Below, one piece after another: positions 1 through 63,605 of a stretch of 63,605 bases of DNA. Numbering within the stretch: the stretch's first letter is position 1; each line of letters starts with the position of its first letter. A program made the translations under genes and the position numbers. The notes under the pieces were generated by a model, which saw only the letters and a list, made by a program, of their open reading frames with translations, had not been told where the DNA came from and did no database searches. Where the stretch lies: positions 1-63,605 of the forward strand of contig CAZRMP010000001.1 of the NCBI GenBank assembly GCA_964601235.1. The letters are read 5' to 3'. Source of the DNA: an uncultured Ruminococcus sp. GTDB lineage: Bacteria > Bacillota > Clostridia > Oscillospirales > Acutalibacteraceae.

Positions 1-100
1 CGAGGGTCCACCCGTTCCCATACCGAACACGGAAGTTAAGCTCGCTTGCGCTGAAAATACTTGGCGGGAAGCTGCCCGGGAAAATAAGTAGATGCCAACA
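1..100 (+). rRNA. rrf: 5S ribosomal RNA, 3' portion (5' end lies outside the window)
   Basis: Contains the conserved 5S core CCCGTTCCCATACCGAACACGGAAGTTAAGC. Followed by a hairpin plus T-run at 104-134. Confidence 0.8.
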
Positions 101-103
101 TTC

Positions 104-134
104 AGACCTGTACTTAATGTGCAGGTCTTTTTCT
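104..134 (+). terminator. Rho-independent terminator after 5S rRNA
   Basis: Stem AGACCTG / CAGGTCT with an 11-nt loop, followed by TTTTT. Confidence 0.7.
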
Positions 135-169
135 TTGCCGGTGATAAATCGCTTTTGTAAATTAAATCA

Positions 170-197
170 TTGACTTTTTGCGGAAAATATGTATAAT
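170..197 (+). promoter_or_regulatory. Sigma-A type promoter upstream of tRNA-Leu
   Basis: TTGACT (170-175), 16-nt spacer ending in TG (extended -10), TATAAT (192-197). Confidence 0.6.
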
Positions 198-343
198 TAA
201 TACTTGTAGCGGATTAAGCCGAAAGTAAGATTTTATCCGAAAGTAAGCTCCGCCTCGGATGGCCTCGCCGTGTAAAAATTAGAGGACAAAATGTAAGGCT
301 AAGGGTACTTATTCACTATTCACTCTTACCTATTACTTCATAT

Positions 344-430
344 GCGGGTATGGCGGAATAGGCAGACGCGCTAGATTCAGGTTCTAGTCGGGGTTCCTCG
401 GTGCAGGTTCAACTCCTGTTACCCGCACCA
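344..430 (+). tRNA. tRNA-Leu (anticodon CAG), type II with long variable arm and encoded CCA
   Basis: Acceptor GCGGGTA/TACCCGC. Anticodon stem CTAGA/TCTAG with loop TTCAGGT. Variable arm CGGGgttcCTCG. T-arm GCAGG TTCAACT CCTGT. Ends in ACCA. Confidence 0.85.
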
Positions 431-463
431 AAAATCCTCATTCTGTTGAATGAGGATTTTTTA
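431..463 (+). terminator. Rho-independent terminator after tRNA-Leu
   Basis: AAAATCCTCATT / AATGAGGATTTT stem with 6-nt loop, then a T-run. Confidence 0.8.
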
Positions 464-702
464 TCCTAGCCGATAGGCTTGGTATATCACCACGCTAAAA
501 GCATGTATATCATCAATTCGCTTTGCGAGTTGTATCTCATCACACCTTTAGGTGTGTATAAAAAGCTATCGGCTTAATGATATACAACACTGTGTGTTGA
601 TAATATAATCATTATAATGACTATCTATAACCATTATAAAAAGCTGTCGGTGAATGTCGGTTTTCGTTTCGATATAATATATGTTGAAACGGAGGTGACC
701 AA

Positions 703-1272
703 ATGGATATATTTTTATATTTATTGCTACAAATTATTAACGGTTTTGATTGGAACCCAGAATTTGGCGAGAGCAAAAACTATAAAAACTGGATAGCAAT
801 TTTAGATTTGAAAACATGTCCAATATGTAGAACTATGCACGGGAAAATCTGGAGAATCGAAGAACAACCCGAAGTCGAACCGGAAGTTCATGATTGGTGT
901 CGATGTGAAATTAAGATTATGAAAACGGTAAAAGCCGGAACCGCTACAACAAAAGGATTAGACGGTGCGGATTGGACTTTAAAATTTGAATCAAAATTGC
1001 CGGATTATTATTTGACCAGTGTTGATGCTAAAGCAAATGGTTGGATACCCAAAATAGCAAATTTATGGGCAGCTTGTCCGAATAAGATGATATTTGGTGG
1101 AAAATACAAAAACCGTAATAGCCATTTACCATGTAAAGAGGGTCGTATTTGGTATGAAGCGGATATAAATTATAGATTTGGCTATAGAAATAATCAGAGA
1201 GTTGTTTATTCGAATGATGGGTTAATATTTGTAACATACGATCACTACAAAACATTTTTTGAAATTGTATAG
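703..1272 (+). CDS. Barnase-family ribonuclease toxin with a residual phage MuF (SPP1 gp7) C-terminal zinc knuckle
   Basis: RBS GGAGGTG upstream. The C-terminal ~110 aa align by eye with Bacillus barnase (LPDYY, ANGW, GRIWYEADINY, GYRN, R..YS.DGLI, T.DHYKTF), including the catalytic Glu, Arg and His. The N-terminal CPIC...HDWCRC motif matches the tail of the MuF domain. Confidence 0.85.
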   Translation: MDIFLYLLLQIINGFDWNPEFGESKNYKNWIAILDLKTCPICRTMHGKIWRIEEQPEVEPEVHDWCRCEIKIMKTVKAGTATTKGLDGADWTLKFESKLPDYYLTSVDAKANGWIPKIANLWAACPNKMIFGGKYKNRNSHLPCKEGRIWYEADINYRFGYRNNQRVVYSNDGLIFVTYDHYKTFFEIV

Positions 1273-1284
1273 GAGGAAAAAGAA

Positions 1285-1602
1285 ATGGATCATAATGATT
1301 ATCACGCATTTAAAGAAATAACCGAAAATCCTATAATATTAGATTTTTCCAAATGCAAATATTTAGGCGAAATTCATTTAATGCTTAAAGAAAAATTCGG
1401 TTTGCCCGAATATTACGGAGAAAATTGGGACGCTCTTTGGGATTGCCTCAGGTATTTATTTGATAATAAAAAATATATCGTTGAAGTACACAATTTGGAT
1501 TCATTAGATAAAAAGTTGCAAGAAGAATGCAAACTGATGTTAGAAGTTTTTGATGATGTTCATAATGAAACTCCAAATTTTTCGTATAAAATCATATCAT
1601 AA
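1285..1602 (+). CDS. Barstar-family ribonuclease inhibitor (immunity protein)
   Basis: RBS AGGAGG. Starts 12 nt after the toxin stop. Carries the barstar hallmark LPEYYGENWDALWDCL. Confidence 0.85.
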   Translation: MDHNDYHAFKEITENPIILDFSKCKYLGEIHLMLKEKFGLPEYYGENWDALWDCLRYLFDNKKYIVEVHNLDSLDKKLQEECKLMLEVFDDVHNETPNFSYKIIS

Positions 1603-1926
1603 AACTTGTTTATTAAATGTTGCGAGAGTTCATATCCCTACACATATTCGGACAAAAATATCTTTTTGTTTGTAATATCCGGACTTTTATGGTAAATACA
1701 AATGCTAAGAAATTCGGGGTATTTTCTACCTGAAGACATAGATTTATGAGGAGTTCTTTTTTGAACACCCATCACAGTCAAGTGCTTCAACATGCAAACG
1801 CGTAGTTGAGGCGCTTCTTTTTTTGCGGTTTTCCGCTCGCGTTTCAGCCAATACACAGCTAAGCACTTGTATCTGTTGATTAAATTGTGTTATAATGGTT
1901 AAAAAATTATTGTTTGAGGCAGCAAA

Positions 1927-2997
1927 ATGAAGAAAAAAATTATAAAATCATTATGTATAGCTTTGTCGGCAATTGTATTAGCGGTGTTGGGATACCTATT
2001 GTATGTTGTTATTAGCTATCACCGTGTTGAGGATAACCTTACCCTCGGCGTTGAGGGTGAAGCGACGGTCAATGCTCCTGTTAATACCGAGCTTTCTCTT
2101 TCAACCTATAATATCGGATTCGGGGCATACAGTGCCGATTATTCTTTTTTTATGGACGGGGGAGAACATTCAAGGGCGCTTTCCAAGGATGCCGTGATTA
2201 ACAATACGAAGGGTGCTGTTGAAACGATAAAGGATGAAAATCCCGACTTTATGCTCTGGCAGGAGGTGGATACCGACGGTACCCGCAGCTATCATATAAA
2301 CCAAAAGGATCTGATTTCCGAGAGCTTTAAAGACTTTGACAGCGTTTTTGCAGAAAATTACAACTCGCCGTATTTTTTATATCCCTTTCACGAGCCTATC
2401 GGCGCAAACAAATCGGGAATTCTTACATTTTCCCGTTTCAATATAGAATCCGGTATTAGAAAAAGTCTGCCAGTGGAAGACTCCCTTGCAAAGTATTTTG
2501 ACCTTGACCGCGCCTACAGTGTTTCGGTTATAAAAACCTCTGACGGCAAGGAGCTGGCACTCTACAATGTTCATCTGTCTGCTTATACCACGGACGGCAC
2601 AATCGCCGAAGACCAACTTAGAATTTTAAGTGCCGATATGAAAGAACAGTATAACAAGGGCAATTATGTCATTGCGGCAGGGGATTTTAATAAGGATATG
2701 TTGGGTGATTCTTCAAAATATTTTAAGCGTTCTGAGGGTAAGTATAACTGGGCGGCGCCTTTTAATGATGATTTATTACCCCACGGAATCACAAGTCACA
2801 GCGGCTCTGATTCCCCCACCTGCCGTAATGCCGACTCTGCCTTTAAGGGGGACGGCACCGACTTTGTCCTTTCGGTTGACGGTGTGCTTGTAAGCGATAA
2901 TGTTGAGGTTTTATCCTGTGAGACAATTGATACATCCTTTGCTTACAGCGACCATAATCCCGTGTATCTTAAATTCATTTTAAAATCAGAAAAATAA
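1927..2997 (+). CDS. Membrane-anchored endonuclease/exonuclease/phosphatase (EEP) family protein
   Basis: N-terminal TM helix. GDFN and C-terminal SDHNPV motifs are typical of the EEP fold. Confidence 0.7.
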   Translation: MKKKIIKSLCIALSAIVLAVLGYLLYVVISYHRVEDNLTLGVEGEATVNAPVNTELSLSTYNIGFGAYSADYSFFMDGGEHSRALSKDAVINNTKGAVETIKDENPDFMLWQEVDTDGTRSYHINQKDLISESFKDFDSVFAENYNSPYFLYPFHEPIGANKSGILTFSRFNIESGIRKSLPVEDSLAKYFDLDRAYSVSVIKTSDGKELALYNVHLSAYTTDGTIAEDQLRILSADMKEQYNKGNYVIAAGDFNKDMLGDSSKYFKRSEGKYNWAAPFNDDLLPHGITSHSGSDSPTCRNADSAFKGDGTDFVLSVDGVLVSDNVEVLSCETIDTSFAYSDHNPVYLKFILKSEK

Positions 2998-3152
2998 GAT
3001 TTATTGAAGCCGTTTCAAGCGGCGTTCTAAAATTGTTTGTGATAATATAGTTTGAGAAGGTTTGAGGGGATTTTCCGTTCAAGTCCCTTTTTGTGCTGTA
3101 CTTTAACTTCAATTTATGCTATAATTAAAACAAAAATTGCAGGAGAGTAAAT

Positions 3153-3317
3153 ATGTCGATTGAGAAGGTAAGAGAATATTTTAAATCTGTCGGAATAGAC
3201 GGAAGAATAAGGGAATTCGGCGAATCCAGCGCAATCGACCTTACCATAGCCGAGCTTGAAAAGTATTCGGGATATATTGCTTGGGTAGATGTTTGCAAAC
3301 CTATCCAAAGCGTTTAA
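3153..3317 (+). pseudogene. Possible 54-codon remnant of a YbaK/EbsC-type aminoacyl-tRNA deacylase gene
   Basis: RBS AGGAGAG. MSIEKVREYFKSVGIDGRIREFGESSA resembles the N-terminus of YbaK/EbsC proteins, but the frame stops after 54 aa. Confidence 0.35.
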
Positions 3318-3415
3318 ACTTGAGGCAAGTTTAAATGCTGTGCCTCGTGAGGAATAAGAGTAGATTTTTACTTGTTCGCTTTTACGTCAAAAAATTGAAA
3401 AGGGGGGATTTAAAA

Positions 3416-4258
3416 ATGCGCGGTATATTATTATCGCTTGCCGTAATAACCGTTCTGCTTATGACTTCGTGTAAGCAATCGGAATCGACGGCAGGCTCGG
3501 GCGGAAGCGATTTCGGCACTTTGGAAACATCGATTTCAGAAAGCGATCAATCTGTAGCTCAGAGCGAAGCTATACCGATGGCAGATAACGCTTCAAATGA
3601 GGAATCTTCGGCGGCCTCTGAAATATCTGAAGCGGTACATCAGCATACTTTCGGTGACTGGAGAGTAGTGACCGAGGCAAAGTGCAGCGTGTCCGGCAAG
3701 CGTGTTCGCACCTGCGAATGCGGCTATGAGGAAAGTGAGACTCTTTCGGCTTTAAAACACAGCTGGGGTGGTTGGATTGTAATAACGCCTGCAACCTATG
3801 AGACGGCGGGGGAACAAAGACACACCTGTTCCACCTGCGGAGCCACCGAATCCCAGGTGATTCCCGTAAAGGTTTTGACCGATGCCGATAAAAAGGCTCA
3901 GGCGCGGGTTGTAGCCCAGCAGATTGCCGACGAAGCGTTAAAAAACGGAAATACCGATCTTGAAAAGGTGCAGTATGCGGCTTCTGCCGTGGCAGAATAC
4001 TGTAATAATGCCACATATACCACCGAGGATAAGGACTATTCGCAGGCATACGGAGTCTTTATAAAGGGAGTTTACACCTGTGCCGGAGCAACGCGCGCAT
4101 TGGGCTTGGTGCTTGAATGTATGGGATACGATTGGACGCACGCTAATGAGAATCAATGGACGCATCAGTGGTGTATTCTTAAAATGGACGGTCAGGAGGG
4201 CTTCGCCGACGGACAGGTAGGACTGGTAGGTTACGGCAAGCACTTTGTTGCAGAATAA
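3416..4258 (+). CDS. Lipoprotein with Cys-rich repeats and a possible transglutaminase-like Cys/His/Asp core
   Basis: Start moved to ATG 3416 (RBS AAAGGGGGG, lipobox LLMTSC). Two H.W..W....C...G..R.C..CG repeats. The C-terminal YTCAGATRALG...HQW...ADG arrangement is tentative. Confidence 0.6.
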   Translation: MRGILLSLAVITVLLMTSCKQSESTAGSGGSDFGTLETSISESDQSVAQSEAIPMADNASNEESSAASEISEAVHQHTFGDWRVVTEAKCSVSGKRVRTCECGYEESETLSALKHSWGGWIVITPATYETAGEQRHTCSTCGATESQVIPVKVLTDADKKAQARVVAQQIADEALKNGNTDLEKVQYAASAVAEYCNNATYTTEDKDYSQAYGVFIKGVYTCAGATRALGLVLECMGYDWTHANENQWTHQWCILKMDGQEGFADGQVGLVGYGKHFVAE

Positions 4259-4346
4259 ATAACATATAACACAATAAAGGAAGACAGCATAGGACAAGAG
4301 ACCCGTCCGCTGTCCTGTGCCGGAATTAAAATGAGGAGTAGATAAA

Positions 4347-4973
4347 ATGAAAAAGTGTATTAATTGCGGAATGCAAAATGAGGATCAGTCAAATTTCTGT
4401 GTATCTTGCGGTTCTTCTGATTTTTCCAATGATAATGAGCAATCGGTACAGAACCTAAACTATCAAGCTCAAGGACAGGGTTATCCCCCTGTTTATACCC
4501 CTGAACAACCTATCGTTCAGCACCCAATGAAATGGTTTAAGTTCTTAATCTATTTTGCTTTATTCTTTGGAGCATTTGCAAACCTTGTTTTGGGTTTGAA
4601 TTACATAAGCGGCGGAATTTATCCTGTTCAAACCAACGGGCAAGTTACAGCTGATATGGTATACGGCTTTTACGGCGGCGGATTAAAGACATTAGATGTA
4701 TTCTACGGCGTTATAATGGTTGCTATTGCCGGATTTGGAATATTCACAAGGTTTAGATTGTCAAAATACAAAGCTGACGGTCCGAAGTGCGTTTATATAA
4801 TTTATGCATCAGGCGCGGTATCAACTTTGATATACAATATTGCATTGTTCGCTGTAAACGGATTAAATCAGATATTCACAGTTTCAAGCATAACTTCACT
4901 TGTTGTATCTGCTTTGTTTGTATTCTTGAACTACAGATATTTCACCAAGAGAAAAGAATTATTTAATAATTAA
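4347..4973 (+). CDS. Zinc-ribbon domain membrane protein
   Basis: RBS GAGGAG. N-terminal CINCG...CVSCG zinc ribbon followed by about 4 hydrophobic helices. Confidence 0.7.
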   Translation: MKKCINCGMQNEDQSNFCVSCGSSDFSNDNEQSVQNLNYQAQGQGYPPVYTPEQPIVQHPMKWFKFLIYFALFFGAFANLVLGLNYISGGIYPVQTNGQVTADMVYGFYGGGLKTLDVFYGVIMVAIAGFGIFTRFRLSKYKADGPKCVYIIYASGAVSTLIYNIALFAVNGLNQIFTVSSITSLVVSALFVFLNYRYFTKRKELFNN

Positions 4974-4995
4974 TGTAACTGAAAAGGAGAAACAA

Positions 4996-5949
4996 ATGTT
5001 AGCTGTACTTATAATTCTTATCGCTGTTCTGTTTTTAATTTTAATATTAGCAAATATTAAAATTGTGCCTCAGGCTCATGAGTTTGTAATTGAATTTCTT
5101 GGTAAATATAAAACAACATGGACTGCGGGTTTTCACATTAAGATACCCTTCTTTGAGAGAGTTGCAAAGAAAATCACCCTTAAAGAGCAGGTTCTTGACT
5201 CTCCCCCTCAACCCGTAATCACTAAAGATAATGTAACTATGCAGATTGACACGGTAATTTACTATTCTATCTATGACGCAAAGTTATATGCTTACGGTGC
5301 TGTTAATCCGATTTCTGCTTTGTCTAACTTGGCGGCCACCACTCTTCGTAACATTGTTGGTGAACTTGAACTTGACGGTACTCTTACCTCCCGCGATACC
5401 ATTAATGCTAAGATGACTGAGATTCTTGATGAGGCTACGGATAAATGGGGTATTAAGGTTAACCGTGTAGAACTTAAAAATATTATTCCGCCTACTGAAA
5501 TTCAAAATGCAATGGAAAAGCAAATGAAGGCTGAACGCGACCGCCGTGAAACATTATTACAGGCAGAGGGTCATAAGGCAGCAGCCATTACCCGTGCAGA
5601 GGGTGATAAGCAAGCTATGATTCTCGCTGCTGAGGGCGAACGCGACGCCCGTATTGCCCGTGCCGAAGGTGAGGCCAAGGCAATATTCCTTGCTAAAAAA
5701 GCGGAAGCCGACGGTCTGCGCGAATTAAAAACTGCCGGTGCTGACGCGGCTGTTCTTGAAATCAAGAAATACGAAGCATTAGTTGCTATGTCTAACGGCA
5801 GAGCAGCCAAAATTATTGTTCCTACCGATGCTGTAGATATGACTAAAGCCAATGTTATGTTCTCGGAAACTTCAGGTTTGGGAGATACCACCGGGCCTGA
5901 TCCTGAAACTCCAAACCTTAAGAAAAAAGCAGATCCTTGCTGCGATTGA
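4996..5949 (+). CDS. SPFH/Band 7 (stomatin/prohibitin-like) membrane protein
   Basis: RBS AAGGAG. N-terminal TM, SPFH core (TKDNV...D.V.YY.I.D, WGIKV..VE...I.PP), Ala/Glu-rich coiled coil. Ends in ...DPCCD. Confidence 0.9.
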   Translation: MLAVLIILIAVLFLILILANIKIVPQAHEFVIEFLGKYKTTWTAGFHIKIPFFERVAKKITLKEQVLDSPPQPVITKDNVTMQIDTVIYYSIYDAKLYAYGAVNPISALSNLAATTLRNIVGELELDGTLTSRDTINAKMTEILDEATDKWGIKVNRVELKNIIPPTEIQNAMEKQMKAERDRRETLLQAEGHKAAAITRAEGDKQAMILAAEGERDARIARAEGEAKAIFLAKKAEADGLRELKTAGADAAVLEIKKYEALVAMSNGRAAKIIVPTDAVDMTKANVMFSETSGLGDTTGPDPETPNLKKKADPCCD

Positions 5950-5994
5950 TAGTTGGGGGCTAAAGGCAGAGGCGTATTGAGGATTAAAACAAGC

Positions 5995-6028
5995 AAAAAG
6001 ACCGATTTCGTTGCGAAATCGGTCTTTA
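5995..6028. terminator. Bidirectional terminator between convergent genes
   Basis: Perfect 11-bp stem GACCGATTTCG/CGAAATCGGTC with a 3-nt loop, flanked by an A-run and a T-run. Confidence 0.8.
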
Positions 6029-6044
6029 AGTTTAATATGTATTT

Positions 6045-7763
6045 TTAAGAAATCTTTTTGTAAACGGGGATGTTTTCGGTGTTTACATGGATTATGCCGT
6101 TTTCAGGGAGTTCGATTTCTTCGCCGGTGAAGAAATCTGCCCATTTAGCAGAAACAGGAAGGTAAACATCGCGCTCGTTGCCTGTACCTGCGGCGATGGG
6201 GGCAACCAAGATATCCTCGCAGAACATATACTCATCGTCTATCCTGTAGGTTCTCCAGTCATCGGTAAAGTCCATTATCAGCGCACGAACGGGGGGCTTT
6301 CCTGTGGTGTGGTATCTGTCAAACGCCTCTTTAAGCATGGGTATCAGGCGATAGCGCAGCTTGATAAGCTCTCTGATTTCATCCTCGCAGTCGAAGATAA
6401 CCCACGGAATACCGTCATAATACCAGGCGTTAACCAAGCACTGGGTTGAGAAGATAATGCACTGCATACGGCGGATACACTCCTCCTTTGTGTCTGCCTG
6501 ACGGAATTCGGGAGTCCAGAGAATACCCGAGAAGCCCGAGTTTACAACACCGCGGATAAAGTCCTTGTGGTCGTACAAATCGCTGTAGAGCACAAAGGGG
6601 TAGGGAGCGGCGAGGGCGCCTAACTGACGGATTTCGGAAAGGGTTTGATTCTCGCCCAAAGCGTCCATCAAGGTTTGGGCGTACAGAGTACCGAAAAGGG
6701 AGTGGTACTGGTCGCCCTCAAGTCCTGAGGGGAACTGGGTTGACAGCGGGAAGCTCCAGCCGCCTGTAAAGTCGCTCGAGTCGCACTCGTCAAGCTTGAA
6801 GCCGTCTATTCCTTTTTCAACCAACTTTTCACGGTGGTAGTCGGCGAAGATTTTGCGCCCTTCCTCAGTGGCGAAATCGGGCACTACACCGCCCCAAACA
6901 AGCCAGTCGCCCGAATGGGGGGCGATTTCATCGTGAAACTCGGCATCGGGATGAACAAAGCCGTGCTCCCAAAGGTTAATGTGGAAGCCCCTATCCTTAA
7001 GGTAGGAAATAAATTCGTCGGGATTCGGGTATTTATCGCTCCATTTATATGTGCAGGAATAAGCGTGGGTGTGCCAGCCCGGCTCAAGACCGATAATGTC
7101 GCAGGGAATGTCGTTTTCTCTAAAATAGTCGGCAGTCTTTTTAACCTGCTCGGAGTCCCACTTATAGTAGCAACGGTAGAGAAGACCCAGCGACCATTCG
7201 GGGACCTCGGGGCCGCCGCCCGCTAACATATTGTACTGGCTTACAATATCGGTTATGGTAGCGCCCTCAATAACATATACATCAATACCTGCCGCCGCGG
7301 GGATTCTTACGCTCATAACTAAGTCGGCGTCCTTACGGACAGCATAAAGCTCTGCCTCGCTTCCTGCGGCTCCGCCCGTGGAAACGGCGGTCTTTCCGAT
7401 AACGTTCTTCTGCTTGCCGCAGTAGAACTCGGCATAACGGGCGGTATCAAAATACATACCGTAGCCCTTGTTGGTTACGAAAAAGGGTACGGGAGCGTGG
7501 GTTTCGCCGTCGCCCGAAACGGGGTCTGCGTTTACATCAAGGCGAAGCTTTTTGCCCCTGTGCTCGAAGCCCTTTAACTGCAGACCAAAGCCGTAAATAC
7601 GGCAGTCGTCCTCAATGGGGAACTCAACCACACAGCCACTTGTAAGCTTCTTAAACTCAAAGTTGGAGGCGGGGTATTTTACATCTGTTTCAACATAGTT
7701 GAAATCCTTGCAAAAATACGAGGGAACAAGCTTTTCGGGAGTACCGAAGGTAAATTTTTTCAT
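6045..7763 (-). CDS. Glycoside hydrolase, GH31-like (alpha-glucosidase/xylosidase type)
   Basis: 572-aa ORF. PEWSLG...DIPCD...GIDGFKLDECD pattern resembles the GH31 catalytic barrel. No signal peptide. Confidence 0.6.
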   Translation of the reverse strand: MKKFTFGTPEKLVPSYFCKDFNYVETDVKYPASNFEFKKLTSGCVVEFPIEDDCRIYGFGLQLKGFEHRGKKLRLDVNADPVSGDGETHAPVPFFVTNKGYGMYFDTARYAEFYCGKQKNVIGKTAVSTGGAAGSEAELYAVRKDADLVMSVRIPAAAGIDVYVIEGATITDIVSQYNMLAGGGPEVPEWSLGLLYRCYYKWDSEQVKKTADYFRENDIPCDIIGLEPGWHTHAYSCTYKWSDKYPNPDEFISYLKDRGFHINLWEHGFVHPDAEFHDEIAPHSGDWLVWGGVVPDFATEEGRKIFADYHREKLVEKGIDGFKLDECDSSDFTGGWSFPLSTQFPSGLEGDQYHSLFGTLYAQTLMDALGENQTLSEIRQLGALAAPYPFVLYSDLYDHKDFIRGVVNSGFSGILWTPEFRQADTKEECIRRMQCIIFSTQCLVNAWYYDGIPWVIFDCEDEIRELIKLRYRLIPMLKEAFDRYHTTGKPPVRALIMDFTDDWRTYRIDDEYMFCEDILVAPIAAGTGNERDVYLPVSAKWADFFTGEEIELPENGIIHVNTENIPVYKKIS

Positions 7764-7851
7764 AGTGCAACATCCTTTGCATATTTATAACTTCATTTTA
7801 TAGTTGCAATGCTATAAAGTCAAGATAAATTTAAGCCAAAACCCCATCGGT

Positions 7852-8610
7852 TTAGAAATCGCTGTTTTTCCGTACCTCTTTTGGGGTAAGTCCCATATAT
7901 GTTTTGAGTATTCTCCTGAAATGAGAGGCGGAGCTGAGCCCTATTAAGGCGCTTATTTCCTCAACGGTTTTGTCGGTGGTTAAAAGGTATTCAATACCCT
8001 TTTTGCACTTGGCCTTAAGCCGGTAGTCGTTAGGGGTACAGCCCGCCTTTTCCTTAAACAGCATATAAAGATACGGCTCGCTGATAAATAAGCTTTGTGC
8101 CACCTCGGCTACCGAACAGTCGGTGTGTTTTCTTATATATTTCTTGGCATTTCTTACGATTTCGTCCTTTTTCGACACGGGCTGGCTTTGCCTTAAATAA
8201 GGGATAATTTTTGCCAGAGCGCCGTAAAAAAGGCTAAGGGTTTCACAGCTTAAGGAATTGCCTTCGGTAGGGATTTTTAAAATCTGATTTTTAAGCTCTT
8301 TGTCACAGTCAATAACCTGCAGATTAAAATTCAGCTTTTCCTTAGCCTCGGTATTTGAAAAGCCGTAGGAGAGAAATTCTATTTCATCATCGCCGTACCA
8401 ATAGGATTCATAGGGAAGATTCACGGGTATAAAAAATATATCCCCTTCTTTAATTTGTAAGGTGCGGTGATTTGATAAAATTTCAGCCCTTCCTTTAATC
8501 ATACAGGCTATATAGTTCATAGGCGAGCCTTTGCTGTTATCGGTATAATGGTATTTTTCAAACCGTATTCTGCAAAAATAATAATCATTGGACGAAAAGA
8601 CGCCGCTCAT
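7852..8610 (-). CDS. AraC family transcriptional regulator
   Basis: N-terminal cupin-like domain and a C-terminal double HTH (SVAEVAQSLFISEPYLYMLFK...GLSSASHFRRILK). Confidence 0.85.
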   Translation of the reverse strand: MSGVFSSNDYYFCRIRFEKYHYTDNSKGSPMNYIACMIKGRAEILSNHRTLQIKEGDIFFIPVNLPYESYWYGDDEIEFLSYGFSNTEAKEKLNFNLQVIDCDKELKNQILKIPTEGNSLSCETLSLFYGALAKIIPYLRQSQPVSKKDEIVRNAKKYIRKHTDCSVAEVAQSLFISEPYLYMLFKEKAGCTPNDYRLKAKCKKGIEYLLTTDKTVEEISALIGLSSASHFRRILKTYMGLTPKEVRKNSDF

Positions 8611-8732
8611 TGCAATGCCCCCTTTAAATATTATAGAATCATACCCTTTTATTATATTATATGCTATTGTTTTTTAATGTCAACCGTGTGTATAATGAAA
8701 ACATAAAAATTTACATACGGTAGGTGCTTTTT

Positions 8733-9743
8733 ATGAAAATCAAGCAAATCACATTCACGGCTCCCGGAGTTGCGGAGCTTCTTGACAGGGAAATTCCCTC
8801 CCCCGCAAAGGACGAGGTGCAGGTAAAGCTTGCCTTTTCCACTATAAGCAGCGGTACGGAGCGCTCTAATCTTATAGGCGACCCTAATGTTAATCCAAAC
8901 GCACAGGGCGCGGTGGTTTTTCCCAAGGTATTAGGCTACAGCTCCTCGGGTATAGTTGAGGCGGTAGGTGAAAATGTTTCCGAGTTTAAGGTCGGCGACA
9001 GGGTGGCTATGTCCTGGACTGTGCACAGAAGCTATATAAATCTCAATAAAAATTCAGTATATAAATTGCCTGACAATGTCTCCTTTGAAGACGGCGCTTT
9101 AGCGCATATTTCCATTTTCCCCCTTGCGGCTATAAGAAAGTGCCGTCTTGAAATAGGCGAATCCGCAATAGTAATGGGTATGGGCGTATTGGGGCTTGTT
9201 GCGATACCGCTCTTAAAGGCGGCGGGTGCAGTACCCGTTATTGCGGTTGACCCCGTTCCCGAAAAGAGAGAAAAGGCGCTGAAGTCAGGCGCTGATTATG
9301 CCCTTGACCCCTTTGCCGCAGACTTTGCCGATACCGTAAAGGAAATAACAGGCGGCGGTGCCAAGGTAGGTATTGAGGTCACGGGTATAGGTGCAGGTCT
9401 TGACGGCATACTTGACTGTATGGCACGCTACGGCAGAGTGGCGCTTTTGGGCTGCACAAGAAATAAAGATTTTACTATAGACTATTACAGAAAGGTTCAC
9501 GGCCCCGGAATCACCCTTGTAGGCGCTCATACAGGTGCCCGTCCCCAGGTTGAATCAAGCGGCGGCTGGTGGACTCAAAAGGACGATATAGCTACAACCC
9601 TTAAGCTTACCGAAATGGGCAGAATTAAGCTTTCGGATATGATTGATGAGGTTCATTCACCGTCGGAAGCCCCCGAGGTTTATGCGCGGCTTGCCAAGGA
9701 AAAATCCTTCCCGATGGTTCAGTTTGATTGGAGGAAGCTGTAA
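8733..9743 (+). CDS. Medium-chain (zinc-type) alcohol dehydrogenase family oxidoreductase
   Basis: GIVEAVGENVSEFKVGDRV and the Rossmann motif VMGMGVLG. ATG 8733 preferred over the upstream GTG 8724. Confidence 0.75.
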   Translation: MKIKQITFTAPGVAELLDREIPSPAKDEVQVKLAFSTISSGTERSNLIGDPNVNPNAQGAVVFPKVLGYSSSGIVEAVGENVSEFKVGDRVAMSWTVHRSYINLNKNSVYKLPDNVSFEDGALAHISIFPLAAIRKCRLEIGESAIVMGMGVLGLVAIPLLKAAGAVPVIAVDPVPEKREKALKSGADYALDPFAADFADTVKEITGGGAKVGIEVTGIGAGLDGILDCMARYGRVALLGCTRNKDFTIDYYRKVHGPGITLVGAHTGARPQVESSGGWWTQKDDIATTLKLTEMGRIKLSDMIDEVHSPSEAPEVYARLAKEKSFPMVQFDWRKL

Positions 9744-10762
9744 TGAAAAGAATTAAAATAGCCCAGATAGGCACGGGTCACGACCATGCCTTTTCACCCA
9801 TTCCCACCTTTAAGAAATTAAGCGATATTTTTGAATTTGTGGGCTACTGCACGGTTCCCGAGGACGAATATAATATACCGCAGTTCAGCAATCAGGCGCA
9901 TAAGTGGGCTATAGGTGACGCAAAGCAGCTTACCCTTGATGAGATTTTAAATTACCCCGACCTTGACGCAGTTTGCATTGAAACCGAGGACAGGGCGCTT
10001 ACAAAATATGCGATTATGGCGGCTGAAAAGGGCTTACATATTCAAATGGATAAGCCGGGCGGTATTGATGACGCCGAATTTGACCGATTAATTGATATTG
10101 TGGAAGAAAAGAAGCTTGTTTTCCATATGGCTTATATGTATAGATATAACCCCGCTGTTATTAAGCTTAAAGAGGATATTAAGGCGGGCAAGCTGGGTGA
10201 TATAATCGCCGCCGAGGGAGAGATGGACTGCCGCCACGCACTTCCAAAGCGTAATTGGCTTAAGGCTTATCCCGGCGGAATGCTTTACTTTTTGGGCTGT
10301 CATATGGTGGATTTGGTTTATTCTATTATGGGCGACCCGGAAGAGATAATACCCTTAAGCTGCTCATCGGGACTTGAGGGGACTGACGCAAAGGATTTCG
10401 GCATGGCGGTATTTAAGTACAAAAACGGCGTATCGGTAGCTAAAAGCACCGCGGTAGAGGACGGCGGCTATGAGCGCAGGCATCTTTTGGTTGTGGGAAC
10501 AAAGGGTACGGTAGAGTTGCGCCCTATTGAAACGGGAGCGGCGAGCGAGGAACTTTTCAATGCCCAGAAAACTACTGTACGGGAAAACTTTTCGGAAGCC
10601 TTTACCTCAAAAGCAGAATGTTACGAAACCGAGGTTTTCGGCAGATTTGACGGTATGTTCCGTGCCTTTGCCGATTATATAAACGGCGTAAAGCCTAATC
10701 CTTACACCTATGAATACGAAAGAAAATTACATAAGGTGTTACTTAAAGCGTGTGGTGAATAA
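9743..10762 (+). CDS. Gfo/Idh/MocA family oxidoreductase
   Basis: MKRIKIAQIGTGHDHA N-terminal Rossmann signature. The start overlaps the upstream stop (TAATG), which suggests translational coupling. Confidence 0.8.
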   Translation: MKRIKIAQIGTGHDHAFSPIPTFKKLSDIFEFVGYCTVPEDEYNIPQFSNQAHKWAIGDAKQLTLDEILNYPDLDAVCIETEDRALTKYAIMAAEKGLHIQMDKPGGIDDAEFDRLIDIVEEKKLVFHMAYMYRYNPAVIKLKEDIKAGKLGDIIAAEGEMDCRHALPKRNWLKAYPGGMLYFLGCHMVDLVYSIMGDPEEIIPLSCSSGLEGTDAKDFGMAVFKYKNGVSVAKSTAVEDGGYERRHLLVVGTKGTVELRPIETGAASEELFNAQKTTVRENFSEAFTSKAECYETEVFGRFDGMFRAFADYINGVKPNPYTYEYERKLHKVLLKACGE

Positions 10763-10764
10763 AA

Positions 10765-10938
10765 ACGAAAGCAATATTGGTAAATGACGACAGGTCTTTA
10801 AGATGGGATAATGTGCCCGACCCCGTTTTAGGTAATGACGATTGCTTAATAAAAATCGAAGCGGCGGCGGCCCGCGATATTCTCTATCGCGGCGAGAATG
10901 TAGGAAACGCAGGTTTGCGGCGGTGTAAAGGCGGTTAA
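10765..10938 (+). pseudogene. Remnant of a Zn-alcohol-dehydrogenase N-terminus (start codon mutated to ACG)
   Basis: Translation TKAILVNDDRSLRWDNVPDPVLGNDDCLIKIEAAA matches the canonical MDR N-terminus. ACG sits where ATG is expected, and there is a stop after 57 codons. Confidence 0.5.
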
Positions 10939-10939
10939 A

Positions 10940-11146
10940 ATCGGCGGTCATTCCAAGGGCTCGTCAATCGTAGAAATAACGGGCGAAGACAAGCTGCAAA
11001 TAATCGCGGGCGATGAGTGCTATATGAGGGGCTGCCTTACAAAACAGATTCCCACGGGTATGGCATATGACCGGGAAAAAAGTCAGGCTTTTATTCAAAA
11101 ATACGGCAAGGGTGGATATACGGTTTTGCTCTGCCACGATATTTAA
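10940..11146 (+). pseudogene. Remnant of the C-terminus of a metallo-beta-lactamase-fold hydrolase
   Basis: A 68-codon frame (...GGHSKGS...IIAGDECY...TVLLCHDI*) resembles the C-terminal third of MBL-fold lactonases. It has no start or N-terminal part. Confidence 0.4.
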
Positions 11147-11154
11147 ATATTATT

Positions 11155-11192
11155 AGGCTCTTTACCGCAAATGTCGGTAAAGAGCCTTTTTT
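11155..11192. terminator. Hairpin terminator
   Basis: 13-bp stem AGGCTCTTTACCG/CGGTAAAGAGCCT with a 7-nt loop, followed by TTTTT. Confidence 0.75.
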
Positions 11193-11205
11193 ATCCTAAG
11201 CAGAA

Positions 11206-12033
11206 TTAAAGCCGATTTTTATACCGGAGAGGGGAAACACCCTCTGATTCCTTGAAAATCCGTGAAAAATAGAATTGGTCTTCAATTCCGACGGCAAGCG
11301 CTACCTCCGAAACCGAGACGGTATTTCGGCTTAAAAGCTCCTTGGCGTGTTCAATCCGCAGCCCGTTTCTGTATTCAACAGGCGAAAGCCCCGTAAAACC
11401 CTTAAAAAGCTTTCTGAAATGAGACTCGCTTAAATTGAATTTTTCCGCGAGAAACGCCATTTTAAAATTTTCCGCATAATGCTCCTCAAGATATCTAACT
11501 GCATCTTTAAGCAATAAGACATTTTCGTAATCGTTTGAATAAATGTCGATAACGGTTTTCATAATTTTATAAAGCTTATATTTACGCATCATCGGCTTTA
11601 AAGCAAATTTAGATATATCAAAAAAATCTTTTTCTAATTGCGCGCTTTTGAAATCTACAACCTTTATCGGCTTACGGCTTAAGGTAATGATTTTCCTGTC
11701 GGGACGCACCATATTAAAATTTATGCAAAGGGTTTTAACCTTGCCGAAATATTCGCTGTCAGGAGGCGAAATCACCTCGAATTTATATTTGCCGCCGAAG
11801 GGGCAGTAGACTATATCGCCGTTTTTTGCGGTAAAGGTATCTCCCGAATTATCGGTATACCGCACGGTTATATCGGTTATTACCATAAAAAGCGCACTTG
11901 AGTTACGGGGCGTATACATAAATTCCGTCCAGTCGCTTATATCGTCCCAATATTGCTTTATAACCGCTATGATTTCAAAATCAAATTCGGCATAGGGGAG
12001 CTTTGAAAAGTCCATTAAAACAGAATTGTCCAA
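11206..12033 (-). CDS. AraC family transcriptional regulator
   Basis: C-terminal double HTH (FLAEKFNLSESHFRKLFK...VGIEDQFYFSRIFK). Divergent from the GH2 gene. Confidence 0.85.
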   Translation of the reverse strand: MDNSVLMDFSKLPYAEFDFEIIAVIKQYWDDISDWTEFMYTPRNSSALFMVITDITVRYTDNSGDTFTAKNGDIVYCPFGGKYKFEVISPPDSEYFGKVKTLCINFNMVRPDRKIITLSRKPIKVVDFKSAQLEKDFFDISKFALKPMMRKYKLYKIMKTVIDIYSNDYENVLLLKDAVRYLEEHYAENFKMAFLAEKFNLSESHFRKLFKGFTGLSPVEYRNGLRIEHAKELLSRNTVSVSEVALAVGIEDQFYFSRIFKESEGVSPLRYKNRL

Positions 12034-12192
12034 CTCATATCACCACCTGTATTTATTATACCTGATGTCGGCAAAAAAGTCCATATAAAAAATCGAATAA
12101 TCCATAAAAAAGTTGATTAATTTATTCTTATTTGATTTATAATACTTTATAATACAACCGAGCATTGGATATTCAATAAAGGAGGAAATGCT

Positions 12193-14517
12193 ATGAGAAC
12201 TCAAATAGATTTAAACAACGGCTGGCTTTTTCATAAGGGGGATATAAAGTTGCCCCGCCCCGCAGACAAGGGGCCTACTTATTCCCAAAGCAAAACCGTA
12301 CGCAAGCTTATAGGCCCTGCGGCATACGGCTATTATGACAAACCCGATTCCTACGATTTGGACGGCGATGTGAGAAGCGAGGGCTGGAAATATGTTAATC
12401 TTCCCCACGATTATATAGTTGATCAGGACAATGACCCCACCCAAAATAACGCCCACGGATTTTTCAAATATGACAACGCGTGGTACAGAAGGCATTTTAA
12501 GCTTGAAGAGGGGGCGCGCGGGAAACGCATACTGCTGATGTTTGAGGGTATTGCGGGACGTTCCACAATATATCTCAACGGCTGTCTTATGAAGCATAAC
12601 TTTTCTTCCTATAACAGCTTTTTTGTGGATATAAGCGCGAATGTATATTTCGACCGCGAGAATGTTATAGCCGTATATTCCAACATCGAGGAATTTGAGG
12701 GCTGGTGGTATCAGGGCGGCGGAATATACCGCAATGTAGCTTTGCTTATAACCGACCCTGTAGCGATAGATGTTTACGGAGTATATGCGCCTGCAAAAAA
12801 GGTTGGAGAAAAGCAGTGGCGGGTTGATTTTGAAACAACCGTGCTTAACGATACCTACGAGGACCGCAGGGTGTCGGTGGTAAGCGGTATTTATGATTCT
12901 GACGGAAACGAGGTGGCTTCGGCTAAGGCAGAGGGAGCAGTACCGCTCCGCGAGAAAACCACCCTTAAATATTCCTTAGAGGTTTACAACCCGCTTTTAT
13001 GGGACACGGAAAATCCCAACCTATATACCGTTAAAACGGTGCTTACCGAAGGGGACGGTATGACCGACGAGAGCACAACGAGAATAGGCTTCAGGACTGT
13101 GGAATTAGACCCCCAAAAGGGCTTGCTTTTAAACGGTGAAAAAACCTTTATAAATGGCTTGTGCTGTCATCAGGATTTCGGTCTTACGGGACTTGCGGTG
13201 CCGGATAACATTGCGAAATATAAAATAGCGCTTATGAAGGAAATGGGTGCTAACGGCTTTAGAACAACCCATTATCAAAACTCCGCCGCCACAATGGATG
13301 CCCTTGACGAGCTGGGCTTCCTTGTTATGAACGAAACCCGTTGGTTTGAAGCCACCGAAGAGGCTATGGAACAGCTTGAAACCCTTGTAAAGCGGGACAG
13401 AAACAGACCGTCGGTAATTTTCTGGTCAACAGGAAACGAAGAGCCCTTGCAGGCTACCGAAAACGGAAGACTTATTCATAAGGCGATGGCGGCAAAAATA
13501 AAGAAGCTTGACAGTACAAGATTTATAACCGCCGCAGAATGTCACGCACCGGACAACTCAACTATATATGATGACTGCGACCTTGTGGGTATAAACTATA
13601 ATATTGAGCTATATGACAAGATACATAAGCAGTATCCGGATAAGCTGTTTTTTGCGTCTGAGTGCTGTGCAACCGGAACAATAAGGGACTGGAATCTGCC
13701 GAGCAATCTTAACGGTAAAATAATCGATAAGGATCACGATACAAATAACTGGTTCAGAGGACGGGAAAACACCTGGAAATTCCTTAAAGAGCGCCCGTAT
13801 ATAATCGGGGCTTACCAGTGGGCGGCGGTGGAGCACCGCGGAGAAGCGGAATGGCCCGCTGTATGCTCAAAATCGGGGGCTATCGACCTGTTTTTGCAGA
13901 AAAAGGGCGCTTTTTATCAAAATATGTCCCATTGGACGGATAAGCCGATGGCACATATTGTTCCCCATTGGAACTTTAAGGGACTTGAGGGAGAGCCGAT
14001 TCCCGTAACCGTATATACCAACTGCGATGAGCTGGAGCTGTTCTTAAACGGCGAGAGTCTCGGTAAGAAACAGATTGAAAAATACGGTCACGGAGAGTGG
14101 CAGGTGAATTATGTCCCCGGAACACTTACGGTAAAGGGCTACCGTGAAGGAAAGCCTGTCGCCGAAGACCAAAGAAAGACCTCAAAGCCCGCTGACAGGC
14201 TTGTACTGCGTGCGGATAATAAATTTGAAGCCAACGGAACGGATATTGCGCTGTTTACCTGCGAATGTATAGACGAGGACGGCTTACCTGTTCCCAACGC
14301 CGCCGAGTATGTCAGATTTTCCGTGACAGCCCCCGCAAGAATAGTCGGAACAGGCTCTTCAAACAGCGACCATAACAGGGTGTCCCTTGCCGAACGCCGT
14401 ATGTACGCCGGAAAAATCACCGTTGCGGTTCGTCCTGCAAAAGGGCAAAAAATACTCGAGCTGTTCGCCGAAAGCGACCGCTGCGGAATAGCAAAAATTA
14501 TTTTGGAAACGGAGTAA
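12193..14517 (+). CDS. Glycoside hydrolase family 2 (beta-galactosidase/glucuronidase type)
   Basis: RBS AAGGAGG. GH2 motifs NAWYRRHF, GGIYRNV, NGFRTTHY, WSTGNEE. No signal peptide. Confidence 0.8.
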   Translation: MRTQIDLNNGWLFHKGDIKLPRPADKGPTYSQSKTVRKLIGPAAYGYYDKPDSYDLDGDVRSEGWKYVNLPHDYIVDQDNDPTQNNAHGFFKYDNAWYRRHFKLEEGARGKRILLMFEGIAGRSTIYLNGCLMKHNFSSYNSFFVDISANVYFDRENVIAVYSNIEEFEGWWYQGGGIYRNVALLITDPVAIDVYGVYAPAKKVGEKQWRVDFETTVLNDTYEDRRVSVVSGIYDSDGNEVASAKAEGAVPLREKTTLKYSLEVYNPLLWDTENPNLYTVKTVLTEGDGMTDESTTRIGFRTVELDPQKGLLLNGEKTFINGLCCHQDFGLTGLAVPDNIAKYKIALMKEMGANGFRTTHYQNSAATMDALDELGFLVMNETRWFEATEEAMEQLETLVKRDRNRPSVIFWSTGNEEPLQATENGRLIHKAMAAKIKKLDSTRFITAAECHAPDNSTIYDDCDLVGINYNIELYDKIHKQYPDKLFFASECCATGTIRDWNLPSNLNGKIIDKDHDTNNWFRGRENTWKFLKERPYIIGAYQWAAVEHRGEAEWPAVCSKSGAIDLFLQKKGAFYQNMSHWTDKPMAHIVPHWNFKGLEGEPIPVTVYTNCDELELFLNGESLGKKQIEKYGHGEWQVNYVPGTLTVKGYREGKPVAEDQRKTSKPADRLVLRADNKFEANGTDIALFTCECIDEDGLPVPNAAEYVRFSVTAPARIVGTGSSNSDHNRVSLAERRMYAGKITVAVRPAKGQKILELFAESDRCGIAKIILETE

Positions 14518-14518
14518 A
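14480..14518 (+). repeat. 39-nt direct repeat, copy 1 (3' end of GH2 gene plus RBS)
   Basis: GCTGCGGAATAGCAAAAATTATTTTGGAAACGGAGTAAA is identical to 18018-18056. Confidence 0.95.
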
Positions 14519-14522
14519 TATT

Positions 14523-17500
14523 TTGAAAATGACACAGAACATTACAAATACAACGCCTCGTCCCCAAACCGTTTCGCTTGCCCGCAAGGCGGCAGAAGAG
14601 GGAATCGTTCTGCTCAAAAATGAAGATAACATATTGCCCCTTAAGGCAAACTCGCCCGTTTCCATCTTTGGCCGCTGTCAAATTGATACATTCTCAGGCG
14701 GTTACGGCTCAGGTGTAGGTCCGTCCGCCGACTATCCTCCCATAACCCTCATTCAGGGCTTTGATAATAATCCTGTAATTTCTTATAATGAAAGACTGGC
14801 AAAGCTCTATGCCGACTGGGTGGCGGAAAATCCTATAACCTTCGGCGGCTGGGGAACCTGGCCTGCAAGCTATCCTGAAATGCCTCTTACCGAGGAAACA
14901 GTGTCAGATGCACGCGCTGTTTCCGACACGGCTGTTGTTATTATCGGCCGTGCCGCAGGTGAAGACCGCGAGTTACAACTTAAAAAAAGCGAAATTTTCC
15001 TAAGCGATGACGAGCTTGATATGCTCTCAAAGGTAAACGCAAGGTTCGAAAACATAATTATCCTTATGAACGCGGGTAATGTTCTTGATATGTCCTGGAT
15101 AGCCGACTATAAACATATTAAAGGCGTCCTCTATGTATGGCAGGGCGGACTTGAAAACGGAAACGCTATTGCAGATGTTTTGTCAGGCGATGTAAGCCCC
15201 TCGGGAAAGCTTTCCGCTACTATTGCAAAATCTTTTTATGACTATCCCTCCTCAGATACCTTCGGCGTTATCGACGGGGATTCCTTACACGAAATATACA
15301 AAGAAGATATTTATGTAGGCTACCGCTATTTCGAAACCTTTGCTAAGGATAAGGTGCTTTATCCCTTTGGATACGGGCTTAGCTATACGAATTTCGATAT
15401 TTCCGCAGCATATGAAATTAAAGACGGTAATATCGTCATTTCCGCTACCGTTAAAAATATCGGCAATACATACAGCGGAAAAGAGGTAGTGCAGATCTAC
15501 TATTCCGCTCCCCAAGGTAGCTTAGGCAAGCCGACAGCAGAGCTTGCCGCTTATGCGAAAACAAACGAGATAGCACCGGGTGCTTCTCAAACTCTGACTA
15601 TTACCTTCCCCGTAAAAAATATGGCTTCATATGACGACTCGGGCAAATCGGGTCACAAATCCGCCTGGGTTATGGAGGCGGGAGAATATAAGCTCCTTGT
15701 GGGTAATTCCTGCCGTGACTTAACGCAAATCGGCACATATAATGTGACAGAGACTGTCGTTACAGAGCAGTTAAGCGAAGCCAGCGCTCCTACTGCCGAG
15801 TTTAAACGCATTATACCCATTGTCGGTGAGGACGGCAGCATCACGGAGGGCTGTGAACCGACACCTACCGCGGAAGTCGATATAGCTGAGCGTGTGCTTA
15901 AAAATCTTCCCAACGCCGTAGAAATGACAGAAGATAAGGGTATTACCCTTATGGATGTCTACAACGGCAATAACACTATGGACGAGTTTATAGCCCAGCT
16001 TAGTGCCGAGGAGCTTGCTGTCCTTACCAGAGGTAACGGGTATCAGGGCTATGAAAAGGTTGAAGCGGAAAGTAACGGCGGTGCCTTCGGCGGAATAAGC
16101 GATTCTCTTCTTGCAAAAGGAATCCCCGCAGTATCTACCCGCGGAACTCCCGCAGGAATAGGCGCAGGCGGAAAAAGAACCAAGATACCGATAGCTACTA
16201 TGCTTGCCTGCACCTTTAACGATCCTCTGATGGAAGAGCTTTACTACTATGTGGGGCTTGAGGGGCTTGACGCGAAGCTTGATTCTCACCTTGCTCCCAG
16301 TATGAATATTCACCGCAATCCTCTTTGCGGACGCAATTTCGAATATTTCTCCGAGGACCCGGTTCTCACAGGACAGATGGCGGCTGCGGCCGTTATCGGC
16401 GCTCAAAAGACAGGCATCTCCTCCTGCCCTAAGCATTATGCCCTTAATAATCAGGAGGCAAGCAGACGCGGTTCCGACTCTATCGCCTCCGAAAGAGCGC
16501 AACGGGAGATATATTTAAAGGGCTTTGAAATATGCGTTAAAGCCTCAAATCCAGACAATATAATGGCAAGCTACAATAAAGTCAACGGGGTGTACAGTCA
16601 TTATAATTACGACCTCGCAACTACTATTCTCCGTGATGAGTGGGGTTGGGACGGCGTCCTTATGACCGACTGGTGGCTTATGAAGGATTCCTCCGATAAA
16701 CTCGATGTTTCCAACGATGCGTGGCGTATCCGCGCTCAGGTGGATTTAAATATGCCCGGTGCAAAGCCGGGACTTGTCGCTCAGGATTCTGCAGTTAAGA
16801 ATGATATTGCCGCAAATGTAGGCGATTCGCTTGTTCTGGCGGCATATAACAAGTGGGTAGAAGCAGGCAAGCCCACCGACAGGCTTGCAGGTCTTACCTT
16901 GGGTGAAATTCAGCGCTGTGCAAGGAATGTTCTTACATATATAATGCAGTCCCGTGTGTTCAGACTTCAAAACGGCTTAGAGCTTGACCTTAAGGAACCC
17001 ACAGGATATGAATATTTTACAGTTGAAGGAATTTTGGAGGAAACCGAGCCTCAGCTTACCAGTCTTACTATTGAAGGAATGAAAGGCTTTAACGCCTTCA
17101 GCCCGTCTATAAGACTTTATAAGGTATTCATCAGGGATATGACAAAATTACCCAATGTGTATGCAACGGGAAATGACGGCGATATTGTAACCGTCAAACA
17201 GGCGACCTCAAGCGACCCTTCGGCGACCGTTACCGTCTATAACAACGGTGGAAAGAATGTCTACCGTGTTGTCTTTACAAATGAAGCGGGGCTAAATCCT
17301 GTTGTCGACAAGCCCGTATATGCAAGAGTATCCGATATAAAGCTTAACGGAATATCCCTTGCTTCATTCTATCCTACGGTTTATAATTATAAAATTGCAG
17401 GTGCGGCGGAAAATTTCGAGGTTACGGCAGACCTGCCTGACGGAGTGATCGCCAAGGTTATCAAGGATACAAAAACACAAGGTATTATTATACGCGCCGA

Positions 17501-18029
17501 AAGCAACCATCAGGCAACGGAATATCTGCTTTCCTTTGTCAGCAAACAAAGTATGACTTCTGAGTCCGATTATTTTGACTGTGATGAAATAAGATCCATC
17601 AGGAGCGTAACCGTCTCAGCTTCAGGGAAGACTACCCTACTTGCCGCTGATGATGCTTGGTATTTAAGCGGCAGTCTCTCGACAGCAAGAGACGGAAGCG
17701 ACACCTATGTTACCGATACCGACGGCGGGCTGTATTCGATTTACAGCATAGCCGTGCAAAAATCGGGATACTATAAGCTCAACCCCACCTATGCCGTTCT
17801 TGATACCTCCAGCGGCGGCGCTATGCTGGAGCTTGATATTGAGCTGGACGGCGAACAAATTGCCAACTACCGTCCCGGAGGAAACACAGGAGGTTGGACG
17901 AGGTGGCAAACCGTTTCCCCCGCTACTGTATGGCTGCCCGAGGGTATTCATAAGCTGAGATTTGTTTGGGGAAGCTCGGCAAATCTTAAAAATATTATCA
18001 TCGAACCCGACATAACAGCTGCGGAATAG
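14523..18029 (+). CDS. Glycoside hydrolase family 3 with reversed domain order and a C-terminal CBM6-like module
   Basis: TTG start 8 nt after GGAG (ATG 14529 is an alternative). The GH3 C-domain start (LLKNEDNILPL) and Fn3-like part (YPFGYGLSYTNF) come first. The GH3 N-domain (KHYALNNQE, GVLMTDWW nucleophile motif) comes later. The C-terminal GGW..W...V.L..G.H.L segment is CBM6/35-like. Confidence 0.85.
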   Translation: MKMTQNITNTTPRPQTVSLARKAAEEGIVLLKNEDNILPLKANSPVSIFGRCQIDTFSGGYGSGVGPSADYPPITLIQGFDNNPVISYNERLAKLYADWVAENPITFGGWGTWPASYPEMPLTEETVSDARAVSDTAVVIIGRAAGEDRELQLKKSEIFLSDDELDMLSKVNARFENIIILMNAGNVLDMSWIADYKHIKGVLYVWQGGLENGNAIADVLSGDVSPSGKLSATIAKSFYDYPSSDTFGVIDGDSLHEIYKEDIYVGYRYFETFAKDKVLYPFGYGLSYTNFDISAAYEIKDGNIVISATVKNIGNTYSGKEVVQIYYSAPQGSLGKPTAELAAYAKTNEIAPGASQTLTITFPVKNMASYDDSGKSGHKSAWVMEAGEYKLLVGNSCRDLTQIGTYNVTETVVTEQLSEASAPTAEFKRIIPIVGEDGSITEGCEPTPTAEVDIAERVLKNLPNAVEMTEDKGITLMDVYNGNNTMDEFIAQLSAEELAVLTRGNGYQGYEKVEAESNGGAFGGISDSLLAKGIPAVSTRGTPAGIGAGGKRTKIPIATMLACTFNDPLMEELYYYVGLEGLDAKLDSHLAPSMNIHRNPLCGRNFEYFSEDPVLTGQMAAAAVIGAQKTGISSCPKHYALNNQEASRRGSDSIASERAQREIYLKGFEICVKASNPDNIMASYNKVNGVYSHYNYDLATTILRDEWGWDGVLMTDWWLMKDSSDKLDVSNDAWRIRAQVDLNMPGAKPGLVAQDSAVKNDIAANVGDSLVLAAYNKWVEAGKPTDRLAGLTLGEIQRCARNVLTYIMQSRVFRLQNGLELDLKEPTGYEYFTVEGILEETEPQLTSLTIEGMKGFNAFSPSIRLYKVFIRDMTKLPNVYATGNDGDIVTVKQATSSDPSATVTVYNNGGKNVYRVVFTNEAGLNPVVDKPVYARVSDIKLNGISLASFYPTVYNYKIAGAAENFEVTADLPDGVIAKVIKDTKTQGIIIRAESNHQATEYLLSFVSKQSMTSESDYFDCDEIRSIRSVTVSASGKTTLLAADDAWYLSGSLSTARDGSDTYVTDTDGGLYSIYSIAVQKSGYYKLNPTYAVLDTSSGGAMLELDIELDGEQIANYRPGGNTGGWTRWQTVSPATVWLPEGIHKLRFVWGSSANLKNIIIEPDITAAE

Positions 18030-18056
18030 CAAAAATTATTTTGGAAACGGAGTAAA
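18018..18056 (+). repeat. 39-nt direct repeat, copy 2 (3' end of GH3 gene plus RBS of GH30 gene)
   Basis: Identical to 14480-14518. Similarity continues with 3 mismatches through the next start codon. Confidence 0.95.
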
Positions 18057-18060
18057 GATT

Positions 18061-19413
18061 ATGAAGGTAACACAATTAGAAACAACTAAGGACTTTTTTC
18101 TGCGCCCCTATGAACTAAAACCTACAGGCGGTAAAATGGGCGGTGCCGAGGTTATCGAGGTGGCCGAAAATCCGAACGAAAGAAAATTTGAGGGCTTCGG
18201 CGTGGCGGTTACGGGCAGCTCCTGCTATAACCTTAATTTAATGTCTGCCGAGGAAAGAAACGCTTTTCTTAAGGATATTTATTCCGAAGAAGGCTTGGGG
18301 CTTTCGGTTTGCCGATTAAGCGTTGGCTCAAGCGATTATTCGGCGGAGCTTTATACATATGACGACGGGGACTCCGACCCCGATTTGAAGAATTTTTCTG
18401 TCGGGCGGGATGATGATTATATCGTTCCGATGATTAAAGAGGTGCTGAAGGTCAGACCCGATATGTATGTTTTTGCCTCTCCCTGGTCTCCTCCCGGCTG
18501 GATGAAGACGGGCGGCTCGATGTGCGGGGGATATATGCGCGCGGAGTTTATAGACTGCTACGCCGATTATATTATCCGCTTTACAGAGGAGTACGAAAAG
18601 CGGGGAATTAAAATTTCCGCCCTTACCGCGCAAAACGAGACCGAAACCGACCAGTCGGGTAAAATGCCCGCCTGTATCTGGCACCCCGATATCGAGGCGA
18701 AATTCATTGTCACCCTTAAGAAAAAGCTTGAGGAAAAGGGTGTTGATACTAAGGTTTGGATGCACGACCATAATTTCAGCTCCTGGCGAAAGGTGATATG
18801 GCAGCTTGAAAATCACCCCGAGCTTTCGGAAAGCTGTGACGGCGTGGCCTTCCACTATTACGACGGCGCTCCCGAGGATATTGATAATGTAAGACTTAAA
18901 TATCCCTCCCTCGAATATCATTTCACCGAGGGCGGGCCGCGACTTTACGACAACTACGCAACCGATTGGTGCAAATGGGGAACCGTGATGTCCAAGGCCT
19001 TAAAGCATGGCTGTACTACCTTTACGGGCTGGAATTTAATGCTTGACGAGGTGGGCGGACCGAATATAGGGCCCTTCTTCTGCGGGGGACTCGCTACCCG
19101 CAACAGTTTAAGCGGAGAACTTAGCTACAGCGGTCAATACCGTGCTTTCGGTCATTTTTCTAAGTATATTAAAAGGGGAGCTAAGATATTTGCCGCCGAA
19201 ACCTCCCGCAAAGGAAACGGCTTGTTCGGTTTCCCGAATATGCCGAAGCCCGTGGAAATATGCGCCGCTTCTAATCCCGACGGCTCCTTTGTGCTTATTG
19301 TAACAAACCCCAACGGCGAAAAACGCCAGCTGCAGTATTATAAGTTCGGCAAATGGTGGTATATCGAAGCTCTGCCGAATTCTGTTTCCACAATTATATT
19401 TGAGAATGATTGA
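18061..19413 (+). CDS. Glycoside hydrolase family 30 (glucosylceramidase/beta-1,6-glucanase/xylanase type)
   Basis: FEGFGVAVTGSS...RLSVGSSDY...FASPWSPPGWMK are typical GH30 motifs. Confidence 0.8.
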   Translation: MKVTQLETTKDFFLRPYELKPTGGKMGGAEVIEVAENPNERKFEGFGVAVTGSSCYNLNLMSAEERNAFLKDIYSEEGLGLSVCRLSVGSSDYSAELYTYDDGDSDPDLKNFSVGRDDDYIVPMIKEVLKVRPDMYVFASPWSPPGWMKTGGSMCGGYMRAEFIDCYADYIIRFTEEYEKRGIKISALTAQNETETDQSGKMPACIWHPDIEAKFIVTLKKKLEEKGVDTKVWMHDHNFSSWRKVIWQLENHPELSESCDGVAFHYYDGAPEDIDNVRLKYPSLEYHFTEGGPRLYDNYATDWCKWGTVMSKALKHGCTTFTGWNLMLDEVGGPNIGPFFCGGLATRNSLSGELSYSGQYRAFGHFSKYIKRGAKIFAAETSRKGNGLFGFPNMPKPVEICAASNPDGSFVLIVTNPNGEKRQLQYYKFGKWWYIEALPNSVSTIIFEND

Positions 19414-19428
19414 TATTTACTTTAATAA

Positions 19429-19469
19429 GGGACTGTCTTAACGATTAAGGTAAGACAGCCCCCTTTTTT
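19429..19469 (+). terminator. Rho-independent terminator after the GH30 gene
   Basis: Stem CTGTCTTA/TAAGACAG extended by GGG/CCC, followed by TTTTTT. Confidence 0.7.
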
Positions 19470-19530
19470 ATATATTATCGGACATAGTAAAAAAATACTA
19501 AATTTTCAAGGATAAAATACGCTTTTTTGC

Positions 19531-19559
19531 TTGAAAATTCCAATATAATAGGGTATAAT
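19531..19559 (+). promoter_or_regulatory. Sigma-A type promoter for the SGNH-to-GH78 gene string
   Basis: TTGAAA, 17 nt, TATAAT. Confidence 0.6.
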
Positions 19560-19589
19560 GCGCTTGTAGTACTGTATGGAGGCAACAAA

Positions 19590-20264
19590 ATGGATAATCA
19601 TTGTATTTATGCATCGGTAAATATGTTCGGTTCTGTCGGAGCAATCGGCGACAGCTACACTGCGGCTTCTGTCGAAAATTCAGAGGGCAAATGGATTGAT
19701 GTTGTAGCTCAGTCGTGGGTCGGAACATTGTGTAAAAGAGCGGGAGTTCCCTTTAGCAAATACGGTCAGGGCGGCGCGACCACCAAAAGCTATTTGGCGG
19801 GCAGAATGACGGATGTTCTGAATTCCGTGCCTAATGACGCATACTTTTTCGCACTTGGAATTAATGATTCGAACAATGATTTTGAGCTTGGAACCATTGA
19901 CGATATACACGATGATGATTTTACGAAAAATGCGGACACCTTTTACGGCTGTTACGGTAAAATTATTGCGCAGGTAAAAAACCACGCACCAAAGGCAAGG
20001 CTGATTATGGTCAAAATAATGACAGGCAACCCCAAAAAGCTGAACTATGACAGCGCTATTGAGGATATTGCAAGGCATTACGGTATACCCTGTATTTCCC
20101 CTTATGACGATGACTTCTTTTCAAGTGAAGCGTATAAAAATTATATGGTCAGCGGTCATCCCACAGCGATGGGATATTCGATGATCGGGCTTGCAATGGA
20201 ACGGCTGTTTTCAAAGTGCGTGATCGATAATTTAGATTATTTTAAATTTTCTACCGTTGGATAA
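19590..20264 (+). CDS. SGNH/GDSL hydrolase family esterase
   Basis: Start moved to ATG 19590 (RBS GGAGG). Blocks GDSYT, GGATT, GINDS and SGHPT are present. Confidence 0.8.
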   Translation: MDNHCIYASVNMFGSVGAIGDSYTAASVENSEGKWIDVVAQSWVGTLCKRAGVPFSKYGQGGATTKSYLAGRMTDVLNSVPNDAYFFALGINDSNNDFELGTIDDIHDDDFTKNADTFYGCYGKIIAQVKNHAPKARLIMVKIMTGNPKKLNYDSAIEDIARHYGIPCISPYDDDFFSSEAYKNYMVSGHPTAMGYSMIGLAMERLFSKCVIDNLDYFKFSTVG

Positions 20265-20302
20265 ATGAATTAATACCGGTTTGATTTCAGAAAGGAAAAC
20301 CT

Positions 20303-22480
20303 ATGATTAAGTTTGATAAAGAGAACGAAATTTTTTATCTTAACACCAAAAGCACAACCTATGCCATGGGGGTTTGGAACGGGGAAAAGCTACTCCACCG
20401 CTACTGGGGTAAAAGGCTTGTAAACCCGCTTAATAAAACCGACTTAGGCGATTATAAAAGAAGAGGTTTTGAAGCGGTGGATTTACAGGGCGGCAATTCC
20501 GATATTGTTCCCTTTGAGTACTCGGTCTTCGGCAACGCGGATATGCGTATCCCCTCCGCCGAGTTCAGATTTGCGGACGGCAGCAGAGTATCGAACCTTA
20601 CATATAAGGGTTATGAGATAATTGACGGCAAGCCCGCCTTAGAGGGACTTCCCGCAACCTACTGCGAGGAGGGGGATAAGGTCGAGACCCTTACAATACA
20701 CCTTGAGGATACCTACCAGAATGTAGATGTTTTCCTTTCCTATTCGGTGTTTGAGGACTTTGACGCGATTACCCGCAGTACAAAGATTGTAAATAGGGGA
20801 GAAAGGCTGCTCCTTGACTCTGCAATGAGCGCGACTGTGGATTTTTACGGCAGTCCCGAGCGGGAAATACTCCACCTTGACGGCGCGTGGATGCGGGAGC
20901 GCTCTGTTGTAAGACAGCCGATTGTAGCGGGCAATCAGGGTATAAACAGCCGTTACGGCTGCAGTAATATGTTTCACAATCCCTTTATCGCCCTGTGCGA
21001 TAAAAACGCCGATGAAAATCACGGCAATGTTTACGGCTTTAATCTGGTTTACAGCGGTAACTTTACGGCGGGAGCGGAGTCCAATCCCTTTAACGGCCTG
21101 CGCGCCTATATAGGAATTAATCCCACCAATTTTCAGTTTGTTTTAGAAAAGGGGGACAGCTTTAGGACCCCCGAGGCGGTGCTGGTTTACTCCGCAAAGG
21201 GAATAGGCGAAATGTCGAGAATTTACCACAAGCTTTACCGTACCCGCCTTTGCAGAGGCAGGTTTAGGGACACCGAGCGCTTTGTGCTTATAAATAACTG
21301 GGAAGCCACCTACTTTGATTTTAACGAGGATAAAATAGTCGAGATAGCCGAAAAAGCCGCTAAAATCGGAATAGACACAATGGTGCTGGATGACGGCTGG
21401 TTCAGCTCCCGAATTGACGATAAAAACGGACTCGGCGACTGGTACGAAAACCGCGACCGACTGCCGAACGGTTTAGAGGGGCTCGCAAAGCGTATAAACG
21501 CCCTCGGTATGCGGTTCGGGCTGTGGTTTGAGCCTGAAATGGTAAACCCCGGCACCGAGCTTTACAAAAACCACCCCGACTGGATTCTTCATACCAAGGG
21601 AAGAAAACCGTCACAGGCAAGAAATCAGTTAACCCTTGACTTTTCGCGGGATGATGTGTGCGATTATATTATAGACACCCTAAGCGGTATTTTAAGCCGC
21701 GCCAATATAGAGTACATAAAGTGGGATATGAACCGCTGTATGTCAGAGCCGGGCTCTGCTTTTTGGGATGGCGAACATCAGGGCGAGGTAATGCACCGCT
21801 ATATTTTAGGACTTTACAGGGTGCTTGAAACATTGACGCAGCGTTTCCCGAATGTGCTTTTTGAAAGCTGTTCAAGCGGCGGCTCGAGGTTTGACGCGGG
21901 TATGCTTTACTATATGCCCCAGACCTGGACGAGCGATGACAGCGACGCGGTGGAACGCCTTAAAATCCAGTACGGCACAAGCATTGTTTACCCCTTTAGC
22001 TCAATGGGCGCTCATGTTTCGGCGGTGCCTAACCATCAGGTGGGCAGGATTACGAGCTTTGATATGCGGTGCAATGTCGCTATGGCGGGGCAGTTCGGCT
22101 TTGAACTTGACCTTAACAAATGCACCGAGGAGGAGCTCAAAACCGCCGAAAGGGCGATAAAAACCTACCGCGAATTAGGCGAGGTTTTCCACAAGGGCGA
22201 CTGCTACCGCTTAAAATCCCCCTTTGAGAGCGATGTTTGCGCTATCGAGTTTATTTCGGAGGACAAAAACACCGTAATTTTAACGGTGAACTGTAACCGC
22301 GCAACACCTAACGCGCCGGACGAGTATATCAAGCTTTGCGGACTTGATGAAAACGCGATCTACGCACTTGAAGGCACGGATAAGCGCTTCGGCGGCGATT
22401 ATCTTATGAATATAGGCCGGCATTTTGTAAACAACCGCGAAAATCAGTCGATTACGGCGGTCTATAGGCGTGTTGAATGA
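20303..22480 (+). CDS. Alpha-galactosidase, GH36
   Basis: The KWDMNR and CSSGGSRFD motifs and the overall length are typical of GH36 AgaA/MelA-type enzymes. Confidence 0.9.
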   Translation: MIKFDKENEIFYLNTKSTTYAMGVWNGEKLLHRYWGKRLVNPLNKTDLGDYKRRGFEAVDLQGGNSDIVPFEYSVFGNADMRIPSAEFRFADGSRVSNLTYKGYEIIDGKPALEGLPATYCEEGDKVETLTIHLEDTYQNVDVFLSYSVFEDFDAITRSTKIVNRGERLLLDSAMSATVDFYGSPEREILHLDGAWMRERSVVRQPIVAGNQGINSRYGCSNMFHNPFIALCDKNADENHGNVYGFNLVYSGNFTAGAESNPFNGLRAYIGINPTNFQFVLEKGDSFRTPEAVLVYSAKGIGEMSRIYHKLYRTRLCRGRFRDTERFVLINNWEATYFDFNEDKIVEIAEKAAKIGIDTMVLDDGWFSSRIDDKNGLGDWYENRDRLPNGLEGLAKRINALGMRFGLWFEPEMVNPGTELYKNHPDWILHTKGRKPSQARNQLTLDFSRDDVCDYIIDTLSGILSRANIEYIKWDMNRCMSEPGSAFWDGEHQGEVMHRYILGLYRVLETLTQRFPNVLFESCSSGGSRFDAGMLYYMPQTWTSDDSDAVERLKIQYGTSIVYPFSSMGAHVSAVPNHQVGRITSFDMRCNVAMAGQFGFELDLNKCTEEELKTAERAIKTYRELGEVFHKGDCYRLKSPFESDVCAIEFISEDKNTVILTVNCNRATPNAPDEYIKLCGLDENAIYALEGTDKRFGGDYLMNIGRHFVNNRENQSITAVYRRVE

Positions 22481-22555
22481 CGGCTGAAATTAAGCATTTC
22501 CATTTTGAAAAGTAATTAAAAGCATATAATATATGCTGAAAATATCAAGAAAGAT

Positions 22556-23602
22556 ATGGTGAAACAAATGATTGAAAAATTCAGAGGTCCCGAAAACATT
22601 ATGCACCGCTATGAGAAAAATCCTATAATTACATTAGAGGATTTTCCCGTTCCCGCCCGCGCGGTATTCAACTGCGGGCAGACTATGTATAACGGGCAGA
22701 CAATATTGCTTATTGCGGCAATATACCAAGACAGAAAGCCTAACGGAAGTATTACGGGTATCCATGTAGCACGAAGCGATGACGGTATTCATTTTGAAAT
22801 AGAAAAAGAGCCGCTTTGCGATAAGCGTGATTGGGTCGACGAAAGCTTCGGTAACTTTGATTGTTGGGTTATAGACCCCAGAGTTACAAAGATTGATGAT
22901 ACATATTATATTGTCCGTCCCGCACAGGTTCACTGCTTACCTAGCGATGCGCCCGCAGGCCCGGCAGCTATTCTTGAAAAAACCAAGGATTTTAAGACGG
23001 TAGAGTTTGTTGAGTGTATTGCTTTGCCTTCAAACCGCGTTCCCTGCCTTTTCCCGGAGAAAATAAACGGCCAGTATGTACGCCTTGACAGACCGTATAA
23101 TATTGTATCCCTCGAGAATAAAGGCGGTGATAGTCTGGACGATAGGACGGTCGGCGGAATTTGGATTTCATATTCACCCGATATGATTTATTGGGGCAAG
23201 CACCGCCCTCTGCTTTACCCGCCCCTTTCCTATGCAAATTATAAGGTAGGTCCTACACCTCCGATAAAGACAAAGGACGGCTGGCTTGAAATAATCCACG
23301 GCGTTTACAAGGAAAACCGTGAATTCTGCTATTCAATCGGTGCAATGCTGCTTGACCTTAACGACCCGTCAAAAATAATCGGTATTGCAAAGGACTGCAT
23401 TTTAACCCCCAATGAGCCCTATGAAATTAAGGGCAGAGTTGACAATGTTGTTTTCCCCTGTGGCGCGATAGCCGATGAGGAAACCGACACTATACGGATA
23501 TATTACGGCGGTGCCGATACCTGCATAGGTCTTGCAACAGGCTCTCTTTCCGAGCTTATTGATGCCTGCAAAAAGGGTTTCACCTATTCTGAACAAAAAT
23601 GA
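22556..23602 (+). CDS. GH130 family glycoside phosphorylase/hydrolase (beta-mannoside type), copy 1
   Basis: NPIIT.EDFP, WVIDPR, RIYYGGADTCIGLATGSL. Paralogue of 55874-56815. Confidence 0.8.
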   Translation: MVKQMIEKFRGPENIMHRYEKNPIITLEDFPVPARAVFNCGQTMYNGQTILLIAAIYQDRKPNGSITGIHVARSDDGIHFEIEKEPLCDKRDWVDESFGNFDCWVIDPRVTKIDDTYYIVRPAQVHCLPSDAPAGPAAILEKTKDFKTVEFVECIALPSNRVPCLFPEKINGQYVRLDRPYNIVSLENKGGDSLDDRTVGGIWISYSPDMIYWGKHRPLLYPPLSYANYKVGPTPPIKTKDGWLEIIHGVYKENREFCYSIGAMLLDLNDPSKIIGIAKDCILTPNEPYEIKGRVDNVVFPCGAIADEETDTIRIYYGGADTCIGLATGSLSELIDACKKGFTYSEQK

Positions 23603-23624
23603 ACGCCTGAAAGGACTGACCGTA

Positions 23625-25181
23625 ATGAAAACTAAAAAAATCGTAAACATTGTAAACTTTATCCGCGGCGAGGATTGGCGCTTTACCCACGAAATGCTGC
23701 ACCAAACCTTTATCAACACCCTTGAGCTTTGCAAACAATATCCTATGCCCTATACGATTTCCCTGCTTTATGATGCACTTATCAATCCCGATTATACCAC
23801 CCCGCTGCTTGAAAACAAGGACCCCAATATGGAGGTTGGCCTTTGGCTTGAGCTTTCAAGGCAGGCGGTGGAAAATGCGGGGCTTAAGTGGAATGAGGAG
23901 CACGATTGGACCTGGCACGTAAACCCCGGTATGCTCTTAGGCTACAATCAGCCCGACCGCGAAAAAATTATTGATGAGCTGATGAACCGCTTTAAATCGG
24001 TGTTCGGCTATTATCCCGCCTCGGTAGGCGCTTGGGTTATAGATACCCACTCAATCAACTATATGAAAGAGAAATACGATGTTAAGGCGGTTTGCTTCTG
24101 CCGTGAGCAGTACGGCACAGACGGCTACACCTTATGGGGCGGATATTACAATCAGGGCTATTACCCCAGCAAAAAGAATATGTTTATGCCCGCCCAGTCC
24201 AAGGAGGAGCAGACCAACGTACCCCTTTTCAGAATGTTGGGCCCCGACCCGATTTACGAGTACGATTTACAGCTGTACGGAAACTTCAGAACCGTCCCAA
24301 CCTTAGAGCCCGCGTGGCGGCTGGGTCAGGACGAAAAGTGGGTTGACTGGTATCTTGATTCCCACTACGGCGCAGAGGGAATGGCTTTCTCCTATACACA
24401 GACAGGTCAGGAAAACTCCTTTGGCTGGGACAGCTTCGGCGTAGCCCTTAAAATGCAGATGGATAAGGTATACGAGGGTATGAAGGAAGGCAAATGGGAG
24501 GTTATGACCCTAAGGGATACGGGAATCTGGTTCTCAGAGACTTTCGATACCACCCCCGCCACCTCGATTACCGCCCTTACCGATTGGCAGGAGGAGAACC
24601 AAAGACAGACCGTATGGTACAACTGCAAAAATTACCGCTTTGATATGCACAACGAAAACGGAAAAATCTGCGTAAGAGATATTAACCTTTTCGATGAGAA
24701 TTATCAGGATAGATATTTAGAAATCCCCGCCCCCGGCGATGATGCCACCTTTGATGCGCTCCCGATTATTGACGGCTACCTCTGGCGCGGGGACGGCGAG
24801 CTTTCGGGTCTCTACTTTGTAAAGCGCGGCACCAATGAAAAGGTTGAGGGTAAGCTCTTGTCTTCCGAAGCTGTAAATGATACCACCCTTAAAATCACCT
24901 TCGAGCTTGAGGGCGAAAAGGCGGTCTGCCTGTGCGATGAGGAAAAGGTGCGCTTTGAGCTTCCAAGCGCGTCCTACGATATGCTCTTTAAGTATAAGGA
25001 GCTTCGCAACACAAAGATAGAGGAAATCGGCGGTTCCTCGGTTAAATATGAGCACGAATCTATGTCTTACGGACTGGAATTGTCCTGCAAGGTATCGGGC
25101 GAGGAAAACGGCTACAGAATTTCACCCGAGGGTAAAGATTTTGAACTAAGCTTTCAGCGCTTCGGCAAAAAGGAGTTTTAA
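23625..25181 (+). CDS. Uncharacterised 518-aa protein with no family recognised
   Basis: Start moved to ATG 23625 (MKTKKIVNIVNFIRGEDW). No signal peptide and no motif I can assign. Embedded between GH130 and GH78. Confidence 0.6.
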   Translation: MKTKKIVNIVNFIRGEDWRFTHEMLHQTFINTLELCKQYPMPYTISLLYDALINPDYTTPLLENKDPNMEVGLWLELSRQAVENAGLKWNEEHDWTWHVNPGMLLGYNQPDREKIIDELMNRFKSVFGYYPASVGAWVIDTHSINYMKEKYDVKAVCFCREQYGTDGYTLWGGYYNQGYYPSKKNMFMPAQSKEEQTNVPLFRMLGPDPIYEYDLQLYGNFRTVPTLEPAWRLGQDEKWVDWYLDSHYGAEGMAFSYTQTGQENSFGWDSFGVALKMQMDKVYEGMKEGKWEVMTLRDTGIWFSETFDTTPATSITALTDWQEENQRQTVWYNCKNYRFDMHNENGKICVRDINLFDENYQDRYLEIPAPGDDATFDALPIIDGYLWRGDGELSGLYFVKRGTNEKVEGKLLSSEAVNDTTLKITFELEGEKAVCLCDEEKVRFELPSASYDMLFKYKELRNTKIEEIGGSSVKYEHESMSYGLELSCKVSGEENGYRISPEGKDFELSFQRFGKKEF

Positions 25182-25183
25182 TT

Positions 25184-27442
25184 ATGGATTTTCCCGTTAA
25201 TTTTATTGCCGCAGGTTATGATTATACAGATTTAGAGCATTTTGTACCCGCTCCCTTTTTCAGAAAGAGGTTTACGGCAGGGAAGACCGCCAAGGCGGAA
25301 ATTGTTATAGGCGCGGCGGGCTTTTATAAGCTTTTCCTTAACGGCAGGGATATAACAAAGGGCGAGCTTGCGCCCTATATCAGCAATCCCGACCATATCG
25401 TTTATTATGACAGCTACGATGTAACCGAGCTTGTGGCAGAGGGCGAAAATGTTGTGGCGGTACTGCTGGGAAACGGCTTTCAGAACAATGCGGGCGGTTA
25501 TGTGTGGGGCTTCGATAAAGCGCCGTGGAGAGGCGCTCCGAAATTCGCAATGAAGCTTACCCTTACCGCAGAGGACGAAACCGTGACCGAGTTTGAAAGC
25601 GATGAAAGCTTCAAGGTCTGCCCGTCACCCATATTGTTTGACGATTTCCGCTGCGGCGAGTATTATGACGCACGGCAAGAAAAGCCCGATTTCCATTCTG
25701 TCGGTTTTGACGACAGCGAGCTTAAAAACGCAATAAAGGTAAAGGCTCCCCGGGGCGAAAAAAGGCTCTGCGCCGCCGACCCCGTCCGTGTTTACGGCGA
25801 GATTAAGCCCGTATCGGTCACCCGCCATCTAAACGGCTGGCTTTACGATTTCGGGGAAAATAATTCGGGCGTTTGCAGGCTTTCGGTTGACGGCAAGGCG
25901 GGGCAGAAAATCACCCTTTATTACGGCGAATGGCTCAAGGACGGCGTCTTCACCCGCGAAAATATTGTCTTTGCTCATATGGGCGCGGAGCGAAACGAGT
26001 TTATTCAGAAAAGCGTTTACACCTGTAAGGACGGTAAGCAGACCCACACACCGAGCTTTATTTACAACGGCTTTCAGTATGTTTATGTTGAGGGAATAAC
26101 CGAGGAACAGGCGACTGCGGATTTGCTCACCTACCTTAAAATGAGCTCCCTTAGCACCCCCGCGGGCGGGTTCACCTGCTCGGACGAGGTTGTGAATAAA
26201 ATTGAGGAGGCAACCGTCCGCTCGGATATTTCAAACTTCAACTATTTCCCCACCGACTGCCCCCAGAGAGAGAAGAACGGCTGGACGGGGGACGCGTCCG
26301 ACTCGGCGGAGCAGCTGATTATAAATTTCCGCCCCGAAAAGTGCTTTAAGGAATGGCTGCACAATATTTATAAGGCGTTGGGGGATAAGGGCGACCTGCC
26401 CAGCGTTGTTCCCACCGTAACCTTCGGCTATAAGAATAACAACGGCCCCGCGTGGGACAATGTAATTGTAAATCTTCCGTACTATACATATGTATATAGG
26501 GGAGATAAGGAGATTTTAGAGGAGCTTTCCGTACCTCTTATGCGTTATCTCAATTATCTGTACGAAATGCGTACCGAAGAGGGCTTCATTACATTCGGTC
26601 TCGGCGACTGGGCGCCTCCGGGACGCGCGGTTTGGAATTTCCCCACCCCCCACGCGGTAACAGGCACAATTCTTTCCTATGATATTGCACAAAAAGCGGC
26701 GTTTTTCTATGATGTTCTCGGCAAAGAGCCGCAAAAGCAGTTTGCACTTTCACTGGCAGAGGGCTTTAAGACCGCCTTTAAAGAGCATCTGTATGATAAA
26801 GAAACAGGCGTTGTTTCGGGCGAGACACAGACAGGTCAGGCTATGGCGATATTCTACGGAATGTTGACTGAGGAAGAGGAGAAAAAAGCCTTTGATGTAT
26901 TGCTTAAATATATAGACGATGCGGACGGTCATTTTAACACCGGCGTTTTAGGCGGCAAGGCGATCTTCCGCGTGCTGGCGGAAAAGGGCAAGGTTGATTT
27001 GGCTTATAATATGATAACCCGTCCCGATTTCCCGTCCTACGGCAACTGGATTAAGCGGGGCGCCACCACCCTTTGGGAGGAGTTCCAGCCCGAGGGCGGC
27101 ACGGTTTCGTCCCTTAACCATCACTTCTGGGGCGATGTTTCCGCCTGGTTCTACACCTACCTTGCGGGAATTAGAATCAACCCCACCTTAAGGGATGTCA
27201 CAAATGTTGATGTTAAGCCGATGTTCCCCGAAAAGCTTGACAGCGTAAACGCTTATCAGGATACACCGAACGGCAGAATCGCGGTCGCTTGGAACCGCAC
27301 GGGTAATAACGCCGTTAAATTAAAGGTTGAAGCGGCAGAAAAACTCCACGGTAAAATTGCCGCCACCGACGGTTATAAATTTGCCGACGGCTTATCAGAA
27401 AAGCCCCTTGCAAGCGGTGAATACAATTTAATCAAAGCCTGA
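25184..27442 (+). CDS. Alpha-L-rhamnosidase, GH78
   Basis: RBS AAGGAG. The DCPQREKNGWTGDA motif and the ~750 aa architecture are typical of GH78. Confidence 0.8.
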   Translation: MDFPVNFIAAGYDYTDLEHFVPAPFFRKRFTAGKTAKAEIVIGAAGFYKLFLNGRDITKGELAPYISNPDHIVYYDSYDVTELVAEGENVVAVLLGNGFQNNAGGYVWGFDKAPWRGAPKFAMKLTLTAEDETVTEFESDESFKVCPSPILFDDFRCGEYYDARQEKPDFHSVGFDDSELKNAIKVKAPRGEKRLCAADPVRVYGEIKPVSVTRHLNGWLYDFGENNSGVCRLSVDGKAGQKITLYYGEWLKDGVFTRENIVFAHMGAERNEFIQKSVYTCKDGKQTHTPSFIYNGFQYVYVEGITEEQATADLLTYLKMSSLSTPAGGFTCSDEVVNKIEEATVRSDISNFNYFPTDCPQREKNGWTGDASDSAEQLIINFRPEKCFKEWLHNIYKALGDKGDLPSVVPTVTFGYKNNNGPAWDNVIVNLPYYTYVYRGDKEILEELSVPLMRYLNYLYEMRTEEGFITFGLGDWAPPGRAVWNFPTPHAVTGTILSYDIAQKAAFFYDVLGKEPQKQFALSLAEGFKTAFKEHLYDKETGVVSGETQTGQAMAIFYGMLTEEEEKKAFDVLLKYIDDADGHFNTGVLGGKAIFRVLAEKGKVDLAYNMITRPDFPSYGNWIKRGATTLWEEFQPEGGTVSSLNHHFWGDVSAWFYTYLAGIRINPTLRDVTNVDVKPMFPEKLDSVNAYQDTPNGRIAVAWNRTGNNAVKLKVEAAEKLHGKIAATDGYKFADGLSEKPLASGEYNLIKA

Positions 27443-27616
27443 CCGAATCCCTCCGTCAGCCTACGGCTGCCACCTCCCTTTAGGCAAGGGAGGCTCACCC
27501 ACATAAAGGCCCCCTTGCCTTGTAGCGACTTTATCTAAAAATAGGCCCCCTTGCCTAAAGGGGGCTGTCGAGCGGAGCGAGACTGGGGGATACGGTCTAC
27601 CGTCTAACATCTAAAA
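27443..27616 (+). repeat. Mosaic hairpin repeat cluster A
   Basis: Modules GAATCCCTCC, CCTCCCTTTAGGCAAGGGAGG, GGCCCCCTTGCCTAAAGGGGGCT, a variable hairpin, TGGGGGATA, and TCTACCG TCTAACA TCTAAAA heptads. All recur in clusters B to E. Confidence 0.9.
27511..27558 (+). repeat. 48-nt direct repeat, left copy (upstream of the GH37-like gene)
   Basis: Identical to 28854-28901. Confidence 0.95.
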
Positions 27617-27628
27617 GGAGAAAAAACT

Positions 27629-28846
27629 ATGTCAAAGGTAAGCGAATTTATAGAAAAATATTTCTGCGATACGGTAAAACACAAAACTGAGGATGAGGGC
27701 CGCATTATGGGTCTGCCTTATCCCTACACCACCCCCTGCGCAAACGAGCTGTTTATAGAATTCTTTTATTGGGATACATACTTTACAAATGTGGGTCTTA
27801 TAGCGGCGGGCGATGTGGAACAGGCGAAGAACAATGCCGACAATATGGCATACATAATTAATAAATACGGCTATATGCTCAACGCCAACACCACAAATAT
27901 GCTTGAGAATCAACAAAGCCAGCCCCCATTTTATTTCAAGATGGTGGAGGATGTTTTTGATGTAACGGGTGATAAGGACTGGCTTAAGGAAAGCTATAAA
28001 GCCTTAACCACCGAGTACAAATTCTGGCAGACCGAAAGAATAGCACCTAACGGGCTTAATATCTACGGACCCCATAAGGGCTACAGTGAGGACAAGATCG
28101 CGAGAATGTCCCATTATTTCACACAGCGCTTTAAGGGCTACGAGTTCAAGGACGAGGAGGATAGGGTAAACGCCGCCCATACTATTTTCACAATGTGCGA
28201 GAGCGGCTGGGACTGCAACTCCCGTTTCGAGAACGCGGGCGAGTTTTATAACCCCGTTGACCTTAATTCTCTGCTTTACGGCCTTGAAAAGGCGATGGCA
28301 AAGTTCGCTTCTGTGCTTGAAAATGGCGAAGAAGACCTTTGGAACGAGCGTGCGGCACAGCGCAAGGCAAAAATGCTTGAATTAATGTATGATAAGGAAA
28401 GCGGAGTATTGCTTGATTATAATTATAAGGAGCAAAAATTAAGCCCCGTAGTTTCCTTTGCCTCAATTTACCCGCTGTTTGTGGGAATGCTTGATTCTGC
28501 CGAAAAGGAAATGGAGCTGTTAAGGGATAAGCTGATGTTAAAATACGGCGTAAGCCCCTGCGTTCCCGGCGAGTATAATTACGCGCTCCAGTGGGATTAC
28601 CCCAATATCTGGCCGCCCCTTCAGTACATAGCGTATGTGGCATGTAAAAACTACGGCTATGACGATTTAGCCAAAAAGGTAGCCGATACCTATATAATGC
28701 TCTTGGACGAGAGCTTCGAGAAGACCGGCAACCTTTGGGAAAAGTACAACGGACTTGACGGAACTGTCGCCAACGAGGACTACAACGCCCCGAGAATGAT
28801 GGGCTGGACCGCAGGAATGTATATGTATTTCAGCCGATTGAAATAA
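27629..28846 (+). CDS. GH37-like trehalase family protein (cytoplasmic)
   Basis: RBS AAGGAG. FYWDTYF and QWDYPNIWPPLQ resemble the two trehalase signatures. No signal peptide. Confidence 0.7.
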   Translation: MSKVSEFIEKYFCDTVKHKTEDEGRIMGLPYPYTTPCANELFIEFFYWDTYFTNVGLIAAGDVEQAKNNADNMAYIINKYGYMLNANTTNMLENQQSQPPFYFKMVEDVFDVTGDKDWLKESYKALTTEYKFWQTERIAPNGLNIYGPHKGYSEDKIARMSHYFTQRFKGYEFKDEEDRVNAAHTIFTMCESGWDCNSRFENAGEFYNPVDLNSLLYGLEKAMAKFASVLENGEEDLWNERAAQRKAKMLELMYDKESGVLLDYNYKEQKLSPVVSFASIYPLFVGMLDSAEKEMELLRDKLMLKYGVSPCVPGEYNYALQWDYPNIWPPLQYIAYVACKNYGYDDLAKKVADTYIMLLDESFEKTGNLWEKYNGLDGTVANEDYNAPRMMGWTAGMYMYFSRLK

Positions 28847-28849
28847 GCA

Positions 28850-29167
28850 AATGCCCCTTGCCTTGTAGCGACTTTATCTAAAAATAGGCCCCCTTGCCTA
28901 ATTTAAAGCGCCCCTTGCCTAAAGGGGAGAGGGCCGACCGTCAGGTTGGCGAGGGGATTCCTGTGACTGGGGGATACAAATTAGCAGAACCCCAATTCGA
29001 ATCCCACCACCGCAAGCGGTCCCCCTCCCTTTAGACAAGGGAGGCTCACCCACATAAAGGCCCCCTTGCCTTGCGGGTGCTTACATTTGAAGGCCCCCTT
29101 GCCTAAAGGGGGCTGGCACGGCGAAGCCGTGACTGGGGGATATAATCTACCGACTAACATCTAAACC
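28850..29167 (+). repeat. Mosaic hairpin repeat cluster B
   Basis: Same modules as cluster A in a different order. Includes the 48-nt repeat (28854-28901) and the 126-bp repeat copy 1 (29025-29150). Confidence 0.9.
29025..29150 (+). repeat. 126-bp direct repeat, copy 1 (upstream of the DUF559 gene)
   Basis: 124 of 126 nt identical to 29586-29711. Confidence 0.95.
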
Positions 29168-29237
29168 GAGGTGATACATTACGGAACGCAAGCATAATCC
29201 AAAGCTTACCGATAACGCAAGAGCCCTGCGGAAAAAT

Positions 29238-29543
29238 ATGACAAAGGAAGAGCGGCATTTGTGGTATGACTTTCTGCGTTCCTATCCGGTACGATTTCTG
29301 CGGCAAAAGGTAATAGATAACTACATTGCAGATTTCTACTGTCACCAAGCCCGCCTGATTGTGGAGCTTGACGGTTCACAGCATTACGAGGAAAAAGGTT
29401 TGCTTAAGGATAAAATCCGAACAGAAAAAATCGAAAGCAGAAATTTAACGGTAATTCGCATACCTAATAATGAGGTTAATAATAATTTCAGAGGGGTTTG
29501 CGAGTGTATTGATTGGGTGGTTAAAGAATCCCTCCACCGATAG
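29238..29543 (+). CDS. DUF559 (Vsr-like/PD-(D/E)XK) endonuclease domain protein
   Basis: MTKEERHLWYDFLR...FLRQKVIDNYIADFYC...LIVELDGSQH is typical of DUF559. The conserved ARALRKN helix is encoded in-frame upstream of the first ATG with no canonical start codon. Confidence 0.75.
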   Translation: MTKEERHLWYDFLRSYPVRFLRQKVIDNYIADFYCHQARLIVELDGSQHYEEKGLLKDKIRTEKIESRNLTVIRIPNNEVNNNFRGVCECIDWVVKESLHR

Positions 29544-29935
29544 AATCCCTCCGCCGATAGAATCCCTCCGCCTCGTTCCTCGGCACCTCCCTTTAGGCAA
29601 GGGAGGCTCACCCACATAAAGGCCCCCTTGCCTTGCGGGTGCTTACATTTGAAGGCCCCCTTGCCTAAAGGGGGCTGGCACGGCGAAGCCGTGACTGGGG
29701 GATACAATCTATTATTTATTATCTATTATCTATTATTTATTATCTGAGGGAGATACGGTCTACAGTCTAACCTTACCGAATCCCTCCGCCTCGTTCCTCG
29801 GCACCTCCCTTTAGACAAGGGAGGCAATTCAAACCAAAGCGCCCCTTGCCTAAAGGGGAGAGGGCCGACCGTCAGGTTGGCGAGGGGATTCCCGTGAGAC
29901 AAAGGAGGATAATTCCGCATTCCGAATTGAATCTA
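29526..29935 (+). repeat. Mosaic hairpin repeat cluster C
   Basis: Starts with 17-mer tandem units GAATCCCTCCRCCGATA (2.5 copies). Contains the 126-bp repeat copy 2 (29586-29711), TYTATTA heptads (29708-29742) and a 114-bp unit with inverted termini (29778-29891). Confidence 0.9.
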
Positions 29936-30028
29936 TATATAGTATACAAATTATTTAAACCCAATAATTAAATTTGTGCATAATAATAAAATCAGCGTTT
30001 TTGTTCTACTTTTTCGACTATTTTTTTC

Positions 30029-30057
30029 TTGAAAAAAGGTTATCAAAAATATATAAT
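30029..30057 (+). promoter_or_regulatory. Sigma-A type promoter of the dockerin/GLUG protein gene
   Basis: TTGAAA, 17 nt, TATAAT. Lies within a ~230-bp block duplicated at 35163-35390. Confidence 0.65.
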
Positions 30058-30141
30058 CTAAATGTATCATTGCACGATAGCACTTGTGTAAGGGCACAAG
30101 CCGTATTTTGCAAAAAAATCAATTTCAGAAAGGTGATTGAT

Positions 30142-32331
30142 ATGAAAATTAAAAGCATTTCAAAACATGTGTTAGCGATTGTTTTATCACTCGCTGTTTT
30201 GGCATCTGCTATGATGTTAAATACATTCTCGGTATTTGCAGAAGGGGAAGAACCGGCTGCACTTGATATCTGGGACGGCACATTAGCAACAATTCCCGAC
30301 GATGGCGCTACCCACCCCTATGCCGGCGGTAACGGTACAGCGGCAGAGCCTTATCTCATTTCCACCCCCGAACAGTTCGCTTATATGCTCATTAAAGCCA
30401 ACTGGAATACTACTAATTCTATCCCCGGCGGCGCACATTATAAATTGTTAAATGATATTTATCTTAATAATGTGTCAGCAGGTGAGTGGTATAATTCTGC
30501 TAATATCAATGCGTGGAGAGGACTTGCCGATAACGATGACGAGTGCAGTGGCCGTCTGTTCTATGGACATATTCACGGCAACGGCAAAACGGTTTACGGC
30601 TTGTATATCGATGGTGATTATTATTATAGCGGCTTGATTTACCGTTTTGGTGACGGCGCAAGTGTTGAGGATTTAAGAATCTCAAAGGCTTATGTTAATG
30701 CTACAAGCTGGAGCGGTTCTCACGGAGTATTAGTCGGACATTCCTGGGGCAATACAACAGTAAAGAATGTCGTTATCGATGATACCGTAAAGGCCAAAGC
30801 AGCTAATGGCGGTGCAGCAGTAATAGGCGGAATACAGGGTGATATAACAGTACCCGTTACTGTTGAAAATTGCTATGTTGGCGCTAATATAACTTCAGGA
30901 AACAATAACCCCCGTGCATTTCTTGGAGCTTATTATGACAATACAAAGGGTTTGGACTATACTACAACCAGCCATCTTATTATTAAAAATTCCTATTATG
31001 TAGGCGCTAATCAGTTAGTTGTTGAAAAACCAGACGGAACGCAGCCTGTTAAATTTGAGAACTGCTATACTACAAGTGAAAAACTATCAAATGTGCGCAA
31101 TACCGGTACAGGTGTAACCAAACGCACTTTGGCTGAGATGACAGGCGCAAAGGCAAAGGTATATATGAACGCTTTTGATTTCAACAATGTTTGGTATACA
31201 GAAGCCGGCAAAACACCTCAGCTTCGCTTTGGCGATATTGAAAAAGTAAACGCCACCAAATTGTGGAATGTATGGGACGGCACAGTACCCGAAACAGTTA
31301 CCTATGACGGCGGAAACGGACAGTCTGCGGCTACTGCTTACGAGATTTCCACCGCTGAACAGTTAGCTTATCTTGTTAGCAAGGGTTCAAGCGGATATTA
31401 TAAGCTGACTGATGATATTTATCTTAATGATGTATCGGATTCTGAATGGTATAATAATACCCCAAATGAGTGGTCTGCTGTTGTCGGTGCTAACACCAAT
31501 TTCTGGGGAACTGTTGACGGCAACGGTCATACGATCTACGGTTTGTATATTAATAGCAATCTTTACTTTACCGGTTTAATTCCCCGTTTTGTTGGCGGTA
31601 CTATTTCTAACCTAAGAATCTCAAAATCTTATGTTAAAAATACAGGATACGATGGCGGTCACGGCGTGTTAGTCGGTCAGATTTGGCAAAATAGAAATGT
31701 AAGAAATTGTGTTATAGATGAAACTGTTGAATTTATCACAGCCGGTTACGGTTCACCGTTAATAGGTGGGCTTAATGACGATGGTGCCAATCACACAGGA
31801 ACTGTCAATGTTGAGGGCTGCTATGTTGCCGCTAAAATGTCAACAACACATGCTGACACTAAACCCGCAGCATTTTTCGGTAAACCGATCATTGCCAAGG
31901 GTATAACTTACAGCTCAACAGCCAGCCATCTTGTTATTAAAAACTCTTACTATTCAGGTGAATATGCTCTTGCTGCTGAAAAAGCAGATGGCCCCGTTAT
32001 ATATGACGGTTGCTATACCACCAAGGTGTACGATACAGAAAACGGAGAAAAAGCTCCCGCAGGCGTAACAGATTCTTCAAACTTAGAGGCAATGAAAGCT
32101 GCAGGCTTGAGCGCTGTATTAGCCAAATTCTCCAAGCTCGGTAATGCAAATGGCGACGCTAATGCTGCAGTTGATGTTTGCGACCTTGTAACACTTAAGA
32201 AGCTTGAGCTTGGTATGGGTGTTGATATTAACATCTATGCTTCTGATGTTAATAACGACAGAGAGATCAACGGTATGGACTTTACCGCTCTTAAGAAGTA
32301 TATTTTGAATGACTTATCGGTTTTTCAGTAG
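30142..32331 (+). CDS. Secreted protein with two GLUG-type repeat modules and a C-terminal type-I dockerin
   Basis: Start moved to ATG 30142 (RBS AAAGGTG, signal peptide MKIKSISKHVLAIVLSLAVLASA). Two modules match PY.I....QLAY......YKL..DIYLN.....F.G...GNG.T.YGLY. The C-terminus has two Ca-binding dockerin segments (NANGDANAAVDVCDL, DVNNDREINGMDFTALKKYIL). Confidence 0.8.
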   Translation: MKIKSISKHVLAIVLSLAVLASAMMLNTFSVFAEGEEPAALDIWDGTLATIPDDGATHPYAGGNGTAAEPYLISTPEQFAYMLIKANWNTTNSIPGGAHYKLLNDIYLNNVSAGEWYNSANINAWRGLADNDDECSGRLFYGHIHGNGKTVYGLYIDGDYYYSGLIYRFGDGASVEDLRISKAYVNATSWSGSHGVLVGHSWGNTTVKNVVIDDTVKAKAANGGAAVIGGIQGDITVPVTVENCYVGANITSGNNNPRAFLGAYYDNTKGLDYTTTSHLIIKNSYYVGANQLVVEKPDGTQPVKFENCYTTSEKLSNVRNTGTGVTKRTLAEMTGAKAKVYMNAFDFNNVWYTEAGKTPQLRFGDIEKVNATKLWNVWDGTVPETVTYDGGNGQSAATAYEISTAEQLAYLVSKGSSGYYKLTDDIYLNDVSDSEWYNNTPNEWSAVVGANTNFWGTVDGNGHTIYGLYINSNLYFTGLIPRFVGGTISNLRISKSYVKNTGYDGGHGVLVGQIWQNRNVRNCVIDETVEFITAGYGSPLIGGLNDDGANHTGTVNVEGCYVAAKMSTTHADTKPAAFFGKPIIAKGITYSSTASHLVIKNSYYSGEYALAAEKADGPVIYDGCYTTKVYDTENGEKAPAGVTDSSNLEAMKAAGLSAVLAKFSKLGNANGDANAAVDVCDLVTLKKLELGMGVDINIYASDVNNDREINGMDFTALKKYILNDLSVFQ
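30271..31182 (+). repeat. 912-bp segment shared with the giant surface-protein gene (copy 1)
   Basis: Roughly 90% nt identity by eye to 51586-52497. Positions 30658-30850 show 192 of 193 identical. Confidence 0.9.
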
Positions 32332-32363
32332 AGCCGATTGAACTTAACAGTACAAATGTTAAG

Positions 32364-34289
32364 GTGTTAGGAAGAAGCGCTGTATTAGACGCAGGCGTTG
32401 CGCTTGATCACAGCGCTTCTTCTATTGAATTCACCTCAATCGGCGCAACTCGGATTTATTTAACCGGCAATTATGACTGTAGGAAAACGGGCTCCCTTTA
32501 TTTTACGGTCTATATTAACGGCGGCCGCCAAGCTAAGCGCCTTAAAGTTGAACCCGGCGAAAGCAAGGTGCTTGTAGCAGAGGGGCTTGACTTTAACAAA
32601 ACCACCTCGGTAAAGCTTGTCCGCGAAACCGAGGAAAAGTACGGCAGCTACACCGCCCTCTCCCTTGATTTGGGCTACGCCGGAAGAATCGGCGAAAAGA
32701 TAGCTGATAAGGACCTTTATATTGAATTTTTAGGCGACTCCATCACCTGCGGCTTAGGCTCACTTCATAAATACCTTGCCGCCGATGACGATTTGACTGT
32801 ACTTGATACCCAGACAGGCGTATGTAATGAGCAGTATGGTGAAAATTCTGTCTGTGAAGACGCCACCAATTCCTACGCCTACCTTGCGGCAACAACCCTT
32901 AATGCCGATTATTCCCTTGTATCCTTTAGCGGTATAGCGGTATCCGGTCAGGACAATCTTTACCAAATGGAAAAATATTTCAAATACGCTTCAAGAAGCA
33001 GAAACGTGAACTATGATTTCAATACCGCCAGAGTACCTGATTTGGTTGTGATCAATCTCGGTACAAATGATGCTTTTAAAGGAGCATCATTAGATGCCGA
33101 AAATTATAAAACTGCTGCTAAAGATTTAATAGCCTTGGTAAGAAGATCTTACGGTGAAGATGTAAAAATCCTTTGGGCAACCGGACTTATGGGTAAAGCG
33201 TGTAGTGATTATACTGCCGCGGCAATAGCTGAGCTTGATAATAAAAATAATGTTTATCAATTTACAGGCTTAACCGAGGGCAGAAGCGGTCATGACGGCC
33301 ACCCCAGCAAGGTTCAGGCGGCAAAAGCGGCACGGGAGCTTGTTGACTACATTGTTGAGAATAATTCTAAATTTTTCAACAAGCAAGTGCTAACTAAGCT
33401 TAACCTCACTGACAAGAGAGGCAATACTATTGATACAAGCAAATACAAGCTTACCTGGTATGACGACTTCAATTCCGATACGCTTGATAATTCAAAATGG
33501 GCGCAGGAGACAGACCGCGAGGGTACCGAACTTATTAAATATACCACCGGCAGTAACAACCTGTATGTATATAAAGACAACGCGGTATTGTCTACCAAGT
33601 GCGAGAGTGACGGCACCGTCACCATACCCGGTGACCTTATTACCGACAACCGTATGGCGTTTAAGTACGGTTATCTTGAAATGAGGGCTATGGTTCCTGC
33701 CGAAGCGCCGATGTGGCCGTCCTTCTGGCTGGCGAACAGCAGAAAAATTGAACCTGATATTGCCGCGAATTACGATCTCGAAATTGATATTTTTGAAGCC
33801 TTCGGCAGCAAAACATTGGTGCCTAATCTTCATACCTGGTACTATAATCCCAGTAAGAAAAAGTATGAAAGCTATAATCAGGCAAGCGGCAATAACAATC
33901 CTTTAGGAACCGACGGAGAAGGAAATAACAGGTATGTCAATGATGGCGAGTACCATACATACGGAGTCCTCATTTCCCAAGAAAAGATAGCATATTTTGT
34001 TGACGGAGTAGCCTATGCCGAGGTAGCGGGAGACGATCCCTGGTGGGACGGCGGAAAAGACGGGTGGAATACCAGCAACGGAAAATATGGCTACGACCAT
34101 TACTTCTTTTTGAGATTCGGCAACGGGGTTGTTACAAGTGCGCAGGAAAGCTGGCTAACTGAAGATACATGGATTGACAGCAGCACTGTCGATAACAAGG
34201 CAAAGCTCCCCAAAAACTATGTAATAGACTATGTTCGCCTTTATCAGGACGAAAAGGGCAGTATTTACTACGGCGATCTTCCGCAATAA
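32364..34289 (+). CDS. Bifunctional CE2-like SGNH esterase / GH16 beta-glucanase, lacking a start context and signal peptide (probably frameshifted off the upstream gene)
   Basis: N-terminal beta-sandwich followed by SGNH blocks GDSITCG, GTNDA and DGHPS. The C-terminal GH16 domain has FKYGYLEMRA, WPSFWL and the EIDIFE catalytic motif. The only start is GTG 32364, with no RBS. The frame is open from 32313. Confidence 0.7.
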   Translation: MLGRSAVLDAGVALDHSASSIEFTSIGATRIYLTGNYDCRKTGSLYFTVYINGGRQAKRLKVEPGESKVLVAEGLDFNKTTSVKLVRETEEKYGSYTALSLDLGYAGRIGEKIADKDLYIEFLGDSITCGLGSLHKYLAADDDLTVLDTQTGVCNEQYGENSVCEDATNSYAYLAATTLNADYSLVSFSGIAVSGQDNLYQMEKYFKYASRSRNVNYDFNTARVPDLVVINLGTNDAFKGASLDAENYKTAAKDLIALVRRSYGEDVKILWATGLMGKACSDYTAAAIAELDNKNNVYQFTGLTEGRSGHDGHPSKVQAAKAARELVDYIVENNSKFFNKQVLTKLNLTDKRGNTIDTSKYKLTWYDDFNSDTLDNSKWAQETDREGTELIKYTTGSNNLYVYKDNAVLSTKCESDGTVTIPGDLITDNRMAFKYGYLEMRAMVPAEAPMWPSFWLANSRKIEPDIAANYDLEIDIFEAFGSKTLVPNLHTWYYNPSKKKYESYNQASGNNNPLGTDGEGNNRYVNDGEYHTYGVLISQEKIAYFVDGVAYAEVAGDDPWWDGGKDGWNTSNGKYGYDHYFFLRFGNGVVTSAQESWLTEDTWIDSSTVDNKAKLPKNYVIDYVRLYQDEKGSIYYGDLPQ

Positions 34290-34371
34290 ACCGTAGGCAT
34301 TATATAGGAATAGAATAAGTTTATTAACCTTTTCCCTATCTCACCGTTATACGGTGGGGTGGGGAATTTTT

Positions 34372-34455
<84 letters not shown>

Positions 34456-34462
<7 letters not shown>

Positions 34463-35190
34463 CCGCCTCGTTCCTCGGCACCTCCCTTTAGACAAGGGAG
34501 GCTAAGGGCAAGGGAGGCTAAAGAAACAAGGCCCCGCAAGCCTCACGGGGGCTGTCACCGATAGGTGACTGGGGGATATAATCTATTATTTATTATCTAT
34601 TATTTATTATTTATTATCTGAGGGAGATACGGTCTAAAGTCTAACCTTACCGAATCCCTCCGACTTCGTTACGCTCAGCCACCTCCCGTAAGGCTTGGTA
34701 GGCTAAAATGAACCACCGTAGGGGAGGGTCTCCGTGCCCTCCCGATGGTTTTTTTGCGACTTAACGGGAGGGCACAGAGACCCTCCCCTACAGTATGAGT
34801 AAATTGACCGCCCGTGACAGGGGAAAGACAAAAATCGTCCCGTCTAACATCTAAAAAACGGACAGTCGGGGACGCCTGTCCCTACAAGGGCAAATTGAAT
34901 ATGCGTAGGGGCTGGCATCCTTGACAGCCCGAATCTAGTATCTACCGTCTAACATCTAGTGTCTAAAATTCGAATCCCTCCGCCTCGTTCCTCGGCACCT
35001 CCCGTAAGGCTTGGGAGGCAAATTACACAAAGTAGGGCGGGGCTTGCTCCCGCAGTCTGTTGTCTGACATCTGCCGTCTGCTATCTGGATTAACGGAACG
35101 ACACTTAAGGTCGTTCCCTACGGCGGTTAATTGGGTTTTCGTAGGGAATGACCTATGTGTCATTCCGCATTCCGCATTAAAATCTATATA
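34456..35190. repeat. Mosaic hairpin repeat cluster D
   Basis: Contains the modules of clusters A to C plus a 27-bp inverted repeat (34718-34744 / 34765-34791), TCTANNN x5 (34934-34968), NNNTCTG x5 (35053-35087) and several 7-8 bp hairpins. Confidence 0.9.
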
Positions 35191-35279
35191 TAGTGTATAA
35201 AAAGTTAAAACGCAACAACTGAATTTGTGCAAAATGATAAAAACAGCGCTTTTGTTCTACTTTTATGGCTCTTTTTTTC

Positions 35280-35308
35280 TTGAAAGCTTGTTAGAAAAAA
35301 TATATAAT
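35280..35308 (+). promoter_or_regulatory. Sigma-A type promoter of the 20-kb GH16/ABC/surface-protein operon
   Basis: TTGAAA, 17 nt, TATAAT. Duplicate of the 30029-30057 promoter, including the downstream ATTGCACGATA box (35320-35330). Confidence 0.65.
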
Positions 35309-35387
35309 TAGTGTGCGAGATTGCACGATACTTATTGTGTAAAATAACAAACTAAATTTTCAAAAAAATATTAGAAAGGTGTTTGGT

Positions 35388-36689
35388 ATGAAATTTTTTA
35401 AGAACGAAGACATAAGCAAAAAAGGGCTTGCCGTAAGACTTGCGTGCCTTGTTTTAGCAATCCTTATGCTTCTTGCCTCCTGCGGTGAGGATACCGCAAC
35501 CGCTTCTAAAAAGAAGAAGAAGAAGGTAGTTGTAGTTAAAAAACCGGATTCTTCTAACACTGAATCTTCAGGCGACGATGACGATGATAATTTCGTTTAT
35601 GACGAGGACGACGAGGATGAGGAAGAAGAGGAAGAGGAAGAGGACAAGGACGAGGAAGAAGACGAGGGTGAAGACCTTAAAAAGGAACCTGACGTCGACC
35701 ATTCCGACCGCAGCTCTCATGTTCCCTCTCAATACAGCAATCTTGTTTTTGCAGAGGAATTTGAAGGCACTGCATTGAACCGCGATATTTGGACGATAGA
35801 AACAGCAGAAACAAGAACCGATACATATTGTGCAAACATCCCTGAATTGTTAGGCGTATATGACGGTGAGTTACACCTGACTACCCGCCGTTGGTTCGAC
35901 CCTTATGATGAGGAAATCAAGTATGCAACTCCTCCCGGCCTGCATACAACCAACGGTATGTGTTGGCGTTACGGCTATCTTGAGCTTTGCGCAAAGATAC
36001 CCCTTAACAGTGCCGTATGGTCTGCCTTCTGGATGTGTACGAGAGCGGAACATAAAGAAGATATCTACGATTATATGATAGAAATTGATATGATCGAGAC
36101 CTTCGGTAGCTATAACACCATAGTTCCGAACCTTCATAAGTGGTACTCACCCACAGGTAAGCAGAAGAACTTTGATAAGTGGAAAGATGTATATAACCTC
36201 AACACTATAGACGACTGCTCTTACCTCAAACACACTCAGAACGATTTCAGGTCGCCTTACAAGGTTCCGCATCCCGAAAACTTCAGCAACCAATACCACA
36301 CCTATGCCTTTGAGTGGACAGATACATATATGGCATGGTATTTTGACGGCGTTGAATATGACCGTTATGATTTCGCAACAAGATATGACTCTTTCTATTT
36401 TGATAAGGCTAAAAAGAGTGAAAACGGCACCGATATGTCGAACTTTGTTGCATCAAAACAGATGATGTGGTTTATTATCGGTAACGGCGCTATTTCTCCC
36501 CAGTCAACGGGAGATATCGGTACGGGCTTTGCTCCTGCTGATGCGGACTATCCTGCAGAAATGGCTGTGGATTGGATTAGAATTTACCACGATCCCAACC
36601 AAAAGGATAATCTTATTCAGGTCGGCAGTGAGCAGGTTACCAACAAGAGAATAATTTTACCTGACGGAACCGGTAAATCTGAATTTTAA
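35388..36689 (+). CDS. GH16 lipoprotein with a highly charged low-complexity linker
   Basis: ATG 35388 (RBS GAAAGGTG). Lipobox LLASC. K6-V4-KK followed by a D/E-rich tract. GH16 motifs WRYGYLELCAK, WSAFWM, EIDMIE. Confidence 0.85.
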   Translation: MKFFKNEDISKKGLAVRLACLVLAILMLLASCGEDTATASKKKKKKVVVVKKPDSSNTESSGDDDDDNFVYDEDDEDEEEEEEEEDKDEEEDEGEDLKKEPDVDHSDRSSHVPSQYSNLVFAEEFEGTALNRDIWTIETAETRTDTYCANIPELLGVYDGELHLTTRRWFDPYDEEIKYATPPGLHTTNGMCWRYGYLELCAKIPLNSAVWSAFWMCTRAEHKEDIYDYMIEIDMIETFGSYNTIVPNLHKWYSPTGKQKNFDKWKDVYNLNTIDDCSYLKHTQNDFRSPYKVPHPENFSNQYHTYAFEWTDTYMAWYFDGVEYDRYDFATRYDSFYFDKAKKSENGTDMSNFVASKQMMWFIIGNGAISPQSTGDIGTGFAPADADYPAEMAVDWIRIYHDPNQKDNLIQVGSEQVTNKRIILPDGTGKSEF

Positions 36690-36707
36690 TTTCTCAAGGA
36701 GGAACGT

Positions 36708-39506
36708 ATGAAGATTAAACGAAATCTACAACTCATACTGTCGGTACTGGCGGCTGTTTGTATGACGGCTCAGGTGGGCGCCATCGCTGCTCCTGTCGCT
36801 TATTCCGAATACAAAACAGGCAACGCAGAGATATCCACGGTCAGCGATGGAGTAAGAATTAAAGGTTCTGATTTTTCTGCCTGCACCGATAGCGCGCTTA
36901 GGGCCGAAGGTGACGGTTCAATAATTCTTGGCGCCGATGAAGCGGTTGATTATAATTTCAGCGTTCCTTCCGACTCCATATATAATATTTACCTTTCTTA
37001 TGCCGCTATTGAAGATAACAAGTCGAATCTTAATATCGGAATTAAGCTTGACGGAGAATATCCCTTTGAAGAGGCGGGCAGTCTCTCTTTCCCGACTGCT
37101 TGGAACAATGAAACCAATGATTTCGCGGAGGACGATAAGGGAAATCAGCTTACTCCTAAGCAGGTTATGGTTGACGGCTTCTTTACATATCCCGCATATG
37201 ATGATACCGGCGTTGAAATAAAACCATATGAGTTTTTCATTTCCGCCGGAGCTCACACTGTTTCTCTCACGGCGATAGGCGACGGTGTTAAGCTTAACAC
37301 AGTAATGATTGCCCCGGTGAGAAGAGAGACTTCATATGAGGACTACATAAAGAATTATGACACCAAAGCTGCCAACGGCGCTGAGACGGTGGTTTTACAG
37401 GCAGAAAAATCTGTAAACAAGACCTCTTTCGCTCTTATTCCGAAATCGGATACTCTCAACAACGATGTTAAGCCCGCCGACCCCAAGAGAATTATGCTTA
37501 ACTATATGGGAGGCACCTCTTGGCAAACCCCCGGCGAGCAGATTTCCTGGAGCTTTAATGCCGAAAAAGACGGACTTTACAAGTTTGTTTTCCACTATAA
37601 ACAGAGCGACAACATCAACCGTCCTTCTTACAGGCATTTGATGGTTGACGGTAATACACCCTTCTCTGAAGCCCGCGAGCTTAAATTTGATTATACCACA
37701 GGCTGGAAAACCTATGAGTTGGGCGACGGTGAGGAGCCTTATTATGTGTGGCTTGCCAAGGGTGAGCACACCCTCACATTGGCGGCAACCCTCGGTTCAA
37801 ATACCGCCGATTATTACAACAGATTAAGCGAGATATGTAATAATCTTAACTCGATATATCTTAACATCATTAAGATTACCGGAACATCGCCTGACCTTAA
37901 CCGCGATTATGAGCTCTTTACACAGATTCCCGACTTAGAGGAAGCTTTGACTCAAAACCGCGACCTGCTTGAAAAGCTTAATAACGACATAACCGAAGAC
38001 AGCGGCGGCGATACAAACGAACTTTCTGCAGCGCTTGACAATATGCTTCTTGTTATTGATAAGATGCTTAAGTCGCCCTACTCCGCTCATCAGTATGTTA
38101 CAAACTTCTATTCCAACTTCAGCTCTGCAAGTACCTGGCTGCAGGATATGAAGAAGATGCCCTTGGCTCTTGACTATGTGGCGGTAGTACCCTCCGATTC
38201 GGATTATGAAGGTGACTCCTCCTTCTTTGGGGGACTTAAGTTCAGATTCCTTCGTCTTTTGGCTTCCTTCTCTTCGGAATATGATTCCGGATACGAGAAA
38301 GACGATGAAAACACAATCACGATTTGGACAGGTTTGGGACGCGATCAGGCCAACGCAATCGATACCTTAATCAAGCAGGACTTCACACCGAAAACAGGTG
38401 TAAAGGTTAATTTGAAAATCGTTCAGGCTACTCTTATCAACGGTCTTTTGGCGGATGACGTGCCGGATGTTATGCTTAATATGCCCCGTACACAGCCGGT
38501 TAACTACGGCGTAAGAAACGCCCTATACGATTTGAGGCAATTTGACGATTACGACGAGGTTATGAAGCGTTTCCAGGATGGTGCAGATATTCCTTATACC
38601 TATAAGGGAAAGACATACGCAATCCCCACCTCTCAGACCTTCAATGTTATGTTCTACAGAACAGATATACTTGAAAAGCTCAATATTTCCGTTCCTCAGA
38701 CATGGTCCGAGTTTATGGACGCTTCGGTTACAATCCAGCGAAACAATATGGAAGTCTTCATTCCGTACGCATCCGCTTTAGCGGGTAATGCGGGTATAGG
38801 CAGTACAGGTCTTTACCCCACACTTATGCTGCAGAAGGGTCTCTCCTTCTACAACGATGAGGGAACGGCTACTGCTATTAATACTCCCGCATCAATAAGC
38901 GTTTTTGACAACTGGATTAAAATGTATACCAATTATAAGATACAGAAATCCGCTGATTTCTACAACCGTTTCAGAATGGGTATTATGCCCCTTGGCGTTG
39001 CAGGGTACGCAACATATTTTAACTTTGTTCAGATGGCACCTGAAATTCAGGGTCAATACTCAATGGCTCTTGTTCCCGCTGATGATGAAACGGGCAGCAG
39101 AGCGGTGGCAGTAGACGGCGGCGCTTGCGCCATCGTAAAGAAAACCAATAATCCCGAGGCTGCTTGGGAGTTCCTTAAATGGTATACCTCTACCGATGTT
39201 GTTATCGAATATTCAAGGCGTGTTGAGTCTATTCAGGGCTTGGTCGGACGAATCCAGACCTCTAATGTTGAGGCTCTTAACAAAATGGATTGGAACGATG
39301 AGCAGTTAGCGGTAATCAACGAACAGTGGAAGCTTGCTAAGGAAATTCCCGAGGTTCCCGGAAGCTATTATTTATTACGCGCGGTTGATCAGGCTTATTG
39401 GTCGGTTATCAACGGAAAACAGAATTCTAAGGACGCTATGGCGTACTGGTCTGCGTCGGCAGATGCGGAAATAGAGCGCAAGTATCTTGAATTCGCAAAT
39501 AATTGA
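36708..39506 (+). CDS. 932-aa extracellular solute-binding protein fused to two N-terminal CBM6/35-like modules
   Basis: RBS AAGGAGG and a signal peptide. Two beta-sandwich-like modules (VDYNFSVPSDSIYNIYLSYA...AGAHTVSL and ISWSFNAEKDGLYKFVFHYK...GEHTLTL). The C-terminal ~430 aa match a family-1 sugar SBP (ITIWTGLG...GVKVNL...YAIP...FYRTD). Confidence 0.75.
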   Translation: MKIKRNLQLILSVLAAVCMTAQVGAIAAPVAYSEYKTGNAEISTVSDGVRIKGSDFSACTDSALRAEGDGSIILGADEAVDYNFSVPSDSIYNIYLSYAAIEDNKSNLNIGIKLDGEYPFEEAGSLSFPTAWNNETNDFAEDDKGNQLTPKQVMVDGFFTYPAYDDTGVEIKPYEFFISAGAHTVSLTAIGDGVKLNTVMIAPVRRETSYEDYIKNYDTKAANGAETVVLQAEKSVNKTSFALIPKSDTLNNDVKPADPKRIMLNYMGGTSWQTPGEQISWSFNAEKDGLYKFVFHYKQSDNINRPSYRHLMVDGNTPFSEARELKFDYTTGWKTYELGDGEEPYYVWLAKGEHTLTLAATLGSNTADYYNRLSEICNNLNSIYLNIIKITGTSPDLNRDYELFTQIPDLEEALTQNRDLLEKLNNDITEDSGGDTNELSAALDNMLLVIDKMLKSPYSAHQYVTNFYSNFSSASTWLQDMKKMPLALDYVAVVPSDSDYEGDSSFFGGLKFRFLRLLASFSSEYDSGYEKDDENTITIWTGLGRDQANAIDTLIKQDFTPKTGVKVNLKIVQATLINGLLADDVPDVMLNMPRTQPVNYGVRNALYDLRQFDDYDEVMKRFQDGADIPYTYKGKTYAIPTSQTFNVMFYRTDILEKLNISVPQTWSEFMDASVTIQRNNMEVFIPYASALAGNAGIGSTGLYPTLMLQKGLSFYNDEGTATAINTPASISVFDNWIKMYTNYKIQKSADFYNRFRMGIMPLGVAGYATYFNFVQMAPEIQGQYSMALVPADDETGSRAVAVDGGACAIVKKTNNPEAAWEFLKWYTSTDVVIEYSRRVESIQGLVGRIQTSNVEALNKMDWNDEQLAVINEQWKLAKEIPEVPGSYYLLRAVDQAYWSVINGKQNSKDAMAYWSASADAEIERKYLEFANN

Positions 39507-39519
39507 GGAGAAATCGGTA

Positions 39520-40434
39520 ATGAGAGAAAAATCTTTAAAAAAGAAAAGCCGAAAATGGTCTTTTGCTGAACAATGGCCGATGATTTTAATGGTTATACCG
39601 TTTATGGTTGTCTTTGCAACGATGGTAATCATTCCGATAATAGCTTCAATTGTTCTTAGCTTCACCAACTTCGATGCAATCCAGCTTCCGAAGTTTGTAG
39701 GTTTTGACAACTATATGCGTATGTTCGTTTCCGACGATGTATTTCCGATTGTGTTTAAAAACACACTCGTAATTGCGATTGTCGTAGGACCTATAGGCTT
39801 TTTAATGTCATTTGTTTTGGCGTGGTTCGTAAATGAGTTCTCTTCAGGGCTCAGAACAGTTTTATCCTTCATGTTCTATGCGCCGTCACTCGTAGGTAAC
39901 GCTTACTTCGTTTGGCAGGTACTTTTCAGCGGCGACGCTTACGGATATATCAACAACCTACTCCTGTCCATAGGTATTATTACCGAGCCTATCCAATGGC
40001 TGAAAACGTCTGAATACATACTTGTAATTGTAATTATCGTTCAGGTTTGGCAGAGTATGGGTGTTTCCTTCCTCTCGAATATATCAGGTCTGCAAAATAT
40101 AAGCCGAGATATTTACGAGGCGGGCGCTATAGACGGTATAAAGAACCGTTGGCAGGAGCTGAGATACATAACCCTGCCCTCAATGTCGAGTATGTTGCTG
40201 TTCTCGGCTGTTATGCAGATATCCGGCGCCTTCTCAGTAAGCGCTGTTGCACAGGCACTGGCAGGCTATCCGTCGGTTGAGTACGCTGTTGATACGATAG
40301 TATCTTATATGACGGATGTCGGCGGTACAAGATTTGAAATGGGCTATGCTTCGGCAATTTCGGTAGTTCTGCTGTTAATGATGGTCATTTTCAGGACTAT
40401 TGTCGGAAAATTGCTGAAACTTGTTACTAAGTAG
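39520..40434 (+). CDS. Sugar ABC transporter permease (LplB/MalF-like)
   Basis: Start at ATG 39520 (RBS GAGGAG). Six TM helices. EAA loop IYEAGAIDGIKNRWQELRYITLP. Confidence 0.85.
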   Translation: MREKSLKKKSRKWSFAEQWPMILMVIPFMVVFATMVIIPIIASIVLSFTNFDAIQLPKFVGFDNYMRMFVSDDVFPIVFKNTLVIAIVVGPIGFLMSFVLAWFVNEFSSGLRTVLSFMFYAPSLVGNAYFVWQVLFSGDAYGYINNLLLSIGIITEPIQWLKTSEYILVIVIIVQVWQSMGVSFLSNISGLQNISRDIYEAGAIDGIKNRWQELRYITLPSMSSMLLFSAVMQISGAFSVSAVAQALAGYPSVEYAVDTIVSYMTDVGGTRFEMGYASAISVVLLLMMVIFRTIVGKLLKLVTK

Positions 40435-40446
40435 GAGTGTGTGAAA

Positions 40447-41382
40447 ATGGAAAATGTTAAAATTGCTCAGACTTCTACTCCTGTTGCAGGCAAGAAGAAA
40501 AAATTTCACTTCCGCAAGCCCAGTAAAAAGCAGTTCAGCAAAAGATTTACAAGGTCAAGAGCAGGTAATGTATTTTATTTCCTATTCTTAACATTAGCAG
40601 GACTTTTCTGCCTTTTGCCGCTCATATATTCAGTTGTCACATCCTTTAAGCCTCTTGACGAAATAATGATTTTCCCACCGAGATTTTTCGTTAAAAGACC
40701 TACTATCGGTAACTACATTGCGTTACCTGAGTTGCTTTCGGGCTTAGAGGTCTCGATTGACAGATATATTTTCAACAGTATCTTTACAGGCATTATTGCA
40801 ACCTTCCTCTTTGTCGCGCTTTCTTCTATGGCGGCGTTCTCCCTCTCTAAGGGTAAGTACGGTGGAAGAAATACAATGTTTAATGTCGTTCAGTACGCAT
40901 TGCTTTTCAACGGCTACACATTGGCTTTGCCACAGTACATTATATTAACTAAGCTGCATGTAGTTGATACATACTGGGCTTTCATCCTACCTCATATGGC
41001 TTCAACCTTGGGTATATTCCTTATGAAGCAGTATATTGACGGATATGTTCCCGAAACATATATTGAGGCAGGAAAAATCGACGGTGCTTCATATTTCAGA
41101 ATTTTCTGGAAGATTGTTATTCCGATTATCCGCCCCGCGATGCTTACATTAATACTGTTTGGCTTCCGCGAGGTATGGGCGTATGCACCGGGAACAACGG
41201 TATACACCGAAACAATCAAAACTTTGCCTATGATAACGACCCAGGTTACAAGTGCCGGTGTTGCCCGTACGGGTAGCTCGATGGCATTAACGGTAATAAT
41301 GATGATTCCGCCTATAGTTATTTATATGGCTACTCAAAGCGGTGTTACGGAAACAATGAGCAGTGCAGGTATTAAGGAGTAG
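40447..41382 (+). CDS. Sugar ABC transporter permease (LplC/MalG-like)
   Basis: ATG 40447 sits 9 nt after AGGAG. EAA loop IEAGKIDGASYFRIFWKIVIPI. Confidence 0.85.
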   Translation: MENVKIAQTSTPVAGKKKKFHFRKPSKKQFSKRFTRSRAGNVFYFLFLTLAGLFCLLPLIYSVVTSFKPLDEIMIFPPRFFVKRPTIGNYIALPELLSGLEVSIDRYIFNSIFTGIIATFLFVALSSMAAFSLSKGKYGGRNTMFNVVQYALLFNGYTLALPQYIILTKLHVVDTYWAFILPHMASTLGIFLMKQYIDGYVPETYIEAGKIDGASYFRIFWKIVIPIIRPAMLTLILFGFREVWAYAPGTTVYTETIKTLPMITTQVTSAGVARTGSSMALTVIMMIPPIVIYMATQSGVTETMSSAGIKE

Positions 41383-41390
41383 TGTTTATT

Positions 41391-43514
41391 ATGTACAAAA
41401 CAAAATTTAAATGCATAAAACGCTTTCTGGTTTGTTCTCTTGTCGTTCTTTTGATTGCATCAATGGCGGCTGTATCTGTCTCTGCGGCGCAGGTTCCGAT
41501 TGACGCTTATAACTATTGGACAGATACTAAGGGTGACGGCAGTAAAAAATCTGTTTACTCAAGGCTTGCGTTCGAAGCGGAAAGCGTTATAGACGCTCAG
41601 TCCTTGAATGTACCTTACTATAACGAGATTTCTGATTTTTGTGTTGATAACGGCAACATTTATATTCTTGACGGAAATGATTCAAGAATTACGATTGTTG
41701 ACGCCGGTTACAATGTAATCAAAGATGTTTATGATGTCAATTATAACGGCGAAGCCTTGAATTATAAGGGAGCCAGCGGCATATTTGCCAAAAACGGCAA
41801 GATATATATATGTGATACGGAAAATGAACGGGTTTTGGTTATGGATGAGAGCTGTAATGTTATCACTGTAATCAAACGGCCTACTTCATCTATTATTCCG
41901 GATGACTTTCATTACCGTCCGATAAAATTAACAGCAGATTCACAAGGTTATCTGTATATCTTAATAGAAGGTTCTTTCTACGGAGCGATGCTGTTTACAC
42001 CTTCCTATGAGTTTGTTGAATTTTTCGGTTCTAACGATGTTGTCAACAGTCTTTCAACTGTTTTCTCTAATATTATCTCGCGTGTTTTCCCGAATAATGA
42101 CAAAAAGGCGGCAAGCGTAAAGACCCTGCCCTTCAGTATTGTTGATTTGTGTATGATAGAGGATGACTTCGTATACACAGTTACGGGCAGAACAGATTAT
42201 GTGTCTCAAAAAGGGCAGATCCGTAAGCTGTTTATCGGAACCGGAAGCAATATCTTAGAATACACAGGGAATTTTGTCGATCAAGGTATAAACAACTCGC
42301 GACTCGGCGGCAAAAACATGCTTCAGGACTTATGCAGTATCGATGTTGACGAAAGCGGATTTATATACGCGCTCGATTCAAAGTACGGAAGAATTTTCGT
42401 TTACGATACTACAGGAAGGCTGATTACAACCTTCGGCGGCGGTTTGGACTACGGCGAGCAGGCAGGAACATTTAAAGCGGCAAAGACACTGGCCCTTAAC
42501 GGCGACAGGCTGCTTGTTCTTGACACCTTTAAGAACACTATCACCGTTTTCAAGCACAATGAGTATTTCAACCTTATCAAGCAGGCACAGCTGCTTACCT
42601 TGGAAGGTGACTATACTGCCTCTGAAGGACTTTGGAGACAGGTATTGGCTCAGGACAGTAACTGCCAGATAGCCTATGCAGGCTTGGCCCGCGCGGAATA
42701 TGCGGCAGGCAATTATGAACTTGCAGAAGAATATGCCCGCAAGGGTTATGACAGGGATACATACTCCTTAGCCTTCAAAGTATTAAGAACACAGTTTATT
42801 ACCAAATATTTCTGGATAGTAATGATAGTCGCTATCCTTGTGATAGTTGCACTTTTTGTATTGCTTAAGATTAAGAACCGCAAGGGCATAAAGCTTGTAA
42901 AGAATCCAAAGGTTCGACTGGCTATGTCGGTATTGATGCATCCGATTGATACCTTTAATACAATTAAGGAAAAGCGGATGACCTCTGTTACAATAAGCTT
43001 TGTTCTGCTGTTAATATTCTATGTGACAGCGGTTCTCAAGGTGCTCTGCGGCGGTTTTGCTTTTACCTATTATGATCCGTCAAGCTTCAACTCGATTTGG
43101 GTATTGGTTAAGAGCGCAGGCGCAGTTATCCTGTGGATTGCAGCAAACTGGCTTGTATGCTCGCTTATGAGCGGTAACGGCAGAATTACCGAGATAATCA
43201 CGGTTACCTGCTACAGCTTGATTCCGTTGATAATCAACCAAATCATTCAGATCATCTTCACCAATGTCCTCTTGGTTGACGAGGCGGCATTCCTCTCGAT
43301 TATAAGTATGGTTGCGACTATCCTGTTCGTATTTATGCTTGCAACGGGAACTATGATTATTCACGAATACGGGTTCGGCAAATTTGTGGGAACATCGGTT
43401 ATAAGCGTAATCGGAATGGCGATTATAGTATTCCTGATATTCATGGTAGTTATGTTGGTACAGCAGCTCTTCGGATTTATTTCCACTATAATACTGGAAA
43501 TAGCTACGTTTTGA
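41391..43514 (+). CDS. Signal peptide + NHL-repeat beta-propeller + TPR-like segment + C-terminal Yip1-type polytopic membrane domain
   Basis: ATG 41391 (RBS AAGGAG). Repeated Y(I/L).D..N.RI.V.D blades (IYILDGNDSRITIVD, IYICDTENERVLVMD, IYALDSKYGRIFVYD, LLVLDTFKNTITVF). About 6 hydrophobic helices in the last 250 aa. Confidence 0.7.
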   Translation: MYKTKFKCIKRFLVCSLVVLLIASMAAVSVSAAQVPIDAYNYWTDTKGDGSKKSVYSRLAFEAESVIDAQSLNVPYYNEISDFCVDNGNIYILDGNDSRITIVDAGYNVIKDVYDVNYNGEALNYKGASGIFAKNGKIYICDTENERVLVMDESCNVITVIKRPTSSIIPDDFHYRPIKLTADSQGYLYILIEGSFYGAMLFTPSYEFVEFFGSNDVVNSLSTVFSNIISRVFPNNDKKAASVKTLPFSIVDLCMIEDDFVYTVTGRTDYVSQKGQIRKLFIGTGSNILEYTGNFVDQGINNSRLGGKNMLQDLCSIDVDESGFIYALDSKYGRIFVYDTTGRLITTFGGGLDYGEQAGTFKAAKTLALNGDRLLVLDTFKNTITVFKHNEYFNLIKQAQLLTLEGDYTASEGLWRQVLAQDSNCQIAYAGLARAEYAAGNYELAEEYARKGYDRDTYSLAFKVLRTQFITKYFWIVMIVAILVIVALFVLLKIKNRKGIKLVKNPKVRLAMSVLMHPIDTFNTIKEKRMTSVTISFVLLLIFYVTAVLKVLCGGFAFTYYDPSSFNSIWVLVKSAGAVILWIAANWLVCSLMSGNGRITEIITVTCYSLIPLIINQIIQIIFTNVLLVDEAAFLSIISMVATILFVFMLATGTMIIHEYGFGKFVGTSVISVIGMAIIVFLIFMVVMLVQQLFGFISTIILEIATF

Positions 43515-43529
43515 TGAAAGGGTGTAAAA

Positions 43530-45767
43530 ATGATAGTTTCAAGAAAAAATATAATCAGAATATTTACACTCGTTGTTGCGGCGGTAATTGTATTTGCAGG
43601 ATGCGGCGCAGACAATCAAACCGCACAGAAATTAGGAAAATATGAATCCCCCGGAGCATCCGAAGATATTAACGGTATTGTAGCCGAAAACGATAAATAT
43701 CAGTTGCTTTGGGACGATGCTGAAAAGAAAGTGTCTGTTTACGATAAGAGTGACGGTTCTGTTTTTTCTACAACAAGGCACGAGGAAAGCACCGAGCTTG
43801 ATGCATTTGGCTTGCCGAAGCCGCAGGATTCACGAATGATATCCGATATCATTGTTGAATATACCGACCCATCGGAATCTAATACTAATAATGTTCTTTA
43901 TTCAAGCGTTGAAGCTGTTGATGGGGGAACCGTAACATGCGAAGCAATAGATAACGGTATAAGGGTTACATTCTATTTTGAAACCGCCCAAATATCTGTT
44001 CCTGTTGACTATGTGCTTACAGAGGAAGGTTTTTCGGTTTCTGTCGATCCGACCAAGATTAAAGAGGCTGAGTATAAAACTGTTTCTATCGGAATAGCTC
44101 CCTTTGCATGTTCCTGCAAAAACGATGCGGAGGATGCGTATCTGTTTGTTCCGTCAGGTTCGGGTGCACTTATCTATCCGAATAATATTTCAACTAACGG
44201 CGGCGTATATTCACAGGTTGTTTACGGTTCAGACCCGTTAGAGGCGGTTTGGGAAAAGGATTTCAACGAGCAAAATATAAAGCTCCCTGTTTACGGAGTT
44301 AAGGACGGAAATAACGCATTATTCGCTATTATCAGCTCAGGCGATGATTCGGTATCAATCGAATCAATCTACGGCTCTTCTACACTCGGAGCTTCTACAG
44401 TTTACTCTACCTTCAATATTCGCGGTAAGGTAGAAATCCGTAAAAAGCTGTACGGTTCCAGAACATTCCAAATTGTCCAGTACAGTAATGATGTAATAGA
44501 GACCCCCTGCAAGGTGGATTTCTACATTCTAAAGGGCAACGAAGCAAATTACTCGGGCATGGCAAAGGTTTTCAGGGAGAAAGCGCTGAAAGAAATCGAA
44601 GCGACCACGAATTCCGAAATGAACCTTGTAATTTACGGCGGTGCAATTGTTGATAAATCATTCCTTGGAGTTCCCTACCAGTCGGTGTTCGCTACTACAA
44701 CTGTTGAAGAAGCGTACAAAATGGTAAAGGAATTAAAGGAGGAAACGGGAGCATCCATCTCGGTTATGCTTAAAGGCTTCGGCAAATCCGGTGTAGATAT
44801 CGGTGAAATCGGCGGAGGTTATAAGCTGAGCGGAGCTATCGGCAGTAAGTCCGACCTTAATGATTTAGGTGCATATTGCAAAGAAAATAATATTGGAATT
44901 TATTTTGATTTCGATGTAATTCGTCAATCGGCAAGCGGACTCTTCTCGTCCGGCAACGCGGCAAAGGCTATCGACCAACAAACAGAATATCAGTACTTGT
45001 TTGATAAAGCGGTTAACTCAAGAATTACGGACACGCAATTCTCACTGATATCGAGAAGCTCTTTGACAGGTGCTGCCGATAAGATTATTTCTAAAACGGC
45101 TAAATGGGGTATTGACGGAGTTGCGTTAGATACACTTTCAAATATTTCTTATTCGGATTACGGCGCTCCAAACTATCATGCAAGAAGCCAAATGAGCTCG
45201 GATGTAAAGGGAATTTTCGCTGCTCTTAAGGATTCCGGCAAAAAAGTTGCTTCTGTTTCGGCTAACTATTATGCCGCAAACAGTTCCGATATTATATTTG
45301 AAACGCCGTCAACATCAAATAAGAGCGATGCATTCTCGGTGGATGTTCCGTTTTATCAGATGGTTTTCAAGGGTAAAGTTAATATCGGCTGCGAATCGGT
45401 CAACCTTACCTTTGATGAAAGAGATGCGGTTCTAAAGTCCGTAGAGAGCGGCGCAGGCGTTACATATGCGCTTTATAATAATTATGATACCTCTTTAACA
45501 GATTCGTATAATCCCATTTTTGCGACAGGAACATACGATGCGATTAAGCAGGGTATGGTTGATGAGGTTAAAGCTCTCAAGGGATATTATGACTCTATTG
45601 AAGATACTTCTATAAGGGAACATACCCTTATAAGTAACGATGTCCGCAAAACGGTGTTTGAGAACGGAACCGTTGCCTATGTTAACTACTCCGATAATGA
45701 TTATACAGGTGATTTCGGAACGGTTGCGGCGCACGGTTATCTAACCGTTCCGGCTGCCGCCGAATAG
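43530..45767 (+). CDS. 745-aa lipoprotein of unknown function (possibly DUF5696-like, with a TIM-barrel GH-like C-terminal half)
   Basis: RBS AAAGGGTG. Lipobox VFAGC. No catalytic motif assignable. GIDGVALDTL and alternating beta/alpha-like segments suggest a glycosidase-like barrel. The DUF assignment is from memory only. Confidence 0.55.
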   Translation: MIVSRKNIIRIFTLVVAAVIVFAGCGADNQTAQKLGKYESPGASEDINGIVAENDKYQLLWDDAEKKVSVYDKSDGSVFSTTRHEESTELDAFGLPKPQDSRMISDIIVEYTDPSESNTNNVLYSSVEAVDGGTVTCEAIDNGIRVTFYFETAQISVPVDYVLTEEGFSVSVDPTKIKEAEYKTVSIGIAPFACSCKNDAEDAYLFVPSGSGALIYPNNISTNGGVYSQVVYGSDPLEAVWEKDFNEQNIKLPVYGVKDGNNALFAIISSGDDSVSIESIYGSSTLGASTVYSTFNIRGKVEIRKKLYGSRTFQIVQYSNDVIETPCKVDFYILKGNEANYSGMAKVFREKALKEIEATTNSEMNLVIYGGAIVDKSFLGVPYQSVFATTTVEEAYKMVKELKEETGASISVMLKGFGKSGVDIGEIGGGYKLSGAIGSKSDLNDLGAYCKENNIGIYFDFDVIRQSASGLFSSGNAAKAIDQQTEYQYLFDKAVNSRITDTQFSLISRSSLTGAADKIISKTAKWGIDGVALDTLSNISYSDYGAPNYHARSQMSSDVKGIFAALKDSGKKVASVSANYYAANSSDIIFETPSTSNKSDAFSVDVPFYQMVFKGKVNIGCESVNLTFDERDAVLKSVESGAGVTYALYNNYDTSLTDSYNPIFATGTYDAIKQGMVDEVKALKGYYDSIEDTSIREHTLISNDVRKTVFENGTVAYVNYSDNDYTGDFGTVAAHGYLTVPAAAE

Positions 45768-45801
45768 TTCAGACTGTAAATAATTGATTGTGGTGACGCA
45801 G

Positions 45802-46698
45802 ATGAAGAAAAAACATATTAAGGGAATTGAGGCAAGAAAGAGCCGCTACGGTTTTATGTTTATCCTGCCGTGGGTAATAGGATTTATCTTGTTCTTCTTT
45901 ATTCCTATTATACAGTCTTTTATATATTCAATAAGTACTATACAAGTAACTAATGACGGTATTAAAACCGATTTTATCGGTTTGGAAAATTATATATTCA
46001 TGATAAAAAAAGACGCAAAATACCTCACGATGTTGCAAAGCGCTATTACCGGATTTTTGTATAAGCTTCCGCTTATATTGGTAGTCAGTATAGTTCTTTC
46101 CCTTGTCTTGAATCAGAAGTTCAAGGGCAGGGTAATCTTCAGGGCTATGTTCTTCTTACCCGTTATAATAGCAACGGGCGTGGTTATGGAATTGGTATTT
46201 ATGACTACTGCTGAGTCGAGCACAGCAATGGGTGTTTCGGATTCGATAACATCAAATATGTTTTCTGTTGAAAGCATTATGGAAAGTCTCGACCTACCCA
46301 CGCAAATAGCTACATATATCCAAACCGCGGTAAGCAGTATTTTCGATTTGATATGGGACTGCGGAATACAGATAATTTTGTTTATTGCAGGACTTCAGTC
46401 CATACCGGCTTCTATATATGAAGCGAGCAAGGTTGAAGGTGCTACGAAATGGGAAGAGTTTTGGTTTATCACCTTCCCGCAGTTGTCAAAAATCACACTG
46501 CTTGTAGCCATCTTTACCATGCTTGAAATATTCAGCGATAACCGTAACGATTTAATCAGTAATGCATACACCAGAATGTCCGGCGGTGTATACGACAAAT
46601 CGTCGGCAATGCTGTGGATGTATTTTGCGGTAGTGGCTGTGATTATGGGTATATTAGTTGCGGCATATAATAGATTCTTACTTAAGAAATGGGATTAA
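45802..46698 (+). CDS. Sugar ABC transporter permease (second system, MalF-like)
   Basis: ATG 45802. EAA loop IYEASKVEGATKWEEFWFITFP. Confidence 0.85.
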   Translation: MKKKHIKGIEARKSRYGFMFILPWVIGFILFFFIPIIQSFIYSISTIQVTNDGIKTDFIGLENYIFMIKKDAKYLTMLQSAITGFLYKLPLILVVSIVLSLVLNQKFKGRVIFRAMFFLPVIIATGVVMELVFMTTAESSTAMGVSDSITSNMFSVESIMESLDLPTQIATYIQTAVSSIFDLIWDCGIQIILFIAGLQSIPASIYEASKVEGATKWEEFWFITFPQLSKITLLVAIFTMLEIFSDNRNDLISNAYTRMSGGVYDKSSAMLWMYFAVVAVIMGILVAAYNRFLLKKWD

Positions 46699-46715
46699 CG
46701 GGGGGGTGAGTTTAA

Positions 46716-47696
46716 ATGACTATGAAAAAAGAGTCAGGAAAAAGTAATTTACTAAATGCAAAAACCAAAAAGAAAATTACAAATATAGTAAGTTATGTTG
46801 TAAGATTGATGTTTTTGATTTCAATTTCATACATTGTTATTTACCCCTTGTTATATATGGTTTTAACATCGGTAACTCAAGAATCAGCGTTCATCAGTTC
46901 GCGTAGAATATGGCTTCCCGATCAGGTTACGGGTAGTTTCTATTCTAAGATTATTGAAATCATAGATTACTTTAAGGCGTTGCTTTCGACCGTAAAGTAT
47001 GAAGTTGTTGCGGCGCTTATTGAGGTATGTAGCTGTGCCTTCGCGGCATACGGTTTTTCAAGATTTAAATTCAAATCTAAAAAATTCTTCACCGCAATGC
47101 TGTTCCTCACTATTTTGATACCTACCGCGATGATAATAATTCCCCTTGCAGTCAATTATGCTCATCTTGATTTCTTTGGTATCTTAGGCTTGTTTTATAA
47201 GCTCACAGGCATTGATCTCAGAGTGAACATACTTAATACGCCGTGGTCGTTCTGGCTGCCGTCGTTGTTTGGTATAGGTCTTAGATCGGGAATAATAATA
47301 TACATATATATGCAGTTCTTTAAAGGCTTACCCGGTGAGTTTGAAGAGGCGGCATATGTAGACGGGGCAGGACCGCTCAGAACCTTTTTGCAGATAATTA
47401 TTCCCTCATCAACGGTTGTAATTTTGACAGTAACCGTATTTTCGCTTATTTGGCATTGGAACGATTATCAGATGGCGACAATGTTTATGAGTGCGGATAT
47501 GCCGCTGTCGGTATCCTTGCTTAACCTGCCTGATAATTTAGGCATTTACGGTTATTATATATCAGATTCTGACCCAAGGGCAATTTCACTGATGATGGCT
47601 GCGTGTGTATTATTTATTTTACCTGTGTTGGTATTCTATATGATAGTGCAACATTGGTTTATAGAAAGTGTTGATCGCGTCGGAATTACGGGCTGA
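46716..47696 (+). CDS. Sugar ABC transporter permease (second system, MalG-like)
   Basis: RBS GGGGGTGAG. EAA loop EEAAYVDGAGPLRTFLQIIIP. Confidence 0.85.
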   Translation: MTMKKESGKSNLLNAKTKKKITNIVSYVVRLMFLISISYIVIYPLLYMVLTSVTQESAFISSRRIWLPDQVTGSFYSKIIEIIDYFKALLSTVKYEVVAALIEVCSCAFAAYGFSRFKFKSKKFFTAMLFLTILIPTAMIIIPLAVNYAHLDFFGILGLFYKLTGIDLRVNILNTPWSFWLPSLFGIGLRSGIIIYIYMQFFKGLPGEFEEAAYVDGAGPLRTFLQIIIPSSTVVILTVTVFSLIWHWNDYQMATMFMSADMPLSVSLLNLPDNLGIYGYYISDSDPRAISLMMAACVLFILPVLVFYMIVQHWFIESVDRVGITG

Positions 47697-47757
47697 TAAT
47701 TCTTGACGATCATTATAAATCAAAAACAATAAATTCTATTATTGGAGGAAAAAAACT

Positions 47758-49227
47758 ATGAAAACAACAGTAAAACGCTTGTTGGCATTGTTGTGCGTTG
47801 TCGCCGTCGGCGCTGCCACAATGGCTTCATGCAAAAAGGACACGGTCGATCAGACCAGCTCGGATGAATACGAGATAGAGTATATTTACGAGACCGAATC
47901 GGGCGATGAAACCGCGTCGGGTGACGAGGTTGCGGCAAGCAACGGTGATGCTTCAAGCAAAAATAATTCAAGCAAAAATAATTCAAGCAAAAACAACTCA
48001 AGCAGCGGCAGCTCAAGCACCCCCGGCGTAATTAAGCAGTCCGGCTCATATCATAAGTGGGACTACAGCCAGTTCAAGGGCAAAACGGTTACCTTTGCTA
48101 TGTGGACCGACTTTGTTAAGCCTTATGCTGATGACGCTATAGCGCTGTTCGAGAAAGAAACCGGAATGAAGTTTAAATATATGGACGTTCCTCAGAGGGA
48201 TTATGTTAAAACCGTTACAGGAAAAATCGCGGCAGGCACAGGCCCTGATGTAGTTATAGAAAACAGTTCATTCCCTGCTACCATGGCTATCTTACAGCCT
48301 GTAAACGATTATGTTGATCTTTCGGATTCAATCTGGGATAAGAATTACATTGAATCCTACACTATAAACGGCAAGACATATGCGCTTTCTTGTGAGGGCA
48401 GCCTTTTCGGCGGTTCCGGCGGCAGCAATCTTCTGTGGTACAATAAGACCTTACTTAAGAAGGCGGGAGTTCCGGAGCCGGCTCAGCTTTATGCGGCAGG
48501 CAACTGGACCTGGGATACACTCGGCGAGCTTATGAAGCAATATGAGGCAAGCCCCACTAAGGTTAAAGGTACAGGCGCTATGCGCGGCGACGATACATAT
48601 TTCCTTTCATCTATAGGCGCAAGCTTCTATAATTATGATCCTAACACTGCTACATTTACAAGCAATATTAATGACCCGCTTCTCTCAAAGGCAATAACCA
48701 AAATGGCTGAGTGGGCAAAGGCAGGTTATTATATAAATTCCACCTTATTAGAAGGCGGAGCGGCAATGCAGCTTACCTTCACAATCACTAAAAAGGATGT
48801 TAAGGCTTCAAAGGTTTCCCTCAATGATTTAGGATTCACTTATGCTCCCGATTTTGATAAGGACAACAAGATTGTAACAAAGACCAGCGGAAAAGGCTGG
48901 GGTATATGCAAGGGCGCTAAGAATCCCGAGGCTGCAGGTATATTCATTAAGTACTATTCCGATCCCGGCAACTATGACACCAGCGAATTCTTTGTAAGCG
49001 ATGAATTTACAGACCTTTTCTTCAAGGTTAAAACAATGCAAGCAAAGAAATTCAGAGATGTTGGATACGGTGTTTTAGAGGCAAGCGGTGAACCGGCTGA
49101 TAAGTACTACAATGTTGGTAAGCAGGCTGATCCGAACCAAGTAGCTCCCTATCTCAATGCAATGAAGAACAACGTTGCAACAGAAGCTGCAGAAGCTACT
49201 AAGGTGCTCCAGAACGCAATTAAATAA
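47758..49227 (+). CDS. Sugar ABC transporter substrate-binding lipoprotein
   Basis: RBS GGAGGA. Lipobox TMASC. SSKNN x3 linker. Family-1 SBP body. Confidence 0.8.
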   Translation: MKTTVKRLLALLCVVAVGAATMASCKKDTVDQTSSDEYEIEYIYETESGDETASGDEVAASNGDASSKNNSSKNNSSKNNSSSGSSSTPGVIKQSGSYHKWDYSQFKGKTVTFAMWTDFVKPYADDAIALFEKETGMKFKYMDVPQRDYVKTVTGKIAAGTGPDVVIENSSFPATMAILQPVNDYVDLSDSIWDKNYIESYTINGKTYALSCEGSLFGGSGGSNLLWYNKTLLKKAGVPEPAQLYAAGNWTWDTLGELMKQYEASPTKVKGTGAMRGDDTYFLSSIGASFYNYDPNTATFTSNINDPLLSKAITKMAEWAKAGYYINSTLLEGGAAMQLTFTITKKDVKASKVSLNDLGFTYAPDFDKDNKIVTKTSGKGWGICKGAKNPEAAGIFIKYYSDPGNYDTSEFFVSDEFTDLFFKVKTMQAKKFRDVGYGVLEASGEPADKYYNVGKQADPNQVAPYLNAMKNNVATEAAEATKVLQNAIK

Positions 49228-49281
49228 TTATTTTGAAAACTCGGTAATGTTTTCAAAAGGCAGAGAGGAATGAAATAATCT

Positions 49282-52200
49282 GTGAAAATAAAACAACTTT
49301 CAAAACAATTTTTAGTTGTTGTTTTGGCATTAGCTGTTTTGGCATCGACCTTAATGCTTCAAAGCTTTTCAATCTTCGCAGACGGTGCAATAACCAACTC
49401 TTGGAAAGGCAAAGAAGCGGCAGATTTTGCCGGAGGAAGCGGTACAGACAGCGATCCTTATCAGATTGCCGACGCTTCACAGCTGGCATTGCTTGGTAAA
49501 TACATAGTATCGGACACGCTCGATGAAGACGGCACAAAGTATAAAACAAAATCTTATATACTTACAGCCGATATTTACCTTAACGATGTATCCCCCCTTG
49601 GGGATACACCGTGGTACGAGCGTACCGATACTGACTTAAAGCAGTGGAATTACGGCGCAGGAGCTGTAAACACCGCAAATTACTTTGCCGGTAAATTAGA
49701 CGGTAACGGCTATACAATAAAGGGCATTTACATTGATACCGAATATCAGTGCACCGGCCTCTTCATTGGAACTATGGGGCAGGTCGTTATAAAGAACCTC
49801 GGTATTGAGTCGTCCTATATCAAATCGACCTTTACAGCCACTAATTCTTCTAACCAGGTTGGTGCGATTGTCGGCCGTATAAACAACAATTCAGGAAATA
49901 CAGTCGATATTTCCAACTCCTATGTAGCAGATTCTGTTATTATTACAGGTGCGAATGTCGGCGGTTTCTTCGGTGAGCACGGAGCTCCCTCCAAGGTGAC
50001 AATAACAAACTGTTATTCATCTGCCCAGATTAGCGCCACAGGTAATAAGGGTGCATTTGTGGCAGGAATAGGCGGGAAAAATATTTTAACCGTAAAGAGG
50101 TCCTTCAGTACCCAAACAAATATTAATTTTGTGGGCTACAATTTTACAAGTGAGATTTATGAAGATTGTTATACTTTGGCAACCGCAACGGTAGGTATCA
50201 CAAAGCTTGCTAATCTTGATAAAATGCAGGGTGAAAAAGCGAAGGAAAATATGCCCGCCCTTAACTACACCCATAAGTGGACGGTTCGCGATGGTGATGT
50301 TCCTTATCTTACAGTTTTCGATCATCCTGTAGATGCGGCGGCGCCTACTCTTTCGGGAGATATAAACACAGCAGGTCTGTCAAAAACAACCGCGGCTGTA
50401 ATGTGGCCTGCGGCCAGCGAAGATGTTACAGCGCCTGAGGATATGGTTTACACTCTTTATATGTCTGAAGCACCGATTACAGATGTAAATGCGGCAGGTG
50501 TGGTAAATTGCGGCGAATATATCGGTGAGACCGATGCAACCGTAGATGAACTTACAATGGGCAATAATTATTATTTTGCTGTTGTTGCTACCGATGAAAC
50601 GGGCAAAAGCTCCAACCTGTTTGCTATGGCTCAGCCCTATTGTCATAACTATTCAACATTTGACGATTGGGACGGCACTGTTGCCGAAGGCTTCACCGTA
50701 GGTAACGGTTCTGCGGCAAAGCCTTATATGATTCTTAACGCCGAGCAGTTGGCTTACCTTGTTGATTTGTGCAGAAGCGGTAACGGCGAGGCAACAAGCG
50801 GCAAATATTATACATTAAATGTAGATATTAATCTCAATAATGTAAGCGATGCTGATTGGCAGAAGAACAGCCCCAAGGAGTGGACTGTAGGTACAGCCTA
50901 TGAGTGTGACAAGGCTGCGTTTTACGGTATATTCAACGGTAACGGTCATGTTATCAAGGGCTTGTATATTAATGAGTCTGCGGATGTCTATAACGGTCTT
51001 TTTGCCGCAGTGACTAATAATGCAGTTATTAAAAATCTCGGAATTGAGAACTCATATATCAAAGCAGGCGAGGAAGGCTATGCCGGTGTATTAGCGGGCG
51101 CACGCACTGCTTCTACTAAGGAAGAAGGCGTTGCTGTTGAATATTCATATATCGGCAGCGATGTTACCCTTGACGGTCCGTATCAAGGCGGCTTCTTCGG
51201 AACAGTTTCGAATGTCACTACTATTAAAAATTCTTATTCAAAGGTTAACTTAACGGTTGACGAAGACGGCAAAAATAATCTTGGTACACTTATAGGCGAC
51301 CACTCGATTCCAAACATTACAATTACTGTTGACGGATGCTATAATGCCGTCAACGCTCCTATGGTTGCCTTGACAAACGAGTATGCCAAGGTTACCTATA
51401 AAAATTCCTATACTGTCGGTGCGGACGCGGAGGGTCTCGCTAACAGAACCCTTGAACAAATGACAGGTACGAACGCGATGAACTATATGCGCGGCTTTGA
51501 TTTCGACATCGTATGGGATATTGTGGAAAACGACACACCTGTTCTGGTTGTATTTGTTCCTCCGGTAGAAAATACTAACGATATATGGGACGGCACATTA
51601 GCAACAATTCCCGAGGGTGCTACCCACCCCTATGACAGCGGAACCGGCACAGCGGCCGATCCTTATCTCATTTCCACCCCCGAACAGTTCGCTTATATGC
51701 TCATTAAAGCCAACTGGGGTACTACCAATTCTGTATCCGGCGGAGCACATTATAAATTGTTAAATGATATTTATCTTAATGATGTGTCAGCAGGTGAGTG
51801 GTATAATTCTGCTAATATCAATGCGTGGAGAGGCCAGGCCGATAATGATGCCGAGTGCAGTGGCCGTATGTTCTATGGACATATTCACGGCAACGGTAAA
51901 ACGGTTTACGGTATGTATTATAGCGGCGATGCATATTTTTCCGGATTGATTTACCGTTTTGGTGCAGGTGCAAGTGTTGAGGATTTAAGAATCTCAAAGG
52001 CTTATGTTAATGCTACAAGCTGGAGCGGTTCTCACGGAGTATTAGTCGGACATTCCTGGGGCAATACAACAGTAAAGAATGTCGTTATCGATGATACCGT
52101 AAAGGCCAATGCAGCTAATGGCGGTGCAGCAGTAATAGGCGGAATACAGGGTGATATAACAGCCCCTGTTACTGTTGAGAACTGTTATATCGGCGCTAAT

Positions 52201-54879
52201 ATAACTTCAGGAAACAAAAACCCCCGTGCATTTTTGGGTGCTCTTACTAGTAACTATAGTAAAATAGACTATAATACAACCAGTCATCTTGTTGTTAAAA
52301 ATTCCTGCTATGTAGGTACTTGTCAATTAGTTGTTGAAAATACAACTGCTGGAAAACAACAAGTTAAATTTGAGAACTGCTATACTACAAGTGAAAAACT
52401 ATCGAATATGCGCGATACCGGTACAGGTGTAACCAAACGCACCAAGGCTCAGCTTACAGGCGAAAAAGCCAAAGCAAATATGCAAGGCTTTGATTTTGAG
52501 AGTCTCTGGCGCACACGGGATGGAGATTTCCCGATGTTACAAATATTCCCCGATAATTCTGCGCCAAAGCCAATTCCGGATGAAGAAAATCCGCAATTTG
52601 ATGGCACTATCAGCGTTCCCGAGACCACTAAAATCTCAATAACCATCAGCTGGCCCGAAGCTAAGGACGACTTTACGCCCGGTGCGTTTATGGAATATAA
52701 TGTATATTATTCCGAGTCTCCGATAACTGCGGATAATGTCGGCTCGGCTACAAGGCTTGGTACATACGGTTATAAGCGCGAGGCTACCTTAACTACCGAG
52801 AAATTAGAAACCCTCGGTTTAGAAAGCAAAATCTATTTTGCGGTTGTAGCTATAGACGAAGCGGGCAATGAAGGCTTTATGACTACCGCTGAGCCTATTA
52901 GCCCGAAGGCTTCCGAAAACAAGGTTTGGCAGGGCGGCATAGCAAGGTCCTTTGAATCAGGCTCGGGCACTGAAGACGATCCCTACATTATTGCAAACGC
53001 AGAACAGTTGGCATATCTTGTTTGGAATGCCACCGCAAGCAGTACTGCCACTACTAAGAGAAACGAAGATGGCTCTACTGAATATCTGCCTAAGTATTAT
53101 GCTCTTTCAAACGATATTTCTCTTAACGATGTATCGGTAGAAAACTGGAAGAATAATGATCCGAATGAGTGGTATCCCGGAATTAATGAAGTTAACTGGA
53201 GAAACGGTAGCTACTACGGCCGCTTCTACGGTTCCCTTAACGGTAACGGTTATGTTATTAAGGGACTTTATATCAATGAAAAAGCCACTTTTGTAGGTTT
53301 GATACCTTATATAAACTGCAATGCTCAGATTCAGAAGCTTGGAATTATTGAGTCCGGTGTTTCGGTAAATAACAATGCTAACTGTTATGCAGGTGCCTTT
53401 GCAGGCCGTAGAGATGCGGGAAAAGGTAAAGACGGCGTAAGATTTACAGAGTGCTTCGTTGATGAAACTGTGGAAGTTGACGGAGAGGTGACAGGCGGTG
53501 CGTCAGGTAAAGCATTAGTAGGCGGTTTCATCGGTAATATATTCCACGGTCAAGATATAACGACCGGAATACTTACACTCTTTAAAGACTGCTATTCAGG
53601 CGCGATTGTCAGCGGTTCTGCAGAAGGTAAGCATATGTATTACGGAGTATTTTCCGGAGATACATATTCCGGTAATGTTAAAAATCTGGAATCCAACAAT
53701 TATACCGCAGCTACCATTGTTATGGAAAACTGCTTCAGCACCACCCTTAACGAAAACTTCGTATATGACTATTCGAGATATATGACCGAAGTTATGAATG
53801 CGGAATACGGTAGATATGTCACATACAAGAACTGCTTTACCGCACATACGGTTAACGATAGGGGCTTCACTGTTCTCGGAATTCTTGATATGATCGGTAA
53901 AGACGCTGATAAGTACATTACAGGTCTTGATTATAATAATACCTGGATAACCACAAAAGACGGCACTCCCATGCTCAGAGCCTTCATGAAGGACGGCGAA
54001 AACCGTGAATATCTTGCGATAAACCGTCTCCCTGTTACTGTCACTTTTGCTACAGGCTGTGATCTTGAAGTTGAGTCGCTGAAGGGATATGTAGGCGAGA
54101 AGCTCTCATTACCTACCATTACCCGTGAAGGATATGAATTCCAAGGTTGGTATCTCTATGCTTATGACTCTTCGCTCCAGTATCCTATAGATTTCTTCCC
54201 TGCATTCGATATAACCCTTTATGCTAAGTGGAAAGATCTTTCAACACTCAGGGTAGATTTTGAAAAGTATCCCTATGTTGATGCCGGCGATGAAGGACTC
54301 GGCGAGGACCATGTTTGGTTTAAGCCCGGTGTTGACGGCTACAATGCTAAGTATGTTCACAGCGGAGCACGCAGTATGTTGCGTATCGGAAATCTTGATA
54401 CCGAACAAAGCTTCCAGCTCTTCGATGTTGATTCGAATAAGCTTGAGGTGGGCAAGAAGTATGAGCTTACAATGTGGGTTTACCCTGACGAGGTAACAAG
54501 CGGTAAGATTATGCTCGAATCCTCTGACAGACTCAAGATTTCCAAGAAATCGACTGTTATTGCAAATATTGCTGATGTAACAGCTCTCAAGCAGGGCGAG
54601 TGGCAGCAGGTTAAGATTGAATTCACCGCACAGAACCCCTATGTTCTTATCCGTACATCAGGTTCAAACAAGCTGTATTTCGATGATGTTTCGATTTACG
54701 AGACCGGTGTAGGCACCTTACCTAACGGCAATACCGGAACCAATGTCGGCGGTAATGAAATCGGAAGCACAGGCGAGAGCAACGCCATCGTAATCTGCTT
54801 CGTTGTATTCGCGGCTTCCGCATTGATGATGGCGGCAGTAATTCTTCTTAAAAGGAAACAGTTTAAGGGAGAAAAGTAA
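49282..54879 (+). CDS. 1865-aa membrane-anchored surface protein with four GLUG-type modules, FN3-like domains, a Listeria-Bacteroides-type repeat and a CBM-like domain
   Basis: GTG start. The signal peptide is homologous to that of 30142 (MKIKQLSKQFLVVVLALAVLAS). Four PY.I....QLA.L...Y.L..DI.LN...GNG..IKGLYI modules. GYEFQGWY repeat. C-terminal hydrophobic helix followed by KRKQFKGEK. Confidence 0.8.
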   Translation: MKIKQLSKQFLVVVLALAVLASTLMLQSFSIFADGAITNSWKGKEAADFAGGSGTDSDPYQIADASQLALLGKYIVSDTLDEDGTKYKTKSYILTADIYLNDVSPLGDTPWYERTDTDLKQWNYGAGAVNTANYFAGKLDGNGYTIKGIYIDTEYQCTGLFIGTMGQVVIKNLGIESSYIKSTFTATNSSNQVGAIVGRINNNSGNTVDISNSYVADSVIITGANVGGFFGEHGAPSKVTITNCYSSAQISATGNKGAFVAGIGGKNILTVKRSFSTQTNINFVGYNFTSEIYEDCYTLATATVGITKLANLDKMQGEKAKENMPALNYTHKWTVRDGDVPYLTVFDHPVDAAAPTLSGDINTAGLSKTTAAVMWPAASEDVTAPEDMVYTLYMSEAPITDVNAAGVVNCGEYIGETDATVDELTMGNNYYFAVVATDETGKSSNLFAMAQPYCHNYSTFDDWDGTVAEGFTVGNGSAAKPYMILNAEQLAYLVDLCRSGNGEATSGKYYTLNVDINLNNVSDADWQKNSPKEWTVGTAYECDKAAFYGIFNGNGHVIKGLYINESADVYNGLFAAVTNNAVIKNLGIENSYIKAGEEGYAGVLAGARTASTKEEGVAVEYSYIGSDVTLDGPYQGGFFGTVSNVTTIKNSYSKVNLTVDEDGKNNLGTLIGDHSIPNITITVDGCYNAVNAPMVALTNEYAKVTYKNSYTVGADAEGLANRTLEQMTGTNAMNYMRGFDFDIVWDIVENDTPVLVVFVPPVENTNDIWDGTLATIPEGATHPYDSGTGTAADPYLISTPEQFAYMLIKANWGTTNSVSGGAHYKLLNDIYLNDVSAGEWYNSANINAWRGQADNDAECSGRMFYGHIHGNGKTVYGMYYSGDAYFSGLIYRFGAGASVEDLRISKAYVNATSWSGSHGVLVGHSWGNTTVKNVVIDDTVKANAANGGAAVIGGIQGDITAPVTVENCYIGANITSGNKNPRAFLGALTSNYSKIDYNTTSHLVVKNSCYVGTCQLVVENTTAGKQQVKFENCYTTSEKLSNMRDTGTGVTKRTKAQLTGEKAKANMQGFDFESLWRTRDGDFPMLQIFPDNSAPKPIPDEENPQFDGTISVPETTKISITISWPEAKDDFTPGAFMEYNVYYSESPITADNVGSATRLGTYGYKREATLTTEKLETLGLESKIYFAVVAIDEAGNEGFMTTAEPISPKASENKVWQGGIARSFESGSGTEDDPYIIANAEQLAYLVWNATASSTATTKRNEDGSTEYLPKYYALSNDISLNDVSVENWKNNDPNEWYPGINEVNWRNGSYYGRFYGSLNGNGYVIKGLYINEKATFVGLIPYINCNAQIQKLGIIESGVSVNNNANCYAGAFAGRRDAGKGKDGVRFTECFVDETVEVDGEVTGGASGKALVGGFIGNIFHGQDITTGILTLFKDCYSGAIVSGSAEGKHMYYGVFSGDTYSGNVKNLESNNYTAATIVMENCFSTTLNENFVYDYSRYMTEVMNAEYGRYVTYKNCFTAHTVNDRGFTVLGILDMIGKDADKYITGLDYNNTWITTKDGTPMLRAFMKDGENREYLAINRLPVTVTFATGCDLEVESLKGYVGEKLSLPTITREGYEFQGWYLYAYDSSLQYPIDFFPAFDITLYAKWKDLSTLRVDFEKYPYVDAGDEGLGEDHVWFKPGVDGYNAKYVHSGARSMLRIGNLDTEQSFQLFDVDSNKLEVGKKYELTMWVYPDEVTSGKIMLESSDRLKISKKSTVIANIADVTALKQGEWQQVKIEFTAQNPYVLIRTSGSNKLYFDDVSIYETGVGTLPNGNTGTNVGGNEIGSTGESNAIVICFVVFAASALMMAAVILLKRKQFKGEK
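51586..52497 (+). repeat. 912-bp segment shared with the dockerin protein gene (copy 2)
   Basis: See 30271-31182. The near-identical core is at 51970-52162. Confidence 0.9.
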
Positions 54880-54882
54880 GCT

Positions 54883-55734
54883 ATGAATTTAGAAAACAGC
54901 GGTTACAAGCTTGTGTGGAGCGATGAGTTCGACGGCGGTAAGCTTGACCCCGCTAAATGGACGCTCAGGGCGGATATGGCCGGTAATCCCGGCCTCGCCC
55001 TCTGCGGCGAGGAAAATCCCGCGGTTATGCGTCTTGAGGACGGAAATCTTAAGCTAAGCGCAATAGAAAACCCGGACGGCGATGAACACAAATACTCAAC
55101 CTGCTATTCGGTTACCACATTTAACAAAATGAGGTTCAGGTACGGTTATCTCGAAATATCCGCAAGAGTTCCCTATATGCAGGGCGCGTGGCCGTCCTTT
55201 TGGCTTAAATCTCTTGCCGATGATATTTGCCCTACACCTCGGGCCGATTATATGGCGGAGATCGATGTATTTGAGGTTTTTTCAACTACCGATACCGCTG
55301 TCCCGAATCTTCATAAATGGTATGAGCGTATGGTTAAATTGCCTAACGGATATGAAGTCAATCATACGCAGGGCGGCAATTACCTTGATAAATCGCTCGA
55401 AAGGAAGCTGTATGTATTTAAGGATACAAGCAAGCTTTGCGATGAGTATCACACTTACGGCTTTGAATGGACTCCGGAGTATATGTCTATGTCGATTGAC
55501 GGTGAGGTATATTGCACCTACGATATTAACAGCAATTATGACGAATTTAGCGATATGAGCGGTTTCCATGACGCGCTGTATGTCCTGTTCAATAACCATA
55601 TTTTCACCGAGCATAACAATTCTTGGATTCCTCGCGCAAAGGTAGACGAGAACACGACTTTTCCGATTAATTATTGGATTGATTATATTCGTCTTTATCA
55701 GAAGGATGAATACGGCGATTTATATTTAGGCTAA
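54883..55734 (+). CDS. GH16 glycoside hydrolase without signal peptide
   Basis: The RBS lies in the end of the upstream gene. WSDEFDG, FRYGYLEISARVP, WPSFWL and the EIDVFE catalytic motif are present. Confidence 0.85.
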   Translation: MNLENSGYKLVWSDEFDGGKLDPAKWTLRADMAGNPGLALCGEENPAVMRLEDGNLKLSAIENPDGDEHKYSTCYSVTTFNKMRFRYGYLEISARVPYMQGAWPSFWLKSLADDICPTPRADYMAEIDVFEVFSTTDTAVPNLHKWYERMVKLPNGYEVNHTQGGNYLDKSLERKLYVFKDTSKLCDEYHTYGFEWTPEYMSMSIDGEVYCTYDINSNYDEFSDMSGFHDALYVLFNNHIFTEHNNSWIPRAKVDENTTFPINYWIDYIRLYQKDEYGDLYLG

Positions 55735-55750
55735 GCCAAAAGATAAAACA

Positions 55751-55843
55751 CAGCCGCGTTAAGGTGTTAATAACTTCCGAATTCCGCACCGTGCGACATT
55801 CGGGTCACAGTTAAAATACTGCCTTTAACGCGGTTGTTTTTTT
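55751..55843 (+). terminator. Long compound terminator (14-bp outer stem with two G-U pairs, inner hairpin, T7 run)
   Basis: CAGCCGCGTTAAGG pairs with CCTTTAACGCGGTTG. Inner stem CCGAAT/ATTCGG. Followed by TTTTTTT. Confidence 0.6.
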
Positions 55844-55873
55844 AAAAATTTAAACAGACTGTGAGGTCATATT

Positions 55874-56815
55874 ATGAACGAATTTATTATGCACAGACAC
55901 CCCGCGAACCCCCTTATAAAGCCCGAGGATTTCCCCGTCCCGGCAGACAGCGTTATGAACTGCGGTCAGGCAATGTATAAGGGTAAGACCGTACTGCTTG
56001 TAGCCGCTATTTACCGCGGACTTGTAAACGGCAAGAAAACGGGCATCCATGTTGCGATGAGCGATGACGGCATTAACTTTGAAATTGACCCAAACCCGCT
56101 TTGCAGCGGAACAGATTTCGGCGGAGATTATATGTTTTATGACTGCTGGGTTATCGACCCGCGTCTTACCCAGATAGGCGATGAATATTACATATGCCGC
56201 CCCGGTCAGGGTGCAGTGGGACCTTGCGCTTTACTCGAAAAAACAACCGATTTTAAAACAACCGAGTTTTTAGGCTGTATCGCCCTGCCGCCTAACCGCG
56301 TTCCCTGCCTTTTCCCGGAAAAGATTGACGGAAAGTATGTCCGCCTTGACCGTCCTATGTTCGGAAGCGGAAAGGGCTGCGGCGAAATTTGGATTTCTTA
56401 TTCCCCGGATATGATCCATTGGGGCGAGCATAAGCCGCTTTTAAAGCCGGGCTTTGCTCCGCAGTTTGATTTTAAAATAGGTCCTACGGTTCCCGTTAAA
56501 ACCAGCAAGGGCTGGCTTGAGATAATCCACGGAACATGGAACACCTGCGCGGATACACGCTATTCTATAGGTGCGGCACTCCTTGACCTTAACGACCCCT
56601 CGAAAATTATAGGTCACTGCAAAAGCTGGATTTTAACCCCCCAGGCAGACTACGAGCTTACAGGCCATGTTAGAGATGTTTGCTTCCCCTGCGGCTGTCT
56701 TGTAGACGAGGAAAAGGACGAGATAAGGATTTATTACGGTGCGTCGGACGAGTTTGTTTGCCTTGCAACAGGCTCTGTTTCGGAGCTTATTGACGCTTGC
56801 ATAAAGGGACTTTAA
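55874..56815 (+). CDS. GH130 family glycoside phosphorylase/hydrolase, copy 2
   Basis: RBS GTGAGGT. Collinear with 22556-23602 (NPLIKPEDFPVPA, WVIDPR, RIYYGASDEFVCLATGS). Confidence 0.8.
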   Translation: MNEFIMHRHPANPLIKPEDFPVPADSVMNCGQAMYKGKTVLLVAAIYRGLVNGKKTGIHVAMSDDGINFEIDPNPLCSGTDFGGDYMFYDCWVIDPRLTQIGDEYYICRPGQGAVGPCALLEKTTDFKTTEFLGCIALPPNRVPCLFPEKIDGKYVRLDRPMFGSGKGCGEIWISYSPDMIHWGEHKPLLKPGFAPQFDFKIGPTVPVKTSKGWLEIIHGTWNTCADTRYSIGAALLDLNDPSKIIGHCKSWILTPQADYELTGHVRDVCFPCGCLVDEEKDEIRIYYGASDEFVCLATGSVSELIDACIKGL

Positions 56816-56902
56816 GAAGAAGCCTTAAAGCGCCAATTTTCAATCCTTTACAAATTTCCTTAAATCGGTTATAATTGTATATTATAAGCTGCGAGAGAGC
56901 GC

Positions 56903-57739
56903 ATGGGAGTGATGGTGTTGGATAGAGTATTGTACGAAAAAAGAAAAACAAAACTATCCTGTGCTTTTGTGACAGAACTCAGAGAGTTACCTCATCTTCA
57001 CGCCGAGTGTGAGATTGTTGTCTGTTATTCGGGCAAGGCAAGCTGTTTTTTGGGCGGAAATACCTCCGAGATAGGTGAGGGCGATATAGTATTTGCTTTC
57101 CCTAATCAGGTGCATAATTATATTATGCAAGAGAACGGCAGTTTCTTAGTCATTAATTTCAGCTCCGATATGATGCCTAATATGGGAAACTATTTTAAGG
57201 TCAATTTGCCCAAACACCCGATAATAAACTTCAATGAATCGGATGCGCTTAAAAGGCTTATGCTTGAATTTAGAGCGGCATACGACAGTAATAGCGAGGA
57301 TGCAGAGCTGCTATTGCTTGGATATTTGAGCCTTGCAATCTTTCTTTTAAAGCCGCTGCTTGAAGCTAAGCCGGTGGACGGGCTTAATTCCAGTAACTTT
57401 GAAAAAATTTGCAACTACTGCATTCGCAACTACCGAAACAAAATTTCCCTTGATGTACTTTCTAAGGAGCTGCATTTGAGTAAGCAGCGGGTTTCGCATA
57501 TTTTTAATCAGCATATGGGAATGACCTTTCCTCAGTACATAAATTTCCTGCGGATAAGCGATGCCTGCCATTTGCTGACCGAAACCTCGGACTCGATAAT
57601 CAAAATATCCGAGGATGTTGGGTTTGAATGTCTGCGTAACTTCAACAAGGTTTTTTATGATATAAATAAAATGACCCCGCGTGAATTCCGTAACCGTCAA
57701 ATTGCGGGCGAAAGGGATAAAAAAGCTGTTTTGGTATGA
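56903..57739 (+). CDS. AraC family transcriptional regulator
   Basis: Cupin-like N-terminus and a C-terminal double HTH (LSKELHLSKQRVSHIFNQ...VGFECLRNFNKVF). Confidence 0.8.
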   Translation: MGVMVLDRVLYEKRKTKLSCAFVTELRELPHLHAECEIVVCYSGKASCFLGGNTSEIGEGDIVFAFPNQVHNYIMQENGSFLVINFSSDMMPNMGNYFKVNLPKHPIINFNESDALKRLMLEFRAAYDSNSEDAELLLLGYLSLAIFLLKPLLEAKPVDGLNSSNFEKICNYCIRNYRNKISLDVLSKELHLSKQRVSHIFNQHMGMTFPQYINFLRISDACHLLTETSDSIIKISEDVGFECLRNFNKVFYDINKMTPREFRNRQIAGERDKKAVLV

Positions 57740-57751
57740 ATACATAATTTT

Positions 57752-57782
57752 AAAGCGCCGGAGCGTTTGCTCGGCGCTTTTT
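57752..57782 (+). terminator. Rho-independent terminator
   Basis: AAAGCGCCG/CGGCGCTTT stem with an 11-nt loop and a T-run. Confidence 0.75.
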
Positions 57783-57918
57783 AATACTCGAAATTAAAAG
57801 ACATTTTATTCTATTTTTATGATTATAATTCTCTTGAATTTTTTTAATAAAAGTATATAATTATTGTGTAATTGGTAGGCTGACTCTCGCCATCCTACCT
57901 GAGGGGGTAAAAAAGAGT

Positions 57919-58590
57919 ATGAATAAAGAAATTGAAAAGCTGCAGGAAAATATTGTTCCCGCAAAGGATCAGACTGTTTTGGGATTTTATTCCTATGACG
58001 ATGATAAGACGGGCAAAAAAATACTGTTTATCGGCAATTCCATTACCAAGCACGGACCTAAACCCGAAATAGGCTGGGAAAACGATTGCGGTATGGCGGC
58101 GTCGTCCTTGGAAAACGACTATGTTCATCAGCTTATGAGTAAAATCCGCACAGTCGACAGCGAGGCGAGATTTGCAATTCAGGCCGCGTGGGAAATCGAG
58201 GGTAATTTTGAAGACTTTAACAATGAAAAGCTTTCCCCGTCGCGGGAATATGACGCGGACATTATAATAATGTTTTTCGGAGCAAATGTTACAAAGGAAT
58301 ATAAGAACAGGACAGATTTGAAAAAAACCTTAGCGGAAGCTTGTGTAGAGCTTAGAAATTATGTCAATCCCGAAAATAAGGCAAAGGTCTATTGGTTCGG
58401 CGGATTTTATATTCGCCCGGAAATAGACGCCGAAAAGGAAAAGGCCGCAAAGATATGCGGAGATAAATATACTTCCCTCGGCGATATTCCCTTCAGAACC
58501 GAAACCCACGGCAAATTCAATCACCCTGGAGACCGGGGAATGAAGGAAATCGCCGAGCTTATGTGGGAAACGATTAAAAGTAATTTTTAA
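57919..58590 (+). CDS. SGNH-like hydrolase
   Basis: RBS GAGGGGG. ILFIGNSIT, FFGANV and NHPGDRGM blocks. Confidence 0.6.
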   Translation: MNKEIEKLQENIVPAKDQTVLGFYSYDDDKTGKKILFIGNSITKHGPKPEIGWENDCGMAASSLENDYVHQLMSKIRTVDSEARFAIQAAWEIEGNFEDFNNEKLSPSREYDADIIIMFFGANVTKEYKNRTDLKKTLAEACVELRNYVNPENKAKVYWFGGFYIRPEIDAEKEKAAKICGDKYTSLGDIPFRTETHGKFNHPGDRGMKEIAELMWETIKSNF

Positions 58591-58596
58591 TAGAAT

Positions 58597-58634
58597 AGGG
58601 CTGTCGCAGTGATTTATTCACCTGCGGCAGCCCT
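58597..58634. terminator. Hairpin between convergent genes
   Basis: 13-bp stem AGGGCTGTCGCAG/CTGCGGCAGCCCT with one wobble or mismatch. Flanking U-runs are weak. Confidence 0.5.
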
Positions 58635-58656
58635 ATAATTGAAAATTTCAAAACAG

Positions 58657-59538
58657 TTATAATTTTCTTACGCCCTTTTCACCCTCGAAAAAGAGTGCGA
58701 GAGCCCCCGGCCCTAAGTGGGAGCCTGTGGCGGGCTCGTGTTTGACAACTATAAGCTTTTTGGGCGGTTTTGCTTTCTTTATAAGCTCTGCCAAAGCTTT
58801 AGCGTCCTCCTTGCAGTCGCAGTAGCTTATGCCGACCGTCTGCTTTTCGGGCTCTTTAACAAGGGTATCGTATTTTTCGGCTAAGGCGGATATAACCTTA
58901 GCTCTGCCCCTTACCTTACCGAAGGCAACGATTTTGCCCTCCTCGTTGCCTTTAAGAATAGGCTTTATTCCAAGCACCGTTCCTACCGTGGCGCTAAGGT
59001 TTGAAAGCCTGCCTGTGCGCTTTAGGAACATTAAATCGTCAACCGTAAACACCTGATACAATTTTTCTATATGTATCCGTATTTCTTCGGCAGTCTCATC
59101 GATAGTTTTGCCCTCGGCGCGTAATTCCGCCGCCTTTAAAACCATAAGCCCTTCGCCGAGGCCTGCTCCCAGACTGTCGGCAACCTCTATTTTGCGGTCG
59201 GGGAACTCCTCGGCAAGTATTTCCTTCGCCATTACGGCGGAGGCAAAGGAGCCGCTGATGCCCGAGGAAAGCCCGATAAAAAGAATGTCCTTTCCGCTTT
59301 CAAGCAGGGGGCGCATAAAGTCGGTATACCTTTGCGGGTTTATCTGGGAGGTAGTTACATTTTCACCGTTTCTTAAAGCGGCGTAAAATGCCATATCGTC
59401 AAAGGTTTCTAAGGTTTCACAGCCGCATTCCTTTCCTTTAAAAAAATAGGGAAAGGGGATTGCGGTTATATCGTTATCGCGAAGCTGTTTCGCGGTAAGG
59501 TTTGATGCAGAGTCGGTTAAAATTGCAAAATTGGGCAT
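58657..59538 (-). CDS. DegV family (fatty-acid binding) protein
   Basis: Start at the ATG giving MPNFAILTDSASNL (GGAG 8 nt upstream). Typical DegV motifs TSQ and GLSSGISGS. Confidence 0.9.
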   Translation of the reverse strand: MPNFAILTDSASNLTAKQLRDNDITAIPFPYFFKGKECGCETLETFDDMAFYAALRNGENVTTSQINPQRYTDFMRPLLESGKDILFIGLSSGISGSFASAVMAKEILAEEFPDRKIEVADSLGAGLGEGLMVLKAAELRAEGKTIDETAEEIRIHIEKLYQVFTVDDLMFLKRTGRLSNLSATVGTVLGIKPILKGNEEGKIVAFGKVRGRAKVISALAEKYDTLVKEPEKQTVGISYCDCKEDAKALAELIKKAKPPKKLIVVKHEPATGSHLGPGALALFFEGEKGVRKL

Positions 59539-59742
59539 AGTAAATTCTCCTTGAAAAATTTTCACATATTTATTATAGTATTAACAGTAAATAACCGCAA
59601 GATACAGTGAATTTTTCTGTCTCTATTAATCTGAAACCCGCAGTAGAGTGATTTTTGCCGACTCTACTCACAGTGGAGTTTCCTTTATTTAAGGGGTTTT
59701 GAGACCTTAATTTAGAATAATTTTCCTAAAAATAAAAATTTT

Positions 59743-59769
59743 TGAAACCTTTTCGGCGGTTCATCGGTA
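59743..59769 (+). promoter_or_regulatory. Candidate ECF-type (autoregulated) promoter
   Basis: TGAAAC, 16 nt, CGGTA resembles the TGAAAC-N16-CGTA class of ECF promoters. Lies 23 nt upstream of the sigma gene start. Confidence 0.4.
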
Positions 59770-59791
59770 TTATAGGCGAGGGGGAAGTTAA

Positions 59792-60289
59792 ATGAAGTGT
59801 ACGGATAATATCGGGGAAAAAGATTATGCAACTCCTGAAGCGGCGTTCCGAAAATATGCCGATACGGTTTATCGGCTTGCCTTTGTGCGCACAGGCTCTC
59901 GGAATGACAGCGATGATATTTTGCAGGAGGTCTTTCTGCGGTATATGAAGGTATGGGGTAAAATGGAGTCGGAGGAGCATATAAAGGCGACACTTATCCG
60001 CATTACCGTAAATTGCAGTAACAGCCTGCTTTCTTCCTTCTGGTTAAAGAAAACCGACCCGCTTGACGAAAATATCCCCGCCGCGGACGGTAATTCCGCG
60101 GAAAGCGCGCTTAGCGAGGTTTTAAAGCTTCCCGTAAAATACCGCACCGTGATACACCTGTATTACTATATGGGTTATTCGGTGGCGGAAATAGCGGCGC
60201 TTACCAAGACCAACCCCTCGACCGTTAAGACAAGACTTGCCCGCGCACGCGGACAGCTCAAAAAAACTCTGGAGGCGGAGGATTTATGA
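59792..60289 (+). CDS. ECF-type sigma-70 family RNA polymerase sigma factor
   Basis: Region 2 (DILQEVFLRYM) and region 4 (MGYSVAEIAALTKTNPSTVKTRLARARGQL). Confidence 0.85.
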   Translation: MKCTDNIGEKDYATPEAAFRKYADTVYRLAFVRTGSRNDSDDILQEVFLRYMKVWGKMESEEHIKATLIRITVNCSNSLLSSFWLKKTDPLDENIPAADGNSAESALSEVLKLPVKYRTVIHLYYYMGYSVAEIAALTKTNPSTVKTRLARARGQLKKTLEAEDL

Positions 60290-62202
60290 AATTTAAAGAC
60301 AGCTATAATAAACAGTTGGAAAATATCAAGCCCGACGGCTATATTAAGGACAAAACCCGCCGCAAAATGGCGGAAGCAAACGAAAAAGCCACCCCTAAAA
60401 GGAGCGGCAGTAGGATTTTCGGTACGGCGGTGGCGGCGGCACTGTGCGGCGCGATACTCTTTTCGGCGGGAATCGTCACGGGACAGCGTACAGCAAAGGT
60501 TAATACGGGCGTCAACACCGCCGCTATGAAGACCGCCCCAACCTATGATGACATATATGATAATATTAAAAGGTTCAAGAACTCTTTTTGGGATAAAATC
60601 AGATACGGCTCGGATGCGGCAGAGGAAGAGTACGCTGCGGAAGACGCCGTAGGTGATATGAACACGGGGGCGGATACGGGAACAAACGGAGCGTCTTTAA
60701 AAAGCGATACGGCAGGCTCAGCCGCCGATAACGGAACGGAGCACAGCGACACCACCGTTCAGGTTAAGGGCGTGGACGAGGCGGACATTGTAAAGACCGA
60801 CGGGAAATATATATACATTCTTTCTTACGCCAAGAACTCGGGGGGCAGGATATTAAAGATTGTCGATGTTACGGGGGAAAAGCCGAAACAGCTTGCGAGT
60901 ATTAAAAATATAGGAGTTTACGCGTCGGATATGTATTTAAGCGGCGACAGGCTTGTAATTATCGGCAACGAAAATTACAGCGATATTTATACTACCGACA
61001 AATTTTCACTCTCAAACGGTTGCTTTGCGGCGATTTACGATGTTTCAGACCCTAATAACCCCAAGGAGCTTATCCGTTTAAAGCAGAGCGGAGATTATAA
61101 CGAGTCCCGTCTTATAAATGGTAAGCTTTATGTTATTTCTAACTTTTCGGTTGATACCTCGGGGATTAAAAAAAGCGAAGAGGAAACCTATGTGCCCTCT
61201 GTAACCTGCAAGGATTATGACGGCGCGGTAGCGGCTGACAGCGTGTGTTTTTACGATAACTGCACCTATCCGCAGTATACCGTGATTTGCGGTTACGATA
61301 TTAAGGACGGCTCGCTTTGCGGCACCCGTTCGGTTTTGGGCGGGAGCTACACCGTCTACGCCAACACCGAAAATATTATAACCTGCGGAAATCCCGATTC
61401 GGACGGCTTAACACAGGTTGCACGGTTTTCCCTTGACGGCGGAGAAATCACATTAAAAGCGACAGGAAAGCTTGACGGCAGTCTTTTAAACCAGTTCTCG
61501 ATTGATGAATACAAGGGCTATTTCCGTTTCGTGCTTACCGATTATTACAAAAACGAGACAAACTCCCTTGTAATTCTGGACGGCGATTTAAAGGAAACGG
61601 GAAAAATTACCGATTTAGCGCCGGGCGAGAGGGTTTACTCGGTACGCTTTATGGGGGACACGGCATATTTCGTCACCTTCCGTCAGGTTGACCCGCTTTT
61701 CAGCGCCGATGTAAGCGACCCCAATAACCCCAAAATAATCGGCAGTCTTAAAATCCCCGGCTTTTCAAACTATCTTTTCCCCTACGGCGATAAGCTGTTG
61801 GGAATAGGCCAAAACGCCGATGAGCAGACAGGCAAAACGGGGCTTATGAAGCTTTCAATGTTTGATATAAGCGACCCTGCCAATGTGACCGAAAGCTCCA
61901 AAACCGATATTCCCGCAAAATATTCCGAAGCGCTTTACAACCATAAGGCGACCCTTACGGATTACCGCAAAAATATAATCGGATTCCCCGCTTACGGCGG
62001 TACGGGGCTTGAATACTTGGTTTATTCCTATGAGGACGGCAAATTTGTCAGGCGGCTTCAGGCAGAGCTTGATATAAACAATACTCCGGATTGCCGAGGA
62101 CTGTATATAGGAAAGGTTTTCTATATCGCTTCGCCTTATGAATTGCAATATTACGATTTGGAAACCTTTGATTTTTTAGGCACATTGAAACTTGGTGACT
62201 GA
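60286..62202 (+). CDS. Single-pass membrane protein with extracellular beta-propeller domain (putative cognate anti-sigma factor)
   Basis: ATGA start/stop overlap with the sigma gene. TM helix at ~aa 45-67. The large C-terminal domain resembles the secreted beta-propeller family (COG4880-like: VDEADIVKTDG.YIY, DP.F..D.SDP..P). No zf-HC2 motif seen. Confidence 0.6.
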   Translation: MKFKDSYNKQLENIKPDGYIKDKTRRKMAEANEKATPKRSGSRIFGTAVAAALCGAILFSAGIVTGQRTAKVNTGVNTAAMKTAPTYDDIYDNIKRFKNSFWDKIRYGSDAAEEEYAAEDAVGDMNTGADTGTNGASLKSDTAGSAADNGTEHSDTTVQVKGVDEADIVKTDGKYIYILSYAKNSGGRILKIVDVTGEKPKQLASIKNIGVYASDMYLSGDRLVIIGNENYSDIYTTDKFSLSNGCFAAIYDVSDPNNPKELIRLKQSGDYNESRLINGKLYVISNFSVDTSGIKKSEEETYVPSVTCKDYDGAVAADSVCFYDNCTYPQYTVICGYDIKDGSLCGTRSVLGGSYTVYANTENIITCGNPDSDGLTQVARFSLDGGEITLKATGKLDGSLLNQFSIDEYKGYFRFVLTDYYKNETNSLVILDGDLKETGKITDLAPGERVYSVRFMGDTAYFVTFRQVDPLFSADVSDPNNPKIIGSLKIPGFSNYLFPYGDKLLGIGQNADEQTGKTGLMKLSMFDISDPANVTESSKTDIPAKYSEALYNHKATLTDYRKNIIGFPAYGGTGLEYLVYSYEDGKFVRRLQAELDINNTPDCRGLYIGKVFYIASPYELQYYDLETFDFLGTLKLGD

Positions 62203-62335
62203 TTAAAAAGCCTCCCTTGTGTAAAGGGAGGGGAACCAACCGTTAGGTTGGTGGAGGGATTGCAATTCGCTATAAAAACAATCCCCCAGTCAGCTACGCT
62301 GACAGCCCCCTTTGCACAAGGGGGCCTTTATTATT
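62203..62335. repeat. Mosaic hairpin repeat cluster E (modules in inverted orientation and with compensatory changes)
   Basis: CCTCCCTTgtgtAAAGGGAGG, ACCAACCgttaGGTTGGT, GGAGGGATTG. On the minus strand: GGCCCCCTTgtgcAAAGGGGGCT, GTCAGCgtaGCTGAC, TGGGGGATTG. Confidence 0.85.
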
Positions 62336-62522
62336 TTTAAATATTCATTGCAACGGTTATAGTCAAATTTTCTTTGATAATTTGTTGCCAAATCGAAGAT
62401 TTGGTGTCGAAATAGTGTCCCCTGTTTTTTTATTGTCCATTTTTATCACCGTCATTATATTAACCTAAAACAACAAAAATTTCAATAAACGCCGCGTTTA
62501 GCACCTAAAGCCCATAAAATTC

Positions 62523-62551
62523 TTGAAAAAAATCCGCGTATGTAGTATCAT
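62523..62551 (+). promoter_or_regulatory. Candidate sigma-A promoter of the rnf operon
   Basis: TTGAAA, 17 nt, TATCAT. Confidence 0.45.
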
Positions 62552-62591
62552 ATACTATATATAGCTATTTTTTCTTCAAAGGAGAAGAAGT

Positions 62592-63605
62592 ATGGAAAAG
62601 AAAGAAAAGATACTTCGTCCCGTAGGGCGTATTCACGGCGGGGCGCTGCTGCCGCACCTTAAAAGCACTGCCGAGGCTCAGTCGGTTATTATGCCGCCCC
62701 CCTCGGTTGTCAAAATTCCGATGTCACAGCATATCGGCGCGCCTGCAGAGCCGATAGTAAAGGCGGGGGATAAGGTGTTTGTCGGCACCGAGATAGGTAA
62801 GGCTTCCGGCTTTGTAAGCGCCCCCGTTCATTCGAGCGTTTCGGGCACGGTTAAGGCGATAGAGGAAATGAATGTGGGCGGGCGAAAGACAAAATGCGTT
62901 GTTATCGAGTCGGACGGCAATATGGAAAAAGCCCCCGAGCTTAAGCCCTTTCCCGTAAACTCAAGGGAGGATATAGCTAAAGCCGCAGACCTGTGCGGAC
63001 TGGTGGGCCTTGGCGGCGCGGGCTTTCCCACAAAGGTTAAGCTGTCGGTTAAAGAGGAAACCCCGATTGACACCCTTATAATCAACGGTGCCGAGTGCGA
63101 GCCCTACATTACAAGCGACTACCGCGCCTGTATGGAGGATTATGAAGATGTTATCGAGGGCGTGTATCTTTTAAAGGAAAAGCTTAATATCCCTAAGGTC
63201 ATAATCTGTATTGAAAGCAACAAGCAAAAGGCTATTGAAAAGCTTTATGAAATTGCCGCAGATATGAGGGACGAGGACGACAGCGTTAAGCTTATGAAAC
63301 TGCCCACAAGCTACCCACAGGGAGCGGAAAAGGTTATAATCTACTCCGCCACGGGAAGAAAGGTTCCCGCGGGGAAGCTTCCGAGCGATGTGGGCTGTAT
63401 TGTAATGAATATTACAAGCGTGGTGACATTAAACCGCTTTATTAAAACGGGTATGCCCCTTACCTCAAAGCGCATAACCGTGGACGGCACGGCGGTAAAC
63501 GAGCCTAAAAATATAATTGTCCCTATCGGCACGGCGATAAAGGATGTGCTGGAGTTTGCGGGCGGTGTAGCTGAAGATGCTAACGAAATCATTTTCGGCG
63601 GCCCT
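62592..63605 (+). CDS. rnfC: Electron transport complex (Rnf) subunit C, 5' partial (runs off the window)
   Basis: RBS AAGGAGAAG. The frame is open for 338 codons to the window end. The N-terminal barrel-sandwich and GLVGLGGAGFPT motif are typical of RnfC/RsxC. Confidence 0.85.
   Translation, partial: MEKKEKILRPVGRIHGGALLPHLKSTAEAQSVIMPPPSVVKIPMSQHIGAPAEPIVKAGDKVFVGTEIGKASGFVSAPVHSSVSGTVKAIEEMNVGGRKTKCVVIESDGNMEKAPELKPFPVNSREDIAKAADLCGLVGLGGAGFPTKVKLSVKEETPIDTLIINGAECEPYITSDYRACMEDYEDVIEGVYLLKEKLNIPKVIICIESNKQKAIEKLYEIAADMRDEDDSVKLMKLPTSYPQGAEKVIIYSATGRKVPAGKLPSDVGCIVMNITSVVTLNRFIKTGMPLTSKRITVDGTAVNEPKNIIVPIGTAIKDVLEFAGGVAEDANEIIFGGP

What the first reader, a model, noticed from the sequence alone, without database searches (positions are those of the whole stretch)
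27443..29935. Dense mosaic of hairpin-forming repeat modules filling every intergenic gap of a 2.5-kb stretch
Between GH78 and the dockerin gene, all non-coding DNA is built from a small vocabulary of modules:
- GAATCCCTCCGCC.
- CCTCCCTTTAGRCAAGGGAGG, an 8-bp-stem hairpin.
- GGCCCCCTTGCCTAAAGGGGGCT, another hairpin.
- A short variable hairpin followed by TGGGGGATA.
- TCTACCG/TCTAACA/TCTAAAA heptads.
The modules are shuffled between copies, which makes them mosaic, BIME-like. One 114-bp unit (29778-29891) has imperfect inverted termini GAATCCCTCCGCC...GGCGAGGGGATTC (11 of 13), which is MITE-like. The same vocabulary recurs at 34.4-35.2 kb and 62.2 kb. I do not recognise this as a named repeat family.
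Basis: seen in the sequence. Interest (0 to 1): 0.65.

Follow-up and report, generated by a model that had tools for sequence, protein, structure and literature searches.

The report
Triplex-type repeats flanking a DUF559 nuclease
The "five modules" are one 47-52-base repeat (two hairpins plus a strand that could fold back as a DNA triple helix, a relative of E. coli's unexplained BoxC repeats), and it brackets a small DUF559 nuclease gene here and in other phyla, which points to the missing enzyme for this repeat class.

Summary
Fifteen copies of one 47-52-nt "arm" lie in five intergenic clusters and nowhere else in the 63.6-kb window.

**Anatomy.** Each arm has three parts:
- a C-rich head, ATCCCNNN;
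- a variable hairpin, P1;
- a conserved hairpin, P2 (CCTCCCTT-loop-AAGGGAGG).

The heptads are a separate companion.

**Structure.** P1 and P2 show strong compensatory change and almost no G-U pairs. The head is the mirror image of P2. On the G-rich strand, 194 of 244 distinct arms give 8/8 purine-motif base triplets. That places them in the known class of intrastrand-triplex repeats (BoxC/PIT/TM_ECO; Holder 2015), with a new architecture in which a hairpin replaces the 3-nt second loop.

**Apparently new.** The ORF inside the region (29178/29238-29543) is a DUF559, Vsr-like nuclease bracketed by inverted arms.
- 65 of 72 related DUF559 genes are bracketed the same way.
- 8 of 9 distant DUF559 loci (Deinococcus, Synechocystis, E. 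coli ycjD next to the original BoxC, and others) carry triplex motifs, mostly beside the gene.
- E. coli genomes with ycjD carry about 21 such motifs; those without carry about 3.

**Best reading.** A REPIN/RAYT-like system with a different nuclease (confidence about 0.5). Activity of the nuclease on the arms is untested.

The parts
27445..27493 (+). Arm (head GAATCCCTCC, P1 CAGCC-TAC-GGCTG, P2 CCTCCCTT-TAGGC-AAGGGAGG). Left half of a tail-to-tail pair that fills the GH78/trehalase gap.
   Evidence: Covariance-model hit, 58 bits; sequence.
27545..27593 (-). Arm, CCA subtype, reverse orientation. On the + strand it reads P2', P1', then head' CTGGGGGATAC.
   Evidence: 55.8 bits; triplex-pattern hit 27545-27591.
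27596..27616 (+). Heptads TCTACCG TCTAACA TCTAAAA, running straight into the trehalase ribosome-binding site.
28851..28901 (+). Partial arm pieces (truncated P2 halves). The 48 nt at 28854-28901 are 100% identical to 27511-27558.
   Evidence: the repeat finder family D6.
28909..28960 (-). Arm, CTC subtype (98% identical to 29840-29891).
   Evidence: 25.7 bits; family D4.
28965..28982 (+). Solitary head' (GACTGGGGGATAC) without hairpins.
28999..29044 (+). Arm, ACC subtype.
   Evidence: 33.9 bits.
29093..29143 (-). Arm, CCA subtype, head pointing at the DUF559 gene. This is the upstream terminal repeat of the gene unit. P1 has a GAA loop on the + strand.
   Evidence: 57.1 bits; same position as in 70 of 77 related DUF559 loci.
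29146..29166 (+). Heptads TCTACCG ACTAACA TCTAAAC, inserted between head' and the DUF559 ORF.
29178..29543 (+). DUF559 (Vsr-like PD-(D/E)xK) nuclease ORF. The frame is open from ATT at 29178, where relatives have ATG/GTG. The first ATG is at 29238. The last codons, K-E-S-L-H-R-stop, are encoded by an arm head.
   Evidence: Pfam PF04480, E = 9.5e-24; PDB 3hrl, E = 1.5e-10; fold match to 3hrl and I-Bth0305I; homologues up to 93% identical.
29525..29572 (+). 17-nt tandem repeat AGAATCCCTCCRCCGAT x2.8 (repeated arm heads). The first copy holds the DUF559 stop codon.
   Evidence: Tandem Repeats Finder, score 89.
29560..29606 (+). Arm, TCC subtype, head pointing at the DUF559 gene. This is the downstream terminal repeat of the gene unit.
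   Evidence: 51.7 bits.
29655..29705 (-). Arm, CCA subtype (near-copy of 29093-29143).
   Evidence: family D2, 126 nt at 98%.
29707..29777 (+). Heptad array (ATCTATT x5.6, then degenerate units) between two arm heads.
29778..29824 (+).
   Evidence: 50.5 bits.
29840..29891 (-). Arm, right half of the 114-nt unit.
   Evidence: 25.7 bits.
34372..34458 (+). Heptad array (GGAATTC / GGAATTA / GAGATTA) running into an arm head.
34455..34501 (+). Arm.
   Evidence: 50.5 bits.
34531..34579 (-). Arm with a variant P2.
   Evidence: 35.7 bits.
34652..34702 (+). Degenerate arm.
   Evidence: 15.2 bits, E = 0.006.
34972..35018 (+). Arm with a variant P2 loop.
   Evidence: 30.8 bits.
62211..62262 (-). Arm of the TACAC-loop lineage; left half of a head-to-head dimer with a 20-nt gap between the ATCCC cores.
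62279..62325 (+). Arm of the TGCAC-loop lineage; right half of the same dimer. Best-scoring copy in the window.
   Evidence: 70 bits.

Best explanation
**What it is.** All the modules except the heptads are one 47-52-nt repeat, the 'arm'. An arm has three parts:
- an unpaired C-rich head, (G/T)(A/T)ATCCC plus 3 nt;
- a variable hairpin, P1;
- a conserved polypyrimidine/polypurine hairpin, P2.

Read on the G-rich strand, the order is Y-stem, loop, R-stem, P1, then a G-rich strand that mirrors the R-stem. This is the layout of an intrastrand purine-motif DNA triplex. It is the class known in E. coli as BoxC / PIT / TM_ECO, except that a hairpin replaces the usual 3-nt second loop.

**Organisation.** Arms occur as inverted pairs of unlike subtypes and as arrays. 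Two arms with heads pointing inward bracket a 120-aa DUF559 (Vsr-like PD-(D/E)xK) nuclease gene. The upstream head supplies the gene's Shine-Dalgarno sequence (GGAGG). The downstream head encodes its last residues.

**How it most likely works (inferred).** The system behaves like REPIN/RAYT with a different enzyme.
1. A low-copy DUF559 nuclease recognises its own lineage's arm when the arm is folded in single-stranded or extruded DNA. The specificity would come from the P2 loop plus the head-on-P2 triplex.
2. The nuclease cuts there.
3. The host repairs or copies the break using other arms as templates.
4. This duplicates, shuffles and relocates arms between genes, which would give the mosaic and the rapid turnover.

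**Shown:** the anatomy, the covariation, the dispersal, the physical gene-repeat association across phyla, the lineage-specific loops, and the insertion polymorphism.

**Inferred:** triplex folding of these arms, any nuclease activity on them, and the copying mechanism.
For: **Structure**
- On 135 distinct arms, P1 and P2 are 96.3% paired against 81.4% in shuffles. Eleven of 14 pairs change on both sides, with 290 compensatory cells (0/500 shuffles). Slid controls collapse. Only 2 G-U cells occur in 1814, which argues for DNA rather than RNA.
- There are 115 different P1 stems. Of 212 P1 loops, 96 are T-N-C, which is the GNA triloop on the G-rich strand.

**Triplex signature**
- Head positions 2-8 mirror the 5' strand of P2.
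- A parallel head/P2 relation holds: UA 69, CG 60, other 6. The antiparallel Watson-Crick alternative does worse than shuffles.
- On the G-rich strand, 194 of 244 distinct arms give 8/8 allowed triplets (G.GC, A.AT, T.AT, and T.CG at inversions), mean 7.63. Register shifts give 2.5-4.4. Shuffled heads give 6.73, 0/2000.
- The E. coli motif of the same layout forms a stable triplex as a single strand by CD and NMR (PMC4666352).

**Link to the gene**
- Twelve of the 120 arm-bearing stretches from species genomes carry a DUF559 gene 57-89% identical to the window's. Wherever both flanks were inspected, it sits exactly between inward-facing heads.
- Starting from the protein instead, 65 of 72 metagenome DUF559 loci have both arms, 6 have one and 1 has none.
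- The P2 loop type (TAGGC, TACAC/TGCAC, TGAC) matches between the two flanking arms and follows the protein lineage. Only 3 of 62 distinct copies have internal stop codons.

**Generality**
- Nine DUF559 loci at 35-45% identity from other phyla hold 19 triplex motifs in 12.6 kb, against 0.025 expected.
- They bracket the gene in Deinococcus proteolyticus (56-nt inverted repeats, 95% complementary), D. psychrotolerans and Synechocystis.
- The 3' end of E. coli ycjD runs into a TM_ECO copy. Further copies follow in the ycjD-fabI gap: one more by the strict pattern and a third, weaker one by eye. This gap is upstream of fabI (= envM), where BoxC was first described.

**Copy-number pattern**
- ycjD is single-copy and present in 3378 of 5426 complete E. 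coli genomes.
- In an evenly spread sample, 37 genomes with ycjD have 12-29 motif places (median about 21). The 22 chromosomes without it have 1-20 (median about 3).
- Published counts agree: B2 strains 1-2, A/B1 strains 19-30. ycjD is reported in phylogroups A, B1 and C.
- In the metagenome that best matches the window, DUF559 words are at 1-3 times single-copy depth and arm words at 5-30 times.

**Mobility and turnover**
- A relative with 71%-identical trehalase has 11 nt between GH78 and trehalase, and no arms.
- A relative with 90%-identical trehalase has different repeats in that gap. Where the window has arms plus DUF559, it has only heptads.

**The enzyme**
- The fold matches 3hrl (TM 0.80) and the homing endonuclease I-Bth0305I (TM 0.78), with Vsr more distant.
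- The D...E-x-D...H positions are invariant in 27 homologues.
Against: - No biochemical result links any DUF559 protein to these repeats.
- A PD-(D/E)xK hydrolase cannot rejoin DNA, so the copying step has no demonstrated chemistry.
- Holder et al. saw no triplex in duplex DNA or by in vivo DMS footprinting, and found no mobile element near TM_ECO.
- Motifs persist without the gene. O157:H7 has 11-12, and some ycjD-less strains have 16-20.
- The E. coli correlation is confounded by phylogeny. My phylogroup assignments for the named strains come from memory.
- Picosynechococcus PCC 7002 DUF559 has no motif nearby. In Neisseria gonorrhoeae the motifs lie more than 200 nt away.
- The orientation of the motif relative to the gene differs between lineages.
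- E. coli ycjD has the motif on one side only.
- Many of the 80 metagenome loci come from a few human-gut species, so they are not independent.
- The covariation alignment was fitted to the model.
- The window's own copy lacks the usual start codon.
Confidence: 0.5

Rival explanations
1. **Passive structure-prone repeats.** The arms arise and rearrange through replication stalling or slippage at non-B DNA (the Holder 2015 model), with no dedicated enzyme. DUF559 would be a host nuclease that processes such structures, or a small gene that tends to be retained next to them.
For: - TM_ECO loci are hypervariable, and no mobile element was found near them.
- Motifs persist in ycjD-less E. coli.
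- Arm content differs between 90%-identical relatives.
- Truncated modules and a 17-nt head tandem look like slippage products.
Against: - This does not explain why the gene is bracketed base-for-base by inward heads in 65 of 72 loci.
- It does not explain why loop types follow protein lineages.
- It does not explain why the same pairing recurs in Deinococcus, cyanobacteria and E. coli.
- It does not explain why near-identical arms (98-100%) sit kilobases apart.
Confidence: 0.22
2. **Free-standing homing endonuclease.** DUF559 is a selfish gene that cuts the junction of head-to-head arm dimers and is copied into them by repair. The arms would be its landing pads, and something else would spread them.
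For: - The closest solved folds include the homing endonuclease I-Bth0305I.
- Gene-less dimers with abutting heads exist (GGAGGGATAT|ATCCC..., 2-nt gap, L079). They look like empty sites.
- Proteins 92% identical to the window's sit in a different gene context.
Against: - Spacers of gene-less dimers are 2-79 nt long and unrelated to each other, so there is no conserved empty target.
- The gene is low-copy although dimers are many.
- ycjD sits at a fixed locus in 3378 genomes.
Confidence: 0.13
3. **RNA-level elements.** The arms act in transcripts as intercistronic stabilisers, terminators or translational controls.
For: - The arms lie in a 186-nt intercistronic gap, directly upstream of a ribosome-binding site.
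- About 40% of arms elsewhere are followed by TTT.
- Arm sequences occur in bovine metatranscriptome contigs at depth 200-900, against 2-20 for coding sequence.
Against: - G-U pairs are almost absent.
- The best-fitting triplex is the purine motif, which is reported not to form in RNA.
- The arms show no bias towards convergent or co-directional gene gaps: 57/17/13 against a background of 406/105/95.
- DNA runs show a similar depth excess, so the RNA depth may only reflect copy number.
- PIT elements showed no promoter or terminator activity.
- The window's own arms lack T-tracts.
Confidence: 0.08
4. **Ordinary MITEs or REPs.** A DDE or HUH (RAYT/IS200) transposase elsewhere in the genome mobilises the arms.
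For: Terminal inverted repeats, small size, dispersal and BIME-like arrays. A second, GTAG-tagged REP-like family coexists in the same gaps.
Against: - I saw no target-site duplication.
- The head is ATCCC, not GTAG or CGTC.
- Every gene I identified between inverted arms was DUF559. Head-to-head gaps are 229 nt or less, about 350 nt, or 420 nt (one case not inspected).
- There are no Rfam or literature matches.
Confidence: 0.04

Closest known systems
BoxC / PIT elements / TM_ECO intrastrand triplex motifs (Bergler 1992; Hoyne & Maher 2000; Holder et al. 2015, PMC4666352)
   Same: - Same order of parts: C-rich stem, loop, G-rich stem, then a G-rich mirror strand that obeys purine-motif triplets.
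- Strictly intergenic, with tens of copies per genome.
- Inverted pairs always combine two subtypes.
- Loci are hypervariable between close strains.
- No promoter or terminator role is known.
   Different: - The consensus differs: CCTCCCTT / AAGGGAGG / GGAGGGAT against CCCTCNCCC / GGGNGAGGG / GGGNGAGGG.
- The second 'loop' is 15-37 nt and holds a covarying hairpin, so the published search (loops 1-6 nt) could not have found these arms.
- The hosts are Oscillospirales (Bacillota), not Proteobacteria or Cyanobacteria.
- The published work reports no associated gene. Here a DUF559 nuclease gene is bracketed by the motif.
REP / REPIN with RAYT (REPtrons) and TIRtrons (Nunvar 2010; Bertels & Rainey; Di Nocera 2013, PMC3733652)
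   Same: - Short hairpin units with an unpaired conserved tag at one end.
- Inverted dimers and arrays.
- A low-copy nuclease gene flanked by inverted copies.
- Repeat lineages that follow enzyme lineages.
- Repeats far outnumber the gene.
   Different: - The enzyme is a PD-(D/E)xK hydrolase (DUF559), not an HUH tyrosine transposase.
- The tag is ATCCC..., not GTAG or CGTC.
- The tag covaries with the hairpin stem as a mirror repeat.
BIMEs of E. coli
   Same: Mosaic clusters of repeats in alternating orientation, with a small set of linkers, filling intergenic and intercistronic gaps.
   Different: There is no sequence relation. BIMEs are built from GTAG-type REPs.
I-Bth0305I (EDxHD / Vsr-like homing endonucleases; PDB 3r3p) and Vsr
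   Same: The same small Vsr-like nuclease fold (TM 0.77-0.78 to 3r3p). This is a precedent for the fold acting in a selfish element.
   Different: The gene is free-standing, not in an intron or intein. Sequence similarity is marginal (E = 0.11). No T/G-mismatch or Dcm context is evident.
MITEs (for example Correia, ERIC, RUP)
   Same: Size of 100-160 bp for an arm pair, terminal inverted repeats, intergenic dispersal.
   Different: No target-site duplication was seen. There is no parent IS with a transposase. The gene-less dimers are not internal deletions of the gene unit.

Membership tests
Intrastrand triplex repeats (BoxC/PIT/TM) | Three blocks in the order Y-stem, R-stem, G-rich third strand, obeying purine-motif triplets. 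| tested here: met
   194 of 244 distinct arms score 8/8 (mean 7.63). Register, orientation and shuffle controls all fail. Twelve of the 15 window arms are found by a pattern finder, with no other hit in 127 kb.
Intrastrand triplex repeats (BoxC/PIT/TM) | Short loops (1-6 nt; second loop 3 nt in TM_ECO) and the consensus CCCTCNCCC..GGGNGAGGG..GGGNGAGGG. | tested here: not met
   The second loop is 15-21 nt in the window, and up to about 37 nt elsewhere, and contains hairpin P1. The stem sequences also differ (pattern).
Intrastrand triplex repeats (BoxC/PIT/TM) | Intergenic, multicopy, inverted pairs of two subtypes, hypervariable loci. | tested here: met
   (nearly all head-to-head pairs combine unlike subtypes).
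Intrastrand triplex repeats (BoxC/PIT/TM) | The single strand folds into a triplex in vitro. | not testable with these tools
   Shown only for TM_ECO. ViennaRNA does not model triplexes.
REP/REPIN-RAYT (REPtron) | Repeats flank a RAYT (HUH Y1 transposase) gene. | tested here: not met
   The bracketed gene is DUF559 in the window, in 12 species-genome loci and in 65 of 72 metagenome loci.
REP/REPIN-RAYT (REPtron) | GTAG or CGTC tag at one end of the palindrome. | tested here: not met
   The tag is (G/T)(A/T)ATCCC. A separate GTAG-tagged family does coexist in the same gaps.
REP/REPIN-RAYT (REPtron) | Inverted dimers; enzyme gene at about one copy per genome; repeats in large excess. | tested here: inconclusive
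   Dimers are present. ycjD has 1 copy per genome. For the source organism there is only metagenome depth, 1-3x against 5-30x. One MAG contig has two DUF559 lineages 2 kb apart.
MITE | Terminal inverted repeats plus a target-site duplication; derived from an autonomous IS by internal deletion. | tested here: not met
   Inverted repeats are present. No duplication was seen at the flanks inspected. Dimer spacers are unrelated to DUF559.
DUF559 / Vsr-like PD-(D/E)xK nuclease (the ORF) | Pfam PF04480 above its cut-off; Vsr-like fold; conserved D...E-x-D...H positions. | tested here: met
   83.8 bits against a cut-off of 20.6. 3hrl matches by sequence and by fold, TM 0.80. D52, E63, D65 and H69 are invariant in 27 homologues. 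The model has only moderate confidence (pLDDT 75).
Homing endonuclease gene | The gene interrupts its own recognition site; empty and filled alleles coexist. | tested here: inconclusive
   Filled and empty head-to-head dimers exist, but not at orthologous sites, and the spacers are not conserved. Cleavage could not be tested.
Intrinsic terminator | GC-rich hairpin followed by a T-tract. | tested here: inconclusive
   About 40% of distinct arms have TTT within 2 nt after P2. The window's arms do not.

The most novel reading that the evidence does not exclude
DUF559 proteins, including E. coli YcjD, are the cognate nucleases of intrastrand-triplex repeats (BoxC/PIT/TM and these arms) across bacterial phyla. 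This would be a second, independently evolved REPIN/RAYT-like partnership. In it, a Vsr-fold hydrolase reads a DNA structure (hairpin plus fold-back triplex) whose specificity is set by DNA-DNA triplets. The partnership would drive the local genome instability already reported at these repeats.
Probability: 0.42. Interest if true: 0.9.

Novelty: new variant of a known kind. Interest (0 to 1): 0.8.

Why it matters
BoxC/PIT/TM repeats have been known since 1992. They were shown to fold as triplexes in vitro and were tied to genome instability, but no enzyme, origin or function has been assigned to them. DUF559 is a very large family of unknown function: 8000 of 8000 scored candidates matched at E <= 1e-10 here, and it includes E. 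coli YcjD.

A consistent physical pairing of the two, in several phyla, turns both open questions into one bench experiment: does YcjD, or a gut-bacterial DUF559, bind or cut its folded repeat?

It also matters in three practical ways:
- It extends the triplex-repeat class to abundant gut Clostridia, with an architecture that existing searches cannot detect.
- It explains why short-read assemblies of these organisms break at these gaps.
- It explains why spurious small ORFs are called across them.

Tried and rejected
**Searches that found nothing**
- Rfam at gathering and at E <= 1: only 5S rRNA, a tRNA and two chance hits.
- Literal sequence search in papers: nothing relevant.
- DUF559, RAYT/REPIN and Clostridia literature: no paper links DUF559 to repeats.
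- Exact-protein lookup of the window's DUF559: not on record.

**Readings tested and dropped**
- Watson-Crick pairing of the head with P2: worse than shuffles.
- Direct-repeat reading of the head: 3-46% agreement at the informative positions, against 58-99% for the mirror reading.
- Gene-less dimers as deletion derivatives of the gene unit: the spacers are unrelated.
- Bias of arms towards 3' ends of genes: none.
- Target-site duplications at arm-pair or gene-unit flanks: none seen.

**Inconclusive checks**
- RNA evidence: arms are abundant in metatranscriptome contigs, but no more so than in DNA runs.
- Phage or plasmid carriage of close relatives: only two unverified faecal 'phage' contigs at 46-53% identity, and plasmid hits all below 60%.
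- A gene bracketed by the GTAG-type repeats: none in this sample.

Full report
**1. The observation**

The three core motifs are far above chance:

| Motif | Sites in window | Expected from shuffles |
|---|---|---|
| GAATCCCTCCGCC (up to 2 mismatches) | 12 | 1.25 |
| CCCTTGCCTAAAGGG | 12 | 0.16 |
| GACTGGGGGATA | 10 | 3.7 |

The repeat finder recovers the 126-nt pair (29024-29149 and 29586-29711, 98% identical), a 62-nt pair (98%) and a 48-nt pair (100%). It also finds a 55-nt imperfect inverted repeat that spans the whole GH78/trehalase gap.

The genes around the repeats are as follows:
- GH78 rhamnosidase, 25184-27442;
- a trehalase-family hydrolase, 27629-28846;
- a DUF559 protein, 29238-29543;
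- a dockerin protein, 30142-32331;
- a GDSL/GH16 protein, a GH16 protein and a solute-binding protein further on.

**2. One repeat, not five modules**

I lined up copies from the window with copies from elsewhere. The vocabulary collapses to a single 47-52-nt 'arm':
- a head, (G/T)(A/T)ATCCC plus three variable bases;
- a variable hairpin, P1;
- 1-3 linker bases;
- a conserved hairpin, P2 (C[C/T]CCCTT, a loop of about 5 nt, AAGGG[A/G]G).

|---|---|
| GAATCCCTCCGCC | The head |
| CCTCCCTTTAGRCAAGGGAGG | P2 |
| GGCCCCCTTGCCTAAAGGGGGCT | P2 of a second subtype, read backwards |
| 'Variable hairpin + TGGGGGATA' | P1 plus the head of that second subtype, read backwards |

I built a covariance model from 30 arms and scored every position of the window with it. 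It finds 15 full arms in five intergenic clusters and nothing elsewhere. Arms, partial arms and heptads cover 78% of the non-coding bases of the flagged stretch. The gaps fold significantly better than shuffles as single-stranded DNA. Arms alternate in orientation.

**3. Dispersal**

- The window comes from an uncultured gut bacterium.
- Names attached to the closest DUF559 proteins point to Acutalibacteraceae.
All were Oscillospirales MAGs from ruminant, rabbit, bird and human guts.
- In the metagenomes that hold this locus, contigs end at the repeats. Repeat words have 5-200 times the depth of the flanking genes. DUF559 words have 1-3 times that depth.
- So both 'would refute' conditions about uniqueness fail. 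The repeats are dispersed.

**4. Structure is conserved, and at the DNA level**

- On 135 distinct arms aligned to the model, 96.3% of cells pair, against 81.4% in shuffles.
- Eleven of 14 pairs change on both sides, with 290 compensatory cells. Sliding the partners destroys the signal.
- This alignment was fitted to the model, which favours the structure. Even so, 115 different P1 stems in 212 parsed arms make the same point independently.
- Only two G-U cells occur in 1814. That is unusual for a functional RNA. It is expected if both DNA strands must keep the hairpin.
- P1 loops are T-N-C in 96 of 212 arms, which is the GNA triloop on the opposite, G-rich strand. Most of the rest are T-N-N-C. 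From my own knowledge, GNA triloops closed by C-G are the classic extra-stable DNA mini-hairpins.

**5. The head mirrors P2**

- The three variable head bases covary with the outer P2 pairs: TCC with CCT...AGG, CCA with GCC...GGC, TCA with GCT...AGC, CCC with CCC...GGG, and CCT with TCC...GGA.
- The relation is a mirror repeat. It is not a direct repeat and not an inverted repeat.
- A parallel head/P2-3'-strand 'pairing' gives UA 69, CG 60, other 6 at the most informative column. The antiparallel Watson-Crick alternative does worse than every shuffle.
- On the G-rich strand the eight head bases fit the purine-motif triplet code (G.GC, A.AT, T.AT, with T.CG where the duplex purine run is interrupted).
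- The fit is 8/8 in 194 of 244 distinct arms (mean 7.63). Shifted registers give 2.5-4.4, the wrong orientation gives 3.7, and heads shuffled among arms give 6.73 (0/2000).
- The geometry also fits. The third strand starts at the foot of P2 and runs antiparallel to the purine strand, with P1 as the connecting loop.
- Actual triplex folding of these arms is an inference.

**6. This class is already known**

A literature search led to Holder et al. 2015 (PMC4666352). The history and findings, as that paper gives them:
- BoxC was first seen upstream of envM (= fabI) by Bergler in 1992.
- It was renamed 'potential intrastrand triplex' (PIT) elements by Hoyne and Maher in 2000, and TM_ECO by Holder.
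- Its pattern is CCCTCNCCC N3-6 GGGNGAGGG N3 GGGNGAGGG.
- MG1655 has 23 copies, all intergenic.
- Inverted pairs always combine type A with type B.
- As a single strand it forms a stable purine-motif triplex (CD, NMR). No triplex was detected in duplex DNA or by in vivo footprinting.
- It has no promoter or terminator activity.
- It is associated with local hypervariability between strains.
- The authors found no link to mobile elements and named no enzyme. The words ycjD and endonuclease do not occur in the paper.

The window's arms therefore share the layout and the behaviour of this class. The shared behaviour includes heterotypic inverted pairs and fast local turnover. They differ in consensus, in host phylum, and in having a whole covarying hairpin in place of the 3-nt second loop.

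**7. The gene inside the region**

*The ORF.* The ORF at 29238-29543 is a DUF559 domain. Its frame is open from 29178, and relatives start there with M-(D/E)-R-K-H-N.

*From arms to the gene.* In the 120 arm-bearing stretches, tblastn finds 12 DUF559 genes 57-89% identical to the window's. Wherever both flanks were inspected, the gene sits exactly between two arms whose heads point inward:
- The upstream head' (GGAGGGAT) lies 2-8 nt before the start codon and supplies the Shine-Dalgarno sequence.
- The downstream head (GAATCCCTC) encodes the last residues (E/Q-S-L).
- The stop codon falls in the P1 loop or the P2 loop.
- The window has the same layout: arm 29093-29143, the gene, then arm 29560-29606. 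A heptad array has been inserted before the ORF, and ATT stands in place of ATG.

*From the gene to arms.* This is the reciprocal test.
- 558 of 600 candidate metagenome stretches encode relatives, and the best 80 were kept.
- Of the 72 with both flanks readable, 65 have both arms, 6 have one and 1 has none.
- Many of these loci come from a few human-gut species, so the effective number is smaller. Several distinct lineages still show the pattern.

*Lineage matching.* The P2 loop (TAGGC, TACAC/TGCAC, TGAC and others) is the same on both sides of a gene and follows the protein lineage. Only 3 of 62 distinct copies carry internal stops.

*Pair spacing.* In the species-genome sample plus the window, head-to-head pairs dominate: 39, against 20 tail-to-tail and 6 tandem. 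Their gaps are 2-79 nt without a gene, or about 350 nt with DUF559 inside. Spacers of the gene-less dimers are unrelated to the gene.

**8. The protein**

- By sequence it matches the DUF559 structure 3hrl (E = 1.5e-10) and, weakly, the homing endonuclease I-Bth0305I (E = 0.11).
- An AlphaFold model (pLDDT 75) matches 3hrl (TM 0.80), I-Bth0305I (TM 0.78) and, more distantly, Vsr.
- A published survey places Vsr, DUF559 and I-Bth0305I in one PD-(D/E)xK clade.
- The acidic and histidine positions are invariant in 27 homologues.

**9. The pairing is not confined to this order**

I fetched distant DUF559 genes (35-45% identical) from plasmid and chromosome records. I scanned them with a simple purine-motif finder. 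In the window, that finder hits only arms.

| Organism | What the finder shows (unless noted) |
|---|---|
| Deinococcus proteolyticus | Gene flanked by 56-nt inverted repeats, 95% complementary. Each holds a hairpin, a C-rich mirror strand and CCTCCCCC-GCAA-GGGGGGAGG. |
| D. psychrotolerans | Bracketing motifs. |
| Synechocystis sp. B12 | Bracketing motifs. |
| Sphingomonas | Bracketing motifs. |
| Azospirillum | Motifs upstream of the gene. |
| Sinorhizobium | Motifs 37 nt and more downstream of the gene. |
| Neisseria gonorrhoeae | Motifs more than 200 nt from the gene. |
| Picosynechococcus PCC 7002 | No motif. |
| E. coli K-12 ycjD | The gene's last codons run into a TM_ECO copy. A second strict copy, and a third weaker one seen by eye, follow in the 367-nt gap before fabI, upstream of the gene (envM) where BoxC was first described. 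|

In total there are 19 motifs in 12.6 kb, against 0.025 expected from dinucleotide shuffles.

**10. E. coli as a natural experiment**

- ycjD is single-copy and present in 3378 of 5426 complete genomes.
- A recent paper reports it in phylogroups A, B1 and C, plus ST69 and ST182. Elsewhere it is replaced by eefRABCD.
- Holder's tables give these TM_ECO counts. The phylogroup labels are from my own knowledge.

| Strains | Phylogroup | TM_ECO copies |
|---|---|---|
| CFT073, UTI89, IHE3034, S88, APEC O1, LF82 | B2 | 1-2 |
| MG1655, HS, BL21, 55989, IAI1, E24377A, W | A / B1 | 19-30 |
| O157:H7, 042, UMN026, IAI39 | D / E / F | 6-15 |

- I also ran a combined query, ycjD plus its adjoining motif, and listed records at even steps down the ranking. 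The 37 genomes with ycjD have 12-29 matching places (median about 21). The 22 chromosomes without it have 1-20 (median about 3).
- This fits an enzyme that maintains or multiplies the repeat. It is confounded by phylogeny, and repeats clearly persist without the gene.

**11. Turnover at this very locus**

- A relative with 71%-identical trehalase has GH78, 11 nt, trehalase, 92 nt, GH16, then the solute-binding protein. It has no arms, no DUF559 and no dockerin gene.
- A relative with 90%-identical trehalase has a different filling in the GH78/trehalase gap: a partial arm plus GTAG-type hairpins. Where the window has about 1 kb of arms plus DUF559, it has only an 11-unit heptad array, directly before the same dockerin-gene promoter.

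**12. How it most likely works**

*Shown:*
- a structured DNA repeat of the triplex class;
- its tight, lineage-matched bracketing of a Vsr-fold nuclease gene;
- many gene-less copies, mostly as inverted heterotypic dimers;
- rapid gain and loss.

*Inferred:* the nuclease recognises the folded arm on single-stranded or extruded DNA and cuts it. The host then repairs the break by copying from other arms, which spreads and shuffles them. This is the logic of REPIN/RAYT with a hydrolase in place of an HUH transposase.

*The weakest link* is the copying step, because a PD-(D/E)xK enzyme cannot rejoin DNA.

*Rivals:*
- passive slippage at non-B DNA, with DUF559 as a processing or repair nuclease;
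- a free-standing homing endonuclease that uses arm dimers as targets;
- an RNA-level role. This one is disfavoured by the lack of G-U pairs, by the purine-motif fit, by the absence of orientation bias, and by RNA depths no higher than DNA depths.

**13. Verdict**

The finding is real and more interesting than it was framed. The repeats themselves are a new variant of a known kind (BoxC/PIT/TM). Their systematic association with DUF559 genes across phyla appears to be unreported in the literature I could search. It gives a direct, cheap test for the function of both.

Noticed in passing
window 34718-34743, 34766-34791, 34860-34885, 34905-34930, 35032-35053, 35095-35121, 35141-35166: A second repeat family shares the same gaps: GTAG followed by a 6-9-bp hairpin (REP-like, GTAG-tagged), in inverted pairs. 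There are 116 such elements in 46 of 201 fetched loci, against 15 in a reversed-sequence control. Head-to-head pairs share the spacer AAGGGYAAATTGAATATGY in the window and in L214. No bracketed gene was seen.
   Followed up: partly
window 27596-27616, 29146-29166, 29707-29777, 34372-34458, 34577-34619, 34940-34966, 35161-35178; L214 1982-2060: Period-7 arrays (TCTNNNN, GGAATTC, ATCTATT, CATTCCG) abut the arm heads. Across the species-genome loci, 20 of 60 period-7 arrays lie within 150 nt of an arm, against 27 of 403 arrays of other periods. In the close relative L214, a heptad array is all that occupies the site where the window has arms plus DUF559. Their origin is unexplained; they could be footprints, slippage products or an independent microsatellite.
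   Followed up: partly
window 29936-30141 and 35180-35378: The roughly 200-nt regions upstream of the dockerin gene and of the GH16 gene are paralogous. They share the -35/-10 elements (TTGAAA ... TATAAT) and the leader, so these two glycoside-hydrolase-locus genes share a duplicated promoter cassette.
   Followed up: no
window 29525-29572: A 17-nt tandem repeat AGAATCCCTCCRCCGAT x2.8 consists of repeated arm heads. The first copy provides the last codons and the stop codon of DUF559.
   Followed up: yes
window 29178-29240: The window's DUF559 copy has ATT ACG where relatives have ATG or GTG. It also has its own GAGGTGA ribosome-binding site after an inserted heptad array. It may start at ATT, start at M21 (29238), or be decaying.
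   Followed up: partly
L064 1661-2072 and 3708-4150: One MAG contig carries two DUF559 genes, 58% identical and 2 kb apart. Each is bracketed by arms of its own P2-loop type (TACAC and TAGGC). The window also holds arms of both loop types (27-35 kb against 62.2 kb), so two lineages can coexist in one genome.
   Followed up: partly
L220 (E. coli K-12 1351040-1351406) and L215 931-1176: The ycjD-fabI intergenic gap holds BoxC/TM_ECO copies: two by a strict pattern and a third, weaker one by eye. The first overlaps the ycjD stop codon. ycjD is present in 3378 of 5426 complete E. coli genomes, always single-copy. Genomes with it carry about 7 times more TM_ECO-like places than genomes without it.
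   Followed up: yes
window 1-100 and 344-427: The window begins with the 3' part of a 5S rRNA gene, followed by a tRNA gene.
   Followed up: no
L219 (MT835749.1) 409-459: An unverified 'bacteriophage' contig from human faeces carries a DUF559 gene 53% identical to the window's, with an Oscillospirales-type arm upstream. It may be a mis-binned bacterial fragment, or phage carriage of the unit.
   Followed up: no

Follow-up and report, generated by a model that had tools for sequence, protein, structure and literature searches.

Organization of the locus

The window analyzed here (the whole 63,605-nt stretch of DNA from an uncultured Ruminococcus sp.) contains an operon of eleven co-directional genes on the + strand at positions 35388-55734, in which glycan-active and import genes are tightly packed. 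The ATG starts of these open reading frames (ORFs) coincide with those called on the public contig L087, which is 99% identical. The features of the operon and its flanks are as follows.

30142-32331, + strand: secreted protein carrying a type I dockerin and two modules of GLUG type, upstream of the operon (Pfam)
32364-34289, + strand: GDSL esterase-GH16 fusion with the motif EIDIFE, upstream of the operon (Pfam)
35280-35308, + strand: sigma-70-type promoter-like site, TTGAAA-17-TATAAT, matching at 11 of 12 positions, some 80 nt before the ORF1 ATG
35388-36689, + strand: ORF1, GH16 lipoprotein of 433 aa with the motif EIDMIE (Pfam; start from the L087 gene call)
36708-39506, + strand: ORF2, 932-aa binding protein, CBM35-like and CUT1 solute-binding protein (SBP) parts (AF2, Foldseek, profiles)
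39520-40434, + strand: ORF3, ABC permease of MalF/UgpA type with EAA loop, pair 1 (Pfam BPD_transp_1)
40447-41382, + strand: ORF4, ABC permease of MalG/UgpE type with EAA loop, pair 1 (Pfam BPD_transp_1)
41391-43514, + strand: ORF5, signal peptide, NHL, TPR, and Yip1 (Pfam, hydropathy)
43530-45767, + strand: ORF6, 745-aa DUF5696 lipoprotein, lipobox VFAGC (Pfam PF18952, E = 5.5e-120)
45802-46698, + strand: ORF7, ABC permease of MalF/UgpA type with EAA loop, pair 2 (family recognized by NCBIfam only)
46716-47696, + strand: ORF8, ABC permease of MalG/UgpE type with EAA loop, pair 2 (Pfam BPD_transp_1)
47758-49227, + strand: ORF9, conventional SBP lipoprotein, lipobox TMASC, Ser/Asn-rich linker (Pfam SBP_bac_8)
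49282-54879, + strand: ORF10, 1865-aa surface protein (Pfam, profiles, hydropathy)
54883-55734, + strand: ORF11, GH16 protein of 283 aa with the motif EIDVFE (Pfam)
55750-55843, + strand: compound intrinsic terminator in which T7 follows nested hairpins (folding at -39.1 kcal/mol; z = -6.6 relative to shuffled sequences)
55874-56815, + strand: GH130, presumed intracellular phosphorylase/hydrolase, adjoining the operon (Pfam)
56903-57739, + strand: AraC-family regulator (cupin and HTH), outside the operon, about 1.1 kb downstream of the terminator

A sequence-only reading of this DNA had placed all eleven ORFs between one promoter and a compound terminator, which agrees with the ORF list, the promoter match, and the folding energy. 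The operon interior has no terminator comparable to the one at 55750-55843, and an Rfam scan of positions 34000-56000 revealed neither riboswitch nor leader RNA. The tight gaps described in that reading were recovered (3-61 nt), whereas its 1-nt overlap exists only if an alternative GTG at 41382 is used. Its domain calls are mostly matched by Pfam, and the spacing and domains together support a single operon of glycan-active and import genes. Among the flanking genes, the GH130 gene possibly belongs to the same regulon. The AraC-family gene is a candidate regulator of the locus; AraC-like genes flank the conserved part of the operon (see below) in 24 of 80 related loci.

Binding proteins, permeases, and the NHL/TPR/Yip1 protein

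The ORF2 product has an SPase-I-type signal peptide and two putative CBM35-like beta-sandwiches (residues ~49-203 and 228-361), then a helical bundle at 364-482 and, at 486-930, a CUT1 oligosaccharide SBP. The Foldseek search with the full 932-aa AF2 model (pLDDT 87.8) was dominated by the SBP half, which matches CUT1 oligosaccharide SBPs (TM 0.75-0.80) and includes Pfam SBP_bac_8 (residues 550-836), and the N-terminal half was checked separately by sequence profile. The profile matches the CBM35 of PDB entry 5x7g (E = 5e-4), and in the corresponding family Pfam finds Golvesin_C in 10 of 10 members and CBM_35 in 7 of 10. This half may therefore consist of two CBM35-like modules, in line with the earlier description of a CBM-fused binding protein, although the matches support these modules weakly. 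All 30 ORF2 homologues inspected have SPase-I-type signal peptides and no lipobox. These features point to a cleavable signal peptide and no lipid anchor, and accessory proteins may tether the binding protein. Alternatively, the signal peptide, whose residues 2-24 AF2 models as a helix, could stay uncleaved and serve as the anchor.

The two permease pairs are divergent from each other (about 27% identity between ORF7 and ORF3, and about 24% between ORF8 and ORF4), and all four proteins retain the EAA-type loop for ATPase coupling. The locus thus has the two transmembrane subunits with EAA loops of a CUT1 importer and CUT1/class B SBPs recognized by Pfam SBP_bac_8/SBP_bac_1. The ATP subunit is missing, as no ABC ATPase (ABC_tran) was found in the operon or among the ORFs of at least 150 aa in the whole window. 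For CUT1 systems of Firmicutes, a shared ATPase encoded elsewhere is usual.

ORF5 encodes a six-bladed NHL propeller (residues ~80-400), a TPR region (~405-460), and a C-terminal multi-pass Yip1 domain (~475-700), with hydrophobic segments at 477-691. The Yip1 family assignment (PF04893, residues 516-685) reaches 43.7 bits, well over the gathering score of 28.6. Pfam also matches NHL and TPR, and NHL propellers in the PDB provide further matches. The Yip1-family protein YknW of Bacillus is not known to have an NHL propeller or a TPR ectodomain. YknW assists in assembling the ABC transporter YknXYZ (PMC4887032). The YknWXYZ system resembles the present locus in having a Yip1-domain membrane protein encoded with an ABC transporter in Firmicutes, and YknW is needed for assembly (PMC4887032). 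However, YknYZ works with a membrane-fusion protein and is an exporter of the MacB type, whereas the genes described here are predicted to encode SBP-dependent sugar import.

Conservation of the core cassette and its variable partners

The conserved unit is a core of seven to eight genes, ORF2-8/9, which encodes the binding protein, permease pair 1, the NHL/TPR/Yip1 protein, the DUF5696 lipoprotein, permease pair 2, and usually a second SBP. The DUF5696 profile corresponds to 5,487 protein clusters at 50% identity, and the scan gave 321 genomic matches among 185,579 species genomes. The order 2-3-4-5-6-7-8(-9) is consistent in all 80 loci from species-representative genomes, seven assemblies contributing 2-3 loci each. 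Nine further contexts, including Paenibacillus, have the same core, for a total of 89 out of 89 loci examined, which are mostly from MAGs of one order plus a few outliers. Among these loci are five more distant contexts. In a reciprocal test, three of three Yip1/NHL homologues picked without reference to DUF5696 sit in the same cassette. The taxa involved are Acutalibacteraceae/Oscillospirales, Emergencia, a Lachnospiraceae MAG, and Paenibacillus, with protein identities down to 25-40%. Paenibacillus spongiae has the same core with a MalK-type ATPase and an SBP upstream.

Within the core of related loci, median gaps are 10-16 nt, and the DUF5696 gene overlaps the next permease gene (median -4 nt). 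The second SBP is dispensable (present in 45 of the 80 loci and absent in 23, the other 12 loci being cut off by contig ends), and ORF5 and ORF6 are never missing in the loci examined. The trio of Yip1 protein, lipoprotein, and CBM-SBP, for which a neighborhood check had been proposed, is conserved together in 89 of 89 loci. The refuting condition set in the sequence-only reading, a cluster that is not conserved as a unit in any other genome, therefore does not apply: the first 10 genes are syntenic in locus L001, and the core is syntenic throughout. The unit under conservation is nevertheless the core rather than the 11 genes.

The genes around the core are variable. Among the 34 loci with enough flanking sequence, GH16 is found in 23 and GLUG modules in 21. 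Alternative partner sets include GH36/GH63-like/GH3; a GH94 SOGP with a PF10091 (GH144-like) domain; and GH36/GH30/GH78/beta-helix/BspA-LRR/CBM4_9 giants. GH16 and the giant surface protein are frequent but replaceable partners of the core. As some cassettes (loci L083-L085) lack any adjacent CAZyme, the link between GH16 and the cassette is statistical rather than obligatory.

The DUF5696 lipoprotein

The ORF6 product had been described as a lipoprotein of unknown fold, which no longer applies. Its AF2 model (pLDDT 87.1, pTM 0.88) has an N-terminal beta-sandwich, a (beta/alpha)8 barrel, and a C-terminal beta-sandwich. The best Foldseek match is 5opq (E = 2.8e-31), 5wzn also matches (E = 3.9e-25), and TM values are 0.62-0.70. 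The sequence profile has the same best PDB match (5opq, E = 0.0017), in which only short N- and C-terminal motifs align. The predicted fold is thus confidently GH129/GH101-like. The three-domain architecture is common to GH129 (the 3,6-anhydro-D-galactosidase ZgGH129, 5opq, and the alpha-GalNAc-ase NagBb, 5wzn), GH101, and the DUF5696 model. By sequence, however, ORF6 falls outside GH129, with about 13% identity and a separate Pfam family (PF18952), and DUF5696 further differs in being always a lipoprotein embedded in an ABC cassette. No activity is known for DUF5696. Literature searches found no paper that contains "DUF5696" or "PF18952", which supports the earlier statement that large components of the locus are without tested function.

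One alternative explanation is that DUF5696 is an active extracellular glycosidase or transglycosylase that defines the cassette, which would then serve one (probably alpha-linked) glycan class, with GH16 and other enzymes secondary. Apart from the high-confidence GH129/GH101/GH36/GH31-like fold, this fits the conserved residues D460/D462, D543, N579, D605, N625, and E639, which lie near the C-terminal ends of the barrel strands; polar residues at this face are retained in most of the 86 members compared (D543 in 80, N579 in 83, N625 in 85, and E639 in 85). Such an enzyme would also leave cassettes without other CAZymes self-sufficient, and GH36 alpha-galactosidases recur beside the cassette. 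Nevertheless, the canonical nucleophile position at the end of barrel strand 4 (D534 in ORF6) is D or E in just 52 of 86 members, and every acidic residue is replaced in some members (D543 by N or A in 6 of 86), so DUF5696 may not be an enzyme. Furthermore, hhalign gave no usable sequence-level alignment to the GH36 and GH31 proteins of the window, and a single genome can hold paralogues of 35-40% identity whose enzyme partners differ, a pattern more in keeping with a generic subunit than with one specificity. Taken together, we consider a substrate-defining enzyme unlikely.

GH16 enzymes, surface proteins, and substrate

Three proteins contain a GH16 domain above the cut-off (PF00722): ORF1 and ORF11 in the operon, and the GDSL-GH16 fusion, which is likely an accessory enzyme. 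In ORF1, the lipobox LLASC is followed by a K-rich and a D/E-rich linker and the GH16 domain. The N-terminus of ORF11 lacks a hydrophobic segment, and this protein is presumed to be cytoplasmic. The lipoprotein calls for ORF1, ORF6, and ORF9 and the signal-less ORF11 were all recovered, as was the ExDxxE motif in each of the three GH16 domains.

ORF10 has a signal peptide, four GLUG-type modules of about 330 aa that resemble PDB 3n6z, weak FN3-like spacers, an InlB B-repeat (residues 1586-1649), an unassigned domain of about 170 aa, and a C-terminal transmembrane anchor (1836-1854). Pfam detects Flg_new and a weak, sub-threshold fn3. The Pfam Glug motif (PF07581) was rejected (best E = 5.6, in one of six modules), and the assignment is instead by homology to 3n6z (about 280 residues aligned, E = 1.7e-9). 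Of the GLUG/FN3/CBM architecture proposed earlier, the GLUG part therefore stands through this homology but not as a Pfam motif, FN3 is sub-threshold, and the search for a C-terminal CBM recovered the InlB B-repeat only. The upstream secreted protein has two such modules, the first of which is 80% identical to ORF10 residues 767-1088. It is the only protein with a type I dockerin (29.1 bits against 22.9); none of the 11 operon products carries one, and the window showed no cohesin. The match 3n6z, itself of no demonstrated function, is annotated as a "putative immunoglobulin A1 protease". In the present context, however, the module occurs in fusions with GH16 domains, dockerins, or transmembrane anchors beside the cassette, suggesting a glycan-related rather than protease-related role.

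Among solved structures, ORF11 matches 6t2n best (E = 6e-22), which is presumably a GH16 chain from a mucin O-glycanase study. The remaining solved GH16 structures that matched, with comparable scores, are laminarinases or beta-1,3(4)-glucanases. The GH16 proteins seem to resemble subfamily-3-type endo-β-1,3-glycanases, a class that spans laminarinases and mucin O-glycanases. The beta-1,3 or mixed-linkage glucan or galactan proposed earlier from the ExDxxE motif is a candidate target that derives from GH16 only, and the closest solved structures are of both types. Another explanation is that in this organism host mucin-type O-glycans (poly-LacNAc), and not beta-glucan, are the target, with the GH16 proteins acting as endo-beta-galactosidase-type O-glycanases. 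In addition to the 6t2n match, the fold relatives of DUF5696 (GH129 and GH101) include mucin-core alpha-GalNAc-ases, and two reports propose that dockerin-bearing relatives in this family form mucin-degrading "mucinolysomes" (PMC12997984; 10.1101/2025.10.14.682383). However, the similar scores of the glucanases do not favor mucin, sialidase, fucosidase, GH20, GH84, and sulfatase genes are absent from the window, and the neighboring GH3+CBM6, GH30, GH36, GH78, GH130, and GDSL genes look plant- or microbe-glycan oriented. A mucin-specific locus is accordingly rather improbable.

Comparison with known systems

As Sheridan et al. are said to have defined them in 2016, Gram-positive polysaccharide utilization loci (gpPULs) have co-located CAZyme, transporter, and regulator genes. 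The present cluster has polysaccharide-degrading enzymes (two GH16 genes in the operon and the GDSL-GH16 gene upstream), two SBPs with four BPD_transp_1/UgpAE-like permeases, and an AraC-family gene. Similarities to gpPULs with CUT1 importers, such as the beta-glucan system of Paenibacillus sp. JDR-2 (PMC4765114), include surface-anchored multimodular GH16, SBP-dependent ABC import of oligosaccharides, finishing enzymes inside the cell, a nearby regulator of AraC or LacI type, and an ATPase that is often encoded elsewhere. In contrast, the cassette has two permease pairs in a fixed order, an SBP of about 930 aa that has a signal peptide, is not a lipoprotein, and is fused to two putative CBM35-like modules and a helical bundle, and two obligatory extra components (the NHL/TPR/Yip1 protein and DUF5696). 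The JDR-2 transcriptome paper (PMC4765114) does not mention Yip1, and literature searches on DUF5696/PF18952, Yip1, and GH129 contexts found no description of the cassette. We conclude that the locus is an uncharacterized variant of Gram-positive ABC-based polysaccharide utilization loci.

The cassette also resembles the Sus-like PULs of Bacteroidota in logic: the core for capture and import stays constant, recurs as many duplicates in a genome, and is paired with large glycan-binding surface proteins and with substrate-specific enzymes that vary. The two may also share endo-cleavage outside the cell and trimming inside. However, its parts are not homologous to Sus parts, there is no outer membrane, and import is by ATP-driven ABC permeases. 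No ORF of the region has a Pfam family of SusC (TonB-dependent transporter) or SusD.

Proposed mechanism

The region is probably a gpPUL centered on a seven-gene import cassette that is conserved across many genomes and had not been described before; the following uptake mechanism may be proposed for it. Outside the cell, the lipid-anchored ORF1 GH16, the secreted GDSL-GH16, and the surface and dockerin proteins with GLUG-type modules would bind and endo-cleave a beta-linked glycan. ORF2 would grip long fragments through its two CBM35-like modules and deliver them to permease pair 1. As a secreted protein that lacks a lipid anchor, it would need tethering, and the ORF5 propeller/TPR ectodomain, the DUF5696 lipoprotein, or both may hold it at the membrane. 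The ORF9 SBP would supply a second, probably shorter, class of oligosaccharides to permease pair 2. DUF5696 may trim or debranch fragments at the membrane, or act as a non-catalytic subunit that holds glycans. A shared MsmK-type ATPase encoded elsewhere would drive both importers. In the cytoplasm, the ORF11 GH16, the GH130, and upstream-encoded glycosidases would complete degradation, with the adjacent AraC protein as the likely regulator.

It is very unlikely that the locus has merely two ordinary, independent CUT1 importers side by side among GH16 genes, with the Yip1 protein and DUF5696 as unrelated passengers and no multi-component machine: each permease pair with one SBP would indeed make a standard importer, the pairs are only about 25% identical, and several ABC systems are common in Gram-positive loci (PMC4765114), but the invariant gene order in 89 loci of several lineages despite protein identities down to 25-40%, the short or overlapping core gaps, and the constant presence of ORF5 and ORF6 next to a dispensable second SBP argue against it.

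A more ambitious form of the seven-gene cassette hypothesis can be offered only tentatively. The core may be an unrecognized multi-protein machine for glycan capture and import that would correspond in function to the SusCD "utilisome" of Bacteroidota. In it, a GH129-derived lipoprotein and a propeller/TPR scaffold anchored through Yip1 would dock the CBM-bearing secreted SBP onto two ABC translocons, and the core would have been duplicated and re-paired with different enzyme sets for many glycans.

The seizure and import of glycans at the surface of Gram-positive gut Firmicutes are much less understood than the Sus paradigm of Bacteroidota. The cassette is strictly conserved and multi-copy in gut Clostridia of ruminants and humans and in soil Paenibacillus, and its three large components without tested function make it a testable candidate for a general glycan-uptake module of Firmicutes. 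Paenibacillus spongiae is a cultured organism that carries the cassette and is open to genetics. DUF5696 may represent a new GH129-related family, and the cassette would provide the first functional context for bacterial NHL/Yip1 proteins as well as a marker for predicting Gram-positive PULs in metagenomes.

Operon structure and boundaries

As the sequence-only reading had proposed, eleven co-directional ORFs occupy positions 35388-55734 of the + strand, and their ATG starts coincide with those called in L087, a public contig of 99% identity. The intergenic gaps are indeed short (3-61 nt with the ATG starts). However, the one-nucleotide overlap described for one pair appears only with an alternative GTG at 41382 and is absent with the ATG starts. 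The single promoter (TTGAAA-17-TATAAT, 35280-35308; 11 of 12 positions match) and the compound terminator (nested hairpins at 55750-55843 with T7 behind them; folding energy -39.1 kcal/mol, z = -6.6 relative to shuffled sequence) were both recovered. Inside the operon, promoter-like and terminator-like matches are about as numerous as in shuffled sequences, and an Rfam scan of the region returned no family match and no leader RNA.

Genes and repeats of the operon and its surroundings
12193-28846, co-directional: upstream enzyme block (GH2, GH3+CBM6, GH30, GDSL esterase, GH36, GH130, 549-aa protein, GH78, trehalase/GH63-like)
29561-29591, +: 31-nt element AATCCCTCCGCCTCGTTCCTCGGCACCTCCC
29779-29809, +: second copy of the element
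Upstream neighbours of the operon: dockerin protein, GDSL-GH16
34363-34440: tandem run of the 7-mer GGAATTC, in the pre-operon spacer
34456-34486, +: third copy of the element
34715-34794: 30-nt inverted repeat, in the pre-operon spacer
34973-35003, +: fourth copy of the element
Within 34290-35378: 54-nt direct repeats, in the pre-operon spacer
ORF1: GH16 lipoprotein with a linker that is K-rich, then D/E-rich
ORF2: 932 aa; the C-terminal half is an SBP_bac_8/1 domain
ORF3, ORF4: permease pair 1, MalF/UgpA-like and MalG/UgpE-like
ORF5: signal peptide, NHL propeller, TPR and multi-pass Yip1 domain
ORF6: DUF5696 lipoprotein (PF18952, E = 5.5e-120)
ORF7, ORF8: permease pair 2, MalF/UgpA-like and MalG/UgpE-like
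ORF9: conventional SBP lipoprotein
ORF10: 1865 aa, signal peptide and C-terminal TM anchor
ORF11: GH16, 283 aa, no hydrophobic N-terminal segment
Downstream neighbours of the operon: GH130, AraC regulator

The ExDxxE motif is kept in all three GH16 domains, including that of the upstream GDSL-GH16 protein, in line with the earlier reading. An EAA loop is present in all four permeases, and the two pairs, about 25% identical to each other, are old paralogues. No Pfam match at E <= 0.01 was found for the 549-aa ORF (23532-25181) or a 223-aa ORF (57919-58590). In a 189-aa ORF at 703-1272, an N-terminal phage Mu F-like fragment is joined to a ribonuclease domain of the barnase type; the protein resembles polymorphic toxins and has no relation to the operon.

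The 1.09-kb spacer upstream of the operon (34290-35378) is non-coding and dense in repeats, and it has no Rfam match. The 31-nt element has four exact copies in the window (chance expectation 0). They are confined to two long spacers, one preceding the dockerin gene and one preceding the operon, and the element resembles an intergenic repeat of the REP-like kind.

Conservation of the core across genomes

A profile built from DUF5696 homologues was run on one-genome-per-species contigs and identified 321 encoding stretches, of which the best 80 loci were retrieved and their ORFs searched with the window proteins. The order ORF2-3-4-5-6-7-8 fits all 80. ORF9 is present in 45 and absent in 23, and the remaining 12 end at a contig edge. 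The conserved unit is therefore a core of seven to eight genes (hereafter the cassette), and the expectation that the cluster would be conserved as a unit held for this core, both in these loci and in distant contexts. Within the core, median spacing is 10-16 nt, and the DUF5696 gene runs into that of the next permease (median -4 nt). In the closest relative, DUF5696 is 75% identical and ORF1-ORF10 follow in order to the contig end (L001), and seven assemblies supply more than one of the 80 loci (two or three each).

In Paenibacillus spongiae, the core is preceded by an SBP and a MalK-type ATPase. Three distant loci carry the cassette without an adjacent CAZyme; in one of them two adjacent genes encode the propeller/TPR part and the Yip1 part (L083, 14920-17140), and in another DUF5696 is lengthened to 1230 aa (L085, 17528-21220). 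In the reciprocal test, all three Yip1/NHL homologues, chosen solely for their long contigs, lie within the same cassette. The DUF5696 family itself comprises 5,487 clusters at 50% identity in the profile search at E <= 1e-3, and 3,402 at E <= 1e-30.

The large binding protein and DUF5696

The ORF2 model (pLDDT 87.8) consists of a helix (2-24), two beta-sandwiches (49-203 and 228-361), a helical bundle (364-482) and an SBP domain (486-930). By structure match, the SBP half resembles CUT1 oligosaccharide-binding proteins, including binders of cycloisomalto-oligosaccharides, sophoro-oligosaccharides, acarbose (GacH) and maltose (MalE). The N-terminal profile matches the CBM35 of cycloisomaltooligosaccharide glucanotransferase (E = 4.8e-4), followed by other CBM35/CBM6 modules, and Pfam finds Golvesin_C in 10 of 10 members and CBM_35 in 7 of 10. 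The proposed CBM fusion is thus supported by profile and Pfam, but all matches fall below curated thresholds, and the modules are for this reason labelled CBM35-like. Thirty ORF2 homologues have an SPase-I-type signal peptide and no lipobox, whereas ORF1, ORF6 and ORF9 are lipoproteins. A Gram-positive SBP has to remain at the membrane. Since ORF2 has no lipid anchor, we infer that its conserved helical bundle docks on the propeller/TPR ectodomain of ORF5, on DUF5696, or on both. There is a precedent in YknW, a member of the Yip1 family that influences how the ABC transporter YknXYZ is assembled (PMC4887032).

The ORF6 lipoprotein had been described as of unknown fold, a description that its predicted structure overturns. 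The AlphaFold2 model (29-sequence alignment; pLDDT 87.1, pTM 0.88) places a (beta/alpha)8 barrel between an N-terminal and a C-terminal beta-sandwich, and resembles GH129. Foldseek against the PDB places GH129 first (5opq, E = 2.8e-31, TM 0.62-0.70; NagBb 5wzn, E = 3.9e-25), with GH101, GH36 and GH31 next. Independently of the model, the DUF5696 sequence profile has the same GH129 protein as its top PDB match (E = 0.0017), in the terminal motifs only. Polar residues follow the barrel strands in the model (D460/D462, D543, N579, D605, N625 and E639), and among 86 family members D543 is conserved in 80, N579 in 83, N625 in 85 and E639 in 85. In clan-D-type enzymes the nucleophile lies at the end of barrel strand 4. 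Only 52 of the 86 members have D or E there; catalysis by DUF5696 is therefore no more than possible. The most invariant block lies in the N-terminal domain (E179, PSGSG 208-212, YGxD 232-235 and R298). We give equal weight to a non-catalytic, glycan- or partner-binding role.

Surface modules of ORF10

ORF10 contains four modules of about 330 aa, and the upstream dockerin protein has two copies of the same module. The first module of the dockerin protein (30142-32331) and the third of ORF10 (residues 767-1088; 51580-52551) are 80% identical, and the signal peptides of the two proteins are near-identical, suggesting that a cellulosome-type protein and the membrane-anchored ORF10 have recently exchanged a module. 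Against the PDB, the module profile matches 3n6z, a 'putative IgA1 protease' without an assigned function (E = 1.7e-9). The former GLUG assignment finds some backing in this homology, although the Pfam Glug motif does not reach significance (E = 5.6); the FN3 matches are sub-threshold. An InlB B-repeat is present at residues 1586-1649, and the stretch of ~170 residues that leads up to the TM anchor received no domain assignment.

Proposed mechanism and relation to known systems

The data show the operon structure, the domain identities, the invariant core and the variable partners; the mechanism built on them is a proposal. In it, GH16 and GLUG-module proteins would bind and endo-cleave glycan at the cell surface. 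The CBM-bearing ORF2 would capture long fragments and supply permease pair 1, while ORF9 and permease pair 2 would take up a second oligosaccharide class. ORF5 and ORF6 may act as scaffold or processing subunits that keep the assembly together, and a shared ATPase whose gene lies elsewhere would supply the energy. ORF11, GH130 and others would complete degradation in the cytoplasm, under putative control by the AraC protein.

The region would work like a PUL and fits a loose gpPUL definition, but the absence of SusC and SusD sets it apart from Sus-like PULs. Both importers are of CUT1 type but lack a local ATPase, with no ABC ATPase encoded anywhere in the window. Full-text literature searches did not find two permease pairs, a CBM-SBP, an NHL/TPR/Yip1 protein and a GH129-like lipoprotein as a fixed set. 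That the cassette represents a capture machine of several proteins that is new in kind is conceivable, if rather unlikely.

Enzyme partners and substrate

Partners were counted in the 34 loci whose flanks extend at least 2.5 kb upstream and 3 kb downstream of the core. A GH16 domain occurs in 23 and an ORF10-type module in 21, frequently as one fused protein. Loci without GH16 carry GH36, GH30, GH78, a right-handed beta-helix, or giant BspA-LRR or CBM4_9 proteins. In a subgroup, a set of genes takes the place of ORF9: GH36, AraC, a protein of metallo-beta-lactamase fold, a TIM protein resembling xylose isomerase, a GH63-like protein, and GH3 or GDSL. AraC-like genes lie beside 24 of the 80 loci. 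Partner families from elsewhere recur in the upstream block of the window (12193-28846); because they flank the cassette in other genomes, this block may belong with the cassette system.

ORF1 matches solved structures of laminarinases. The nearest solved structure to ORF11 is 6t2n, with many laminarinases and beta-1,3(4)-glucanases close behind. These matches point to subfamily-3-like endo-beta-1,3-glycanases, with glucan and poly-LacNAc not separated. We take the 6t2n chain to come from a mucin O-glycanase study, which would speak for mucin as the substrate. However, the window encodes no sialidases, fucosidases, hexosaminidases or sulfatases, and a dietary or microbial beta-glycan is therefore favoured over mucin; given the GDSL, GH36, GH78 and GH130 neighbours, this beta-glycan is perhaps decorated.

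In one of the more distant loci (L082; GCA_040777365.1 JBEVUO010700236.1, 1424-22886), GH35/42, a GH94 1,2-beta-oligoglucan phosphorylase, LacI and an SBP lie upstream of the cassette, and downstream lie two genes whose PF10091 domain we take to be GH144. These enzymes are a beta-1,2-glucan-type set, which could give an initial clue to the substrate of the cassette.

Follow-up and report, generated by a model that had tools for sequence, protein, structure and literature searches.

A Yip1-NHL membrane protein and a DUF5696 lipoprotein hold a fixed place between two predicted CUT1 importers in a conserved gene cassette of Firmicutes

The genes for a Yip1-NHL protein (ORF A) and a DUF5696 lipoprotein (ORF B) occupy the same place in every related locus that we collected. 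They lie at the unchanging centre of an eight-gene cassette, which we suggest is the core for uptake in a Gram-positive polysaccharide-utilisation locus (PUL). We further suggest that two CUT1 importers are coupled in it by a scaffold and a glycosidase-like surface partner; core and mechanism, taken together, have in our view about an even chance of being right. The window, i.e. the whole stretch of DNA analysed (63,605 nt, from an uncultured Ruminococcus sp.), contains the following features of this locus.

35280..35308, + strand: sigma-70-like promoter TTGAAA-17-TATAAT (best match, 11/12), probable operon start
35379..36689, + strand: GH16 (laminarinase-like) protein, first gene of the operon (Pfam Glyco_hydro_16, 5.9e-10)
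36708..39506, + strand: long solute-binding protein (SBP), 932 aa
39487..40434, + strand: permease A1, UgpA/MalF-like, EAA loop IYEAGAIDG
40441..41382, + strand: permease A2, UgpE/MalG-like, EAA loop EAGKIDGAS
41391..43514, + strand: ORF A, Yip1-NHL protein, 707 aa
43530..45767, + strand: ORF B, DUF5696 lipoprotein, 745 aa, beginning 15 nt past ORF A
45784..46698, + strand: permease B1, UgpA/MalF-like, EAA loop EASKVEGA (the true start may be an ATG six codons further in)
46716..47696, + strand: permease B2, UgpE/MalG-like, EAA loop EEAAYVDGAG
47758..49227, + strand: small lipoprotein SBP, 489 aa, the most divergent member of the cassette
49282..57739, + strand: downstream genes of the same locus, encoding a 1865-aa Flg_new/fn3 surface protein, GH16 (54883), GH130 (55874) and an AraC regulator (56903)

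The promoter falls within a 128-nt repeat, whose second copy lies at 29930-30057, and a strong terminator is located upstream of it (34332-34366); no strong internal terminator was found in the operon. The solved structures nearest to the first-gene GH16 protein are laminarinases. Between 12 and 58 kb of the window we identified GH2, GH3+CBM6, GH30, GH36, two GH130, GH78, a trehalase-family glycosidase (Pfam PF01204), four GH16 and two AraC genes, i.e. the co-localisation of CAZymes, transporter and regulator by which Gram-positive PULs are recognised.

The order of the cassette is fixed: long CBM-like SBP, permease pair A, Yip1-NHL, DUF5696, permease pair B and, usually, the small lipoprotein SBP. 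Order and strand were identical in all 80 genome loci found through ORF B and in all 68 usable metagenome loci found through ORF A, with identities falling as low as 33-40%. The cassette is also present in Butyrivibrio (Lachnospiraceae) and Paenibacillus (Paenibacillaceae), at 21-29% identity, and it recurs across hundreds of gut and soil Firmicutes. In the related loci the median intergenic gaps from the long SBP through permease B2 are ≤15 nt, and in most of them the DUF5696 stop and the permease B1 start overlap by 4 nt (median -4 nt). The original prediction, in which the pair had been "inserted" between permease pairs and ORF B was an "orphan", has to be revised in both respects: the pair has a fixed position in a conserved unit, and ORF B is no orphan, as DUF5696 comprises 5,434 cluster representatives. 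Its statement that Yip1 and DUF5696 genes recur beside sugar ABC transporters of Firmicutes proved correct, and the conserved linkage on which it depended is present in every locus of both sets; only the label "LplABC-like" has to be dropped, the transporters being, by sequence, of the generic CUT1 type (UgpAE/MalFG-like).

What surrounds the cassette is variable. GH16-like genes occur in the flanks of about 37 of the 80 loci, and GH36, GH3, GH43 and oxidoreductase genes are among the other flanking genes. Several genomes carry two to three paralogous cassettes, which, together with the changing flank CAZymes, is the pattern expected for a generic PUL core. We found no paper on the eight-gene cassette in the literature.

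Permease pairs flank ORFs A and B on both sides (39487/40441 and 45784/46716), with EAA loops in all four proteins, and the cassette encodes two complete CUT1-type ABC importer membrane units, A and B. Each importer has its own SBP. That of importer A, about 930 aa long and the first cassette gene in every locus, consists of a signal peptide, a region of about 500 aa that combines helices with two beta-sandwich repeats of CBM-like type, and an SBP_bac_8 domain (about 550-836); only 4 of its 68 orthologues carry a lipobox-like motif. The small SBP of importer B has a lipobox in 50 of 52 orthologues and a mean identity of 29.5%, compared with 63% for permease A1. Neither the window nor 162 related loci contain an ATPase gene; the importer ATPase is encoded elsewhere, as is usual for importers that share an MsmK-type ATPase, and in Paenibacillus a UgpC-type ATPase gene adjoins the cassette. 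In its MalF/UgpA- and MalG/UgpE-like pairs, EAA loops, SBP_bac_8 binding proteins and missing ATPase gene the cassette resembles the MalEFGK2/UgpABCE type of CUT1 importer in Gram-positive PULs, whose MsmK/MsmX-like ATPase is shared. Unlike them, it always pairs two importers around two extra conserved proteins, and one of its SBPs is twice the normal size, bears CBM-like modules and lacks a lipid anchor.

ORF A starts with an ATG at 41391, 8 nt past the stop of the upstream permease gene, as had been noted, and about 11 nt past an AAGGAG box. It begins with a signal peptide (aa 1-33). The predicted NHL propeller of four or more blades turned out to have six (39-389 in the AF2 model, pLDDT 79): it matches NHL PF01436 (Pfam, 39.3 bits, cut-off 20), in Foldseek searches it resembles the NHL domains of TRIM71, Thin and TRIM2 (E 6e-14, TM 0.75-0.78), and a PDB sequence search with ORF A also returned the Thin and TRIM2 domains. 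Four modelled helices follow as hairpins (391-452), for which "TPR-like" is the safe term, the TPR_16 score (25.1 bits) lying below the cut-off of 32.7. A single long stalk/TM helix (455-498), a basic cytoplasmic linker (493-532) and further TM helices (533-706) complete the protein. The C-terminal domain is Yip1, as proposed (PF04893, 43.7 bits, cut-off 28.6; aa 513-682, profile positions 2-171 of 173), and precomputed PF04893 assignments are present on every homologue among the matches listed. Five hydropathy peaks (535-553, 571-589, 611-629, 632-650 and 670-688) give the domain (513-706) the cytoplasmic N-terminal segment and five TM helices typical of the family. The Paenibacillus orthologue aligns with ORF A end to end (27% identity, E 7e-59). 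In Butyrivibrio the counterpart is split into an NHL-TPR-TM protein and a separate Yip1 protein, which shows the five-TM unit to be a module in its own right that would have to re-associate.

The view that Yip1 has no established function in bacteria is outdated: Yip1 proteins serve ABC exporters as an accessory fourth subunit, namely YknW, which modulates how YknYZ assembles (PMC4887032), and the Yip1 proteins of bacteriocin clusters (BawDEFG-type exporters; PMC10707071). In the literature we found bacterial Yip1 roles only as accessory subunits of ABC transporters, all tied to exporters. Like the Yip1 proteins of YknWXYZ of Bacillus and of BawDEFG-type systems, ORF A has a Pfam Yip1 domain of five TM helices and lies in one operon with ABC permease genes, a likeness at the level of family and context. 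YknW, however, has about 220 aa and no ectodomain, and its partners are a MacB-type exporter with an HlyD/MFP adaptor, whereas ORF A joins its Yip1 domain to an NHL-TPR ectodomain of 470 aa (in Butyrivibrio the two are encoded side by side) and lies between two type I sugar importers.

ORF B carries the lipobox FAGC and matches DUF5696 (Pfam PF18952) over its full length (E 5.5e-120, profile positions 4-612 of 612). Its AF2 model (pLDDT 85, pTM 0.87) predicts an N-terminal beta-sandwich, a (beta/alpha)8 barrel and a C-terminal beta-sandwich, which agrees with the glycosidase-type barrel suspected earlier and would be the three-domain fold of GH129/GH101/GH36/GH31 glycosidases. Foldseek matched the model to 5opq/8rzk (E 9e-32, TM 0.63/0.70) and 5wzn (E 6e-25), and the predicted architecture is shared along the full length with GH129, GH129-like and GH101 proteins (NagBb 5wzn; Zobellia DagB 5opq/8rzk; EngBF and SpGH101; TM 0.6-0.7), as are a vP(L/F)(Y/F)xxV(Y/F) motif after strand 6 and a C-terminal V..T.F..G..V.VN motif. 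In sequence they are far apart (10-14% identity, with catalytic Asp/Glu positions not conserved or not mappable), and only DUF5696 is a lipoprotein with a fixed place in a transporter cassette. The family profile reached ZgGH129 (DagB) with E 5e-4 only, in fragmentary, collinear form; the single sequence found no match in the PDB, hhalign against a Bacillus mycoides GH129-like protein gave a probability of 1.3%, and none of the Pfam or CAZy-type glycosidase models tried detected DUF5696. Judged by sequence, the relation to GH129/GH101 is one of remote superfamily, not of membership.

Whether DUF5696 is an enzyme bears directly on the mechanism. The GH129/GH101 signature is an Asp nucleophile at the end of strand 4 with a Glu acid/base about 31-43 residues on. 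In DUF5696 the residue where the nucleophile would be expected, D534, is D/E in only 13 of 22 relatives, and no acid is present at 573-579, the position of the second catalytic residue of NagBb or DagB; N579, where GH129 enzymes carry Glu, is invariant. DUF5696 may thus be non-catalytic or use other residues, with D543, D605 and D235 as candidates. It is possible, if doubtful, that the protein is a catalytically dead, glycosidase-fold component that binds glycans at the surface or acts as a lid, like SusD or SGBPs. The loss of D460/D462 in Butyrivibrio and Paenibacillus would fit, and that DUF5696 is present whatever CAZyme families lie nearby speaks against specificity for a single type of bond. 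On the other hand, D235 is invariant, D605 is D/E in 20 of 22 relatives, and D543 is replaced by N in only two of 22 and retained in Butyrivibrio and Paenibacillus. The spacing from D534 or D543 to D605 (71 or 62 residues) also resembles that of the GH36/GH31 strand-4/strand-6 dyad, which we take to be about 70. In the model the conserved residues occupy loops of the N-domain and the C-terminal tips of the barrel strands, the region from which the superfamily builds its pocket. Catalytic residues do shift in this superfamily: DagB has just the nucleophile in common with NagBb and uses an N-domain Asp (PMC5698469).

In the mechanism that we propose, neighbouring endo-glycanases (here laminarinase-like GH16 enzymes) would cut the polymer extracellularly. 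Yip1-NHL would be a membrane scaffold, its five-TM module docking on the permeases by analogy with YknW on the YknYZ exporter, while the rigid stalk, TPR-like hairpins and NHL propeller would hold partners just over the membrane, namely the DUF5696 lipoprotein and perhaps also the long SBP, which has no anchor. As a remote relative of retaining alpha-glycosidases, DUF5696 may bind and probably trim the captured oligosaccharides, and both importers would then take up the products. Some further observations were weighed. The long SBP has no lipid anchor and DUF5696 and the small SBP have one, which we counted in favour of this mechanism. We counted against our reading that the GH129/GH101-type superfamily cleaves alpha-linkages, an activity not easily placed in a beta-glucan (GH16/GH30/GH3) locus, and that YknW works with an exporter of the MacB type rather than with a type I importer.

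A bolder version, which we consider unlikely, is a single supercomplex, in which the Yip1 module would bridge two different ABC importers and the NHL/TPR platform would carry the GH129-like lipoprotein and the unanchored CBM-bearing SBP, as a Gram-positive counterpart of the SusCD utilisome. DUF5696 would then define a GH family of its own or a novel type of lid derived from glycosidases, and the first importer role for any Yip1 protein would be at hand. The Bacteroidetes SusCD utilisome and BtuG-BtuB, in which a transporter carries surface lipoproteins and propellers, are alike in concept, having a generic, multiply duplicated transport core, surface binding and enzyme lipoproteins and variable CAZymes around. 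They differ in that their TonB-dependent barrels have no homology to the ABC importers of the cassette, which belongs to a Gram-positive envelope and whose assembly is hypothetical.

Covariation of evolutionary rates was analysed by partial-Mantel tests, which remove shared history but, with linked genes, are suggestive only and can be anti-conservative. Yip1-NHL covaried with permeases B1 (0.36), B2 (0.26) and A1 (0.27), the long SBP (0.27) and DUF5696 (0.30; all p=0.001), and showed no covariation with permease A2 (-0.13). The positive controls gave 0.43 (A1-A2) and 0.37 (B1-B2); the negative controls, components of A against those of B, ranged from -0.16 to 0.08, i.e. the two transporters did not covary. 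By this measure the covariation of Yip1-NHL with both transporters and with DUF5696 is similar in strength to that between true permease partners. The tight gene spacing and this covariation support the accessory-subunit role proposed originally. They also bear on a plainer account, which we regard as quite unlikely: the locus would be an ordinary co-regulated PUL, its order inherited operon structure, with DUF5696 a surface exo-glycosidase and Yip1-NHL a separate glycan-binding or unrelated membrane protein, neither touching the transporters. CAZymes, binding proteins and ABC genes are routinely mixed in Gram-positive PULs, the predicted fold of DUF5696 is that of a glycosidase, and propellers can bind ligands, e.g. 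BtuG, whose propellers are among the Foldseek matches of ORF A. However, substrate-specific enzymes are normally variable in PULs, and here the flanks vary whereas the pair is constant all the way from Oscillospirales to Paenibacillus. It always lies between two permease pairs at translational-coupling spacing, Yip1-NHL covaries with permease sets that do not covary with each other, and mere anchoring of a binding domain needs no five-TM Yip1 module.

The sensor variant of the accessory role, in which the propeller detects an extracellular glycan and Yip1-NHL gates the transporter or signals to nearby AraC or histidine-kinase regulators, is very unlikely: a ligand-binding-type ectodomain is connected to a membrane module, 24 of 80 loci have AraC genes close to the cassette and a histidine kinase gene lies upstream in Butyrivibrio, but the sole cytoplasmic segment of ORF A is a linker of about 35 residues with no signalling domain, regulators are no constant part of the cassette, and we know of no Yip1 protein that signals.

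Firmicutes are major fibre degraders of gut and rumen, and to our knowledge their systems for glycan uptake lack a hallmark of the SusC/SusD kind. Given its invariant order, thousands of protein clusters, frequent duplication within a genome and changing CAZymes around it, the cassette could serve as a marker for Gram-positive PUL prediction. It further suggests roles that experiments could probe for bacterial Yip1, so far tied only to exporters, and for DUF5696, a large family of predicted glycosidase fold. Experiments are made possible by the cultured carriers Butyrivibrio fibrisolvens D1 (plasmid pNP243) and Paenibacillus cellulosilyticus KACC 14175. Giant Flg_new/CBM4_9 proteins that resemble the Flg_new/fn3 protein of the window, and AraC genes, are encoded downstream of the cassette in other loci.

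Eight plus-strand genes make up the cassette that encodes the Yip1-NHL protein (ORF A) and the DUF5696 protein (ORF B):

36708-39506, plus strand, long solute-binding protein (SBP)
39487 and 40441, plus strand, permeases permA1 and permA2
41391-43514, plus strand, ORF A (Yip1-NHL), ATG start, 707 aa
43530-45767, plus strand, ORF B (DUF5696), 745-aa lipoprotein beginning 15 nt past ORF A
45784 and 46716, plus strand, permeases permB1 and permB2
47758-49227, plus strand, small SBP

The ATG of ORF A at 41391 lies 8 nt past the upstream permease stop and about 11 nt past an AAGGAG box. The original prediction of two neighbouring genes with a permease pair on either side was borne out by the ORFs, the Pfam domains and the flanking permeases. 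In ORF A, Pfam scored Yip1 at 43.7 bits (cut-off 28.6; aa 513-682) and NHL at 39.3 bits (cut-off 20), with TPR models below threshold, and the DUF5696 profile spanned ORF B end to end (E 5.5e-120); the original domain calls were therefore correct. NCBIfam gave nothing specific for the pair beyond Pfam. The label 'orphan' attached to ORF B was wrong, since 5,434 representatives of clusters formed at 50% identity match the DUF5696 profile, 3,379 of them at E 1e-30 or better.

A scan with the DUF5696 profile, using one genome per species, returned 264 relatives. The closest named relatives are Acutalibacteraceae MAGs. Synteny was analysed by ORF calling and phmmer in the best 80 of these 264 relatives' loci, considering only loci with enough flank. 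In all of the latter the single-strand order was constant (long SBP, permA1, permA2, Yip1-NHL, DUF5696, permB1, permB2), and it was kept at 33-40% identity; of the best 80 loci, 52 showed the small SBP downstream. In the reverse test, in which the Yip1-NHL profile was run against metagenomes, DUF5696 was the next gene in 68/68 loci with at least 1.5 kb downstream. Median intergenic gaps within the cassette are 10-15 nt across loci, the DUF5696 stop and the permB1 start overlap (median -4 nt), and the sole loose junction is that before the small SBP. Paralogous cassettes, two or three per genome, are present in at least five genomes. Annotated versions of the cassette exist in two cultured organisms as well: on plasmid pNP243 of Butyrivibrio fibrisolvens D1, with NHL-TPR-TM and Yip1 as separate, overlapping genes, and on a Paenibacillus cellulosilyticus plasmid, with a fused Yip1-NHL and a UgpC-type ATPase gene directly upstream.

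The eight genes are one unit. The Yip1-NHL/DUF5696 pair is not, as had been proposed, inserted between two permease pairs, as the order is fixed in all usable loci of both searches. A mobile-insertion origin of the pair was rejected, given the conserved synteny and the even base composition. The suspected recurrence of Yip1 and DUF5696 beside sugar ABC transporters was upheld by the fixed synteny in both searches, but the LplABC identity suggested for those transporters had to be abandoned, because no permease scores as anything more specific than a generic UgpAE/MalFG-like protein.

Each permease pair consists of one UgpA/MalF-like and one UgpE/MalG-like subunit, with EAA loops in 4/4 permeases, and from these features both pairs look like working importers. 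With an ABC ATPase as the phmmer query, neither the window nor any of 162 related loci yielded an ABC ATPase gene, Paenibacillus excepted. At its N-terminus the long SBP is extended by about 500 residues (window 36708-38200) with two similar beta-sandwich CBM-like repeats, for which a sub-threshold Golvesin_C was the sole match. A lipobox is present in 4/68 of its orthologues, compared with 66/80 for DUF5696 and 50/52 for the small SBP, both of which are lipoproteins; its lack in the long SBP is unusual for a Gram-positive SBP.

The layout of ORF A was drawn from hydropathy and an AF2 model (pLDDT 79):

N-terminus, signal peptide of the cleavable type (..SVSA/AQ)
aa 39-389, six-bladed propeller (AF2)
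aa 391-452, four TPR-like helices (AF2)
aa 455-498, single continuous 44-residue helix that leaves the TPR region and crosses the membrane
between this helix and the Yip1 domain, linker KIKNRKGIKLVKNPKVR, strongly basic and therefore cytoplasmic
C-terminal to the linker, Yip1 domain of five further TM helices

No cytoplasmic signalling domain was seen in ORF A by hydropathy or in the AF2 layout. In Foldseek the propeller resembled eukaryotic NHL domains (TM 0.75-0.78, E about 1e-13), and bacterial surface propellers such as BtuG ranked lower. One possibility is that the NHL/TPR ectodomain of Yip1-NHL would tether the long SBP at the cell surface.

Orthologues of the cassette proteins differ in their divergence from the window proteins.

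Table. Mean identity of orthologues to the window protein across 64 loci.
permA1: 63%
permA2: 58%
permB1 and permB2: 51%
Yip1-NHL: 42%
Long SBP: 41.5%
DUF5696: 36.5%
Small SBP: 29.5%

Covariation was assessed from pairwise distance matrices of seven proteins in 66 loci; the shared component (the mean of the other proteins) was regressed out, and the residual correlations were tested by permutation.

Table. Residual correlations between cassette proteins.
permA1 and permA2 (positive control): 0.43
permB1 and permB2 (positive control): 0.37
A versus B components (negative controls): -0.16 to 0.08
Yip1-NHL and permB1: 0.36 (p=0.001)
Yip1-NHL and DUF5696: 0.30 (p=0.001)
Yip1-NHL and permA1: 0.27 (p=0.001)
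Yip1-NHL and long SBP: 0.27 (p=0.001)
Yip1-NHL and permB2: 0.26 (p=0.001)
Yip1-NHL and permA2: -0.13
DUF5696 and permB2: 0.26

Yip1-NHL therefore tracks both transporters, which do not track each other. This is the pattern expected of a bridging partner, although, as the tests concern linked, related sequences, it is suggestive only.

ORF B has the lipobox VFAGC, and its AF2 model is confident (pLDDT 85, pTM 0.87), with a (beta/alpha)8 barrel between an N-terminal and a C-terminal beta-sandwich. Its top full-length Foldseek match was DagB of Zobellia (5opq/8rzk; E 9e-32, TM 0.63/0.70), a 'GH129-like' 3,6-anhydro-D-galactosidase; Bifidobacterium NagBb (GH129) also matched full-length (E 6e-25), followed by GH101, GH36 and GH31 enzymes. 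DagB was also found by sequence with a profile of 22 DUF5696 members, in three collinear fragments (E 5e-4). A PDB sequence search with DUF5696 gave no meaningful match, hhalign of DUF5696 against the window's own GH36 was not significant, and a search for GH129 sequences with a ZgGH129 (DagB) fragment read off the HMMER alignment gave no match. The full-length structural matches and the profile match to DagB thus identify ORF B, as modelled, as a distant member of the superfamily of retaining alpha-glycosidases. Membership of GH129 proper was rejected, a relation confined to three such fragments being remote.

A tblastn search of plasmids with the ZgGH129 fragment led to a remote GH129-like protein of about 775 aa, annotated as hypothetical or 'glycoside hydrolase', on Bacillus mycoides plasmids (retrieved loci L083:2356-4680 and L084:2323-4653). 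An Asp and a Glu of this protein line up with NagBb D435 and E478, the motifs around which were obtained from its PDB alignments. Against the DUF5696 profile, hhalign aligned only its C-terminal motif (probability 1.3%).

Residues of ORF B and NagBb were compared motif against motif, as an inference from HMMER alignments. The NagBb motifs ..HGIVLDCAYLD435VF.., ..GILTSSE478E.. and ..VPLYNLVYHD correspond to ..WGIDGVALD534TLSNISYSD543Y.., ..KKVASVSAN579YYAA.. and ..DVPFYQMVFKG in ORF B. By position, D534 best fits the nucleophile, yet D/E occurs there in only 13/22 relatives. D543 is D in 20/22 and N in the other two, and is retained in Butyrivibrio and Paenibacillus. At the site of the second catalytic residue of NagBb and DagB, ORF B has no acid, and Asn579 is invariant. 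D605 is D/E in 20/22 relatives, and D235 of the N-domain is invariant, Paenibacillus included. Such shifts of catalytic residues are tolerated in this superfamily, as exemplified by DagB, in which just the nucleophile is common to NagBb and Asp202 is supplied by the partner subunit's N-domain (PMC5698469). The conserved residues of ORF B are concentrated immediately behind barrel strands 1-7 and in loops of the N-domain (YLFVPSGSGA, VYGxD). As this is where the superfamily forms its pocket, a functional sugar pocket is likely in the modelled protein, and a putative hydrolytic activity is plausible.

Literature searches, which also covered Naumoff's GHL families and Yip1 in connection with polysaccharide-utilisation loci (PULs), ABC transporters or NHL, found no paper on the cassette system; in the library searched, none dealt with DUF5696 or PF18952 or tied Yip1 to sugar uptake. 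Where bacterial Yip1 proteins have been studied, they serve ABC exporters as accessory subunits. One is YknW, which modulates the assembly of YknXYZ (PMC4887032); in bacteriocin clusters, HlyD/ABC sets come with Yip1 genes (PMC10707071). Most likely, we are dealing with a conserved twin-importer cassette in which Yip1-NHL would act as a scaffold and DUF5696 as a glycosidase-fold surface partner. The component families and the general kind of system, a Gram-positive PUL with ABC uptake, are already known; no description exists of the eight-gene architecture with its fixed order, or of what Yip1-NHL and DUF5696 do in it.

The cassette lies in an unbroken plus-strand gene run (35379-57739). The first gene of this run, GH16 (35379), is preceded by a strong terminator (34332) and by the best promoter-like site (35280), located inside the second copy of a 128-nt direct repeat (29930-30057 and 35181-35308, 81%). 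One copy lies at the start of the gene for a dockerin protein (29974), the other directly precedes the GH16 gene, and the repeat may be a promoter/operator common to two operons of the locus. Upstream genes encode GH2, GH3+CBM6, GH30, GDSL, GH36, GH130, GH78, a trehalase-family (PF01204) glycosidase and the dockerin protein; downstream are a 1865-aa Flg_new protein, GH16, GH130 and AraC. The closest relatives of the window GH16s are laminarinases. The GH16 at 54883 best matched 6t2n, a GH16 protein which we take to be a Bacteroides mucin O-glycanase. Any substrate assignment for the operon is tentative. GH16-like genes flank the cassette in about 37/80 related loci, and GH36, GH3, GH43 or oxidoreductases are found near it in others. 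On the Paenibacillus cellulosilyticus plasmid (retrieved locus L082:14180-22043) the genes after the cassette encode four LLM-class flavin oxidoreductases, one NADPH-dependent oxidoreductase and two additional SBPs, with no glycoside hydrolases, and the substrate of that cassette may be a non-glycan or a modified sugar.

Several loci (window 49282-54879; related loci L080:16791-20627 and L017:15667-19716) encode, after the cassette, giant surface proteins (1,300-2,000 aa) that combine Flg_new repeats and CBM4_9/fn3 modules with a TM anchor at the C-terminus. They form clusters 9 and 10 (5 and 4 loci), others being merged with the GH16 cluster, and may be glycan-capturing parts of the cassette system. 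The 785-aa protein at 29974-32331, similar to the GH16/Flg_new cluster found beside other cassettes, has a C-terminal type I dockerin as its only Pfam domain, suggesting that the organism has a cohesin-dockerin system. The ORFs at 23532-25181 (549 aa, between GH130 and GH78) and 57919-58590 (223 aa, after AraC) gave no Pfam hit at a limit of E 1e-3.

A single family of GC-rich hairpin repeats (core CACCTCCCTTTAGACAAGGGAGGC; copies at 28998, 29560, 29778, 34455 and 34972) occupies two intergenic gaps of about 1.1 kb (28847-29973 and 34290-35378). It includes a 101-nt unit whose occurrences at 29691 and 34565 are 96% identical, and it appears to be an intergenic element of the REP/MITE-like kind. 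Embedded between the repeats is a small ORF (29238-29543, 101 aa, ..LIVELDGSQHYEE..RIPNNEV..), presumably resembling a DUF559/Vsr-like endonuclease domain. The window starts with a 5'-truncated 5S rRNA (1-100) and a tRNA (344-427), and the GC content of its first 2 kb is low (35.5% versus about 44%).
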